Shown here: in pieces, positions 1 through 54,113 of the stretch | How the letters are laid out: each line of letters opens with the position of its first letter | Position numbering within the stretch: position 1 is the first letter of the stretch | Position numbers and translations under genes: made by a program | Notes under the pieces: generated by a model | The model's database searches: none | Told to the model about the DNA's origin: nothing | What the model saw: only the letters and a program-made list of their open reading frames with translations | Assembly (NCBI GenBank): GCA_024137785.1 | Contig: JAHRHZ010000085.1 | Coordinates: 2,670,057-2,724,169, forward strand | Origin: Ginglymostoma cirratum | Lineage: Eukaryota | Direction: 5' to 3' | DNA length: 54,113 bases

Positions 1-641
1 TTCCACATCAGGCAGAGGTTCACCTGCACATCTGCCAATGTGGTATACTGCATCCGCTGTACCCGTTGTGGCTTCCTCTACATCGGGGAAACCAAGCGGA
101 GGCTTGGGGACCGCTTTGCAGAACACCTGCGCTCAGTTCGCAACAAACAACTGCACCTCCCAGTCGCGAACCATTTCAACTCCCCCTCCCATTCCTCAGA
201 TGACATGTCCATCCTTGGCCTCCTGCAATGCCACAGTGATGCCACCCGAAGGCTGCAGGAACAGCAAATCATATTCAGCCTGGGAACCCTGCAGCCCAAT
301 GGCACCAATGTGGATTTCACAAGCTTCAAAATCTCCCCTCCCCCAAACGCATCCCAAAACCAGCCCAGCTCATCTCCACCTCCCTAACCTGTTTTTCTTC
401 TCACCTCAAGCCACACCCCCATCTCCTATCTACTAACATCATCCCGCCCCCTTGACCTGTCCGTCCTCCCTGTACTGACCCATCTCCTCCCTACCCCCCT
501 ACCTACACTCACCTTTACTGGCTCCATCCCCGCCTCGTCTCCTTGTCTGCCTCCTCTCCACCTATCCTCTCCTCTATCCATCCTCTATCCACCTCCCCCT
601 CTCTCCCTATTTATTTCAGAACCCTCTTCCCCTCCCCCATG
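1..641 (+). mobile_element. Penelope-like element, 3' part (GIY-YIG endonuclease and tail)
   Basis: ORF 40-387 'VYCIRC..CGFLYIGETKRRLGDRFAEH...PVANHF' is a PLE GIY-YIG C-terminus; near-identical copies at 13380-14155 and 20893-21590. Confidence 0.9.
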
Positions 642-741
642 NNNNNNNNNNNNNNNNNNNNNNNNNNNNNNNNNNNNNNNNNNNNNNNNNNNNNNNNNNN
701 NNNNNNNNNNNNNNNNNNNNNNNNNNNNNNNNNNNNNNNNN
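642..741. other. Assembly gap (100 N)
   Basis: Run of N; sequence after the gap repeats about 426-640. Confidence 0.99.
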
Positions 742-1052
742 CTATCTACTAACATCATCCCGCCCCCTTGACCTGTCCGTCCTCCCTGTACTGACCCATC
801 TCCTCCCTACCCCCCTACCTACACTCACCTTTACTGGCTCCATCCCCGCCTCGTCTCCTTGTCTGCCTCCTCTCCACCTATCCTCTCCTCTATCCATCCT
901 CTATCCACCTCCCCCTCTCTCCCTATTTATTTCAGAACCCTCTTCCCCTCCCCCATTTCTGATGAAGGGTTTAGGCCCGAAACGTCAAGTTTTCCTGCTC
1001 CTATGATGCTGCTTGACCTGCTGTGTTCATCCAGCCCCATGCTTGTTATCTC
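742..1052 (+). mobile_element. Penelope-like element terminal repeat (pLTR) with hammerhead core
   Basis: Same tail as the other PLE copies; CTGATGA-agggtttaggccc-GAAACGTC at 959-986. Confidence 0.85.
955..990 (+). ncRNA. Minimal hammerhead ribozyme motif in PLE terminal repeat
   Basis: attt-CTGATGA-a-GGG tttagg CCC-GAAAC-GTC-aagt: core boxes, stem II GGG/CCC, stem I attt/aagt; PLE terminal repeats are known to carry minimal hammerheads. Confidence 0.65.
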
Positions 1053-1426
1053 GTTTTATGGTGATGTTGGGTTATTGAAGATGCACATCCCTCACAATTT
1101 AATTACACCTCACCACTGAACTGGTTTCTGACTATACCTTTGGGACAAAGCGCCGAAGGGAGATGTTGCCTGACAGTGAGGGGTGATTAGCTAATGTATC
1201 AAAATATTGCCGAGTCAATGGGACACAAACCAACTTGGGGATTATTACGGTGGGCCATGAATCCAGGCCTATTAAATGCCATAAAGTTACCCCATCTTCA
1301 GCAGTTTTATCGCATCTGTGCCTCAGTGTTCAAACCAAATATTGTTTTTACTGTGACAGTGGAAATAACCAATGGAAATAAATAACCTTCCCATTGCCGC
1401 TCTGTGAACACACCATTAACACAACA

Positions 1427-1523
1427 GAGATAACAAGGTGTGGAGCTGGATGAACACAGCAGGCAAAGTAGCATCATAGGAGCAGGAAGTCTGACGTTTT
1501 GGGCCTAGACCCTTCTTCAGAAA
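1427..1523 (-). mobile_element. Penelope-like terminal fragment
   Basis: Reverse complement of the PLE end seen at 959-1052. Confidence 0.8.
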
Positions 1524-2084
1524 TTAACGTTACAGAGGCGAGGCAGGAGCGATGCACTCCTCACTATTCCCACTGAGGCGGGAATACGTGTGTTAATTTC
1601 CATGGATATTGAAACTCAACAAAATAAAATTGCTAAAGCTGGGCAACTAACCAAAGAAGCTATTAAACTATTCGCAGCGTGGACCAAACCATTACCCCAC
1701 AGAGATTTAGCCAATTGGTTTTTGACTGACATGGTTTGGAAGTTTGCAAATAACACAGTTTAGGAAATGTGTCACACCCAGAGGCCTGGAGTTTGTGAGA
1801 CGGGCACTGTGGAATCTGTGTTAGAGTTCCAAATGCTGCCATCGCCAAAGTCCACACCGAATCCAAAAGGCAGGATGAGAATCACTTTTTAAAAACATAT
1901 GTATGGGTAGTTTAACCTAACCATTTAACTCTAATATATATCCACAATTTAAAATGTCAACTATTAATTCATATACTTATGAATTTTTAACCAAATAAAT
2001 TAGCTCTAATAATGTCTTGCAATTATTTCAAGCTGACATTAAATTTATTTGTTGGATACTTTAGGCCTAACAATACGAAATATT

Positions 2085-2570
2085 TGATTACTTGGGCAGG
2101 GTGCAGCGGAGATTCACCAGGATGCTATCTGGTTAGGAACATTTTAGCTGTGAAGAGTCTGGAGAAGCAGGGACTGTTTTCTTTGGAGCAGAGAAGGTTG
2201 AGAGGAGCCTTGATTGAGGTGTATACGACTATGAAGGCAGGGACGGGGTGGAATAAATGCAACGGTTCCCTTTTGTTGAAGGATGACTAACATGAGGTCA
2301 TAATTTATAGAGGGAAAGGCAAGAAGTTTAGAGAGAAATGGAGGATTTATTTTTCACCAAGAGGGTTTTGGGTATCAGGAATGCACTACCTGGGAGGGTG
2401 GTGCAGGTAGGAAACCTTTTAGAAATGTACGTGGGCAAGCACTTAAAATGTCATAACATTCAAGGCTATGGGTGAAGTGCTGGAAAGTGTGATTGGTGTA
2501 AAAAGGTGGGCTGCACCCAATGGACCAGAGTGCTGTTTCTGTGCTGTGTAAACTGATGATATTCCTCTCG
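2085..2570 (+). mobile_element. CR1-type LINE 3' fragment
   Basis: 'LEKQGLFSLEQRRLRGALIEVY' CR1 ORF2 C-terminal motif followed by a 3' UTR. Confidence 0.85.
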
Positions 2571-2575
2571 CATAC

Positions 2576-2765
2576 AGTAAGGACTGCAGATACTGGAAGC
2601 TAGAATCAATAAATGTGGGAATGAAAAAGCACAGCAGGTCAGACAGCACCCGAGGAGCAGGAAAGTCAATGTCCTCACGAGGAATTTTGGCCAAAACATT
2701 GACTTTCCTGCCTCTCGGATTCTGTCTGACCTGCTGTGCTTTTCCAGCTCCACATTTATTGACTG
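2576..2765. mobile_element. Hairpin (inverted) Penelope terminal fragment
   Basis: Inverted arms tcaataaatgtgg..aaagcacagcaggtcagacag / ctgtctgacctgctgtgctttt..ccacatttattga. Confidence 0.75.
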
Positions 2766-3096
2766 TTGTTCCTCCCTATCTCTTTGTCACTCTTTAACGT
2801 ATCCCGTCATTCAATTTGACACTGAACTTAACTTCGGAAATGAATTGCAACATTGCGTATTTAATCTAAATTATGGGACCTCTCAATGACGAATATCATC
2901 TATTGGCTGTTCCCCACGTGACAACATACTCTTGTTTGGAATAAGATGTCGAAAGGAAACCTTTGACCACACAATGGTGTCAAGTTTCGGGATTAACACG
3001 ATCAGAGACAAATGACTGTAGTAATCGCTTTCTATTTGGTGAATCTTTTTAAACAATGTCTGAAAGATTACCGTACAATGTGTCAGAGAATCTCAC

Positions 3097-3403
3097 CTTC
3101 TTTCGGAACAGTGCAGCTGGCATTTACTGGAAATGAGCTCGAAACGTGATATACTTGACACACGTAGGCTGTGTCACTTTCAGGTGTATTTGGCGCGTCC
3201 AAGGAGCTGACCACTTCATGAAGTCCCTCGCCTTTTGCCTGTTGTACATTTCTAAATCCAGTGAAGATGAGTGTACCGTTTCTGTGCCAAGTAAGGTTAA
3301 AAGTCTTCCAGAGAAAAGCCAGAAGTCCTGCACTGCAGCTTGAAAGAAGCAGATGAATCGTCTTCGGAACAGACCGAAATAATTTTTAGGGGAGGTGGTG
3401 AAG
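3097..3403 (-). CDS. Copy A C1-set Ig exon (307 nt, +1 frameshift at 3299-3302)
   Basis: atgcag|CTTCACC...AAAGAAG|gtgaga; ASPPPLKIISV..FKLQCRTSGFSLEDF/NLTWHRNG..VVSSL..YVCQVYH; homologous exon of B is 306 nt. Confidence 0.85.
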
Positions 3404-3537
3404 CTGCATTGTAAAGAATGACATTTAAACAAACGTGGACATAAGACTTCTACTCAAAAACTTAAACGATTTAATGACCGAACCAACTGCTACGTCTGGC
3501 TTCGGCAGCTACATTGATCGTCATTATTTATACCCAT

Positions 3538-3678
3538 TAGGGGCATTTAAACAGTCCTTGGATCAGCAGATGGATGATGATGGGATAGTGTAGGGGGATG
3601 GGCTTAGATGAGTTCACAGGTCGGCGCAACATCGAGGGCTGAAGGCCCTGTTCTGCGCTGTATTGTTCTATGTTCTAT
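3538..3678 (+). mobile_element. CR1-type LINE 3' end
   Basis: Tail ending gaaggccctgttctgcgctgtattgttctatgttctat; related tail at 53400-53548. Confidence 0.7.
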
Positions 3679-4233
3679 ACTGGTCGGGGTTGCTATTACT
3701 TTTATGATGTGGCGACCTCCTAATGCAATTGATATTTCACCTGCATGTTCAGCAAAATTGAACGTTAATTAATGCACATATGATTGAGTCTCATACTGTA
3801 CACTCCTAGCAATCAGCGGTTTGGGAACTGGGTCATAGAAAATGAGACAGCCACATTCCAAACGAGAGGAATAGGAATTTAGCTTTTCAAAGTTGAAAAT
3901 AAAGTGCCATTTAAAGTCCTTAATATTGCCGATGACATCCAGACAATTCATTGTGTTACTCCATGCTAAAATTGTAAAAAGTGCTTCACTTGGAAGTCTT
4001 GCATTAGCTTTCTGTGCAACACAAATTTAAATACCATTTGCTGATACAGCACAATTGCTGAAGTGTGCAGTGTCGCTGGTGATGCTTTCTTTTTTACAAC
4101 TTTATTGAACATGTAATTCCAAAGAAGTGACCCATTCTGTATTCACTACATATATTTATGAAATAGTAGCTGCTACCGCGCTTTCACTGTTCCTTTGAAC
4201 CAAGACCGAACATTTAACTTTGGTCAGACTAAC

Positions 4234-4542
4234 CGTAAACAACAAGTTGCATCGTTTGTTTGTTGACCCTTTGTTGCTGATTTTTGACAGCACAGTAATA
4301 TGTTCCAGTGTCCAGGATGGTCACATTGAAGAGATAAAGGTAGCTTCCAGCTTTCCTTACTTTGAAGAATTTTCTTCCGTCCTCCTCCAGAAGCGCCTCA
4401 CTACTTTCTCTCCACCATTTAACATTTACATTAGAATCATTGACTTCAAAGGGGAACGGGCATGGCAGGATAACTGATGCAGTTATCAGGGTCTTTACTT
4501 GTATAACATTTGGATTAACTTTGTCCAAAGTGCACAGAGCAA
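4234..4542 (-). CDS. Copy A V-set Ig exon
   Basis: aacag|TTGCT...TACG|gttagt; C(PFPF)..W(WRE)..LFNVTILDTGTYYC V-set motif; open frame (ORF 4229-4552). Confidence 0.9.
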
Positions 4543-4851
4543 CTGTTAACAAAATATATATGTATACTGATTAAACAGGGAAGATAAAACTGCATGATGA
4601 AACAATATAATTCAACCAATACGTTCATACAGTAGCAATTTAGTGAGTCTTGATCTTTAAATTCTGCTCCACTATCTGAATTTCTGAACTATCGCAAATT
4701 TTTTTTCACTCATGCAGAAGATTCCTCGGACATGAAAACACTATCGGGAGAAACATACAAAAAATGTGCCCGAATATCCGTCAATTATCAGTTCAATTAT
4801 TCTTCCGTCTTGTTAAACCACATTTCAAACACTGCAAGAAGAAACATGTAC

Positions 4852-4906
4852 CTGGATACGAAACATACAACAAACAGAAGTTCCACAGTGATCCACAAAC
4901 AAACAT
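4852..4906 (-). CDS. Copy A leader (signal peptide) exon
   Basis: 55 nt MFVCGSLWNFCLLYVSYP+G|gtacat; same length and similar sequence as the leader of B. Confidence 0.8.
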
Positions 4907-7427
4907 AGCGACAACAAAAATATGGAAGATCATGCACTGGATATAAAAAGTCAACTGAGGAAGGTTTATTGGACCATCAGTTATGCATCGATTTTAATCA
5001 CCTGGGTCTGTAATGAAAGCAAGAAGCACGTGAGTAATTGCTTGCCGAGCGCACAACATGCGCATGTTTTCAGATAAGATCTTGTTGTGGAAGTCTTGCA
5101 GGGGATTAATATGAAAGAAAAGAAGAAATTCCAACCAACGTCAGATGGCTAATGCTATTCCAAGTTCAAAGGATAACAATTTGAATTTATATCGCATCTT
5201 AAATATCACAGGGCTGAAATCAAGGTAAATATTGCCTCAACCTTAGCATCAGTCCCATACTTCAGTTGCATTTACAAATGTAATTGATGACACGTATGCA
5301 GTATGTTGCCATTTTCCCAAGTTGTTGATATGTTTGAAACCTCATGTCATTAAAAGTCCATTGCAGCAGTGTGGAATGTCATTAGTAGCATAAATAAGGC
5401 AGATAGAGAAAAACCTTTCCCCTTCGTAGAGGCATCAATGTCAAGGTACATCAATTAACGATGAGGAGCACATGATTTAGAGGGGTTTGAGGAATTTCAT
5501 TTCACACAATGAGTTGTGAGTATCTTGAGCGAACTGTCTAAAAGAGCAATAGACGTGGGAAATCTCAAAATATTTCAGAAAAAAATTAGGTGAGTACTTG
5601 AAACCATGTAGCATACAAGGATACAGACCAAGTGCTGGGAAATGTGATTTAAACAAGTCAATGCTCAATGACCAGCACAGACACAATGGCCGAAAAGCAG
5701 CTTTCCTTGCAGTTAAAAAAACATGATTCTGAATCTCACATCAGCATGTTTATTGTTTATTGTTTATTGTTTAGGTTAGGGATTGTGATGTTCACATCTA
5801 CTGGGAGATCAACACATCATGGTTCGTGTTGCCATTCAAGGGCAGTTTCATCAACAAACATCACACTCAAATAAACACTCCGACCTCCACCAGCTGTGGC
5901 TGTGCGATGCAGGTGTCAGATTTTTTGATGCCGTGTGTAATTTATTCAAGAATGTGATTAAAACTGTAACGATGAGAAATGAAAGTAAGCCGGTTGAATA
6001 TTAGCAAAAATGTTGACTTGCGACTTTGTCAATTTTTAATTTTTTGATCATATTTCATTTTACAAAATTAGTAACTTTTATTCTTAAGAATGCTGAACCA
6101 TGAGGGGAAGTATGTATATTTCCAGAATATCAGTCCCAGCAATTCAAACCTTGGCAGGATGTAGTGATGTATCGCAATTTTAGTCAAATTGCAGTGCAGT
6201 TAAAGTGTTAAATCAGGAGAGAATTTCACAATATCTGGGTGCATCACTTGGAAGTTGCAAGATTCAACCGGTACAGAGGAAAACACGAAATAAATTGCAG
6301 AAAGGTTAGATATGGTGAAACGGAATCTTTTGCTAAAGATATGAAGTATAATGATGCAAATGTAAAATTAGTGTCAGGTCATTCAGATCAAAATCAGTCA
6401 CGATGGTGGTGGTCGAGAGTAACAAAGGCGCCAGAGGTAAGCATATTAGGTGGGTGAGGAGCTGTGGGGAAAGGTGAATGAGGAGCAGTGACAGGAGGTA
6501 AATGGATGAGAGGGGATGATGGGTTGGATGGGGTTAGATATCTAGGTCTGTAGTGGGAGTGTTAGATATCTATATGTAGTGCTCAGCTCCTTTGGGCGAG
6601 GAACAGTTTCCTGGCGGGTCCAAGTGAAACAGATCTGGTAAGACGGAGCTGCCTCTCAGGGTGGAATGGGGTCTGTTAAACAGGAGTCAGAGTTTTCATT
6701 ACACAGGAGTTACAGCAAGTTTTATTCTGATAGTTTCTCCCCCCCTCTCGACACACAGAAACAGAGAATGTAGGACCAGGAGTAGGCCATTCGGCTCTTT
6801 GAGCCTGGTCGATTCTGTCCGATCCTGGCTGATCATCCAATTCAGTCCCGTGTTCCTGCTTTCTCCCTGTATCCAATGATCCGTTAAGAACAATATCTAC
6901 AGTTTCCATGTAATTCACAAGAAGTAGGTACATAACAAACAGAGATAATGCTTGAGAATCTCAGCATGTATCGCAGCCCCGGTGGAAGCTCAAAGAAATA
7001 GAGTTAATATTTCCCGTCCAGTATGACTCTTCCTCAGAGATGCTAAGTTAGCCGGAACCCTCTGAAGCACCCAACTATAATTCAGAGTGTGATCTGTTTC
7101 AGTGAGCTCCAGGTACCGGTGGGAAGATGACTTCCCACCGGAAATGTAAACTTCCCAGAACCTTAACACAATGTCAGTCAGTCACAACTTCCAGACATCC
7201 CAGTTGCACCCAGTCTCCGAGTATCCAGGGACAGGAAAAACTGAGCTTCGTACAAATTCCCAATGGTTGTCATTGTGTTGGTGAATGAATAAACACAACT
7301 CGTACTTGTTAATATGACGTTTCTTTCCTGTACATTTTATGACACCACATTTTACCATGCCTCAAACTGGGCATTCACCAAAGATGAACATGGTGTGAGA
7401 AATATTTCTTCGAAACCAGAAAGCCAA

Positions 7428-7730
7428 TTGTTTCTGGGGACCTGGGTTTGAATCCCATGATGGCAGAATGTGGAATTTGAATTCAATAAAAAATCTGGAA
7501 TTAGGAGCCTAATGGTGACCATGAGACCATTGTACAATTATCAGGAAAAGCCCATTTGGTTTACTTATGTCCTTGAGGGAATAAAATGGCCATTTTCACC
7601 TGGTCTGGCTCACATGTGACTCCAGACCCACAGGAATGAGGTTGATTCTTATCTGCCCTCTGGGCAACTAGGGATTGGCAATAAATGCCAGCTTAACCAG
7701 TGATGTGTCATCCCATCAGGGAATAGAAAA
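7428..7730 (+). mobile_element. tRNA-derived SINE (5' truncated)
   Basis: Matches SINE copies at 10451, 34012 and 39140. Confidence 0.8.
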
Positions 7731-10450
7731 ACAAAATTACTTTAAAAACATAACTGTTTAGTTTGGTGATAATACTATTGAGCATCTCATGTCAGATGGC
7801 TAATGCTATTCAAAGTTCAAAGGATAACAATTTGAATTCATATCGCATCTTTAATATCATAGGGATGGAATCAAGGTAAATATTGAATCAAACTTTCCAT
7901 CAGGCCCATACTTCAGTTGCATTTGAAAATTAATTACATATATCCGGTGTCTTTCCATTTTCCCAAGTTGTTAATTTATTTGAAACCTCATCGCTTCAAA
8001 CATCCATTGCAGCAGTATGTCCAGTTATAAGGACCATAGACAGAGCAGATTGGGATAAATATTTTGCCTCAGTACAGGCATCAATAATAAGGGGCACACT
8101 TTTAAGATGAGGAGTAGGTGGTTTTTGTGGTGTTTGAGGAATTTTATTTCACCCAGAGCATTGTGGGTACCTCACACTATCTAAAAGAACAATGGAGATG
8201 GGAAACCTCAAAACATTTCAGGAAAATTTAGTTGAGTATTTGAAACCATGTAGAATATAAGGTGACAGGCCAAGTACTGGGAAATGGAATAAGAATAAAT
8301 CCATGCTCGATGACCAGTACAGACACAATGGCCTACAGGCAGATTTCCTTGCAGTTAAAAACTTCTGTGACTCTCACATCAGCGTGTTTATTGTTTATTG
8401 TTTAGGTTTGTGATTGTTACGGCCACGTCCACTGCGAGATTATCACATCATGGTTCATGTTACCGCTCAAAGACAGTTTCATCAACAAACATCACACTCA
8501 AGTAAACACTCCGACCGGTGGCTCAGCGAAGTCAGGATCAGATTTCTGATACGATGTGTAATTTATTTCATAATGTGATCAAAAATATAACAATGAGAAA
8601 TGAAATTAAGCAGCATGAATATTGGCAAAAATGTTGACTTGTGACTTTGTCAATTTTTAATTTTTTGATCATATTTCATTTTTCAAAATTCGTAACTTTT
8701 ATTCTTAATAATGCTGAACCATAAGGGGAGGTATGTATATTTCCAGAATATCAGTCCCAGCAATTCAAACCTCGGCAGGATGTGGTGATGTATCTCAATT
8801 TTATTAAAAGTGCAAATGTCAAATTAGTGCTAGGTCATTCAGATCGAAATCAGTCATGATGGTCGTGGTATGTGGTGATGTATCTTACTTTCAGTAAAAG
8901 TGCAGTGAGGTTAAGGTGTTAAAGAAGGAGGGCATTTCACAATCTCTTGGTGTATATCTAAGTTCCAAGATTCAACTGTTGCAGATCAAAACACGAAATA
9001 ATTTGCAGATAGGTTACATGTGGTAAAACGGAATCTTTTGCTGAGGATATGAAGTATAAAGGAGCAAATGTAAAATTAGTGTTAGGTCATTCAGATCAAA
9101 ATCAGTAATGATGGTAGTGGTCGAGAGTAACAAATGCATCAAAGCTAAGCATAGTCGGTGAGTAAGTTGTTATGAGGATAGGTTGATGAGGAGCAGTGAC
9201 AGGAGGTATATGGATGAGAGGGGAAGATGGGTTGGATGGGGTCAGCTGTCTAGGCCTGTGGTGGGAGTGTTTGATATCTATATGTAGTGCTGAGTTCTTT
9301 TGGGTGAGTTGAAAAGATCTAGCAAGACGGAGCTGTCTGTCGGTGTGGGATGGGGTCTGATAAACAGGGGTCAGAGTTTTAAATAGACAGGAGTTACAGT
9401 GAGTTTTATTCTGATACTTCCCCCCACCCCCCCACCCCCCCACCTCTTGTGACACACAGAAACAGAGAATGTAGCAGCTGCAGTAGGCAATTTGGCTCTT
9501 TGAGCCCAGTTGATATATACGACTCTGTCTAATCATCCAATTCAATCCACTGTTCCTGCTTTCTGCCCATATACGATGATCCCTTCAGGAATATATCTAC
9601 ATGTTTCTTGAACGTCTTCAATGTTTTAGTCTCAACAGTTTCCATGTAATTAAGAAGTAACAGGTAAGGAACAAACAGAGATAATGCTTGCAAACCTCAA
9701 CAGGTTTGGCAGCACCTGTGCAAACAGGAAGAAATAGAATTAACATTTCCCATCCAGTATGACTCTTCTTCAGAGCTGCTAAGTTGCCCAGAACCCTCTG
9801 AAGCCCCCGACTATAATTCAGAGTGTGATCCATTTCAGTGGGCTCCAGGCACCAAGTGATTCCCCTCTGGAAATAAAAACTTCCCAGGCACTTAACACAA
9901 TGTCAGGAAGTCACGACTTCCAGACATCCCAGTTGCACCCAGTCTCCAAGTATCCAGGGACTGGAAGAACTGAGCTTCATGCAAATTCCCAATGATTGCC
10001 ATTGTATTGGAGAATGAATAAACACAACTCGTGCTTGTTTATATGATTATTTTCCTGCACATTTTATTACAACACATTTTATCACGTCTCAAAACTGGGC
10101 ATTCAACAAAATTGAACGTGGAGCGAGAAATATTTCTTAGATGCCAGAAAGCCAATTGTTTGTTCGAATATTCTTCGCCTAATGAAAATTTCTTCTTTGC
10201 TGAAAACTACTTCATGCATTTCTAATTAATTAACAAATACACCACATGCTGACACACATATCTGCACAACCCAATTAAAGTCACTCCATCAAGTTAAGCT
10301 GCCATGTGTGGTAATTGACAGCAGGTTTGTGCTGCGAAATTGTGCAACTTGGAGCCATCTACATGTCGGTTTATTGTGCAATACGTACCATTTAACTGAG
10401 CTTATACGCAAGTGGAAATATTGTAGAGCTGAACTGAATGCATGAAACAC

Positions 10451-10806
10451 AGGGAGGTGATGGCCTAATGATATTATCACTGGACTGTTAATCCAGATGC
10501 CCAGGTAATGTTCTGGGGACCTGGGATTGAATCCCATGATGGAAGATGGTGGAATTTGAATTCAATAAAAAATCTGGAATTAAGAGTCTAATGATAACCA
10601 TGAGACAATTGTACAATTGTCAAGAAAAACCCATCTCATTCACTTCGGTCCTTCAGGGAATAAAATGGCCATCTTTACCAGGACTGGCCTACCTGTGACT
10701 CCAGATCGACAGGAATAAAGTTGACTGCTGCCTACCCTCTGGGCAAGGAGGGATGGGCAATGAGTGTTGGCTGAGTCCGTGATGTCTTCATCCGATCAAT
10801 GAATAC
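10451..10806 (+). mobile_element. tRNA-derived SINE (SacSINE/DeuSINE-like) with LINE-derived tail
   Basis: A-box-like tggcctaatg and B-box-like ggattgaatccc; tail gggatgggcaat.. shared with LINE at 42727; family name is recalled, not searched. Confidence 0.75.
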
Positions 10807-11723
10807 AAAAACAAAATTCCTTCAAAAACATAATTGCTTCATTTAGTAATACTATTATTGAGCATCTAAGCTTTGGAATGTTTTAGATTTCAATTACTTA
10901 CATATTTTGTAAATGAACTGCAGAGTTGCTGGGTCTCTTTGAATTCCAGGGCTCATGTTAAATGATCCGAACACCATTGCAGCAGATCACATTTGTGCAG
11001 CCAATCCTTTCACATTTATTGATCAATGGAAAACAATAAGGCGCATATATGACAGGACAAGGAGACACCAACTTTTTAACAGCAGGGTCAAGTTATGATT
11101 CAAATCTCATGGTTTAATGTTCAAAATAAATTTCAACAGCTTCTAGAAAAGTCCAGTATCGCTGCAACACAGCAACACCTGGAAGACCACACATCACAAA
11201 CATAATGCTGAAAACAGGTCAATTCAGTCCTCATGATCTCCAGGAACAGAGGATTTCTTAAATAATAAAACACAGCTCACAGATATCGACTCTCAGCTGG
11301 AAAATTTAAATTTGAGTTATCTCCAAGACAATCTTGGTTCTGACTTAATTAAGTACTGGGCTTGTTCTGCTGAATATTGTTAAATGGAATTCATGGTTGT
11401 TGTTTTTTACCTGATTTGTACATAGCTGGTCATCTCACTGATTGCTCACAGTTAGTTGCCCTTCAGAAACCGGTGGTGAGCCTTCTTCAGGAACTGGTGC
11501 AGTCAATGCAGTTCAGATCTATCCAATGTGCTGTGAAGAAGGGGATAGGTAATTTGGATCCAGGAGCAACTCAGATGATTACAGTTCTAAGGTGGGTGAT
11601 CCATATCATGACTGATGACTGCCTATCTTCTATCCAGGTGGTACAATTGCATAGTATTATGGAGCATTTCCAATTACCATTACCGAGATGAATGCAGTTG
11701 CAACGGAACTCTAGAAAGTGGCA

Positions 11724-14155
11724 AGATGTGGAGCTGGATGAACAGAGCAGGCCAAGCAGCATCATAGGAGCAGGAAAGCTTGACGTTTCGGGCCGAGACC
11801 CTTCATCAGAAATGGGGGAGGGGCAGAGAGTTCTGAAAAAAATAGGGAGAGAGGGGGAGGCGGATAGAAGATGGATAGAGGAGAGGATAGGTGGAGAGGA
11901 GACAGACAATTCAAAGAGGCGTGGATGGAGCCAGTAAAGGTGAGTGTAGGTGGGGAGACAGGGAGGAGATAGGTCAGTCCAGGGAGGACGGACAAGTCAA
12001 GGGGGCGGGCTGAGGTTAGTAGATTGGAGATGGGGGCACGGCTTGAGGTGGGAGGAGGGGACAGGGGAAAGGAAGAACAGATTAGGGAGGAGGGAACGAA
12101 CTGGGCTGGTTTTGGGAAGCGGTTGGGGGAGGGGAGATTTTGAAGCTTGTGAAATCCTGGTCGACCTATTGTCTCCGCCAGCTCCTGCCCCACCGAACTT
12201 ATCTCCCACCTACGTCGAGTCCATTTTCATCCCCTTGGTCCAGGAACTCCATACCTACATCCGTGACACCACCCACGCCATGAACCTCCTCCACAACTTC
12301 CAATTCCCCGGTCCCCAACACCTCATTTTTACTATGGATGTCCAGTCCCTATGCACCTGTATTCCTCATGCAGATGGCCTAAAGGCCCTGTGCTTCTTCC
12401 TGTCCGGCATACCTGACCAATCCCCCTCCACTGACACCATCATCCGCTTCACTGAACTCGTCCTCACCCTCAACAACTTCTCTATCAATTCCTACCACTT
12501 CCTACAAACAAAGGGGGTGCCCCTGGGTACCCGCATGGGCCCAAGCTATGCCTGCCACTTTGTAGTTTATGTCGAAAAATCCCTCTTCCGTACCTACACT
12601 GGCTCTAGACTCCACCTCTTCCTCCTTTACATTGATGGCTGCATCAACACCACCTCATGCTCTCACGAGGAGCTCGAACAGTTCATCCACTTCGCCAACA
12701 CCTTGCACCCCAACCTTAAGCTCACCTGGACCATCTCTAACACCCCTCTCCTCTTCCTGGACATCTCTGTCTCCATCTCGGGTAACCATCTCGGGTAACC
12801 ATCTTGAAACCGATATCCATTTCAAGCCCACCAACTCCCAATGCTACCTAGAATACACTTCCTCGGACCCACCTTCCTGCAAAAATGCCATCCCCTATTC
12901 CTAATTCCTTCGCCTCAGGTGCATCTGCTCCCAGGATGAGGCATTCCACTCTTGTCCAGCTGAGATGTCCTCGTTCTTCAAGGACTGCAACATCCCCCCC
13001 ACCACCCACCCCCCCGCAGTGGTCGAGAACGCGCTCGACCGTGTCTCCTGTAACTCCTCCTTCACACCCCATCCCCGAAATAACAACCGAAAAAGAATCC
13101 CCCTCGTCCTCACGTACCACCCCACCAACCTCTGGATCCAACGCATCATCCTCCGACACTTCCGCCATCTGCAATCTGACCCCACCTCCAAAGACATTTT
13201 TCCCTCTCCACCCTTGTCTGCTTTCCGGAGGGACCACTGTCTCCGTGCCTCCCTTGTCCGCTCCATACTCCCCTCCAGCGCCATCACACCCGGCACTTTT
13301 CCCTGCAACTGCAGGAGGTGCTACACCTGCCCCCACACCTCCTCCCTCACCCCAATCCCAGGCCCCAAGAAGACTTTCCACATCAAGCAGATGTTCATCT
13401 GCACATCTGCAAATATGGTACACTGCATCTGCTGTACCCGTTGTGGCCTCCTCTACATCGGGGAAACCGCTTGGGTACTGCTTTTCAGAACACATGCACT
13501 CGGTTCGCAACAGACAATTGCACCTCCCAGTCACAAACAATTTTAACTCCCCCTCCCATTCCTCAGACGACATGTCCATCCTGGGCCTCCTGCAGTGCCA
13601 CAATGATGCCACCCGAAGTCTGCAGGAACAGCAACTCATATTAAGCCCGGGAAACCTGCAGCCCAATGGTATCAATGTGGATTTCACAAGCTTCAAAATT
13701 TCACCTCCCCCAACTGCATCCCAATGCCAGCCCAGCTCGTCCCCGCCTCCCTAACCTGTTCTTCCTCTCACCTATCACTTCCTCCCACCTCAAGCCGCAC
13801 CCCCATCTCCAATCTACTAACATCATCCCGCCCCCTTAACCTGTCCGTTCGCCCTGGGCTGACCTATCTCCTCCCGACCTCCACACCTACACTCACCTTT
13901 ACTGGCTCCATGCCCGCGTCTTTGACTTGTCTGTATCGTCTCCACCTTTCCTCTCCTCTATCCATCTTCTATCCGCCTTTCCCTCTCTCCCTATTTATTT
14001 CAGAACCCTCTTCCCCTCCCCCATTTCTGACCAAGTGTCTCGGCCCGAAACGTCAAGCTTTTCTGCTCCTGTGATGCTGCTTGGCCTGCTGTGTTCATCC
14101 AGTGCCACACCTTGTTACCTCGGATTCTCCAGCATCTGCAGTTCCTATTATCTCT
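11724..14155 (+). mobile_element. Penelope-like retroelement: inverted 5' terminal repeat (11724-12156) plus degraded RT and GIY-YIG
   Basis: 'TMDVQSL', 'QTKGVPLGTRMGPSYA', 'LYIDG' RT motifs; 'VHCICC..LYIGET'; flanked by ctctagaaagtggca / ctctagagagtggca; absent from paralog at ~40385. Confidence 0.93.
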
Positions 14156-14703
14156 AGAGAGTGGCATTGTCCAGAACAAAGCAGCACAGTTAATCTGAAA
14201 ACATATTGTTTTAAATTATCATTTTACCTCACACGTCACAACAGCACTTCAGAAGGAAACAAACTGATCTAGACAGTCATTAACAGGCGTTTGTAAAGAC
14301 AGCGGATTAATATGAAAAGCACATATGAGCAGTAAACCAGCGATATGTTTAAACTGAAAACCTTCATTTCATACTACGCTTCCTTGTGAACATCTATATT
14401 AGAAAAGGATCACAACAAATAGAAGCAATCACCGTTTCTCAGCCTTTACATGTTTCTAGATCCTTTCAAGCCATGGAGTTGATGGATTCACAAGACCGAA
14501 AATACTCAATGCGATTTCCTTATGATGAGAGCATTTCTCGACAGAACTATGGTGGAACATTGGAAAGAAGGTCGCTGAAGCGCCAGAACAATGAGATAAA
14601 TGAATCATTCAATAACCAGTTTGTTTGTCACGTCGATTGATGAAACAATGTCACAAATTACAAGAATTCGAAGTATACTTAAACACAATAACGTAACGAA
14701 CCC

Positions 14704-14840
14704 GAGATAACAAGGTGTCGAGCTGGACGAACAAATGACAGCTTTCCCGCTCCTCTGATGCTGCCTGGCCTGCTATGTTCATCCAGCTCTACACCTTGTT
14801 ATCTCAGATTCTCCAGCATCTGCAGTTCCTGCTATCTCTA
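14704..14840. mobile_element. Hairpin Penelope terminal insertion with 14-bp TSD
   Basis: gagataacaaggtgtcgagctgga / tccagctctacaccttgttatctc arms; aacgtaacgaaccc on both sides; empty site at ~40925. Confidence 0.85.
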
Positions 14841-15271
14841 AAACAACGTAACGAACCCAACAGGAAGATCAAGTGCTCTCGATTTTAAATTTGTAAAGAC
14901 ATTTAACAAGTAATAAGAAAAGGGATTTCGGCAGGGTAATCTGATATTGCTGCTCAGTTCTTGAGGAAATATGGGGTGAGAGATTTATATTTGAGCCTCA
15001 CTTTCCTGCTTGCATTCCAGGATGTAGCAGCAGTTTCGCCTCCATGTCCTTCAACTTGGTACATTTGCATTCTGCTGCAAAATCACAGCATTTCAGTTTA
15101 AGAAGCTAACAACACTGAAAACCAAAAGCACTTCTCGGTGTCTGCCGAACAAGGAGCCATCAAATCAAATCATACTATCGAGGATTCAGTGTGAAGCATT
15201 GCAGATTACAGAACTTCAATTGCACATCTGAGCAAAGACAACTTGTGAAAGGGACAAAGGTGTCTGTCATG

Positions 15272-15467
15272 ACTTGGTACAAAAATGGTACAAACATATT
15301 GACAGGATTTAGGAATGAACAGCAGGCAAAACCTGACGATCGTTATGAAGTCGTCAGCACCTTGGAGTTGCAAGAGGCAGTTGAGAGCGGGACGGTTTAC
15401 ACCTGTCAAGTATATCACGTTTCAAGCTCATTTTCATCATATGCCAGCTATACTGTGACAAATAAAG
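15272..15467 (+). CDS. Copy M C1 exon remnant (3' part)
   Basis: TWYKNG..YEVVSTLEL..YTCQVYHVSS..NK G|gtacca; upstream sequence matches non-coding 41270-41347. Confidence 0.85.
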
Positions 15468-15807
15468 GTACCATTTCATAATATGTAATACCTTGAATGC
15501 TCACTTATCATTCAAAATGGGTAAATATGTAGAAAGTGATTATGGCAGTTATTTGCATGTGATAACATCAAAATACAGTTATTTGTATGTGATTAAGTCA
15601 AAGTTGAAACCAGGCCCGATTGTATGGATTTCAGTTTTCTATCTTCACGCTGTTTGGAGCTGATATGTCGTTATCACATGTGACTTTATTAGATGAGGCA
15701 TTAGCCCTCAACAATGGCCACATAATTATTTTCTGCATATACTGATGACTCGCAAAGGGCCACACGATCAATGTTAATTCTTCACAAAAGGTGAACAATA
15801 TTGAATT

Positions 15808-16380
15808 TGGTCAGGCCACATGTGAAGTTACTGTGTGCAGTTCTGGTCACCTTACTACAAAAGGGATTTTATGAAACTAGAAAGAGTGCAGAAAATATTT
15901 CCTCGGATACAACGTGGAATGGAAGGTTTGAGTTACAAGGAGAGGGTGGATAGGCTGGGGCTGTTTTTTTCTCACCTGGTGAGTAGCAGACTGAAGGGTG
16001 ACCTTTTAGAGGTCTATACAATCATGAGAGGCAGCGACAGGTAGATAGCTAACAGCTCTTCCACATGGTAACGGAATCTAAAACTAGAGGGCAATCGTTT
16101 AAGGTGAGAGGAAACAGACACAAAAGAGTCCAGTGCAGCATTTTTTTTCACACAGTGATGAGTATGGTGAGTCTTGAATGGGCTGTCGGTGGTAGTGGTG
16201 GAAGCGAGCACCGTATTGTCATTTCAGGAACATTGGAACAGGTAAATGGATGGGTTAGGCATGGAGGGACATGAATGAAATACAGCAACTGGGACTAGTT
16301 TAATTGTGAAAACTGGTCAACACAGAAAAGCTGGGATGAAGGATCTGTTTCTATGCTGTAAATCTCTATTACTCTATGAT
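15808..16380 (+). mobile_element. CR1-type LINE 3' fragment (intronic, shared with copy B)
   Basis: 'QFWSPYYKRDFMKLERVQK..GLSYKERVDRLGLF'; corresponding insertion at 44648. Confidence 0.9.
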
Positions 16381-16930
16381 ATAGCTGCACTCAACCAGCA
16401 ACTGCAGTTTAATTCCCCATTCGTCAGTGTGCCACGTACTTGATTAATTGCTGAACTTTGATCCATAGCTGATTGGGTTGTAGCTGCAGAGAGATTAAAA
16501 TTATTTTAACTGAAGTTTACCTCCACGTGAAACTGAAGGAAATCTGGAAGCAGGTTCGATGATCTATTTTTTCAGACATTTTGCACGCAATCCAATTCAA
16601 CTCCCGCCAAATGATTTAATATTTTGTGACATAGCTTCGAGAACTGAACACTAATTGCAATTAGCTCTGTTTCCATTAATTTCAAATGTGTCATTATTTG
16701 AGGTACTTTCATCATTTGCCTACTTCTGTAAATTCCAGAGAATTTGTGTCTGACTGCAGAGGGATCAGTTGAACAAAGGGACCAAAAAAATTGAAATGCT
16801 GAGACTCTATCTACTATATTTGTCATATTTACAAGGCAGTACAATTGAGAATTATGCACATGACATTTTAACCTGTGTATCTTCAGTTTATATTGTCACT
16901 CCTGAATTTGACTGTACATTAACATTACAG

Positions 16931-17044
16931 ATTTTGCCTCAAAAATCAGCATTACTATGGCCGCTGGTTGTGCTGCTGGTGCATTTGCAATTCTAATATT
17001 GGTCGCAATGATTGCCAAGGGTTTTCTGTTCTTTACATCCAAAG
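16931..17044 (+). CDS. Copy M transmembrane exon (uncharged core)
   Basis: ttacag|AT..AAAG|gtatga; DFASKISITMAAGCAAGAFAILILVAMIAKGFLFFTSK; 114 nt, phase 1-1. Confidence 0.85.
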
Positions 17045-17461
17045 GTATGAACAGGGATAAAAGGTCTCGTTGAAATTAACACAATTGGGAACTGAACTTC
17101 TGAACTATGTAACTTAAGCAACTATTTTGTGTGAAAACTCATTCAAATGTATACCTTACTTCACATCAAATTAAAAAATAAGAAGATTTGCAGCTTCAGT
17201 TTGCGAAGTTGTACTGGTGTAGGTCAAAATTATGATTGTGAAATTCATTGCTGAAAGATGTTTCATAGCTTCAACCCTCAAAACATAAATTCAAAGCATC
17301 TATGTGTAACATTTAGAGCTACATTGTGAAACTGTTGGTCCTGTTATACCCCGTTTATAATTGCCAAATATTAGCTGACTTGCTTTTGGTCTCTTTGGTT
17401 TGTTGTTGTGTACAAATATCAAACATTTTTGTTGTCAACTTATGTAATTTTTATTTCTCAG

Positions 17462-17508
17462 GACGGGGAACGAAAATATCAATAAATCCAACTCAGCAAG
17501 AAGATGTG
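17462..17508 (+). CDS. Copy M cytoplasmic exon 1
   Basis: ttctcag|GA..GATGTG|gtgagg; GRGTKISINPTQQEDV; phase 1-0. Confidence 0.75.
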
Positions 17509-19175
17509 GTGAGGCAATTTTCCTTTAATCTATATATTTTAATTTTCAAGTCTCATTGAACAATTTAAACTTGGAATCTTCATATGACTTTTGTCTTGAA
17601 GATTTCATCAGCTGTCAAAAGCATAATTTCAGCTGAATAAAAACAAAATAAAGGAAATAGGATATCATGGGAAGTTTCACAAACTGTTGTGACTATTTTA
17701 TATCATCACACGTGTTTATAAATGTGTAAGCTATATCAATTAACTTTTGCTGATGCTTTCAACTATCAATCATAGGTTTGAAGCTGACAGACAACTTTGA
17801 TTTTTCTTTTCTTTCATTATTAACCAATGACAGTGTGCTGAATAATTCTGCCACATTGATTACAGACATTATAATCAACGTCGATTGCATTGAGCTGATG
17901 ACTATTTTGAATGGTAATTGCAAAGCGAGATGCTTGTTATCTTCTTCCTTTCTACGCCGTTCAAAATTAGCTCATGCATTCGTCTCACTTCAGTGATTAT
18001 GTCTGACTTCAACCAGTAGAAGCCCGTACCAAAGAACTTAATATAGTTTGCAGACAGCTTGCACAAGTTGGCTTCCTTAAATAACTTTTACAGGAGGCTG
18101 CCCCTCTGCTGGTGCAGCGTGCTGCAACTGCATGCTACCTTGAAACAGAAATAGTCGAACTGCTGTGAGGAAATCTTGTCTTATCTTTAATTTTCAAAAA
18201 TTGGATCTCATTGACATGTGAGAGGAAACTCCCTATCTATTGACTAATTCAGTAATAACTGAGAACAGTTTGTTCAAACTCTCAAAAAAGTAAATCTTTG
18301 TTGCCGGCTTCAGAGTGCGCAATTGAATGACACATGTGGTTCTTAACTGTGAATGAATGCATTGCATACCAGCAGATTCAATCACTTTAAATGCATTTTT
18401 AAAGCTTTTGAAGTTTTTAAATGAATTCAATGGCTTTATTGTCTCAGTTTCGGTGGAGGGTCCAAACTCGCCTTTTTAAAGAAATTTCCCCGAAATCCCT
18501 CCCTGACAACAATGTAACTAAACTGCCTGGACTGCAGGAAATCAAGAAAGCTGGTGAACTTCTGGGGTCTTAATAGTCAGCAGGTACTGGCACCAAATAC
18601 GGGTCTTGTCACCGAGGCTCTCGTGCCATTAAAAATAGTTCGTGGTGCAGAAAAGTCTCATTTCTGTACTGGAGGTGCAGCAAAAGTTAAATTTCTTTCT
18701 TGGAGTCTTCACAAAACCGGAACAAAGTGTTTATTCAATTACTGCATGTCTTTCTGTGAAACGTTGCAGCTGCACTGTTGTTGGTAACGGAATCAAGTCC
18801 TCTGATGTCCAGGTGCGATGCTTAGCCTGTGTTTCATTTTTTGATAAACAGTGGATCAGATCAAAAGAGAAGACAAAATTATCTGTGATTGAGAAATACC
18901 TCACAGAATATCAAAGAGTACCTTTTACAGCAATGAAATATTGTGGTTTACTTTTCAGACAAAAGCGCACTGTACTTGTCACATTTTTTCTTTGTCACTA
19001 ACCTGAACTTGTTCCTCCCTAAATAGTTCACACATTTTCTAATTTAAAACATCAATAATTTTCTTTAAAATGCTTTGAAAATGCCTGCGCCTTGGTGTTC
19101 ACTTCAGGCTTCAATGTGTTCATTTATTACCATTTAAATGGCCGATCCAAATAATTACCTTCCTTTATTCAGAAG

Positions 19176-19215
19176 GGAGCAGAGAGATTCTAAAGTTAAT
19201 TTCCAAATAGCAGTG
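19176..19215 (+). CDS. Copy M cytoplasmic exon 2 (2 nt short)
   Basis: Homologous to the 42-nt exon at 48994-49035; strong gtaagt donor. Confidence 0.55.
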
Positions 19216-19699
19216 GTAAGTACATTTGTTCCTTTTCTCTAATTGACTTACTAATGTAACAAATGTAACATGAGAGAATGTTCTGTCAAAACCTGCATCA
19301 TACACCCTCTGAATGAAAGGTGTTACTAAGTTCTTTCAAGTAATTGCCACTTTAACTGTACTGAATACTCAATTTGTAGCAGAATACAATAAAATAGAAA
19401 GCCATCTATCAGAATTCAAAAACGTAATTAATTAAACTGATACATGCAGCCTTATCTTCTGCATAATTAAAACTATGTTAAGATCAATAAATTTGAGAAA
19501 AATATCGTTTGCTTGTTGTTTCGAAGTGTGATGCTCCTGGCAAGAAAAAGTTCAGAGTGAGAAACTATAAAGTGTTGTGATTGTAATGAAGTGCTCGCAA
19601 AGATCGTGCAACAAACTGTTTGTCCCTGTTAAGAATGTACGCTTGTCGCTTGACTCCGAAGTAAAATAACCGAATGAACGTTAAATCTTGACTTTGTAG

Positions 19700-19810
19700 A
19701 GAAAACGAGAGCTGTCTGAGGATAAACTGACATATGCTGCTCTTAATCGAGTTGGTTCTGAGGATGGCTTAATGCCGAAACAACAGGAAGAAATCACAAT
19801 GTATACAGAG
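19700..19810 (+). CDS. Copy M cytoplasmic exon 3 with ITIM
   Basis: tttgtag|RKRELSEDKLTYAALNRVGSEDGLMPKQQEEITMYTE|gtatat; 111 nt. Confidence 0.85.
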
Positions 19811-19953
19811 GTATATTTCAGGTCATATGTGTAAATACTCAGTTTATTCATCAGAACGCGTTGATCTGGAGGTGATGTTGAAAATTGCTTTGTGTAATTT
19901 TCATCTAGAATGATTTAAATGAATGGTAATTCAGTCTCAGTGTTATTTTTCAG

Positions 19954-20082
19954 ACAAAATGCTGCATGACAGACAGCAGGCTGACTTACCTTGCTCTGAA
20001 ATTCAATGATTCCAGTACATCATCGAAATCCAAACACCAAGAAAAAAGTCCAGTGTATGCAGCGGTGAAAAGCAGCCGCTAA
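19954..20082 (+). CDS. Copy M terminal exon with ITIM and ITIM-like motif
   Basis: tttttcag|TKCCMTDSRLTYLALKFNDSSTSSKSKHQEKSPVYAAVKSSR*. Confidence 0.85.
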   Translation, partial: TKCCMTDSRLTYLALKFNDSSTSSKSKHQEKSPVYAAVKSSR

Positions 20083-20892
20083 ATTGGCAAACAAAAATAC
20101 TCTTAAAAGGTAGAAGCCCCCAATGTATCACAGAGACTTTTATGTTTCTTATCAATTTTAAGCTGTTATTTTCCTCATGTCAGTCAGGCATAATTTTGCA
20201 AAATAGTGGATGAATTTCTTCCCTTCAAGTCATGTCATCTGGATCCATTTTGTTTTCGCTTGAAAACTCACGCAACAGTTGCAACTAAAAATCGCAATTC
20301 AATTATTTCCAACTGTCAAGGATCTCCTTATTCCCTTTAAATCTGCACAAAGTTTGACATAATAATCATTAAAATTATTTTCGAGAATGTTTCTCAGTGG
20401 TTGTATGCCGTTAAATGTTTATAATTCCGTTTGTACTGGTAACACGATGTTTTCATTCACTTTCTCCAGTCACTGCGTTTTGATCCAGAAATGATGGGCT
20501 TTACTGTGACAAATTTTCACAGGGTTTCTGTTGGTTAATTATCTTCAACTTGTTTATGTTTCACTGTCTTTTCTGCCATGAATTGATATTTCGTTCTGCT
20601 TTCATTGTGCCAGTGGTTGTAATCCAGTTTGTCCTCTTGCTGTTCCTCTGAAAATGCTTGTGTGCTTTTCCATATGGAGAAAGCTAAAGAGATGTGATCG
20701 CTAATCTGCATGGTATTTTGATGGTTCATTTTGCTTAGTTAATTTGCTTAAGTTAATAATTGGCAGTTTCTTCTTCTTGGACAGCTGGAAAGAGAAACAG
20801 GTAGATTGATTGAAACATATAAAATCTTCAGGGATCTTGATAAGATAGATGTGGAGATGTTTCCTCCTGTGGGAAAACTAGCACGAGGGAAG

Positions 20893-21590
20893 AGAGATAA
20901 AAGGTACTGCAGATGCTGCAGAATTCGAGATAACAAGCAGGGGGCTGGATGAACACAGCAGGTCAAGCAGCATCATAGGAGCAGGAAAACTTGACGTTTC
21001 GGGCCTAACCCCTTCATCAGAAATGGGGGAGGGGAAGAGGGTTCTGAAATAAATAGGGAGAGAGGGGGAGGTGGATAGAGGATGGATAGAGGAGAGGATA
21101 GGTGGAGAGGAGGCAGACAAGTCGAAGAGGCGGGGATGGAGCCAGTAAAAGTGAGTGTAGGTAGGGGGGTAGGGAGGAGATGGGTCAGTCCAGGGAGGAC
21201 GGACAGGTCAAGGGGGCGGGATGATGTTAGTAGATAGGAGATGGGGGTGTGGCTTGGGGTGAGAGGAAAAACAGGTTAGGGAGGTGGAGATGAGCTGGGC
21301 TGGTTTTGGGATGCGGTTGGGGGAGGGGAGATTTTGAAGTTTGTGAAATCCACATTGATGCCATTAGGCTGCAGGGTTCCCAGGCTGAATATGATTTGCT
21401 GTTCCTGCAGCCTTCGGGTGGCATCACTGTGGCATTGTAGGAGGCCATGGATGGACATGTCATCTGAGGAATGGGAAGGGGAGTTGAAATGGTTCGCGAC
21501 TGGGAGGTGCAGTTGTTTGTTGCGAACTGAGCTCGGGTGTTCTGCAAAGCGGTCACCAAGCCTCCGCTTGGTTTCCCCGATGTGGAGCAC
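20893..21590 (-). mobile_element. Penelope-like element 3' part
   Basis: ORF 21276-21647 'HIGETKRRLGDRFAEH'; close match to 70-1052. Confidence 0.92.
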
Positions 21591-21796
21591 TAGGGAACAT
21601 GGTTTTAAAAAAATCAGAGGTTGACCGTTTAAAACAGCATTACACATATATTTGTTTCAGAGATCTAGGAGTTTTTGTGACACTCTTCCTCAAAAGATCG
21701 AGGAAACGAGGTTCTTGAATATTTTAACGTCACAGATTGATAGATTCTGGTGGAGAAAAGAGGTGAAAGGTTATAAGGGTACTGTTTGAATGTGTC

Positions 21797-22668
21797 ATAT
21801 TCCCGTCCCCTCCCTTGTCCGCCTTCTGCAGGGATCGTTCCCTCCGGGACACCCTGGTCCATACTTCTTTCAGCCCCAAAACCTCCCCACAGCCCTCTGG
21901 CACCTTCCCCTGTAACTGGCGAAGGTGCAACACCTGCACATTTACCTCCTCCCTCCCCATTATCCAAGGGCCCAAACATACCGTCCAGGTGAAGCAACAC
22001 TTCACCTGCACTTCCAAGAATCTAGGCGACTGCATTCGCTGCTCACAGAGTGGTCTCCTCTACATTGGGGAAATGAAGCGTAGACTTGACGACCGCTTCA
22101 CAGGACATCTACGTTCTGCTCGCAAAAAAGACCCTGAACGACCTTTGCCTGCCACTTCAATGCACCACCTTGCTCCCTGGCCAACATCCCTGTCTCCGGC
22201 TTGCTACAGTGTTCCAGTGTAGCCCAGCTCAAGCTGGAGGAACAACACCTCATTTTCCACTTGGGGACCCTGCAGCCCTCTGGACTCAATATTGAGTTCA
22301 ATAATTTTAGGTCCTAAACTCTTCCGTGTCCTAGCCGGCCACCCTACACACCCCCTGTTGTTAGTCACTAACACTCCCCATTAACAACTATTTACCCTCC
22401 CAGCCTGATCTTTAGCAACTCCTCTGTCTGTCCAATTGCCTTTGTCGCTCTTTGGGCTCTCTGCTATCATTTACTCCCTACCCACAAACCTCCCTATTTG
22501 CTGCACCTGAACTGACGTTTTCCCAGCCACCATCAGTTCTGAGGAAGGGTCACAGGACCTAAAGCTTTTACTCTGTTTTCTCCTCTACAGATGCTGCCAG
22601 ACCTGCTGAGCTTTTCCAGCAACTATGTTTTTGTTCCTGATTTACAGCATCCGCAGTTCTTTTGGTTT
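21797..22668 (+). mobile_element. Penelope-like element, second subfamily, 3' part
   Basis: 'SAFCRDRSLRDTLV..GTFPC..RRCNTC..LYIGEMKRRL'; tail with degenerate ctgaggaagggtc hammerhead. Confidence 0.88.
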
Positions 22669-24020
22669 TTAAGGTTTTCTTGGAGCCTCGGTTGGGAGTG
22701 AGGGGAAAGGTGCAGGAGCAGCTGTAGCACTTCCTGTGGTTGCAGGGGAAAGTGCCAGCGGTGGTGGGGCTGGTGGGGAATCTGGAGCAGACAAGGGAGT
22801 CACAGAGACAGCGGTCCCTCTAGAAAGCAGATAAGGGTGAGGAGGGAAAAATGTCCTTGGTAGTGGGGTCAGATTGCATGTGGCGGAAGTGCTGGAGGAT
22901 GATGCGTTGAATCCGGAGGTTCGTGGGGTGGTACGTGAGGACGAAGGGGATTCTGTTTTGGTTGTTATTGTGGGGGGGTTGGGTGTGAGGGAACAATTGC
23001 GGGAAACACGAGAGATGCGGTGGAGGGCATTTTCAACCACTGTGGATGGGAAGTTGCAGTCCTAGAAAAACGAGGACATCTGGGATGTCCGGGAGTGGAA
23101 TGCGTCATCTCGGGAGCAGATGCGGCGGAGGCGAAGGATTTGGGAATAGGGGATGGCACTTTTGCAGGAAGATGGGTGAGAGGAGGTGTATTTTCGGTAG
23201 CTGTGGGAGTCCGTGGGCATGAAATAGATATCGGTTTCCAGATGGTTGCCAGAGATGGAAGCAGAGAGGTCCAGGAAGGAGACACAGGAATCAGAGATGG
23301 TCCAGGTGAACTTAAGGTTGGGGTGGAAGGTGTTAGTAAAGTGGATTAGTACGAGGTAATCGTGGGATCACGAGGCTGCGCCGATACAGTCGTCGATATA
23401 ACAGAAGAAGAGTTGGGGATTGGGGCCAGTGTTGCTTTGGGAGAGGGATTGTTCTCCATATCCTACAAAGAAGCAGGCATAGCTTGGGCTCATGCGGGTA
23501 CCCATGGTCACCCCCTTTGCAGGAAGTGGGAAGAATTGAAAGAGAAGTTGTTAAGGATGAGGACTAGTTCGGATCAGCAGATAAGGGGTAGTTGGAGGAG
23601 GACTGATCGGGCCTGCGGGGGAGGAAGAAGTGGAAAGCCTTTAGGCCATCTGCATGGGGAATGCAAGTATATAGGAACTGGATGTTCATGGTGAAGATGA
23701 GGTGTTGGGGACCAAGGAATTGTAAGTTTTGGAGGAGGTGGAGGGAGTGGGTGGTGTCACGGACATAGGTGGGAAGTCCCTGGACCAGGGGGCAGAAAAT
23801 GGAGTCGAGATAAATGGAGATAAGTTCGGTGGGGCAGGAGGAGGCGGAGACAATGGGTCGACCAGGGCAGTCAAGTTTGTGGATTTTGGGAAGGAGATAG
23901 AAATAGGCGGTGCGGGGTTGGGGAACGATGAGGTTGGAGGCTGTGGTTGGGAGGTCATCTGAGCTGATGAGGTTGTGAATGGTCTGGGAGATGATGCTTT
24001 GGTGTTTGGGGGTGGGGACA
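22669..24020 (-). mobile_element. Penelope-like element RT fragment
   Basis: 'FYLLPKIHKLDCPGRPIVS..YVRDTTH..FTMNIQFLYTCIP' (ORF 23564-24043). Confidence 0.92.
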
Positions 24021-24214
24021 ATATCTATTTGCTCAACACTCATGTGTTAAAATGTTAATGTATGCTTGAATTTTGTCTAAAAACGGCTGCTTTTGAGCCG
24101 TGATTTTGGGATTCTATTTCGACTTACATTGTGCTGTGGTGAATGTACAATAAAAAAAGTTATTTTCGCTTCTCACTGATCCTAGTCGTCTGCTTCTTTG
24201 AACGCGATCTCACA
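24021..24214 (+). repeat. ERV 5' LTR (truncated)
   Basis: 24105-24214 matches 28131-28239; AATAAA; ends gatctcaCA just before the PBS. Confidence 0.8.
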
Positions 24215-24217
24215 AGT

Positions 24218-24235
24218 TGGCGTAGTCGGCAGGAT
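24218..24235 (+). promoter_or_regulatory. Primer-binding site, tRNA-Ser
   Basis: TGGCGTAGTCGGCAGGAT, complement of the 3' 18 nt of vertebrate tRNA-Ser(AGA/TGA), 3 nt after the LTR end. Confidence 0.88.
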
Positions 24236-24565
24236 TCTGGGGACACTGTCAAACCTGTCTGGTCACGGACACTAGCAGGAGGTAAGCAGCACCCTTCTGT
24301 GTCGTGATCTAGTCTCTGAAAGCATCCTGAACCTCTCGTGAGTGAGCTATGATTTTGGACCCCTCACGCCTTCAGCTGGAAGGCTCAAACTCGGCCAAAA
24401 CAGGTCTAGAACAAGGTGTCCACGGCAAGAAATTGTCCACAGCGCGTGATTTTGGCTCGTGATGTGTGACCCCAGCAAGCTGTCGACAACCTCCAAAGGT
24501 AGACCTTCCCCATCCTCCTCCCATGTCGATTCCGCCCTCCCCAACCTGAAATAACAGAGGACGGA

Positions 24566-26048
24566 ATGCTGTGGCAGCTACGACACTACTTTGAAATACA
24601 TTTTTTGTTAGAGGAGACTCTAACGACAATAGTGCGGAAACATAATGTTCCAAAAGGACAGTGGTCCCTGGAGGACATGAAACGTGTCTGGGGAGAAACC
24701 ACCCGGCAGGAGAACAAGGGCAGGGCTAAATGTTCCCTCACATTAACGGCACAACTCTGCCAAAGAAATGAACTCATGACCCGGTCAGCTCAATACCGAG
24801 AAATAAATAAACTCAAAGAACAGGTAAAAGCCATGCACGAGCAACTGCAGAAGGAGAGACCCAAACAAGAGGAGGCTGAAGTTAAAATACAGAAGCTTGT
24901 ACAGGAGAACAGGAAACTGAAATATGAACTGACAGTTTTGTCAGTTTCTCCCCTGGCTCCAAAGACAATTCCGAGTCGATACCCAACCACCCGAGAAATC
25001 CAGGAAGTGATTAAACGAAACAAAGCTCTTAAAATTCTCTTAGCTCTTCAAACTGAGGATTCCTCTAGCAGTGACAGTGATGAAGACTGTACACCCCCAA
25101 CACCCTTTTTAGAGCCCCTTAAAACCAAAAAAAGTAAAACCTGAGAAATTAGTGAGGCAAGGATTAGAGGACGGCAGGGAGGTCGATGTTCCAACGAGAT
25201 AAACCGAAAACCACATGGTCCATGTGCCTGTGACCCCTGACAACATTGACAGGTGGTCGAGAGAAATGTCTCACCCAAAGAAAGGGCTGATGAAAACCTG
25301 GGAAAGCCTAGACCGGTTAAGGGGAATATACTTGCTCCATCCCTGGGATGGGGTACAAAACCTCACTGTCATAGTCACCAAGAGAGAGGGACGCCTCCTC
25401 CATGAGGCAGTTATACATGAATCCGAACAGGAGCTGCAAGCTGGCTGGACAGCAATAAAACAGAGCTGCAGGGATTCAGTCCACCGAAAACCGATTGGAC
25501 AAAGGTCACTGTCTGCTGCCAAAAAGCCACTGAGGAAGTCCCCATATAGAAGGAAATGTTCAGGACAACCTGGAAGGAATATGCAGTGGTCCCAAATGTA
25601 AAGGATGACAAAGATTTCGAAAACTGCGACTCCGGCCCGCTGAAATCTGCCTTTGTGGCAGGACTCAAACCAGAGCTCGGTAAAATGCTGAAACTCACTC
25701 AACTGGATTGGGACCAAAGGGGTATCAAACACTATGTGTTTGTCCAAGCCCACCAGCTCGACCGGGAAATGGGAGCTCAGGTGCGAGTCGTGCAGACAGG
25801 ACAAGTAAGACAGACCCCTGGTAACCCTGGAACAACCCAGGACAGACACCCAGGGAAATGTCAAGTCTGTGGGAAGGAGGGTAACTGGTCCAAGAATTGC
25901 TGACACAGGGGGAAAGGACACAGCCCCCGCTAAGAGCCCTAATGAAAGAGAAACCTCGGTGGCAGGAAATAATCCCAACCCCCTGGAACAGTTCAAAAGG
26001 CTGTCCGTCCAACAGCGGCAGGAGCAACTGGATTTGACAAAAAACTGA
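24566..26048 (+). pseudogene. gag: ERV gag (frameshifted)
   Basis: ORFs 24566-25144, 25215-25601, 25556-25903; 'LKSAFVAGLKPEL', degenerate knuckle CQVCGKEGNWSKNC. Confidence 0.8.
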
Positions 26049-26099
26049 GTGAGCCCACTCCATGCCCCTCCACGCTGCTACTGGCTTTATGCGACTATA

Positions 26100-27860
26100 T
26101 GCGACTATATGACTACATGCGACCATGAAGGCGGGTGACCTGGACATTGCGTGTCTCTTGGTCGCAGGAGCAGAATAACATGCCTTCCCCCGAAGTCTGA
26201 AGCCAACCTCCCGCAAGACGGGACAGGAAAGACAGCCTCCGGAGCAGGAGCTGACAGGATTGAAATAAATAAAAACTAATCCAATAAATATTGCATTTGG
26301 CCCCCACTAACTGGTAACCTGCGTATGGGTAGGACCTGTAGCTCAACCGCTCCTCAGGATGAATATCCTTTCTCAATTAAATTCATCCCTACACTTCAAT
26401 GATGGACGGATGGGGTGTTCTATTAGAACACTTTAGAGGGAATATTTAAAGGACCACCCCATCTGAGCGAAAGACAAAGATGATTGCAGGTTACTAGAAA
26501 TGGAACCTGCAACATTTACAGGGATACCCCCGCCTTGCACCAATAGTATCCCATCAGCCCGATGTCAATTACGGGAGTCCTTCCAATAAGTCAAAGACAC
26601 GAGGAAAAGGGAATCCTGGTTAAAACACACAGCACTGTGGAAGCCCAAGGTAATGCCCTGGCAGATCAAGCAGCTAAAAGAACTGCCTCCAATCACTCCT
26701 GCCCAGAGCCTCAAATGCACGTCTGCTGGCTCGACACTGGGGCAACAATCAAGATCTGTAATCAATGCAGAGTGAGTGTTCCCGAAAGGAAAAATGGGAC
26801 TGGATTGAGAATGGAACCAAGGTATACGAAGACGGAATTTGGAGGCGCCGTGAGTCTAATCGCCCAATTGCACCCACTGCCCTGATGCCATATCTGGCGC
26901 AACAAATTCACTCCTGGGGATATTTGGAACCGGAACACAAGACAGCCCGGTTACAAGGCAGCTGGTGGGGACGAGGCTTTAAAAGATATGCTCGGACCAT
27001 ATTAGACCGCTGCCTCACCTGCCTCAAGAACAACCCGGGAACCAAAGTGCAAGTCCCCGAACTGAAAGCACCACCGCCCCCAGGATCATTCCAACACTTA
27101 CAGGTTGATTATTTCTTGGTGCCACGCTGTACAAGGATTTTCGGACGTTCTTGTCATTGTGGATAGTTTCTCTAGGTGGGTAGAAGCTGCACCCGCAAGT
27201 AAGGCCACTGCCAACCACACAGCCAAGGTGCTGTGTAGGTAGTACATACCCCGGCTGGGGAGTACCCACCAGCATCGACTCAGACCAGGGGACCCACTTC
27301 GCAGGAACAGTGTGTCAGGAGGTCTGCCAATTATTAAGAATTGAGTGGAATTTTCACTGCCCATGTCACCCTCAATCTCAGGGCAGCTGGAAAGACTGAA
27401 CCAGACCCTGAAACAAAGGCTGGCTAAATACCACCAGGAAGGAATACCCTGGCCACAGGTATTACAAATAGTGCTGTGTAGTGTCAGGGCTACTCCCAAC
27501 AAAACAACAGGCAGGAGCCCGTTTGAGATAGTAACAGGCAGGCTGATGTCCCTACCCGGGACAATACACCTGCGAGAGGCCGACTGTCATCTTATGAGCG
27601 ATGCCCTAATGTTCTACTGTCCGGCACTAACCGTTAAGTTCTTCCTCACAGGTATCGACTGCCTGGACGGACCAGCCAGAGGGAGGCCATGCCATTGTAC
27701 CAGGCATGTGGGTACTTGTGAAGAAGGTCCAGAAGGAACCATTATATACCAAGTGGGAGGGACCATACCAAGTACTACTGATCACCCAGTCAGCTGTCAA
27801 GGTTCAGGGAAAGAAGGCCTGGACTCACATCTCACATATCAAACGGACATCTTGCAAAAT
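26100..27860 (+). pseudogene. pol: ERV pro-pol (RT mostly deleted; RNase H end and integrase)
   Basis: 'LLVAGAE' degenerate protease site; 'QGNALADQAAK'; 'CLTC', 'LQVDY', 'DSDQGTHF', 'SGQLERLNQTLKQRL', 'WEGPYQVLL'. Confidence 0.88.
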
Positions 27861-27899
27861 AGAAGACGCGAGACTGAATAGACACCATGACATCCTCAA

Positions 27900-28075
27900 A
27901 TGATTGCCAACTTTACCCCTTACTATTGCTCTTATTTCATTTGTGGTCTTAAAGCATACCCGTGGCTCCCTGCCTGTTGGCAAGGTTCATGCTACCTTGG
28001 GTACGTGGTCCCACAGATATACCACTCTGCTGAATTGCCCAGCCTGAGACTCAAAAGAACAATCTATGATTCCCA
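27900..28075 (+). pseudogene. env: ERV env fragment (SU C-terminus to furin site)
   Basis: 'YFICGLKAYPWLPACWQGSCYLGYVVP..RLKR' class I Env signature. Confidence 0.8.
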
Positions 28076-28130
28076 GAATGTGAACTATATATCCACAGTC
28101 TCCTTCAACATCTAAGGGACCCCAGTGGAC

Positions 28131-28239
28131 TTTGGGATTCTATTTCGCCTTAAATCGTGCTGCTGTGAACGTGCAATAAAGAGGCTATTTTTGCCACTCA
28201 CTGATCCTGGTCGTTTGGTTCTTTGAATGTGATCTCACA
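28131..28239 (+). repeat. ERV 3' LTR remnant (R-U5)
   Basis: Direct repeat of 24105-24214. Confidence 0.8.
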
Positions 28240-28249
28240 CAAGATTGTG

Positions 28250-29035
28250 TGAAGTGCAGGTAAATCGCTGCTTCACCTGGAAGGTGTGTTGTGGCATTGG
28301 ATAGTGAAGAGGGGAGGAAATAAATGGGCAGGTGTTGTACGTTCTGCAATTGCAGTGCAAGGTGCCGGTGGGGGTTGGGGGGTGAGATAGGGAGATGCTA
28401 GAAGTGGACCAAGGTGTCCCAGAGGGAAAGGACCCTGCACAAGGATGACACAGGAGGGGAAGGGAATATGTATCTGATGGTGGTATCCCACTGGAGGTGA
28501 CAGAAATGGCGGTGAATGATCCTTTGGATGTGCATGAGGGTGGGATGGTAAGTGAGCACCAGGGGACTCAGGCTTTCTGCAGTGTTCCAGCGAAGCTCAG
28601 CACAAGCTGGAAGAACAGCATTTCATTTTCCACTTGAGGACCTTGCAGCCTTTGGGACTCAATATTGTATTAAATAATTTTCAGGTTTAAGCACCATTTC
28701 CCATGCCCTTACCCTCACCCCCACAAACCAGGGCTTGTCATCACATGGGCTGCTGACGATTGCCAGTGATGAATGGTCCTCATTACCAGGTACTGATTCT
28801 TCCAGACTGAACTTTGCCCACTCCTTTGTCTGTTCAACTTCTATTCTCTGTCTCTGGGCTCCAACTCCACTCACCGTTTATTCCTCCACCACTCTCCAAC
28901 CCATCCTCAGCATATATATTAAACTTATCCGAAGTACTTTCTGTTCTGAAGAAGAATCACTGGGCACGATCCGTTCATTCTGCTTTCTGTTCCATAGATG
29001 TTGCCAGATCTGCTGAGATTTCCCAGCAAATTATG
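28250..29035. mobile_element. Penelope-like fragments (minus 28250-28565, plus 28570-29035)
   Basis: Similar to 21797-22668 in both orientations. Confidence 0.75.
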
Positions 29036-30559
29036 CATTTTTTAATGGAATATTCATTGTTTGGGATTCAGGTACACCAATAATAATGGCTAAATTTAAT
29101 CTCTGTAAATTGACTGAAATAAAATCAGATTGGAGAGAGGTTGAAAAGTTTGGGCGTATACCCACAGGATTTTGCAGAACTCAAATTATACTCAACTTAT
29201 GTATACAATAATATGGGGACATCATGCATTGGACACTGAGTGCATGCTGTTCCTGCAGACTAGCATTCAGCCAGGTGAAAAATAAGAGTCTCATTTTTGA
29301 GGCAGGTGTGTATTTTTACCCCTCAGCCAGAGGATCGTTAGCCCTTGAACTTCTCTTTCACAGAGAGCAGGACAATTGAATATTTTCAGACTGTTTTAGA
29401 TAGTTTCTTGATACAGTTGGAGCCAATGAATGTAGCACAAGAAACTGGAGATTTAGACCACTGTCAGATTAGATATGATCTCATCGAGTGAGATCGCACA
29501 GCCTCGAAGCGCAGAATGTTTCATTCCTGCACCTCATTCCCATGTTCTTATTTATTACGTTCCTTCGTACAACTGCTGTGCGGCAAGGATTATCGAACAA
29601 CTAAATATGACATGGCTCATAGTTGCTCACAAATGCAGTACAAACAGAACAACACCCATTCTGCTACAACAAACTATGCCTGGTTTTACCCTACTCCCTC
29701 CTTTTCTCATGGAACCAGTTCGATCACTGTGGTCATGCTTACGAATTCTGACATGGATAGATGCTTTTGCAACTGGCAGAGTGGTGAGGATAAGTTCACA
29801 TGCATATATTTTTCCCACATATTGATAGCTGAAATGCCTTGTGAATACCCAGTCCTGAGCTGTTCATTGTTCAGTGTTTATCTCATTCGGCGCCTTAAAA
29901 ATGCCACAGAGAAGAATGTAAGGTATCTGTTAGATTTCATATTTTCAATGAGAGGAGGGACAGATTCAGATGACCTTTATTTGCGTTTTACCGATCAGTT
30001 ACAGCATACAGGAAAAAGGAACAGCAAAAGAAAATGCAAAAAGGCAATATTAACTGATACAATTTAAACTGAGAATGCACATGTCCCTCCCTCTGATTAC
30101 TATTGGTCAGCGATGCCAAGTTGTCCTTTAGTAATTGGCTCTCAGCTTGCTAATCACTGAGATGGGCTTGTTGTGCACCCCCGCTCATGTTTTCACAGAC
30201 TTTCTTATCTTCATGCACAGTGCTAATTCCCAATTAATTAGATCAGGGACTTATAAATTTCTCTTTCCAGGGAATACAAAGATGAAATGACAAGGGGTGG
30301 GGGGGGGACATTTTTACTGTATGGAAGTGATTTGAATCTTTTAGCCATTTTTTAGCATATTGTACATCGAAGAAATAACACAAGAGAAACAATTACTGCA
30401 ACTTTGATTTGTTCGCTGCTATGCACAGTGCTGCTATTGTTATCAAATGTTACATGTTGTCATCTATATTCTTTCAAGAATGATTGCACATTCAGCAACC
30501 TTGAGAAATGTTACTGTCAGCATAAGTTAGGGGCAACCCTGACAGATATTTTGTGACTC

Positions 30560-30793
30560 AGTTATGGGCATCCCTGACGATCCTCCCTTTGATTCCCCCT
30601 GAAGCGAATCACAAAGCACACAGGTATATAGTTGCACACACAAGGTTGGCTTTTCATACAAGAATGATTGCCTCACAGGTTGCTTATCTTTCAGGAGCTG
30701 AACCTGTGGGGCTACGGCTGAAGCCACCTGTTGGCAACAACATTTGATTAATAACAACAAACAATACAAAAGGAGAATTACTGCAACAAATAA
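30560..30793 (-). mobile_element. Retroviral env TM anchor/cytoplasmic tail plus polypurine tract
   Basis: 'VLFVAVILLLYCLLLLIKCCCQQVASAVAPQVQLL'; then ggggaatcaaagggagga and an LTR-start-like cgtcaggg. Confidence 0.55.
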
Positions 30794-30847
30794 CACTGTA
30801 CCTTGCACATGAAGCTCTATCTGTTTCTGTCCCACACGGCCCATTGT

Positions 30848-31044
30848 ACGCCTCACCACAGGCCCCCGGGGCTGCCTCCTCCCACTTTCACCGCCTCAGG
30901 ACTTGCCACAGGACCCTGGGCCTGCCTCCCCCCGCTCTCACCGCTGGCAGTCTCGGGCTGCTTGCTCCCACCACGTACAATGGGCCGTGTGGGACAGAAA
31001 CAGATGGAGCTTCATGTGCAAGGTACAGTGCCTCTTGTGGGGAA
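30848..31044 (+). repeat. 197-bp direct repeat, copy 1
   Basis: Identical by eye to 32809-33005. Confidence 0.95.
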
Positions 31045-31179
31045 CGCTATTGGGGCTGGTTCTGTGTGGGTGGGGTACAAGCATGGTCCTTTCGCCTTAC
31101 ACTGACAACGTGATTCTCACTTTTACCGAAAGGGCTGACCCGGGGAGGAAGTGTGAGTGCCAGGCAGTGTACTCAGTGG

Positions 31180-32770
31180 CATCTTCCTCCAGATCAACTG
31201 GACCAAAAATTCCGGACTCCTGGTCGCTCCGTGGTGGATGAATTCTCTGCCAGATGAGTTGGGGGGGTTCATCTGGAGCACCCACCCATCTCCTCTACCT
31301 GGGGCTATACCTTAGCTCGGCTGAGGTATCCTGGCCGGGAGCAAATTGGCAGGAGCTGGAGGCCAAAGTCTCGGCTTACCTCGGCCGCTGGACAGGCCTG
31401 CTCTGCGTGCTGTCTGACAGGAGCCGAGTGCTGCTTATAAACCATGTTGGGGGAACGGCTGCTCCCTTTGCCCCCTCCTCCTGGTTTTGATGCTGACATC
31501 CAGAGAACTTTGGTTCACTTCTTCTGGGAGAAAAAGCCGCACTGGGTCATGGCACAGGTTCTGAATCTCTCTATTGCGGGGGCGTGGGGGGGCGGTGAGT
31601 CGCTGGTGTGTGCCCACACCCAGGTGGTGGCACCTTCAGACCTTGCAGCGATACCCTTAAATTGAGCCATTTTCTCGGTGCTGCCCCCTGGTGGCGTAGT
31701 ATTCCCGCCAGTTCCGTCACCTCAATTACGACGCACGCAGCCCTGTTTATCGCCAGTGAGGGTTTGTAGGTGTCCCTCAGACCACTGCCTGTCTTTTCCC
31801 AGGAACCTGTTCACTGTCTGGGACATGGTCGCCGCGGACCTACCCCCCGGCAGGAGTGGCAGCCATCGTTAGAGAGCCGCTGCTGAGGAACCCGCGCCTC
31901 CACAATCACAGGATTGAGTGGCTGGTGGAGGGGAGGGCCGTGCCTATGGGGGTGACCAGTGTCAGGGATGTGCTGGGGGGTGAGGGGCCTAGGCTGGATG
32001 CTGCCACAGGAATTGGCACGCAGGGCGGCAGTAGACACCCGGCTCATAGCCACTGCCATCCAATGCCTTAAAACAGCAGCGCTCGTACCCGACATTATGG
32101 GCCAGGTGGAGGATGTTCAGGTGTGCGGTGGGATCCCGTCTGCGTGTACCCCTGCCCAGACAGAATTTCACATTGGCCCCAGGATCCCGTACCTCCCCCG
32201 GGAGCCTGTGCCCCACAACCTGAGCTGCCTCCGGAACATAGTTAGAATGGATTGGAGTGCGGGGAAATAGCGGACCCCATACAGACTGCTGCTGCACACC
32301 ATCCACCTCTTCTCTTTCACCCACCGCCCGGGCACACCTTGCCGTGCCCATTTACCACCGGGCGGCGGGGATCCCCAGTGTAGGGCTCTCTACGCAGGAC
32401 CCCTCCCCCTTTCCCTTGGGGATCTGTGGGGGGGGCGGGTGTTGCACACAGCAGTCCCATGGAACTGCGGATTGCGGTGATTCACGGACTCCCAGCCCAA
32501 CTGTCTGTTTTATGGCGCTGTGGGTTCCGTGGACCATGTGGATATTGGGTGTGGGTGTTTTCACTCCCTTTTCAGTTATCTTAAAGATCTCCTTTTGTGT
32601 TTCTGGCTGCACTTCAGCCCCACGCTCCTGATCTTTGGGCAACCGGTGCAGAGTGGGGTGGGGCAGGTCAGAGGATCCCCTCATGGGTCTGCTCCTGGGC
32701 CTGGCCAAGCTCGTTAATAACAGGCCCAGGCAGCGGGGGCATTATGGCCGACTGCCTGCCCCTCTTCCAT
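31180..32770 (+). mobile_element. Tx1/L1-clade LINE ORF2 3' fragment
   Basis: 'LYLGLYLS..NWQELEAKV..LGRWTGLL..RVLLIN', 'IQRTLVHFFW', degenerate C-terminal knuckle and 'LLLGLAKL'. Confidence 0.85.
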
Positions 32771-32808
32771 CACCACCTCAGTCTGTCTGTTCCTGCTGTC
32801 ACCGCCTC

Positions 32809-33005
32809 ACGCCTCACCACAGGCCCCCGGGGCTGCCTCCTCCCACTTTCACCGCCTCAGGACTTGCCACAGGACCCTGGGCCTGCCTCCCCCCGCTCTC
32901 ACCGCTGGCAGTCTCGGGCTGCTTGCTCCCACCACGTACAATGGGCCGTGTGGGACAGAAACAGATGGAGCTTCATGTGCAAGGTACAGTGCCTCTTGTG
33001 GGGAA
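32809..33005 (+). repeat. 197-bp direct repeat, copy 2
   Basis: Identical by eye to 30848-31044. Confidence 0.95.
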
Positions 33006-33679
33006 AGGCTCTACACAAATGCAGTGTTTATATTGGTCAGCCAGGGCTCCCTGATCCGCCCAGGTTAACAACCTCAGTCAAGGATCTCATAGTCAATAAG
33101 ATTCACCTCGTTCCAATCACTACAGAAACGATCGATGAATTCTCCAGGCCACCTCAACTCTGACTTTCCTGTCAATACACCTAGACCACGTTCCCACCTG
33201 AATATGGCCCCCCTTTCATTCTTCCTGACATTTTTCTAGTTTTTTAGAGGAATTACAACAGAACTAAACTCCAGATATTTGATCCCTAGGAATTTATTTG
33301 ATTCCTGCTTCCCTATTGTTTCTTACGTTTTGAGTTGAATTATGTGCCATGGAATGTTGTAAATTTCCACCTCGTTATGTTTGGAACAATCAAGGGATTT
33401 TTCTGATTTCTGCTATTTCTCATAATCAAGTTGTTTCTGAAGGTCAATATATTGGAAACACCACATGCTTTTCCACATGTATATTTTAGGACACTCGGCG
33501 TGAGGTCATAAGCACCTCATTCAACCACTGCACTGCCCCAACACTGTCAGACTGATATCCATTATTGGATGAGCTGAATCACATTTCTTCAGTCAAAAGT
33601 TTTAGTCTCCATCAATGATATCTCTTCATTATCACAGAAGCCATCCATTTCTTGAGATGATGTTGCGTGGGTTGGAGTG

Positions 33680-34425
33680 CTTGAGCCATACAGAGACGCT
33701 GAATAGACTGGGACTATTTGCTCTGCAGCATCAGTGGCTTAGGGCTGACATGGTAGGGTGGTCCAAAACTTGACAGCATAGGTTTAAGGTGAGACGGGAA
33801 ACATTTACGAGTGACTTAAGGGAAAACATCTTGAGACAGAGAATGGTACGTCGATGGACTGTGGTGCCAGAGGAGTTAGTGGAGGATGGTCCAATTTATA
33901 GATTTAAGAGGCATCTGAATGGGCACATGAACTGGAAGGGTTCTGAGGAATAGGTGTCAAATACTGACAAATGGGACCAGAATAATCCAGGATCTGGTCA
34001 GCATGAATGACAGAGGTTGCAATGGCCTAGTGGTATTATCTCTGGACTGTTAATCCAGAAACCCAGATAATGTTCTGGGGACCTGGGTTTGAATACTGCC
34101 ATGACAGATGGTGGCATTTGAATTCAATAAAATATATGGAATTAAGAGTCTCATGATGACCATGAATCCATTGTCAATTGTCGGAAAAACCCATCTGGTT
34201 CACTAATGTCCTTGAGGGAAGGAAACTGCCATCCTTACCCGGTCTGGCCTACATGTGACTCTCGACCCACAGCAATGTGATTGACTCTTAACTGCACTCT
34301 GGGCAATTAGGGATGGACAATAAATGCTGCCTAGCCAGCGATGCCCTCAGCCCATAAATGAATAAAGAAATTAAGAAGTTGGACCAAAGGGTCTGTATGC
34401 TTGCTGTACAACTCTACAACTCTGT
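33680..34425 (+). mobile_element. CR1-type LINE 3' fragment interrupted by a SINE (34012-34372)
   Basis: CR1 3' sequence resumes after the SINE (gttggaccaaagggtctg..ctctacaactct). Confidence 0.8.
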
Positions 34426-36105
34426 AACAGGTTTTATACAATGTACTTAAAAACCTGGCTGAGGATTACCATCAAAGGAAGGAAAACATCCCAACCAATG
34501 GCAGATGGCTAATGCTTTTCCAAGTTGAAAGGATAACAATTTGAATTCATATCGCACCTTTAATATCTCAAGGAAAGAATCAATGTATATGTTGACTCAA
34601 ACTTTCCGTCAGGCCCATACTTCAGTTGCATTTGAAAATGTAATTAATTACATATATCCAGTGTCTTGCCATTTTCCCAAGTTGTTAATTTGTTTGAAAC
34701 GTCATTGCATTAACATCCATTGCAGCAGTGTGCACAGTTAAAAGGAGCATAGATCGAGCAGATAGATACATTTCCCCTTAGTACAGGCATCAATAACAAG
34801 AGGCACAGTTTTAAGGTGAGGAGCAGATGGTTTCCAGGGGCTTGAGGAACTTCATTTCACCCAAAGGGTTGTGGATGTCTTGAACTCACTGTCTAAGAGA
34901 GCAATAGAGATGGGAAACCTCAAGACATTTCAGAAAAATTTAGGTGAATACCTGAAACCATGTATCATGGAAGGCCACAGGCCAAGAGCTGGGAAATGGA
35001 ACGGGAATAAATGGAAGATGGATGACCAGCATAGACACAAGAGCCAAAAGGCAGCATTTCCTTGCAGTTAAAAACCTCTTGTGACTCTGACTCTCACATC
35101 AGCATGTTTATTGTTTCGGTTTGGGACTGTTATGTCCACATCCACTGGGAAATCAGCACATGATGGTTCATGTGACCATTCAAGGGCAGTTTCAAAAACA
35201 AACATCACACACAAATAAACACTCCAACATCCAACAGCTATGGCCCAGTGATGCAAGTACCAGATTTTTGATGCAGTGTGTAATTTATTTCATAATGTGA
35301 TCAAAAATATAACGAGAAATGAGACTGACCGGGATATACATTAGCAATAATTTTGACTGATGGCTTCGTCAATTTTTTGATAGTATTTCATTTCTGTAAA
35401 CTAGTAACTTTATCTGAAGAATGCTGAACCATAAAGAGAGATATGTTATATTTCCAGAATACAGGTCCCATGAATTCAAACCTACGCAGTACATGGTGGT
35501 GCATCTCACTTTGAGTAAAAGTGTGGTCGAGTTAAAATGTTAAATGGGGAAGACATTTCACAATGTCTTGGTGCATTATTTGGAAGTTACAAGATTCAAC
35601 CATTTTGCAGCAAAACCAGAAATAAATTGCAGATAGGCTAGATATGGTGAAACTGAATCTTTTGATGAGGACATGAAGTATGATGGCGCAAATATAAAAT
35701 TAATGTTAGGTCATTCAGATCAAAATCAGTAAGGGACACTTCACAAATCGAGACAATGCTAACAATTCTCTGCTCCGAGGCAAAGAGATCTGCATGCATT
35801 GCGCATGAGAGAAAGAAAAACAAATTGTTCTTCCCCAGAAACTCGTGGGGAAATTGTGACGGGAGACAGTATTTATTTTGGAGGCTGTGCACTGAAAATA
35901 AGATAAATGGACACTGTTTTGAGGGGAAACAACATGCAAAGCGTTGTTTGCAGCTTGGAGAAAAGTACATGAGAAGCGAATTAAAGCGTATGAAACAATG
36001 TTACCTTTTGGAGACATTGGGTCCGGACAATCTGGCACCATTTCTTCTGGGATCAGGACAGCTCAGCACAATAAGAGCCTTCTGATTGACCCGGCTGCAG
36101 TTTGA

Positions 36106-36335
36106 CACAGAAACAAAAATGGAAGTTGCTGGAAAAGCTCCGCAGGTCTGGCAGCATCTATAAAAAGAAATCAGAATTAACGTTTCAGTCCCGGTGACTC
36201 TTCCTCAGTACAGATCCCGGACCCGAAGCGTTATCTCTGACTTCTCTTCACAGATGCTGCCAGACCTGCTGAGCTTTTCCAGCAACTTCTGTTTTTGTTT
36301 CGGAGTGACGGCATCCGCAGTTCTTGCAGTTTTTA
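36106..36335. mobile_element. Hairpin Penelope terminal insertion
   Basis: gaagttgctggaaaagctc.gcaggtctggcagcatct / agatgctgccagacctgctgagcttttccagcaacttc arms. Confidence 0.85.
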
Positions 36336-36779
36336 TGCAGTTTGTCACAGATGCTGTGGAGATGTGAAACAAGGGGAGTCGACCTCAAGCTTTCTGCGTC
36401 ATTTTCTCTCTCACGGGTTCTTTGGGGGCGGGAAGCTGGTTGTGTCTTGCCTGGGGCAGGGTGTGTTGGAATGTTGGTGGTGATTTGGGGTGTTCAGTTG
36501 CTGGGTCAGAATTAAAACAGATTTTGATTTCTCCAACTGTTCCTGATTAAATAATAAATAAGTAATTGGTGATTCTTTTCACCAAGAGAACAGACAGACT
36601 GATGTAACATCGACATCAACCACAAAGGAGATAATTGGGAAATTGCTTAGTATTTGGACAAATAAATTGGTTCCTACAATTATGCAAATTAAATGACTCT
36701 GGGTCAGATCACAGACTGTAATAAGGGGTCTTGAAGCGTTGATGTGACAGCACTGCTTACTTCCAAAGACATCCCTCAG

Positions 36780-37330
36780 CTAAGGAAACACGAGGCTCGT
36801 TACTAAACAACCGAGTAATGCCACCCCCCTAAAACACCAACACCATCAGCAAGGACAGCACCCTCAAAAGTACTCGTTTCCATACACCCGGACAAAGAAG
36901 GCCACCAATCCGATTGGGACAACGTAATGATCCGAGGACAAGCCAACCAAAGACACGCTAAGTATTTCCTAGAGACCTGGAACTCCATCAACAAACATGT
37001 GGACATAGACCCCCATATACCAACCACTCTGAAGCAGAACTGGAAATGAGGCCAACCACCACATCAGACCAGACCCACAGAAGGGTTTAGGCCCGAAACG
37101 TCAAGTTTTCCTGCTCCTATGATGCTGCTTGACCTGCTGTGTTCATCCAGCCCCAGGCTTGTTATCTCGGATTCTCCAGCATCTGCAGTACCTTTTATCT
37201 CTGACAGAAATAACAAGCGGGACAGATCAACAATGCTTCATCAGAAACGCGCTGATGGTGTTATCTAGTATGTTGATGAAATGTCTGCAAACCAACCTAC
37301 CAGCTCGAGGAACAAATCAACAACCTCACA
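36780..37330 (+). mobile_element. Divergent Penelope-like 3' fragment with a nested PLE end (37081-37203)
   Basis: Degenerate 'GHQSDWDNVMIRGQA..YFLETWNSINKH'; ctgatgg..gatgaaatgtc hammerhead-like end. Confidence 0.65.
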
Positions 37331-39139
37331 CTTCAGTTTATTTTGTGAAACAGAGATTGATGAAAATACAACATGACAACAATTTTAAACTTAATTTGTG
37401 TATGATTGATGAAAATATAACATGACAACAATTTTATGTTTGATTTGTGTATAACGTCAAGCAACATTTTAAATAGTATTCCAGTTACTACCGAGAAGAG
37501 CTCAGGGAGTCATTATCTGAGAGAGGTTCTCAACAGGTTGACGAGAAGAAGGGAAAGCAGCTGGGGACTGCAGTACTGTCGAAAGCTACACCAGGACAGA
37601 AACTGTAATGTGATGAAAGGAAAATCAAGGAAACTTCCACTCTCTCTCAGAGCTTATTGTGATTAGTCCATTTAGGCAAGAAATCTCCAAGCATTGAACA
37701 AGAGAACTCAAAAACATTTTCCGAATCTGACTTCAAAACACGGCACCTTCATATCAGAAAGAGAAATCTTCAAACGAGTGACAGGTATGTGGAGATAACA
37801 AATTGACTCCGTTCTTTTGGGGTGGTCAAGAGTAGCAAAGGCATCAGAGGTAAACATAGCATTTGGGTGAGGAGTTATGGGGAAAGGTTAATGAGGAGCA
37901 GTGACAGGAGGTATATGGATGAGAGGGGAAGATAGGTTGGATGGGATCAGATGTCGAGGTCTGTGGTGGGAGTGTTAGATATCTGTATGCGGTGCTTAGT
38001 TCCTTTGAGTGAGGATCAGTTTCCTAGAGCAGTCCAAGTTAAACAGATCTGGTAAGATGGAGCTGTCTGTTGGGGTGGGATGAGGTCTGTTAAACAGGAG
38101 TCAAACTTTTCATTGGACAGAAGATATTGTAAGTTTTATTCTGATCGTTTGTTTTCCTTCATGACCCACAGACACATAGAATGTAGCAGCAGGAGTAGGC
38201 CATTCAGCTCTTTGAGCCCAGTCGATTCTATACAATTCTGGCTGATCATCCAATTCAGATCCCTGTTCCTGCTTTCTCCCCGTATCCGATGATCCGTTAG
38301 GAACGATACCTGCATGTTTCTTGAAGGTCTTCAATGTTTTAGTTTCAACAGATTCCATGTAAATAACAAGTAACATGTAAATAACAAACAGAGATAATGC
38401 TCATGAGATTCAGCATGTTTGGCAGCACCTGTGCAAACACAAAACAGTCAACATTTCCCGTACAGTACGACCCTTCTTCAGAACTGTTAAGTCAGCTAGA
38501 ACCCTCTGAAGGTGCTGACTATAATTCAGAGTGTGTTCCAGGCACCGGGTGACTTCCCACCAGAAAAGAAAACTTCCAGACACTTAACACAATGTCAGTA
38601 AGTCACGACTTCCAGACATCCCAGTTGCACCTAACCTCCAAGTATCTACAGACTGGAAAAACTCAGCTTCATGCGCATTCCCAATGATTGTTATTGTATT
38701 GGTGAATGAATACACGGAACTCGTGCTTGTTTACATGATGCTTTTTTTACCCCTGTACTTTTTATTACAACATATTTCATTCAGCCTCAAACTAGACATT
38801 GATCAAAGGTGAGTCTGTTGCAAGAAATATTTCTTAGATACCAGAAAGCAACTTGTTTCTTCAAATATTCTCCACATAATGAAAATTTCTTCTATATTGA
38901 AAGCTACTTTATGCGATTCTAAATAGTTAACAAATACACCACATGTTGACATGCACGCCTCAGTTAAAGTCACTGCCTCAGGGTGAGCTGCCATCTGTGG
39001 TAACTAACAGCAGGTATTTGCTGACAAACTGTGCAAAGTGGAGCCATCTACATGTCGGTTTAATGTGCAATGCATACCTTCAGCTGAGCTAACAGGCAAG
39101 TGGAAATGTTGTGGAGCCAAGCTCGATACATGAAACGCA

Positions 39140-39486
39140 GGGAGGAGATGATATTATCATTGGACTGTCAATCCAGAGGCCCAGGTAATGTTCTGGGGAC
39201 ATGAGTTTTAATCCCATGGTGGCAGGTGGTGGAATTTGAATTCAGTGAAAAATATGGAATTAATAACATAATGATGACCATGAAACCATTGTATAATTAT
39301 CAGGCAAAACCCATCTGGTTCACTAATGTCCTTTCAGCAATAAAACGGCCATCCTTACCTGGTCTGGCCCACATGTGACTTCAGACCGACAGGAATGAGG
39401 TTGAATCTTACCTGCCCTTTGTGCAATGAGGGATGGGCAACAAATGCTGGCTTAGCCAGTGATGTCTTAAGCCGATCAATTAATAC
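39140..39486 (+). mobile_element. tRNA-derived SINE (counterpart of 10451)
   Basis: Same sequence and flanks as 10451-10806. Confidence 0.8.
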
Positions 39487-41850
39487 AAAAACAAAATTCC
39501 TTTAAAAACATAATTGTTTCGTTTACTGATACTATTATTGAGCGTTTGAGTTTTGGAATAGTTTAGAATTCAATTACATATTTGGTCATTGACCTGCAGA
39601 GTTACTGGTTCTCTGTCCACTCCGGGATATGTGTGAAATGATCTGAACACAATTGCAGCAGATCACATTTCTGCAGTCAGTCTTCTCACATTTATTGATT
39701 GATGGAACACAATAAAGTACATACATGACAGGATGAGGAGACAGCAACTTTTTAACAGCAGGGTCAAGTTATGATTCAAATTTCATGGCGTAAAACTTCA
39801 AAACAAATTTCAACAGTTTCTGGAAAAGCCAAGTATTGCTACAACACAGCAACAAATGAAAGACCACAGATCTCAAACATAATGCTGAAGACAGGTTACC
39901 TCAGTTCACATCATCTCCAAGAATACAGGATTTCTTAACTGATAAAACACAGCTCACATATATCGATGTTCGACTGGAGAATTTAAGTTTGAATTCTCTC
40001 CAAGACTACCTTGGCTGTGACTTAATTACATACTTGGCAGTTGTTCTGCTGAATATGATTAAATACAATTCATGTTTTTTTTAACCTGATGTGTACATAG
40101 CTGGTCATCTCACTGATTGCTTACAGTTAGTTGTCCTTCAGAAACAGGCGGTGAGCCATCTTCTGGAACTGGATTAGTCAGTGTGGTTCAGTTCTATCCA
40201 ATACGCTGCTAAGATGGGGATAGGTAATTTGGATCCAGGACAATCTCAGATGATTGCAATTCTAAGGTGGGTAATACATATCATGACATATGACTGCCTA
40301 TCTTCTATCCAAGGGGTAGAATTGCATAGTATTATGGAACATTTCCACTTACCGTACCGAGACGAATGCAGCTGTAACAGAACTCTGGAGAGTGAGATTG
40401 TCCAGGACAAAGCAGCACCCTTCACCTGAAAATGCATTCTTTTAAATTATCATTTTCCCTCACGGGCAATAATTACACTTCAGAAGGAAACAAACTGACT
40501 TAGGGGAGTGATTAACCGGGAATCATAAAGACAGTCAATGAGTATGAATAACACACATAAACAGTAAACCTGTGATGTGTTTAAACTGAAAACTTTCATT
40601 TCACACTAAACATCCTTCTGAACATCTCTGTGAGAAAAGGATCGCAACAAATTGTAACAATCACTGATTTACAGGCTTATACATGTTCCAAGACCCTTGT
40701 AATGCCATGGAGTTGATGGATTCCCGAGACAGAAAATACTCAATGCGGTTTCCTCATGATGAGAGCATGTCTCGACAGAACTAAGGTGGAACATTGGAAA
40801 GAAGGTTGCTGAAGCACCAGAACAATATGATAAATGAATCATTCAATAACCAGTTTGTATGTCACGTCAATTAAAGAAACAATGTTACGAATTACAAGAA
40901 TTCGAAATATACTTGAACACAATAACGTAATGAAGCCAACAAGAAGATCAAGTCCTCTCTATTTTAAATTTGTACAGACATTTAAAAAGTAATACGAAAA
41001 GGGATTTCGGCAGATTAATCTGATATTGCTGCTCAGTTCTTTAGGATATAGGAGTGAGAGGTTTATAACTGTGCCCCACTTGCCTGCTTGCGTTCCAGGG
41101 TGTAGCAGTAGTTTCGCCTCCGAGTCCTTCAAATTGCTACGCTTACAGTGGGCTGCTTCTTCCCAACATTTCATTTTAAAAAGTTAACAACACTGAAAAC
41201 CAAAAGCACTTGGCTCTGCCTGCCGAACGAGGAGCCAACAAATCAAATCATACCATTGAGGATTGAGTGTGAAGCATGGCAGATTACAGCACTTCAAGTG
41301 CACATCCAAGCAAAAACAACTTGTGAAAGGCACAAAAGTGTCTGTCACTGATATCTGTTCAGGCAACGGGTCCTTGACAGCAATCAAACTCTGGGATAAA
41401 CTGTTTCATCGTCTCCCCGTTAAGCTTTTCTGTCAGTGTCTTTCAACCTATAATCCCTGCATCACTGACTTCAACATAATGGTTACTGACCTTTTCCCCA
41501 TCTACGATGTCTCCGCCCATCTCAGTTTAGTGCATCCCAATTAAAGTACACTCAGTTCGTCTTGTTTCAATGTCAAAATCTTCATCCCATCCAATCAAGT
41601 CCCAACAACAAGTCCCTAAATACCTTTTGTACCGTCTCTAGTGTCGTCATTTTTGTGGCAGTTTGCGGTTACAAAAACCAGCAGATCTTAGTTGAAAAGG
41701 CATGCATTTTTATCAGTCAAAAATTAGTCATGTCCTCATTGACCCACGTCTACGTCTGTGATGAAATTGGAGACGGAGACAAGCGTTTAAGAAGCAGTTG
41801 TCCATCCTCTTCTCAGTCACAACTAATGGTCTCAGATTTTCACTGCCAAA

Positions 41851-41905
41851 ATGTCTATGCGTCTTTCACTATGGGATGTCTGTCTGCTGTGCATCTTGTG
41901 TGCAG
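41851..41905 (+). CDS. Copy B leader exon
   Basis: MSMRLSLWDVCLLCILCA+G|gtacac; 55 nt, phase 1. Confidence 0.85.
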
Positions 41906-44900
41906 GTACACATTTCTGGTGCTGTGCATTCACCGATCATAAGCAAGACATAACGTGAACTTACAGCTAGATATCTTAAATAAATTGATATTTTTAATTC
42001 TTGTATTTTTTTCAAGTCAGTTATTCCCAGATCTCATTTGTCACTTGGTCCATCAGGAAAAAAAACGTAACATTCTATTAGGACAATAGTTTAAAAATGT
42101 GAGAATTAGTCAAAGAGTAAAATGCGGTAAATTACTGTTGCGGCAACAGCCTGGAATAATGATGTTATTTGGGTGGTGCAGACTGTCCTTCTTGTTTAAT
42201 CTCAGTGTGTTTCCTTGGTTGACAGTTGCTGCCAATTCAGCCAAAGTGAATCCGGACCTTACACGAAAAACGGTGCAGAGAGGTTCATCATTTCTTATGC
42301 AATGTCCTTTCTCCTACAAAATCGACTATTCAAATATTGTTGCCCACTGGTGGAGAGAAGATAATAAAACCTTTCTGCGGGAGGATAGCAAAAAGATTTT
42401 CCATGTAAATAGAGGAGAAGCTTCCCTTAACCTCCTGAATGTGACTGTCCGGGACGCTGGAACATATCACTGTGCAGCCACGTATCAGAAACAAAAGGTT
42501 GGGAAAGCTGCTGTGCAACTTAATGTATATGGTAAGTGTCACCGCAGATAAACGTGGAGTCTTAGCCGCTTAAAAACAATCAGCAGCAGTAAACAAATTA
42601 ATTTATTAGATACAGACATATCGTGTAACATATTTGCACTTATTTAAAATGAAATGTGTTCAAGAATGTGGAGACCTTGGAGAACCAGTACCAATCTCAA
42701 AGTTTGAGATTTACTCTGTATTAAAAATGAATCACTTTGGGACGTGGGCATCCATGGCTGGCCAGCATTTATTGCCTGTTCCTAATTGCCCTTGCCAAGG
42801 TAGTGGTGAGCTGCCTTCTTGAACCGCTGCAGTCCATGTGCTGTAAGTAAACTCACAATGCCATTTTGGAGGGAAATTACAGGATTTTGACCCAGTGACA
42901 ATGAAGGAACAGTGATATATTTCCAAGTCAGGATGGTGAGTGGCTTGGGAGAAACTTGCAGATGGTGGTGTTCCCATATGCTTGCTACCCTTGCCCTTGC
43001 AGATAATAGATTGTGGATTTGGCAGGTGTTGTGTCAGAGTGTTTAATGAATTTCTGCAGTGCATCTTAAAGTTACACATTGCTGTTACTGAGTGTGTGTC
43101 GTGGAGTGACTGAATGTGGTGCCAATCGAGTGGGCAGCTTTTTACTGGATGGTGTCAAACTTCTTGAGATCTTTTGGACCTGCAGGCATGCAGGCAAATG
43201 GGGAGCATTCCAACACACTCCTGACTTGTGCCTTGTAGAGGGTAGACAGGCTTTGGGGAGTCAGCAGTTGAGTTACTCGCTGCAGTATTGCCAGCCTCTG
43301 ACATACAGTTCTATTTATATGGCTCGCCCAGTCCTGTTTCTGCTCAATGGTAACCCCCAAAATGTAGATAATGGGGAAATCACTGACGGTGATGCCACTG
43401 AATGCTAAGGGGTGGATGGTGAATTGGAGAATGTGTTTGCTTGGCATTTGTGTGGTCTGCATGTTCCTGTCAACTTTTCAGCCTAAACCCAGATGTTGTC
43501 CAGTTCTTGCTGCACTTGGTCATGAGTTGCTTCAGTTTTATGCATTGAGGTTTTGGAGGGAAATTGATTGCAATATTTTAAATTTTTGTCTGTATTTGAT
43601 TATGGACTGACAGGATGAGCATCCTTGAAAATATCTGCAATATTATGCATTTTGAAATGTTCCTTACCTCACGAAATGAGCCAAATTCTCAGTGCCATCA
43701 CTTGGACGGTTTTTGTTCAATTCGTCAGATCCAGGTCCAATTTCTCATACTGTTTGGAATAGAAAAGTGCAGTATGATGATTCAATCATGTTTCTATTAT
43801 TAAGTCGTCACAAATTCTGGAAACTCTTTTTTTCTAAATATGCAGGAGGTATATTGAAAGGATTTGAGGTTTTTTGAAATGATAAATGTAATATCAATTT
43901 CATGTACTGTTCGTAGCAACAATTAATGCAACTGTCATGCTGGAAATAAGTTGCTTTGGTCACCAAAACGTACATTTTTGCATAAAATGCAAAATCAATT
44001 TATCGAAATTGTGTTATTTACCATTCATCTCCACCAGCTCATCTGAAAATTGTCTCCGTTCCATCCAAAGACCTTTTTTCTGCTTTTCTCAGCCTCCACT
44101 GCAGGACATCTGACGTTTACCCAAATGACTTTAAACTTACTGGTTACAAAAATGGTGAAAACATTTTGACAGGATTCGGGAATGAACAGCAGGTAAAACC
44201 TGAGGATCTTTACGAAGTCGTCAGCACCTTGGAGTTGCAAGAGGCAGTTGAGAGCGGGACAGTTTATGCCTGTCAAGTATATCACGATTCAAGCTCATTT
44301 CCAGCAAATGCCAGCTACACTGTGAACAATAAAGGTAACATTTCATCATATGTGGTACATTGAATGCTGCGATATCATTCAACATGGGTAAATAAGCATA
44401 CAGTGGTGATGTCAGTTATTTGAGTATGAGTCAGTCAAAGTCAAAATTTGATTGGATTGGATGGATTAAGGTTTTCTTTCTTTCTGTAGTTTGACACTGA
44501 TATATAATTATCACAAGTGACTTTATCAAAAACTAGATGTGAATCTTCAGCATAAGTCAAAAAATTACTTTCATGCATAGACTGATGACTCAAAAAGAGC
44601 GACAAGGTCAATGTTAATTCTTGGGAAAGCGTGAACAGTATCGAATTTGGTCAGGCCACATTTGGAGTACTGCATGCAGTTCTGGTCACTCTTTTATACA
44701 ATGAATATTATTAAACTGGAAAGAGTGCAGATAAAATTTCCTAGGATGCTACATGGATTGGAAGATTTGAGATACAAGGAGAGGCTGGATAGGCTGGGAC
44801 TTTTACCCCGGAGCGTCGGAAAGGGTGACCATATAAAAGTCTGTAAAATCATGAGTGGCAGCGTTAAGCAGATAACCAACAGCTTTTCCCCATGGTAGGG

Positions 44901-46321
44901 GAATCTAAGGCTAGAGGGCACAGGTTGAAGGTAAGAGGGGAGAGATCCAAAAGAGCCCAGCGGAGCAATTTTTCACACACATGGTGGTGCGTGTCTGGAA
45001 CAGTCTGCCAGAAGTAGTGTTGGAGACGAGTACAATTTTGTCATTTAAGAAACATTTGAACAGGTACATGGATGGGATGGATGTGGAGGGGTATGGACCA
45101 AATGTAGGCAAATGGGACTAGTTCAATTGTCAAAACTGGGAAGCGTGGACAAATTGGGCTGAAGATGTGTTTCAGTGCTGTCAACCTGTATGACTATGAT
45201 ATAGCTGCACACATGCAGTAGATCTCGTTTCTTTCCCCCATTCATCAGAATGCCACAGATTTGATAAAATACAAACGATAGAGTCAAAGCTGTTTGGGTT
45301 GCAGCTGCAGAGAGATTACAATTATTTCAAACAAAGTTTGTCTCCATGGAAAACTCAAGAAAACCTGAAAGCAGGTTCCATTATACACTTTTTCTGACTC
45401 TAATCTGTACGCAATCCAACTAAACTACCACCAGACAATTTAATGTTTTGCCACATAGCTTGGAGAACTGAAAACTTATTGCAATTAGCACTGTTTCCAT
45501 GAATTTTACATGTGTCATTAGTTGAGTTGCTTTTCCCATTTACCTATTTCTCTGAGTTCCAGACATTTTGTTTCTGGCTGCATATGGATCAGTTGAACAA
45601 AGAGTTAGCAAAAATTGAAATGCTGAGACTTTATGCACTCTATTTATCATTTGTGCAAGTCAGTACAATTGAGACTGATGTACATGTATCTTCAATTTCT
45701 GGTGCAGTTCCTAATTTTGATTTTATATTACCATTACAGATTTTGCCTCTAAAATCAGTGTTACTATGGCTGCCAGTTTTGCTGCTCGTGCACTTGCAAT
45801 TCTCATATTGACCGTGATGATTGCCAAAGGTTTTCTGCCATTTATCTCCAAAGGTATGAACAGGACTGAAAAGTCTCACTGAAATTAATTTAATTGGGAG
45901 CCGAATATGTGAACTGTACAATTTAAACAACTTTTTTTGTGAAACCATGTCCAAATATGTACCTTGCTTCAGGTCTTACTTCATGACAAATATAAGATAA
46001 GAAGATTCGAAGTTTCACTTTGCTAAGTTATGTTGGTGTAGATCAAAATTGTGATGGCAAAATTCATTGCTGAAAGGTGTTTCTCGAGCTTCAACCCTCA
46101 AAACATAAATTCAAAGCATCTCTGTGTTACGTTTCAAGATGTGTTGTGAAACTATTATTCCTATTCTACCCTGTTTATAAATGTTGAGTAGTAGTCAATT
46201 TACTTTTGGTTTCTTTGGTTTGCTGGTGAGTACAAGTATCAGCCTTTATGGTTATGACTTATGTCATTTTTATTTCTCAGGTCAGGGAAAGAAAATGTTC
46301 CATAGTTCCAACTCAGCATGA
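41851..46321 (+). CDS. SIRP-like V-C1 Ig-superfamily receptor, copy B (putative activating form, 270 aa; may be a pseudogene)
   Basis: Join 41851-41905, 42226-42531, 44038-44334, 45740-45853, 46281-46321 = 813 nt open frame ending TGA; requires a cryptic C1 acceptor. Confidence 0.65.
42226..42531 (+). CDS. Copy B V-set Ig exon
   Basis: gacag|TTGCT..TATG|gtaagt; QCPF..HWWRE..ASLNLLNVTVRDAGTYHC. Confidence 0.92.
42727..43540 (-). mobile_element. CR1/L2-group LINE 3' fragment
   Basis: 'ILGVTIEQKQDWASHI..LSTLYKAQVRSVLECS'; 3' tail shared with the SINEs. Confidence 0.85.
44029..44334 (+). CDS. Copy B C1-set Ig exon
   Basis: Open frame HLKIVSV..LHCRTSDVYPNDFKLTGYKNG..YACQVYH..NK G|gtaaca; ancestral acceptor reads CAT, in-frame CAG ends at 44037. 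Confidence 0.85.
44648..45200 (+). mobile_element. CR1-type LINE 3' fragment
   Basis: 'VRPHLEYCMQFWS..LERVQ..YKERLDRLGL'. Confidence 0.9.
45740..45853 (+). CDS. Copy B transmembrane exon (contains Arg)
   Basis: DFASKISVTMAASFAARALAILILTVMIAKGFLPFISK; CGT at 45787-45789. Confidence 0.85.
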
Positions 46322-46328
46322 GGATGTG
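46281..46328 (+). CDS. Copy B cytoplasmic exon 1 (+1 nt; stop at 46319-46321)
   Basis: GQGKKMFHSSNSA*; 48 nt vs 47 nt in M. Confidence 0.7.
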
Positions 46329-47329
46329 GTGAAGCAAATTTCTTTTATTCTGTCTATTTTCATTTTCATGTATATTTGAACAATTTAAACTGGGAACCCA
46401 AATATATATTTCGAACGTGTCAAGACAAGTCTTGAAGATTTCATCAGCTCTCAAAAGCACAACTTCAGCTGAATAAAAATAAAATAAAGAAAATAAAAAT
46501 TGGTCTGAAGTTACGCTAAGTGTTGCAACTATTTTACATTGTGAAATATGTTTATTGCTGTGTAAGCTGTATTGGTTAACTTATGCTGAAATTTTCAACG
46601 ATCAATCATAGGTTTGATGCTGACAAATAGCTTTGACTTTCATTTTCTTTTGTGCTTAACAAGTGACAATGTGCTGAATAATTTTGCAGCGTTGATGACA
46701 GACATGACATTACATTGGGATGATGACTATTCTGAATGATATGTTTATGGTTTCAAATAGAGATGATTCTTCCCTCCTTCCTTTTTGTGCTGTTCAAAAT
46801 TAATTCATTAGTCTGAGTTTGGTGATTATTCCTGAGTTCTGCTCGGGACTCTGCCAAAGCATTCAATATGTTATGCAGACAGTTTGCACAAGTTGGCTTC
46901 CTTAGGAAGCTTTCATTGTCGGCTGCCTCTCGACTACTGCAACGTGCTGCAGTACCATACGATCTCGAAAAAGAAACAGGCGAGGTGTTGGATGCAGATT
47001 ATTTTCTTTTCAATTCTCAAAACGTGCTTATCAGTGACATGGGAAAGGAAGCTCCCAGTCTGTGGCTTCTGAAAAAGAGTAGGTGGGACTTACTCAGAAA
47101 TAACTGAGAATGGTTTGGTCAAACTTGAAGTCTTTGTTGCCACCTTCAGAAGGCACAATGCAAAGACTCACATTAATTCTTGACTGCAATTGAATGCAGT
47201 ACAGACCAGCGGTTTAACCCCTTTGAATGCATTTTTAAGCAATTAGATTTTTAAAATGAATCCTACTGCCTTATTATCTCAGTTGCAGTCATGGATCTGA
47301 ATTTACTTTCTTTTAGAAAAAAAAATTCG

Positions 47330-48262
47330 ACGTAGAACTGTACAGCACAGGAATGGACCTTTGGCAGATGATTTGTGCTGAACTATTCCCTTCTGCCTGC
47401 CCTTGGCTCGCATCTCTCCATTCCTTGCACATTAATGTGCTTACCTAAAAGTTCCTTAAATGCCCCTAATGGAATCTGCCTCCACTATCACCCTTAGTAG
47501 TGCATTCTTGACTCCTACCGCTCTTTGTGTAAAAACATACCCCTCACATCCCCTTCAGCCCAACAAGTCCACACCAACCCTGTGAGCATCCCACACAGAC
47601 CCATCCCCCTGCAACCCACCTCATCAACATGTCCCTGAACACGATTGGCAATTTAGCATGGCCAATCCACCTAGCCTGCATATCTTTGGACTGTGGGAGG
47701 AAACTGGAGCACCCGAAGGGAAACTCACGCAGACACGAGGAGAATGTGCAAACTCCACGCAGACAGTCACCTGAGGGTGGAATTGAACCCAGGTTCCTGG
47801 CACAGTGAGGCAGTAATGCTAACTACTGAGCCACCGTGTCACCCAACATTTGAGCCTCAATGTTTGATCTCTGAAAATGCAGCAGCTCACATTTACCCAG
47901 ATTAAACTCCATCTGCCATTTCTACATCCATATCTGCAACTGATCTATTTCCTGCTGAATCCTTTGACATCTTCTACACTATCCTCAACTCCACTGATCT
48001 TTCTATCGACTGCCAAATTACTAACCCAGCCAGCTACATTTTCACCCAAATCATTTATATATATATGTATCACAAACAGAAGAAGTCTAAGTATGGATCC
48101 CTGTAGAAGACCACTAAGCCACGGACCTCCAGCCTGAAAAACACCCTTCAACCACTACCCTCTGTCTTCGACTGGCAAACGGATTCTGAATCAACTTGAT
48201 CAAGTCACCGTGGATCTCATGCATTTTAATTTTCTGGATGACCCTACCATAAGGGATCTTGT
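47330..48262 (-). mobile_element. CR1-type LINE fragments
   Basis: 'QGSIL..LLFVIHIYINDLGENVAGWVSNLAVDRKISG' RT motif and 3' tail; absent from M. Confidence 0.8.
47555..47845 (-). mobile_element. HE1-like V-SINE
   Basis: Minus strand ggtggctcagtagttagc..gggttcaattcc..gtggagtttgcacattctcc..gtttcctcccacagtccaaaga (tRNA head plus V domain). Confidence 0.85.
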
Positions 48263-48993
48263 TGATACTGCAAAATAAAAACCCAACTCTTTCATTGCAT
48301 CTGGTACCTGCAATTCCCTGACAACACTGCAGCTAAATTACCTGGACTGCAGTAAGTCAGGAAGCTGGCTTCCTACTGGATGCTTAATAGTAACTAGTCA
48401 TTGGCACCAAATACTGGCCTTGCCAGCAAGTCTTGTATCCCGTTAAAAATAGCTTGTTGTGCAGAATTGTCCCACTTCTGCACTGCAGATGCAGCAAAAA
48501 TAAAATTCCTTTCTCAGCAATCTTCAGAAAATGAAGTCTTTATTCATTATTGTATGTCTTTCTATGAAATGTTCCAGCTGCACTGCTGTAGGTAACAGAA
48601 TGAAGTCCCCTGATGTCCAGATGCAAAAATTAGCAGTGCATCAGATCAAGAGAAAACACAATTATCTACGATTGAGAAATACCTCACAGGAGGCCAAAGA
48701 ATACACTTTCGAGCACTGAAATAGTGTGGTTTACATTTTAGACAAAAGCGCACCATACTTGTTGAATTTTTTTCATTGTCACCAATCTGAACATGTTCCT
48801 CCTCAAATAGCTGGCACATTTTCTAACTTAAAACATAAATAATTTACTTTAAAGCACCCTGTCTGAAGTCAAGTGTACGTTGCGAATTCTTTGAAAATGC
48901 ACTGCACCTTTGCCTTCGCTTCAGACTCAAATACGTTTATTTATTAATGTTTGGATGGCCTATTGAAATAATTGCCTTCCTTTATTTACAAAG

Positions 48994-49890
48994 GAACAGC
49001 AGGGTGATTCTAAAGTTAAGTGTCTATTAGCAGTGGTAAGTACAGTTATTCCATTCTCTCAAACTGACTTACTGATTTAACAAATTTAACGTGAGGGAAT
49101 TTTCAATCAAAACTGCACCATGTACCCTCAGAATGAAAGACATGACTAATTTATTTCAGATAACTGCCACTTATAATTTTACTTTGAAGCCAAGTGACGT
49201 TATTATTTTATTGCTTTTAATAAACACAGAAAAATTTATTGTTGCTTCATTTAATAAACTGTATTGCACAATGAATTTGTAGCAGAATGTAACAAAACAG
49301 AAAGTCAACTATCAGATTTCAAAAACGTCACACATTTCATTCATCATACATTGAACTGAGGAAAGCAAACTTTTCTTCAGAACACTGCATAATTGCAGGT
49401 AAAAAAATCAGATTTTTTTCTGATGAAGGGTTTAGGCCCGAAACGTCAAGTTTTCCTGCTCCTATGGTGCTGCTTGACCTGCTGTGTTCATCCAGCCCCA
49501 TGCTTGTTATCTTGGATTCTCCAGCATCTGCAGTACCTTTTATCTCTGCTCTTAATCTAGTTAGTTCTGAGGAAGGCATAATTCCGAAACAACAGGAAGA
49601 AGTCATAGTATATACAGAGGTACATTTCAGGTCATGTATGACAATAATCAGTTCATTCATGATCATGAGTTGATTTGGAGATGATATTGAAAATTCCTTT
49701 GTGTAATTTTCATCTAGAATGATTTAAATGAATGGTAATTCAGTCTCAATGCTGTTTTTCAGACAAAACACTGCATGACAGACAGCAAGCTGACTTACCT
49801 TGCTGTGAAATTCAATGATTCCAGTACATCATCGAAACACAAGCACCAACAGAAAGTCCAGTGTATGCAGCGGTGAAAAGCAGGTACTAA
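48994..49890 (+). pseudogene. Copy B relic cytoplasmic ITIM exons (48994-49035, ~49548-49619, 49763-49890)
   Basis: Homologous to the M tail exons; downstream of the stop, TE-disrupted and frameshifted. Confidence 0.8.
49418..49547 (+). mobile_element. Penelope terminal fragment replacing the 5' part of the ITIM exon
   Basis: ctgatgaagggtttaggcccgaaacgtc..tatctct joins directly to GCTCTTAAT (AL-N of LTYAALN). Confidence 0.9.
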
Positions 49891-52344
49891 ATTGGGCAAA
49901 CAAAAATAATCTTTCCAGATTCAAGCACAGATTGTATCACAGAAATGTTTATGTTTCTTTTTAATTTTAAGCGATTACTTTCCTTATTTAAACCTGTTGT
50001 AATTTTGCAAAACTGTGGATGAATTTCTTCAATTCCAGTAATGTCACCTGGATCCACTTCTTTTAAGTTGTAAAATTCACGCAACAGTTGCAACTAAAAA
50101 TTACAATTCAATTATTTCTAACTGTCAGAGAACCCCTTATTCCTTTTCGATTTGCATGAAGTTCGATATATTAATCATTAAGATTATTCCTAAGTATTTT
50201 TCTCTTGTGGTTGTATACTGTCGGATATTCATCATAATTCTGCCTGTACTGGTAACACATGACAATGTTGATAATTTCATTCCCTTTCTCCAGTCCCTTT
50301 GACCTAGACATGATGAACTTTATTTTGACAAATTTCATAAGGTTTCTGTTGGTTGAGTCTATGTTGTTTATGTTTCACTGTCTTTTCCAGCATGAATTGA
50401 AATTTATTCTGGTTTTGTTGCGGCAGTAATTTTAATCCTATTTGTCCTCTTGCTGTGAGAATGTTCACGTTGATTTTTTCCATCTCCAGAAAGCTGAAGA
50501 GATCCATTTGCCAAACTGCCCTTTGTTTTGATGGCTCATTTTGCTTAGTTAATTTGCTTAAGTTAATAATCGGCTGTTTCTTCTTCAAATTTTAATGTTC
50601 ATGTATATTCAATGTAGAGTGCCACTCCACTCAAACAGTGCAGACTGATGCTCTATCCTTGATCCCCCATTGTTTCGCATGGCACTCTCATTGCATATGA
50701 TATAATAGGGAAAGATGGCATCACTCATCAATGTTTCTGAATGCAAAAACATAAAGCTATACTTTATTGAATTCAGAATAGAATTAGAGAAAAAAATCAA
50801 TTTGCATTTGAAGAAAGCATGTTAATATATACCTAAGCAATTCTCTTAATACATTTGTATACTGTTTTCTCAAAAATGGCACGCAACTAACTTTTTTGAT
50901 TCTCTCAATCCCATTTAATTGTAAATTAATTCAGTCGTAAGCTTTTTTGTGAAACCTGTAGTGCCTTTAATAAAAGCAATATTTTTGGCTCACTTTTCTC
51001 TCACCAGTGTTTCCTTGTGAAGTTTGTACTGCAACTGCAGATAGGGAACAAATCAATTTTGTAATGTTTTTGGTTCATTTCTGGCTCATTAAATTTCCTG
51101 ACAAACAATGTGTTGCTCTGACTTATTATCATTTAAGCAAAATTGTCTTGTCCCCAAATCACTCCCTTTTCTAATTGTTCAGTAAAACATAGTTGTGTTA
51201 TTGCCACAGAAGGGAAATGATCTGCTGTTAATTCAACACTAAGGAATTTCAATCTGAGTTCTGAAAATGCATTCCTAAGAATTGTATTGGGGGAGTCTAT
51301 CACTCTCACTGAAAAGTGTGATTGTTGAATTGTGACTGACGATTGGTAATATTTTTGAGATGGAATTTAATTCTGGCTACAATTTAAACTTGCGCCAGAG
51401 CCATTCAGCACAGAAAGCCAAATACATTAAACACACATCGGAGATGTTCCTAAAGCTGGGAGTGAGTCACAAGTGGGGAATAAACGAAAATCATTTTAGA
51501 ACACACATGTTTATACTTTTAAACTTGCCGTGCGGGCACACATATATTGGATCACTTCAGGAAGTGATGAAATGCATGGGTCTCAGTTCCAGGTATGCTT
51601 TTAATGAAAATTAAAATTGCACCATACAGAACGTTATCGTAAACATGAGCTCCCTTCGTCATTTCATCATAGTTAGGAGTTGGCACTAATATACTGGATG
51701 ACGTGCCCACGATCAGATTAGTCTATAAACCACTTCGTATGTTGCAGTGTTTGATCCAAAGTGGAAAATAAAATGCTTCTTAGTCATCACCCACAAAACA
51801 AAATTTGGCTTGGAAATTTAATGATTGACTACTATGGATTTTATGCAATTTTGCTTCTTTATAGTGGATGATCATTGTCCCAAATGGTGACATGTTGCAA
51901 ACATTTTTTTGTTGTCAACAGGATTTGCAACATCCTGTGTATAACGAAGATGACAGTGACATATTTTGGGCCTTTCCTCTTGTCAGAAGCAGCAGGAAGT
52001 CTTTAATTCTAAAATGGCTAACCTTTTAAAAGCCTCGATGTTATCACAGACCAACGACGGTTGTAAGTCATTGAGAACTTATGCAATGTGTTTTCGATTG
52101 TCTCAGGATAAAGTATTATACCTTCATGGACATCTGGAGCAACATTTAGTCCGTAAAAGAAATGAAAGGCCATTGTGGCTTACGGTATGAATTGACTCAT
52201 GAGCGTATTAGAAACAAGTCCAAGTTTGGTAACTTCCGCAGAATTTGGAAGGTTATGAACTTTAACAATGAAAGTAATTCTGCTTCTGTTGAGGAAATTG
52301 CCAACGTTGAATCTACAGGCAATTTTCAGGGTAGAAAAATGATA

Positions 52345-52597
52345 CAGACCAAACGGTACAAAAACAAAGTTGCTGGAAAAGCTCAGCAGGTATGGCAGCA
52401 TCTGTGAAGGAAAAAAACAGAGTTAACGTTTTGGGTCCGGTGACCCTTCCTCAGAACTGATGGTGGCTGGGAAACTGTCAGTTTAGATGCAGAAAAAAGG
52501 GAGGAGGATGGGGGAGGCAGTAAACGATATAATAGAGCCCAAAGAGAGAGAAAGACAGTTGGACACACAAAGGAGTTGGTAACGATTAGGCTGGGAG
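52345..52597 (-). mobile_element. Penelope-like terminal fragment (second subfamily)
   Basis: Reverse complement of the 22400-22660 tail. Confidence 0.8.
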
Positions 52598-53289
52598 TCC
52601 AAACGGTATTTGGTTGGACACAACCAAGATACCATTTCTGTAATGAAAGTGGGCATGTGAATATTGAGCTTTGATAATGGAAATAATATGATGGTTAATT
52701 TGTATTTCTATTTTTAAAAAATATCCTACTGAGTGAAGTTCACCACAAGCAGGCTGACTGAGTGCAAAGACTGACAGAGAACTATTACATCTGTCACCAT
52801 TTAATTGGTTTCCTTAAACGTGCGAGAGCGAGAGAACAATTACTAATGTGGCAAGTGACCAGCAATCGTTCCCAGGTAGGTCACAGGCTCGAAGGCTTTG
52901 CAGGGAAAAAGAACATTCTGTCAAAGATTTTCATCTTGCACTCATCAGAACAATTTGCAAGAATACCAATTCAACGGGGAAACCAACACTTATATTGGAT
53001 GACAGGAGAGTGCTGATTGGTTGGCAAATGGTTGGCAATTGATGTAGGTGTTGCCATGGAGATCCCATGCCACTCATAAATACTGAATGACAGTTAGCAG
53101 CTAGGTTTCTGCAATTGCTAATCCAGCCAGATTGACTCTGATTGCTCAATGAATTGTTCTGACAAATCAGCCAATGAAATCTGCCAACTACTTTGGTCAT
53201 TTGTGCCATGTATATGTGCATGCAAAGAACAGGGCATTGGGTATCAACACATATGTACAGCTTTGAGTCCACAGAAATTCCACGGAAAT

Positions 53290-53548
53290 GACTATCAGGA
53301 GGGAGCATAATTTTAAAGTGTTTGGAGGAATGTACAGAGGAGATGTCAGAGGAACAGTGATGGATGCACGGAATGCACGGCCAGTGGTGGTAGTAGAGTC
53401 AGATACATTAGGCACATTTAAGCGACTCTTGAATAGACACATGGATGACAGTAAAATGAAGGATATTCAAGTTAGTTCTGATCTTCGAGTCGGATAATAG
53501 GACGGCACAACATCGTGGGCCGAAGGGCCCGTACTGTTCTATGTTCTA
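53290..53548 (+). mobile_element. CR1-type LINE 3' end
   Basis: 'TIRREHNFKVFGGMYRGDVRG..GTFKRLLNRHM' and gttctatgttct tail. Confidence 0.8.
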
Positions 53549-54039
53549 AATGCATTGGAGAGTCTTATTAGCTGCTGAGTCAACTCTTTGAGATTTCGTC
53601 TATGATTATTATATTAATTTTATGGAATAAACTTGAATTAGTTAAAACCAAATCGGGGAAGTCATAAACAAGATGTCAGAATCTGTAGTAGAAACAGTTT
53701 GCAGCCCATGAACAGATACCCATGTAAGGGAAAACTGCTGTTGGAAGTGAATCAAAAATACATAGAGCTTTAAAACTGATTGGAGTGTCAGAATAATTAT
53801 GAAATTTGCTGTGAGAATTTGATTGAATGTCACTCAGGGATCTTCATAATCCATTTGTATTGCTTGAAATGAGTTTGAGTTGCAACATTTCTGTTGTTCA
53901 TGGTCTCTGTCTACATAATGCAGTGTAATTACACTGAGGGAAGTCTAAAGGAAAAGAAATTCAAGCTGCTTACAGTACACAAATATAGCTGAACATTAAA
54001 ACATTTTGCTGTATCAATAAAGAAGGTACTATCTAGCCC

Positions 54040-54113
54040 TAACAAAACAAAGTTGCTGGAAAAGCTCAGCAGGTCTGGCAGCATCTGTGGAGGAGAAAAC
54101 AGAGTTAACGTTT
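54040..54113 (-). mobile_element. Penelope-like terminal fragment (runs off window)
   Basis: Matches 52360-52432. Confidence 0.75.

Follow-up and report, generated by a model that had tools for sequence, protein, structure and literature searches.

C1-set domains are, to our knowledge, rare outside immunoglobulins (Ig), T-cell receptors (TCR), MHC molecules, and tapasin. It is because of this rarity that SIRPs have been put forward as kin of the precursor of antigen receptors (PMC2785349). A SIRP is a type I membrane protein in which an N-terminal V-set domain is followed by true C1-set domains, two in number. The SIRP-alpha tail holds four tyrosines in two repeated modules, spaced 24/17/24, and the partner form combines a short tail with a basic residue inside its membrane span; the genes lie in tandem clusters, and the paired ectodomains are nearly identical. 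Within the accessible literature, mammals, birds, and lizards are the only groups from which SIRPs have been described, and a 2022 review called SIRP origins unknown (PMC9652883).

Elasmobranchs possess nonrearranging genes of a related build, UrIg and UrIg2, with the V domain in one exon, a split leader, and C1-set constant domains; UrIg is secreted and has 3 C domains, and UrIg2 has 9 to 11 (PMC12227049). It has been postulated that antigen receptors began with a two-domain membrane receptor, the "VJ + C1" precursor (Fig. 2 of PMC12227049). In C1-set domains, exactly 13 residues separate the strand-B Cys from the strand-C Trp, the BC loop reads (F/Y)(F/Y/H)P, and xVxH comes after the strand-F Cys (PMC2785349). 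Here, we analyzed a locus of the shark Ginglymostoma cirratum and the gene family to which it belongs.

Results

The window is the whole stretch of 54,113 nucleotides that was analyzed. The initial annotation had described it as probable shark DNA carrying three paralogs with leader, V, C1, and transmembrane (TM) exons. Three paralogous copies were indeed found, A on the minus strand and B and C on the plus strand, and their V-set and C1-set exons are real: zebra-shark RefSeq proteins match the window exons in tblastn with E values down to 1e-46, far beyond chance. The best matches come from orectolobiform sharks (75 to 87% amino-acid identity), as expected of shark DNA. Leader and TM exons have AG/GT boundaries and are of phase 1 throughout. 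However, the full set of leader, V, C1, and TM is present only in copy C, since copy A is without TM and tail exons and copy B without leader and V. The Pfam cutoffs were 26 bits for V-set and a gathering score of 21 for C1-set (PF07654). Exons were searched singly and joined only in scripts checking for an open frame, and exon joining within the copies is a prediction from homology only. Transposon insertions are dense across the whole locus, and the window holds no flanking nonrepeat genes.

Copy C is an activating-type gene with an intact open reading frame. Its five exons, all with canonical splice sites, yield an open model of 270 codons, the sole unbroken frame in the window. The leader exon (41851 to 41905, phase 1) is 85% identical to residues 6 to 18 of Stegostoma P0160 in tblastn; given this match, an in-frame ATG-ATG directly upstream of the V exon (42165) was dropped as a candidate leader. 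The V-set exon (42226 to 42531; 40.4 bits) is 76% identical to Stegostoma P0156 and retains every family-conserved position but one, R75K. The TM exon (45740 to 45853; 87% identical to P0160) carries an Arg in its hydrophobic core, at the same place as the TM Arg of P0160. The cytoplasmic exon (46281 to 46328) is 1 nucleotide longer than that of copy B, so that the frame stops at a TGA (46319 to 46321) after a tail of 13 residues, and the whale-shark model P0072 stops in the same frame and at the same place. Downstream of the stop lie relics of tail exons 1 and 2 (49545 to 49884), in which a repeat (49417 to 49548) has taken the place of the 5′ end of exon 1 and exon 2 has a 1-nucleotide deletion ahead of the last Tyr motif; their dN/dS against copy B is 0.9 to 3.8.

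The C1-set exon of copy C (44038 to 44334) is open, scores 39.1 bits, and is 77% identical to P0160 in tblastn. Whereas P0160 shows all C1-set hallmarks (C-13-W, FYP, and CQVYH), copy C retains the spacing from Cys to the Trp position and CQVYH, with VYP at the BC loop and Gly in place of the Trp. Four conserved positions are changed, P126H, F151V, W160G (the invariant Trp), and T202A, and the exon is 3 codons shorter at its 5′ end. Given the missing invariant Trp and Phe, copy C may be dead as well.

RNA data were also inspected for this copy. Across 41200 to 47199, a pair of raw RNA runs and two contig sets covered none of the leader, V, C1, or TM exons and spanned no exon joint; reads fell only on repeats at 42.6 to 43.4 kb and 44.6 to 45.2 kb. 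This null is no proof of silence; only 24% of the poly-A run behind it was read, and its tissue is unspecified. No reads of run X12 were placed, and those of run X2 follow the genome collinearly through the introns, so that this run looks like DNA. Among the annotated proteins of the protein collection, none is identical to copy C.

Copy B was an inhibitory-type gene of which only the dead 3′ half is left. Relative to copy C, it has lost ~2.8 kb comprising the leader, V, and the first ~100 nucleotides (first third) of C1, so that the positions equivalent to 41347 and 44139 are joined at a junction at 15269 to 15272. This was evident from a three-way alignment and from self-BLAST blocks (14842 to 15269 with 40921 to 41347, and 15272 to 18449 with 44139 to 47284). 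The C1 remnant, strands C to G (15272 to 15467, donor AAAG|gtacca), scores 34.5 bits over profile positions 32 to 85 only and is 80% identical to P0156 in tblastn. ORF 15191 to 15481 is thus a chimera of noncoding and C1 sequence and was ruled out as an intact or hybrid C1 exon, because its 5′ part has no C1 similarity and the alignment shows a plain deletion junction; by the same alignment, the reading of 41263 to 41347, upstream of copy C, as a piece of C1 was rejected.

The remainder of copy B is open from the TM exon to the stop. It comprises a TM exon (16931 to 17044, phase 1/1; 79% identical to P0156 in tblastn) whose hydrophobic core is free of charged residues, a small cytoplasmic exon (17462 to 17508, phase 1 in and phase 0 out) matching residues 351 to 365 of P0156, and two tail exons that resemble each other. 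Tail exon 1 (19700 to 19810) holds tyrosines 1 and 2 (LTYAAL and TMYTE) and is 76% identical to residues 367 to 403 of P0156 in tblastn, and its donor, GAG|gtatat, agrees with an exon junction of the RefSeq model. Tail exon 2 (19954 to 20082) holds tyrosines 3 and 4 (LTYLAL and PVYAAV) and ends with a TAA stop. The four-Tyr tail previously noticed in this DNA is therefore real, but in the window it is intact only in this 5′-truncated copy.

Copy A is a second lineage of the family and is frameshifted. Its leader exon (4852 to 4906, phase 1) starts with an ATG at 4906 to 4904, comprises 18 codons plus 1 nucleotide before the donor G|gtacat, and matches the P0160 leader in tblastn. The frame is open across leader and V. 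The V-set exon (4234 to 4542, phase 1 at both ends; 28.2 bits) is 54% identical to Stegostoma P0157 in tblastn, with which it clusters in the tree (98/95 support). The C1-set exon (3097 to 3403, 307 nucleotides) has a +1 frameshift within a T-run (3299 to 3302), followed immediately by a stop, which is why it scores 16.8 bits, below the cutoff of 21; the two halves of the exon match P0157 in different frames, at 71% and 79% identity (tblastn). The BC loop reads FSL, and the Cys-Trp spacing is retained if the frameshift is disregarded. Over V and C1 together, 11 of ~51 family-conserved positions are altered. No TM or tail exons were found below 3097 within the window by tblastn and a hydrophobicity scan; they may lie outside the start of the window or inside an N gap.

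Copies B and C belong to a segmental duplication (9117 to 20776 versus 37822 to 50586). Their dN/dS is 0.55 overall and 0.3 to 0.5 in C1 and TM. Terminal branches are long for V and C1 of copy A and for C1 of copy C and short (0.10) for V of copy C. We consider it probable that the window carries a portion of a tandem cluster of SIRP-like V-C1 paired receptors that evolves by birth and death, the copies here being mostly relics.

Homologues were found in sharks and rays. Full-length proteins with leader, V, C1, TM, and four-tyrosine tail are present in Stegostoma and Heterodontus; Heptranchias, Scyliorhinus, Chiloscyllium, Pristis, Hemitrygon, and Mobula have V-C1-TM models whose tails are short or differ; the models of Rhincodon and Hemiscyllium are incomplete or fused. 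The four-tyrosine modules recur in P0156, P0157, and P0155. Copies A and C, like all full-length homologues, have a single C1 exon between V and TM (34 to 46 bits in the homologues), and the predicted ectodomain (pLDDT ~90) resembles V-C1 chains. Inhibitory/activating pairs occur in several species: Heterodontus P0007, with a long ITIM tail, and P0008, short-tailed and with a TM Arg, share 87% identity and are encoded on one chromosome, and Stegostoma P0156 and P0160, likewise on one chromosome, have identical V domains. Near-identical ectodomains with opposite signaling modules, encoded by linked genes, are what defines paired immunoreceptors. Together with the decaying copies, these pairs bear out the proposal of a multigene V-C1 family with inhibitory and activating partners under birth and death. 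The suggestion that such a family might be undescribed applies only to the searchable literature, in which we found no publication on it; its predicted proteins are already public under SIRP-like names.

The resemblance to SIRPs, also suggested initially, was borne out by several lines of evidence. RefSeq names relatives "SIRP alpha-like" and "SIRP beta-1-like." Among 5.8 billion proteins searched, the only nonelasmobranch matches were rodent and turtle SIRP-alpha (E values of 1.5e-11 and 6.5e-13), and the top ESM Atlas clusters are SIRP-alpha (0.96). BLASTP against SIRP-alpha gave one collinear alignment over V-C1 and a separate one over C1, TM, and tail. The elasmobranch proteins share with SIRPs the type I membrane topology, the V-set domain ahead of a true C1-set domain, the tandem gene clusters with near-identical paired ectodomains, the partner form with a basic membrane residue and short tail, and the order of tail motifs, four tyrosines in two repeated modules (spacing of 23/14/23 in the window). 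They differ in that the basic TM residue is an Arg and in that there is one C1 domain, not two, and hence not the three Ig domains that mark a SIRP. When the tail exons alone were compared with the SIRP-alpha tail, BLASTP found no similarity, and the likeness is at the motif level only. SIRPs are probably the closest named family, although the ectodomain resembles them no more than it does UrIg2 or Ig chains.

Discussion

We propose, with a probability of roughly three in four, that elasmobranchs at large possess a family of two-domain type I membrane receptors, with V and one C1-set domain, which come in inhibitory/activating pairs like mammalian SIRP-alpha/SIRP-beta. Judging from the motifs, the V domain of the inhibitory members, intact in other species, would bind a ligand, and phosphorylation of the four tail tyrosines (LxYxxL, xVYAxx, LxYxxL, and xVYAxV) would recruit SH2 phosphatases; the activating partners, which pair a near-identical ectodomain with a short tail and an intramembrane Arg, may signal via an ITAM adaptor.

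The family could instead be an independent nonrearranging VJ-C1 lineage of antigen-receptor-like genes in which the four-tyrosine tail and the Arg-TM partners arose convergently and whose closer kin would be UrIg/UrIg2, PRARP, or Ig light chains, not SIRPs. In a family profile search of the PDB, UrIg2 was the best nonrepeat match (79 bits, E value of 3e-21), slightly above SIRP-alpha (72 bits, 5e-19) and with Ig chains close behind, so that a specific kinship with SIRPs is not proven. Antibody light chains, which have a V plus C1 ectodomain as do TCR chains, lead the single-sequence and fold searches, and distant family members retain a J-like GxGTxL motif; the single C1 domain and the dissimilar tail sequence point the same way. 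We nevertheless regard this reading as unlikely in view of the exclusive SIRP-alpha matches outside elasmobranchs, the leading ESM Atlas clusters, and the agreement in order and spacing of the tail motifs. The C domains of UrIg and UrIg2 number 3 or 9, and PMC12227049 mentions no ITIM motifs for them and, as far as consulted, describes no activating/inhibitory pairs. The elasmobranch family shares their nonrearranging, elasmobranch character, split leader, single-exon V, and C1-set constant domain, but it has a single C1, where their VJ exon is followed by at least three C1-type domains, and it has a TM and a signaling tail. In contrast to Ig light and TCR chains, the window genes lack recombination signal sequences and separate J segments; their V exon continues through the G strand, and they have their own TM and tyrosine-motif tail. 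That they encode B7-type ligands (V-C proteins like B7H6/NCR3LG1) is very improbable. Two members carry the RefSeq name "natural cytotoxicity triggering receptor 3 ligand 1-like," and B7-H6, CD276, and PD-L1 are among the PDB and fold matches, yet B7-H6 scores below SIRP-alpha and UrIg2, the C domain shows the strict C1-set hallmarks absent from CD80 domain 2 (PMC2785349), and ITIM-type tails with Arg-TM partners are receptor features. The CD28 family was ruled out as a home because its members all have a single V domain (PMC11599192).

A further question concerns the window itself, in which all three copies could be pseudogenes, a graveyard beside functional clusters elsewhere on the chromosome, with the open frame of copy C merely recent. 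The substitutions and shortening of its C1 exon, the long C1 branch, the dense transposon insertions, and the lack of RNA reads and of an identical annotated protein speak for this. Against it stand the open five-exon frame with canonical splice sites, a V domain with all conserved positions but one, a short-tail frame and stop common to the whale-shark model, and dN/dS values of 0.3 to 0.5, not 1, in C1 and TM. We hold it to be a serious possibility, at somewhat less than even odds. The window itself mainly shows gene death and the conversion of an inhibitory into an activating gene, and the intact RefSeq models from other species are better experimental material than its copies.

It is conceivable, though we consider it doubtful, that the elasmobranch family is a surviving two-domain VJ-C1 membrane precursor of antigen receptors and the root of SIRPs; in that case, SIRPs would have begun as V-C1 paired receptors in the earliest jawed vertebrates, with the second C1 a later gain. 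With SIRP-like V-C1 pairs in both sharks and rays, the origin of this receptor type would move back to the base of the jawed vertebrates. The family would also provide concrete genes for asking whether inhibitory "self" checkpoints predate bony vertebrates and how such checkpoints relate to UrIg and to rearranging receptors.

Duplicated V-C1 pieces lie in repeat-rich DNA

The window DNA is vertebrate-type and rich in repeats, with a single N gap (100 N at 642-741) whose flanks (426-640 and 742-956, 215 bases each) are 100% identical, suggestive of an assembly artefact. A six-frame scan and tblastn yielded two V-like and three C1-like coding pieces. Against the Pfam V-set profile (cut-off, 26 bits), the V pieces at 42090-42548 and 4232-4570 scored 40.4 and 28.2 bits, respectively. 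Against the C1-set profile (cut-off, 21 bits), the C pieces at 44025-44345 and 15191-15481 scored 39.1 and 34.5 bits, and the one at 3086-3385 remained under the cut-off with 16.8 bits. Self-BLAST revealed a segmental duplication, 9117-20776 versus 37822-50586, at 74-86% identity and broken by transposon insertions; 41347-44139 is present in the second duplicate only.

Several repeats surround the three paralogous V-C1 receptor gene copies, hereafter A, B, and C. A unit of ~2.7 kb lies in tandem between copies A and B and recurs upstream of copies B and C (5095-7787, 7789-10867, 34001-35730, and 37821-39543). Retroelement copies with a GIY-YIG-like motif in their ORFs, which we take from this motif to be Penelope-like, occupy 1-640, 11720-14150, and 20900-24000; one of them interrupts the sequence upstream of copy B, and two of the ORFs gave no Pfam match. 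The degraded sequence at 24500-27900 resembles a provirus or LTR retroelement; it contains a CCHC-like motif, and its match to Integrase_H2C2 is weak (20.3 bits, under the cut-off). Within a GC-rich region, 197 bp are doubled at 100% identity (30848-31044 and 32809-33005).

Copy C is possibly a live gene beside two relics

Gene models were built from three zebra-shark proteins placed on the window by tblastn and from splice-site reading. Copy A, on the minus strand, consists of a leader (4906-4852), a V exon (4542-4234), and a C1 exon of 307 nt (3403-3097), with phase 1 at every exon boundary. A fourth T in 3299-3302 shifts the C1 frame into a stop, and no transmembrane (TM)/tail exon was found downstream in the window by tblastn and a hydrophobicity scan. 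In copy B, sequence homologous to 41347 is fused directly to sequence homologous to 44139 at a clean junction (15269/15272); the leader, the V exon, and the first third of C1 have therefore been deleted. What is left is a C1 remnant (15272-15467), a TM exon (16931-17044), a small cytoplasmic exon (17462-17508), and two tail exons (19700-19810 and 19954-20082), in a frame open from the TM exon through to the stop. Copy C has a leader (41851-41905), V (42226-42531), C1 (44038-44334), TM (45740-45853), and cytoplasmic exon (46281-46328), which together form a 270-codon open frame with an arginine in the TM segment. Its cytoplasmic exon exceeds that of copy B by 1 nt, and the protein therefore stops 13 residues past the TM exon, an end whose frame and place are common to one whale-shark model. 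The old tail exons lie as relics 3' of this stop, the start of the first being replaced by a repeat and the second carrying a 1-nt deletion.

The initial annotation had proposed three paralogs with leader, V, C1, and TM exons and a four-tyrosine tail. All four exons were found in copy C, whereas copy A has no TM exon in the window and copy B lacks the leader and V; the tail motifs reside in the two tail exons of copy B, those of copy C being relics.

Decay was assessed at 52 columns conserved in at least 85% of 16 family members. Copy A carries 11 changes at these columns, the frameshift not counted, and copy B three, including the invariant L182. In the copy C V domain, R75K is the sole change. 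The C1 domain of copy C no longer has the invariant Trp (W160G) or Phe (F151V) and shows P126H and T202A as well; its exon begins at a new acceptor, 9 nt into the original exon. Between copies B and C, dN/dS was 0.34-0.49 for C1 and TM; for the tail exons beyond the copy C stop, it was ~1 or higher. In trees, copy A grouped with zebra-shark LOC125459911 and copies B and C with a zebra-shark SIRP-like pair; terminal branches were long for copy A V, copy A C1, and copy C C1 and short for copy C V.

In one poly-A RNA run (24% read), copy C exons had no reads and no exon joints, and only repeats were covered; support for its splicing thus comes from canonical sites, phase, and the match to RefSeq models of other species. 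Repeats in the copy C introns (42800-43000, 43200-43400, and 44600-45200) were covered very deeply by the RNA run and by contig sets. Most of these reads continue into unlike sequence and represent transcribed repeat families, not the copy C gene. The window holds two relics beside copy C, which is possibly a live activating-type gene.

The V-C1 family is widespread in elasmobranchs

Window exons were used as queries one at a time, never as a spliced protein, and searches for relatives recovered V-C1 models in many sharks and rays. In an exhaustive HMMER search, the copy C V exon matched single domains at 43-53% identity in proteins of ~260-410 residues, as well as a 212-residue whale-shark model with 73% identity to the first half of the domain; the matches were RefSeq models of horn shark, bamboo shark, whale shark, and catshark. 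Further searches added zebra, epaulette, sevengill, basking, and white sharks, sawfish, stingray, and devil ray. In NCBI annotation, these proteins are called 'tyrosine-protein phosphatase non-receptor type substrate 1-like' (SIRP-alpha-like), 'signal-regulatory protein beta-1-like', 'NCR3 ligand 1-like', or 'uncharacterized'. Complete relatives possess a leader, V, C1, TM, and then a four-tyrosine tail.

Inhibitory/activating pairs exist in this family. The horn-shark proteins P0007 and P0008 are 87% identical, but P0008 has Arg in place of the TM Gly of P0007 and a short instead of a long tail. The V domains of zebra-shark P0156 (inhibitory type) and P0160 (Arg-TM type) are identical, which suggests that the paired receptors were duplicated very recently or have undergone gene conversion. 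The proposed multigene, birth-and-death family of V-C1 paired receptors is supported.

Two RefSeq models deserve comment. Because parts of the ~2.7 kb repeat (5774-5986, 8405-8604, and 35118-35326) match P0156 residues 38-108, with stops in the window copies, the N-terminus of this model probably derives from a repeat or represents an alternative 5' exon; its first 22 residues match 32351-32286 on the minus strand. The 546-residue epaulette-shark (Hemiscyllium ocellatum) model P0158, named 'cell adhesion molecule-related/down-regulated by oncogenes-like', fuses two adjoining V-C1-TM receptor genes of different subfamilies.

Resemblance to SIRP has limits

With 13 residues separating Cys and Trp, FYP, and xVxH, the C domain of the shark family is genuinely of the C1-set type as defined by Hatherley et al. 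(PMC2785349). The sole matches beyond elasmobranchs were rodent and turtle SIRP-alpha (E values of 1.5e-11 and 6.5e-13), and BLASTP aligned SIRP-alpha collinearly with the shark proteins over V-C1, with a second alignment over C1, TM, and tail. SIRP-alpha also formed the nearest ESM Atlas clusters (0.96, protein language-model features). The shark tail reads LTYAAL, TMYTE, LTYLAL, and PVYAAV at spacings of 23, 14, and 23 residues, versus ITYADL, TEYASI, LTYADL, and SEYASV at 24, 17, and 24 in SIRP-alpha. However, a specific kinship with SIRP is argued against by four results: the shark family, unlike SIRP, has one C1 domain only; its tail exons alone gave no BLASTP similarity to SIRP-alpha; shark UrIg2 scored slightly higher against the family profile (79 bits) than SIRP-alpha (72 bits), Ig chains and B7-H6 scoring not much lower; and antibody light chains headed a fold search with a confident predicted model of the ectodomain.

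Among other candidates, the shark VJ genes UrIg and UrIg2, which do not rearrange, have 3 or 9-11 C domains (PMC12227049), an architecture unlike that of the window genes. The CD28 family was rejected because each of its members has only one V domain (PMC11599192). PRARP and shark NCR3 are further candidates. In a 2022 review, SIRPs are recorded for mammals, chicken, and Anolis, and their origin is called unknown (PMC9652883).

Thus, the initial observation was partly confirmed and its interpretation partly supported: the window shows a genuine cluster of SIRP-like V-C1 paired receptors under birth-and-death evolution, in a shark near the Orectolobiformes. The family had been thought possibly undescribed; our full-text search found no paper on this elasmobranch family, but its members are already public as predicted proteins under SIRP-like names.

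Follow-up and report, generated by a model that had tools for sequence, protein, structure and literature searches.

Organization of the locus

The window, that is, the whole stretch of 54,113 nucleotides of Ginglymostoma cirratum (nurse shark) DNA that was analysed, contains copies A, M and B of a receptor gene (Table 1). Copy B is a member of a cartilaginous-fish receptor family that does not rearrange and has a V(J)-C1-TM plan. Its leader, V, C1, transmembrane (TM) and cytoplasmic exons all join in phase 1 and, as in every full-length homologue, a single C1 exon lies between the V and TM exons. The motifs typical of the family are present, namely WWR in V, LQCRTS..FYP..NLTW in C1 and DFASKIS before the TM segment. 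A preliminary description of this DNA had reported that the leader, V, C1 and TM of B are open, which is indeed observed; together with cyt1, they add up to a coding sequence of 813 nt. The V exon of B looks normal, with deviations at two of the 28 columns conserved at at least 85%. In PDB, its C1 exon matches constant domains of Ig light chains as well as MHC II beta2. All searches were run exon by exon, and exon rows were combined only to count columns.

Copy M, which bears ITIMs, has an intact tail with four tyrosine motifs (LTYAAL, TMYTE, LTYLAL and PVYAAV) and is identical to B at 53/66 residues in the 3' half of C1. Nevertheless, M is itself broken, as a 2791-bp deletion took its leader, its V exon and the 5' half of its C1 exon. 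Copy A is an A-type relative of P0163 of Stegostoma; its C1 exon carries an additional T in a run at 3299-3302, and its TM exon was not found within the window by blastn, tblastn and a hydropathy scan of positions 1-3110.

Table 1. Features of copies A, M and B, in coordinates of the window.
Feature	Position	Strand	Remarks
Copy A	3097-4537	-	V exon about 4234-4537; C1 exon 3097-3403
Copy M C1 exon, 3' part only	15272-15467	+	Junction of the 2791-bp deletion just upstream, about 15266-15271
Copy M TM exon, Gly type	16931-17044	+	114 nt; good AG/GT sites
Copy M cytoplasmic exons	17462-20082	+	cyt1 17462-17508 (47 nt); cyt2 19700-19810; cyt3 19954-20082
Copy B leader exon	41851-41905	+	ATG at 41851; ends in GCA G before gt, phase 1; aligns, when translated, with the P0156 leader (Stegostoma)
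Copy B V(J) exon	42226-42531	+	Open; canonical Cys/Trp/Cys; Pfam V-set 8e-11
Copy B C1 acceptor region	44026-44037	+	Ancestral cag now cat (44026-44028); in-frame substitute AG at 44036-44037
Copy B C1 exon of the 813-nt model	44038-44334	+	Ancestral start would be 44029; Pfam C1-set 39 bits
Copy B GGT (Gly) for the invariant strand-C Trp of C1	44142-44144	+	TGG in M and A; Trp in 16/16 homologues
Copy B TM exon	45740-45853	+	114 nt; good AG/GT sites
Copy B TM Arg codon CGT	45787-45789	+	Codon 16 of the TM exon; GGT (Gly) in M at 16978-16980
Copy B cyt1 (first cytoplasmic exon)	46281-46328	+	48 nt, +1 nt compared with M; TGA at 46319-46321
Repeat element	49417-49547		95-98% identical to 37080-37203 and 20893-21023; replaces the cyt2 acceptor and the 5' 36 nt
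Copy B cyt2 remnant	49546-49619	+	Reads ALNLVSSEEGIIPKQQEEVIVYTE in the frame of M
Copy B cyt3	49763-49888	+	-1 nt; LTYLAV kept, terminal PVYAAV motif lost

Transmembrane segment and cytoplasmic tail of copy B

The replacement of the TM Gly of M by Arg in B, put forward in the preliminary description, is present and corresponds to a single G>C change. With regard to the depth of this Arg in the membrane, the prediction is divided: the best hydrophobic window of 21 residues in B has the Arg at its tenth position, whereas the best 19-residue window leaves it outside, so that the helix register is ambiguous and the helix might slide and place the Arg at the outer interface.

The tail of B is damaged in each of its three exons. 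The additional nucleotide and early stop that had been described for cyt1 are confirmed: with the insertion, the exon reads GQGKKMFHSSNSA up to the TGA, where M reads GRGTKISINPTQQEDV at the homologous place, and the resulting tail of 13 residues has no Tyr and no ITIM left in frame. In cyt2, a 130-nt repeat element is accompanied by the loss of about 270 nt, including the acceptor and the first 36 nt of the exon, which include the LTY of the first ITIM. The third lesion is the missing nucleotide of cyt3. It had been claimed that every frame-breaking lesion falls in the tail, and the count agrees, with 3/3 in the 287 nt of the tail and none in the about 780 nt upstream. If lesions were placed at random in the coding sequence of ~1068 nt, the chance of this distribution would be ~0.02 by our own arithmetic, the lesions not being fully independent. 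As all three lesions are in the tail and none upstream, and as the tail of the zebra-shark homologue P0156 is broken elsewhere, the decay of the tail of B preceded the damage to its C1 domain described below.

If the TM Arg, the Trp>Gly change in C1 or the frameshifts were errors of the assembly, B would be an intact inhibitory gene. Short runs of A or T are indeed found where cyt3 misses a nucleotide and where copy A has one too many. However, the cyt1 indel is in no homopolymer longer than 2, the cyt2 lesion involves a repeat element and a large loss, the Arg substitution is common to two further species, and several independent lesions would all need to be errors, which makes this explanation extremely improbable.

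C1 domain of copy B

The ancestral C1 acceptor of B is lost, while copy A retains cag at the homologous position. A substitute AG with a good pyrimidine tract lies 9 nt downstream and costs three codons; the 813-nt model thus depends on a non-ancestral acceptor, the other splice sites of B being good and the C1 acceptor being the sole exception. Within the exon, B deviates at four of the 26 columns conserved at at least 95% (Y>H, P>H, F>V and W>G), whereas none of the 16 annotated homologues does. The 5' half of the domain is identical to its nearest relatives at 24-26 of 35 residues, although these relatives are identical to each other at 30-33 of 35. The Pfam C1-set score is reduced, at 39 bits for B as compared with 50-52 bits for P0156 and P0160, and two N-glycosylation sites (NLT and NGT) are lost. 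Judging from the Trp>Gly, Pro>His and Phe>Val changes and from the lost canonical acceptor, it is doubtful that B is a working activating receptor today.

We consider it rather probable that B is a dying or dead member of an activating-type lineage and not a working receptor, since the C1 acceptor, the strand-C Trp and other near-invariant residues are lost and neither of its neighbours, M and A, is intact. As a counterpoint, B may still be a working gene, because the leader, V, C1 and TM are open over ~780 nt, the sole bad splice site has an in-frame replacement, and the Trp>Gly change could in principle be avoided if splicing left out the C1 exon: phase 1 is common to all exons, and an isoform joining V to TM without C1 is annotated for P0019 of Heterodontus. 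B would then be a live activating receptor, made either with the substitute C1 acceptor or as an NKp30-like V-only product, and an ITAM adaptor would bring it to the cell surface by way of its TM Arg. That the reading frame stays open from leader to TM while the tail has three lesions, that V keeps 26/28 conserved columns, that an AG is available in frame 9 nt past the lost acceptor and that the Arg is kept in three species are all consistent with such a receptor. Moreover, only 7 nt separate the stop from the cyt1 donor, and cyt2 no longer has an acceptor; splicing from cyt1 to cyt3 would probably spare the transcript nonsense-mediated decay. Against this stand the replacement of Trp, Pro and Phe at columns that are invariant in 16/16 homologues, the loss of both glycosylation sites, the lowered C1-set score and the broken state of both neighbours. 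In addition, no protein corresponding to B was found in the public collections searched, namely a collection of 5.8 billion sequences and the representatives, either with the V-exon ORF or among the matches of P0072 and P0156. On this evidence, a live receptor is possible but unlikely.

Homologues in other sharks and origin of the TM arginine

The best single-domain matches among 1.84 billion representatives are shark members of the V(J)-C1-TM family, with 47-73% identity. Annotation pipelines name members of the family SIRP-alpha-like or SIRP-beta-1-like, and the predicted shark genes P0156, P0160, P0163, P0007 (XP_067905931.1), P0008 (XP_067905013.1) and P0072 (XP_048462082.1) share with B both the exon plan and the sequence families of leader, V, C1 and TM. 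In contrast to these genes, the C1 lesions and the cyt1 frameshift are present in B alone. The nearest homologue of B is P0156 (Stegostoma, the zebra shark), labelled 'signal-regulatory protein beta-1-like', with 77/101 identical residues in V (76%) and 32/37 in TM (86%), as compared with 28/37 between the TM segments of B and M. The literature searched, which covered paired receptors, NKp30 and SIRP in sharks as well as V-C1 genes that do not rearrange, contained UrIg and UrIg2, which are different genes with multiple C domains, and no account of the family of B.

The Arg of B is found at the same TM column in P0156 and in P0161 of Hemiscyllium (the epaulette shark). Gly occupies this column in P0160 and P0072 (M-type), in P0163 (A-type), and in P0007 and P0162 of Heterodontus. 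Since homologues with Gly at this position (P0160, P0163, P0007 and P0162) carry long tails with Tyr motifs, a Gly TM segment with an ITIM tail is supported as the ancestral state. The whale-shark (Rhincodon) gene P0072 is the exception, its tail being truncated without any Arg. As for the Arg-type genes, the last exon of P0156 is read in a different frame and its tail is broken at another site than that of B, one ITIM (LTYAAL) being kept alongside the TM Arg, and the gene model of P0161 has no tail exons. In P0008 of Heterodontus, an Arg lies one position earlier and the tail ends after cyt1. A second short-tailed TM type with Arg also exists, separate from the B type.

In the best tree of TM exons, B groups with P0156 and P0161 with a support of 64/77 on 37 columns, and M with P0160 with a support of 93/88. 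TM exons cluster by type, and a grouping by species is rejected (AU test, p 0.001 and 0.0015), which also rejects a recent origin of B from M in this genome. As the Arg is at the same column in P0156 and P0161 and TM exons cluster by type and not by species, the sequences compared indicate that the switch from Gly to Arg is old and not private to the nurse shark. The independent origin in this genome that had been proposed for the activating counterpart is therefore not upheld: the Arg of B appears to be independent only of that of P0008 and of the second short-tailed Arg TM type. Nevertheless, as the support for the B-type clade is modest, the Arg may have arisen in parallel in different species. 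Between M and B, dN is 0.114 and dS 0.280 over the 3' part of C1 (C1b) and TM, the intron K being 0.24-0.30; the ratio of 0.41 points to past constraint. Of the conversion to an activating counterpart, the passage from a Gly/ITIM ancestor to an Arg TM segment with a dead tail stands, whereas the present function of B is doubtful on account of the C1 lesions.

Alternatively, B could be a plain pseudogene that was never activating and whose Arg is incidental, the Arg-type genes of the other sharks being inhibitory or dual receptors that tolerate this residue. The ITIM that accompanies the Arg in P0156, the weak support of the B-type clade, the possible sliding of the Arg out of the 19-residue window and the truncation of P0072 in the absence of Arg would fit this explanation. 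However, the same substitution is seen at the same column in three species, and in the zebra-shark pair P0156 and P0160 the V domains are the same at 101/101 residues, while the TM segments and tails differ. If the TM segment were not under selection, a shared Arg and TM types kept apart despite homogenisation of V would be difficult to account for. Furthermore, the Arg-type genes gather tail lesions at different places in each species, and P0008 pairs an independent Arg with a tail ending after cyt1. An incidental Arg is thus improbable. We give equally little credence to a further reading, in which the Arg-TM genes would be a functional activating class long kept in carpet sharks beside inhibitory partners, with V gene-converted and TM segments selected apart, and B would be used through C1 skipping, in an NKp30-like form with V alone and no tail that signals through an ITAM adaptor.

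Comparison with known receptor systems

Activating partners of paired receptors usually arise from inhibitory ones through a basic TM residue and the loss of the tail. In mammals, pairs of inhibitory and activating receptors are well known from KIR, Ly49, SIRP and LILR, as is the recurrent gain and loss of the activating partner. In the general model of Abi-Rached and Parham (2005, PMC2213150), inhibitory receptors are the ancestral ones, whereas activating receptors originate by mutation, do not persist for long and disappear in the end. The activating KIR (KIR2DS/3DS) and Ly49 resemble B in their ITIM-bearing ancestor, in the point mutation to a basic TM residue and in the tail cut by a frameshift or stop; they resemble the B type in an ectodomain near that of the inhibitory partner, in their recurrent origin and in being short-lived and often pseudogenes (PMC2213150). 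In contrast, B has V(J) and C1 domains where KIR and Ly49 have C2-type Ig or C-type lectin domains, it belongs to a different vertebrate class, and the Arg-type TM lineage looks old, being common to three carpet-shark species.

The family also resembles the pair of SIRP-alpha and SIRP-beta-1, in which a V domain ending in a J-like stretch stands at the N-terminus and precedes a C1-set domain. The four-tyrosine tail of SIRP-alpha, with two units of an ITIM plus a second Tyr, is similar to that of the shark inhibitory member, and in SIRP-beta-1, as in B, the tail is very short and a basic residue lies in the TM segment. However, SIRPs comprise V, C1 and C1 and the shark family only one C1, and the TM residue is Lys in SIRP-beta-1 and Arg, at a former GxxxG glycine, in B. 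In PDB, the profile of the shark family matches UrIg2 (7e-21), the IgA1 heavy chain (2e-21) and B7-H6 (1e-15) about as well as SIRP-alpha (4.5e-19). SIRP orthology was not retained, given one C1 domain instead of two and profile matches that are not specific to SIRP.

NKp30 (NCR3) consists of a single V followed by an Arg-bearing TM segment; membership of B was rejected, as it has a C1 exon, and the PDB matches listed for the V domain of B and for the family profile include no NKp30 chain. A hypothetical C1-skipped product of B would mimic the architecture of NKp30. The dual receptors of the KIR2DL4 type, with a TM Arg and an ITIM, find a parallel in P0156, in which one ITIM is left; B differs from them in having no in-frame ITIM. 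P0156 has the look of a gene midway through the conversion that is proposed for B.

Proposed evolution of copy B

In the history that we propose, the ancestor would have been an inhibitory receptor whose TM segment had the small-residue motif AGCAAGA and whose tail carried four tyrosine motifs. The second Gly of this TM motif would then have become Arg in one duplicate of the carpet-shark lineage. By analogy with known receptors, an ITAM adaptor would offer an acidic residue of its own TM segment as the partner of this buried Arg; in 2014, a survey of shark data revealed no homologue of FcR-gamma (PMC4016189). Once the Arg was in place, the tail would have been dispensable and would have broken differently in nurse, zebra and epaulette sharks. 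Copy B, as a dying or dead gene, would be one step beyond, with its C1 domain decaying as well.

The locus shows, in a cartilaginous fish, the steps of the mammalian type: a point change that makes a TM residue basic, then the breakdown of the ITIM tail and finally the loss of the gene. The Arg and Gly TM exons, which otherwise differ at 8/37 residues, are ready constructs for studying adaptor pairing in sharks. One Arg common to three species and an independent Arg in Heterodontus suggest that the mechanism goes back as far as jawed vertebrates themselves, and that adaptors with acidic TM residues already influenced the evolution of receptors.

Receptor copies in the window and their kin

The window consists of vertebrate DNA with abundant Penelope-like and LTR-type repeats and contains three copies (A, M and B) of one SIRP-like V(J)-C1-TM receptor gene type. 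Copies M and B lie in the two units, ~16 kb long, of a tandem segmental duplication (about 5.1-20.8 kb and 34.0-50.6 kb), with 70-80% identity in non-coding sequence. This duplication reaches ~6 kb upstream of the genes (5095-10800 versus 34000-40000), and its first unit shows an internal tandem duplication of ~2.7 kb (5095-7746-10400). Only two V exons, those of copies A and B, are present in the whole window.

Features of the window and exons of copy B
Feature	Position	Strand	Remarks
Copy A, V exon	about 4234-4537	minus	
Copy A, C1 exon	3097-3403	minus	
Copy M	15.3-20.1 kb	plus	
Copy B	41.85-49.9 kb	plus	
Copy B, leader exon	41851-41905	plus	
Copy B, V exon	42226-42531	plus	Pfam V-set 8e-11
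Copy B, C1 exon	44038-44334	plus	non-ancestral acceptor; Pfam C1-set 8e-10
Copy B, transmembrane (TM) exon	45740-45853	plus	
Copy B, first cytoplasmic exon (cyt1)	46281-46328	plus	TGA at 46319-46321
Penelope-like elements	38-436, 11950-13754, 21227-24043		GIY-YIG, RT ORFs; among sequences filling the space between units
LTR-type element	24566-27881		gag, integrase ORFs; among sequences filling the space between units

All sequence searches were run exon by exon. A phmmer search with the V exon against 1.84 billion representatives returned multi-Ig giants and single-V shark proteins at 43-73% identity. The family members are pipeline predictions (the P-numbered models below) from sharks (Heterodontus, Stegostoma, Rhincodon, Hemiscyllium, Chiloscyllium, Scyliorhinus and Heptranchias) and rays (Pristis, Hemitrygon and Mobula), labelled SIRP-alpha-like, SIRP-beta-1-like, NCR3LG1-like, MHC II beta-like or uncharacterized; no paper describing the shark V(J)-C1 family was found in a literature search. 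A twelve-member profile gave near-equal matches to UrIg2 (7e-21), SIRP-alpha (4.5e-19), Ig chains and B7-H6 (1e-15), and PDB hits for the C1 exon of copy B include constant domains of Ig light chains and MHC class II beta-2 domains. The family is SIRP-like in design; SIRP orthology is not demonstrated, and SIRPs exhibit two C1 domains, whereas the shark family exhibits one. In the Stegostoma model P0160, residues 1-25 (MGTARCAQAVGEGEE...) match an ORF in repeat-like sequence lying between copies M and B (31989-32351, minus strand), and this N-terminal part is probably spurious.

TM residue and tail of copy B

The preliminary description had presented copy B as an inhibitory receptor converted to an activating one, and its observation on this copy is confirmed. 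The TM codon is CGT in B (45787-45789) and GGT in M (16978-16980), and the proposed 813 nt are the sum of the leader, V, C1, TM and cyt1 exons. The cyt1 exon comprises 48 nt in B versus 47 nt in M, and B stops early: its translation is GQGKKMFHSSNSA followed by a stop, versus GRGTKISINPTQQEDV in M, where two further exons follow with LTYAAL, TMYTE, LTYLAL and PVYAAV. In the second cytoplasmic exon (cyt2) of B, the acceptor and the first 36 nt are replaced by a repeat element (49417-49547; the window holds two more copies at 95-98% identity), and a 1-nt loss in the third (cyt3) deletes the last Tyr motif. All three frame-breaking lesions thus fall in the tail.

B (49546-49888) and M (19737-20082) share 87-91% identity across the final two tail exons and the intervening intron, compared with about 76-80% in the other introns. 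As K from cyt2 through the intron to cyt3 (0.10-0.15) is far below that of the other introns (0.24-0.30), this stretch is likely a gene-conversion tract. The probable tract lies within a tail no longer usable by B.

Damage in the three copies

As an inhibitory gene, copy M is not intact. It is collinear with B over 14842-15269 (B 40921-41347) and again from 15272 on (B from 44139 on). The 2791 bp that B has in between (41348-44138), with leader, V exon and 5' C1 half, are thus missing from M, where the junction falls at 15266-15272. What M retains of C1, its TM exon and its three tail exons remain open, so it either lost this DNA recently or was collapsed in the assembly.

Copy A, a relative of Stegostoma P0163, exhibits an additional T in a T run of its C1 exon (3299-3302), just ahead of NLTWHRNG. 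Neither a TM exon nor tail exons of copy A were found in the remaining 3.1 kb of the window, part of which is taken up by an N gap (642-741) and a Penelope-like element. In the C1 exon of B, the ancestral acceptor is gone (cat at 44026-44028 versus cag in A), and the 813-nt model relies on an AG 9 nt downstream that is in frame by chance. The invariant Trp of strand C is replaced by Gly (GGT at 44142-44144 versus TGG in M and A).

Polarity and age of the TM arginine

In an alignment with the homologues, where each window exon was entered as a separate row, the TM column exhibits Gly in M, P0160 (M-type, full four-Tyr tail), P0072 (Rhincodon), P0163 (A-type, ITIM tail) and the Heterodontus models P0007 and P0162. 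Gly is thus the ancestral state and Arg the derived one, as previously proposed. The switch is not confined to this genome: Arg occurs at the same column in P0156 (Stegostoma) and P0161 (Hemiscyllium, first gene of a fused model), and the TM types cross species. TM exon identity is 32/37 between B and P0156, 28/37 between B and M, and 32/37 between M and P0160. The TM tree groups M with P0160 (support 93/88), and the best tree unites B, P0156 and P0161 (64/77). Trees joining both nurse-shark copies or both zebra-shark copies were rejected (AU p 0.001, 0.0015). As the TM tree rests on 37 columns only, one shared origin of the Arg is the best reading rather than an established fact.

P0008 of Heterodontus francisci exhibits an Arg one TM position ahead of the carpet-shark Arg, stops just past cyt1, and its V domain is 94% identical to that of its paralogue P0007; it is apparently an independent inhibitory-to-activating conversion. 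A further TM exon type, which combines a short tail with an Arg close to the outer end (P0157, P0158, P0021, P0164 and P0089), may be the older activating class of the family. This type (e.g. HLIYRS..ILVII..IIFDHV) has either an acidic residue or His at its inner end and occurs in Heptranchias, Chiloscyllium and Scyliorhinus.

Between the Stegostoma Arg-type and Gly-type genes, 101/101 V, 58/66 C1 3'-half and 26/37 TM positions are identical, a pattern expected if gene conversion homogenises the ligand-binding domains while the signalling ends stay apart. Arg-type tails are broken at different sites by species: P0156 keeps LTYAAL and has its last exon in another frame, P0161 lacks tail exons, and B is cut in cyt1. 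These differing breaks fit a loss of constraint on the tail once the Arg arose. They agree with the general model of Abi-Rached and Parham, in which inhibitory receptors are ancestral and activating ones are mutational, short-lived and finally lost (PMC2213150). The Gly-type P0072 (XP_048462082.1), modelled with a shortened V domain as well, ends in ...KINKSNST, the same shifted frame and stop as ...FHSSNSA in B, apparently reached by another indel. A truncated tail without Arg may be another recurrent outcome.

Current state of copy B

From leader to TM, ~780 nt are open in B, versus three lesions in 287 nt of tail; random placement of all three in the tail has a probability of about 0.02. 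The splice sites are good with one exception, and of 28 conserved columns in V, B deviates at 2. Comparison of M and B across TM and the 3' half of C1 gives a dN/dS of 0.41, with dS (0.28) equal to intron divergence; purifying selection acted along at least part of the M-B path. These features speak for a gene that may still be live. Skipping of the phase-1 C1 exon would keep the frame and give a V-TM product, and the Heterodontus annotation includes an isoform of this kind (P0019). Against this, B deviates at 4 of the 26 columns conserved at ≥95% (Tyr>His in V; Pro>His, Phe>Val and Trp>Gly in C1), versus 2 of 9 for truncated M and none for 16 annotated homologues. The 5' half of its C1 exon is identical to relatives at 24-26 of 35 positions, compared with 30-33 among the relatives, its C1-set score is 39 bits versus 50-52 bits in homologues, and two conserved N-glycosylation sites are lost. 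That no B-like protein was found in the public collections searched is weak evidence in the same direction. We conclude that in the B line constraint on the tail was lost long before that on the ectodomain, as predicted for an activating stage, and that copy B is now probably decaying.

Proposed signalling of copy B

In KIR, SIRP-beta-1, LILRA and NKp30, a basic TM residue couples to an acidic TM residue of an ITAM adaptor. By analogy, a buried TM Arg in copy B would pair with such a residue and make the receptor activating. The Arg takes the place of the second Gly in AGCAAGA, a GxxxG-like motif. Its depth is ambiguous: it is residue 10 of the most hydrophobic 21-residue window, but the best 19-residue window shifts downstream and omits it. 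FcR-gamma was not found in shark data in a 2014 survey (PMC4016189).

The proposed conversion is thus partly supported: the Gly-to-Arg direction and the dead tail stand, but the switch is not private, M is broken, C1 is damaged and B is likely decaying. Copy B is likely a decaying activating-type derivative of an inhibitory receptor in a pipeline-annotated shark family. The derivation of activating from inhibitory receptors is a kind of system already known, to which copy B would add another member.
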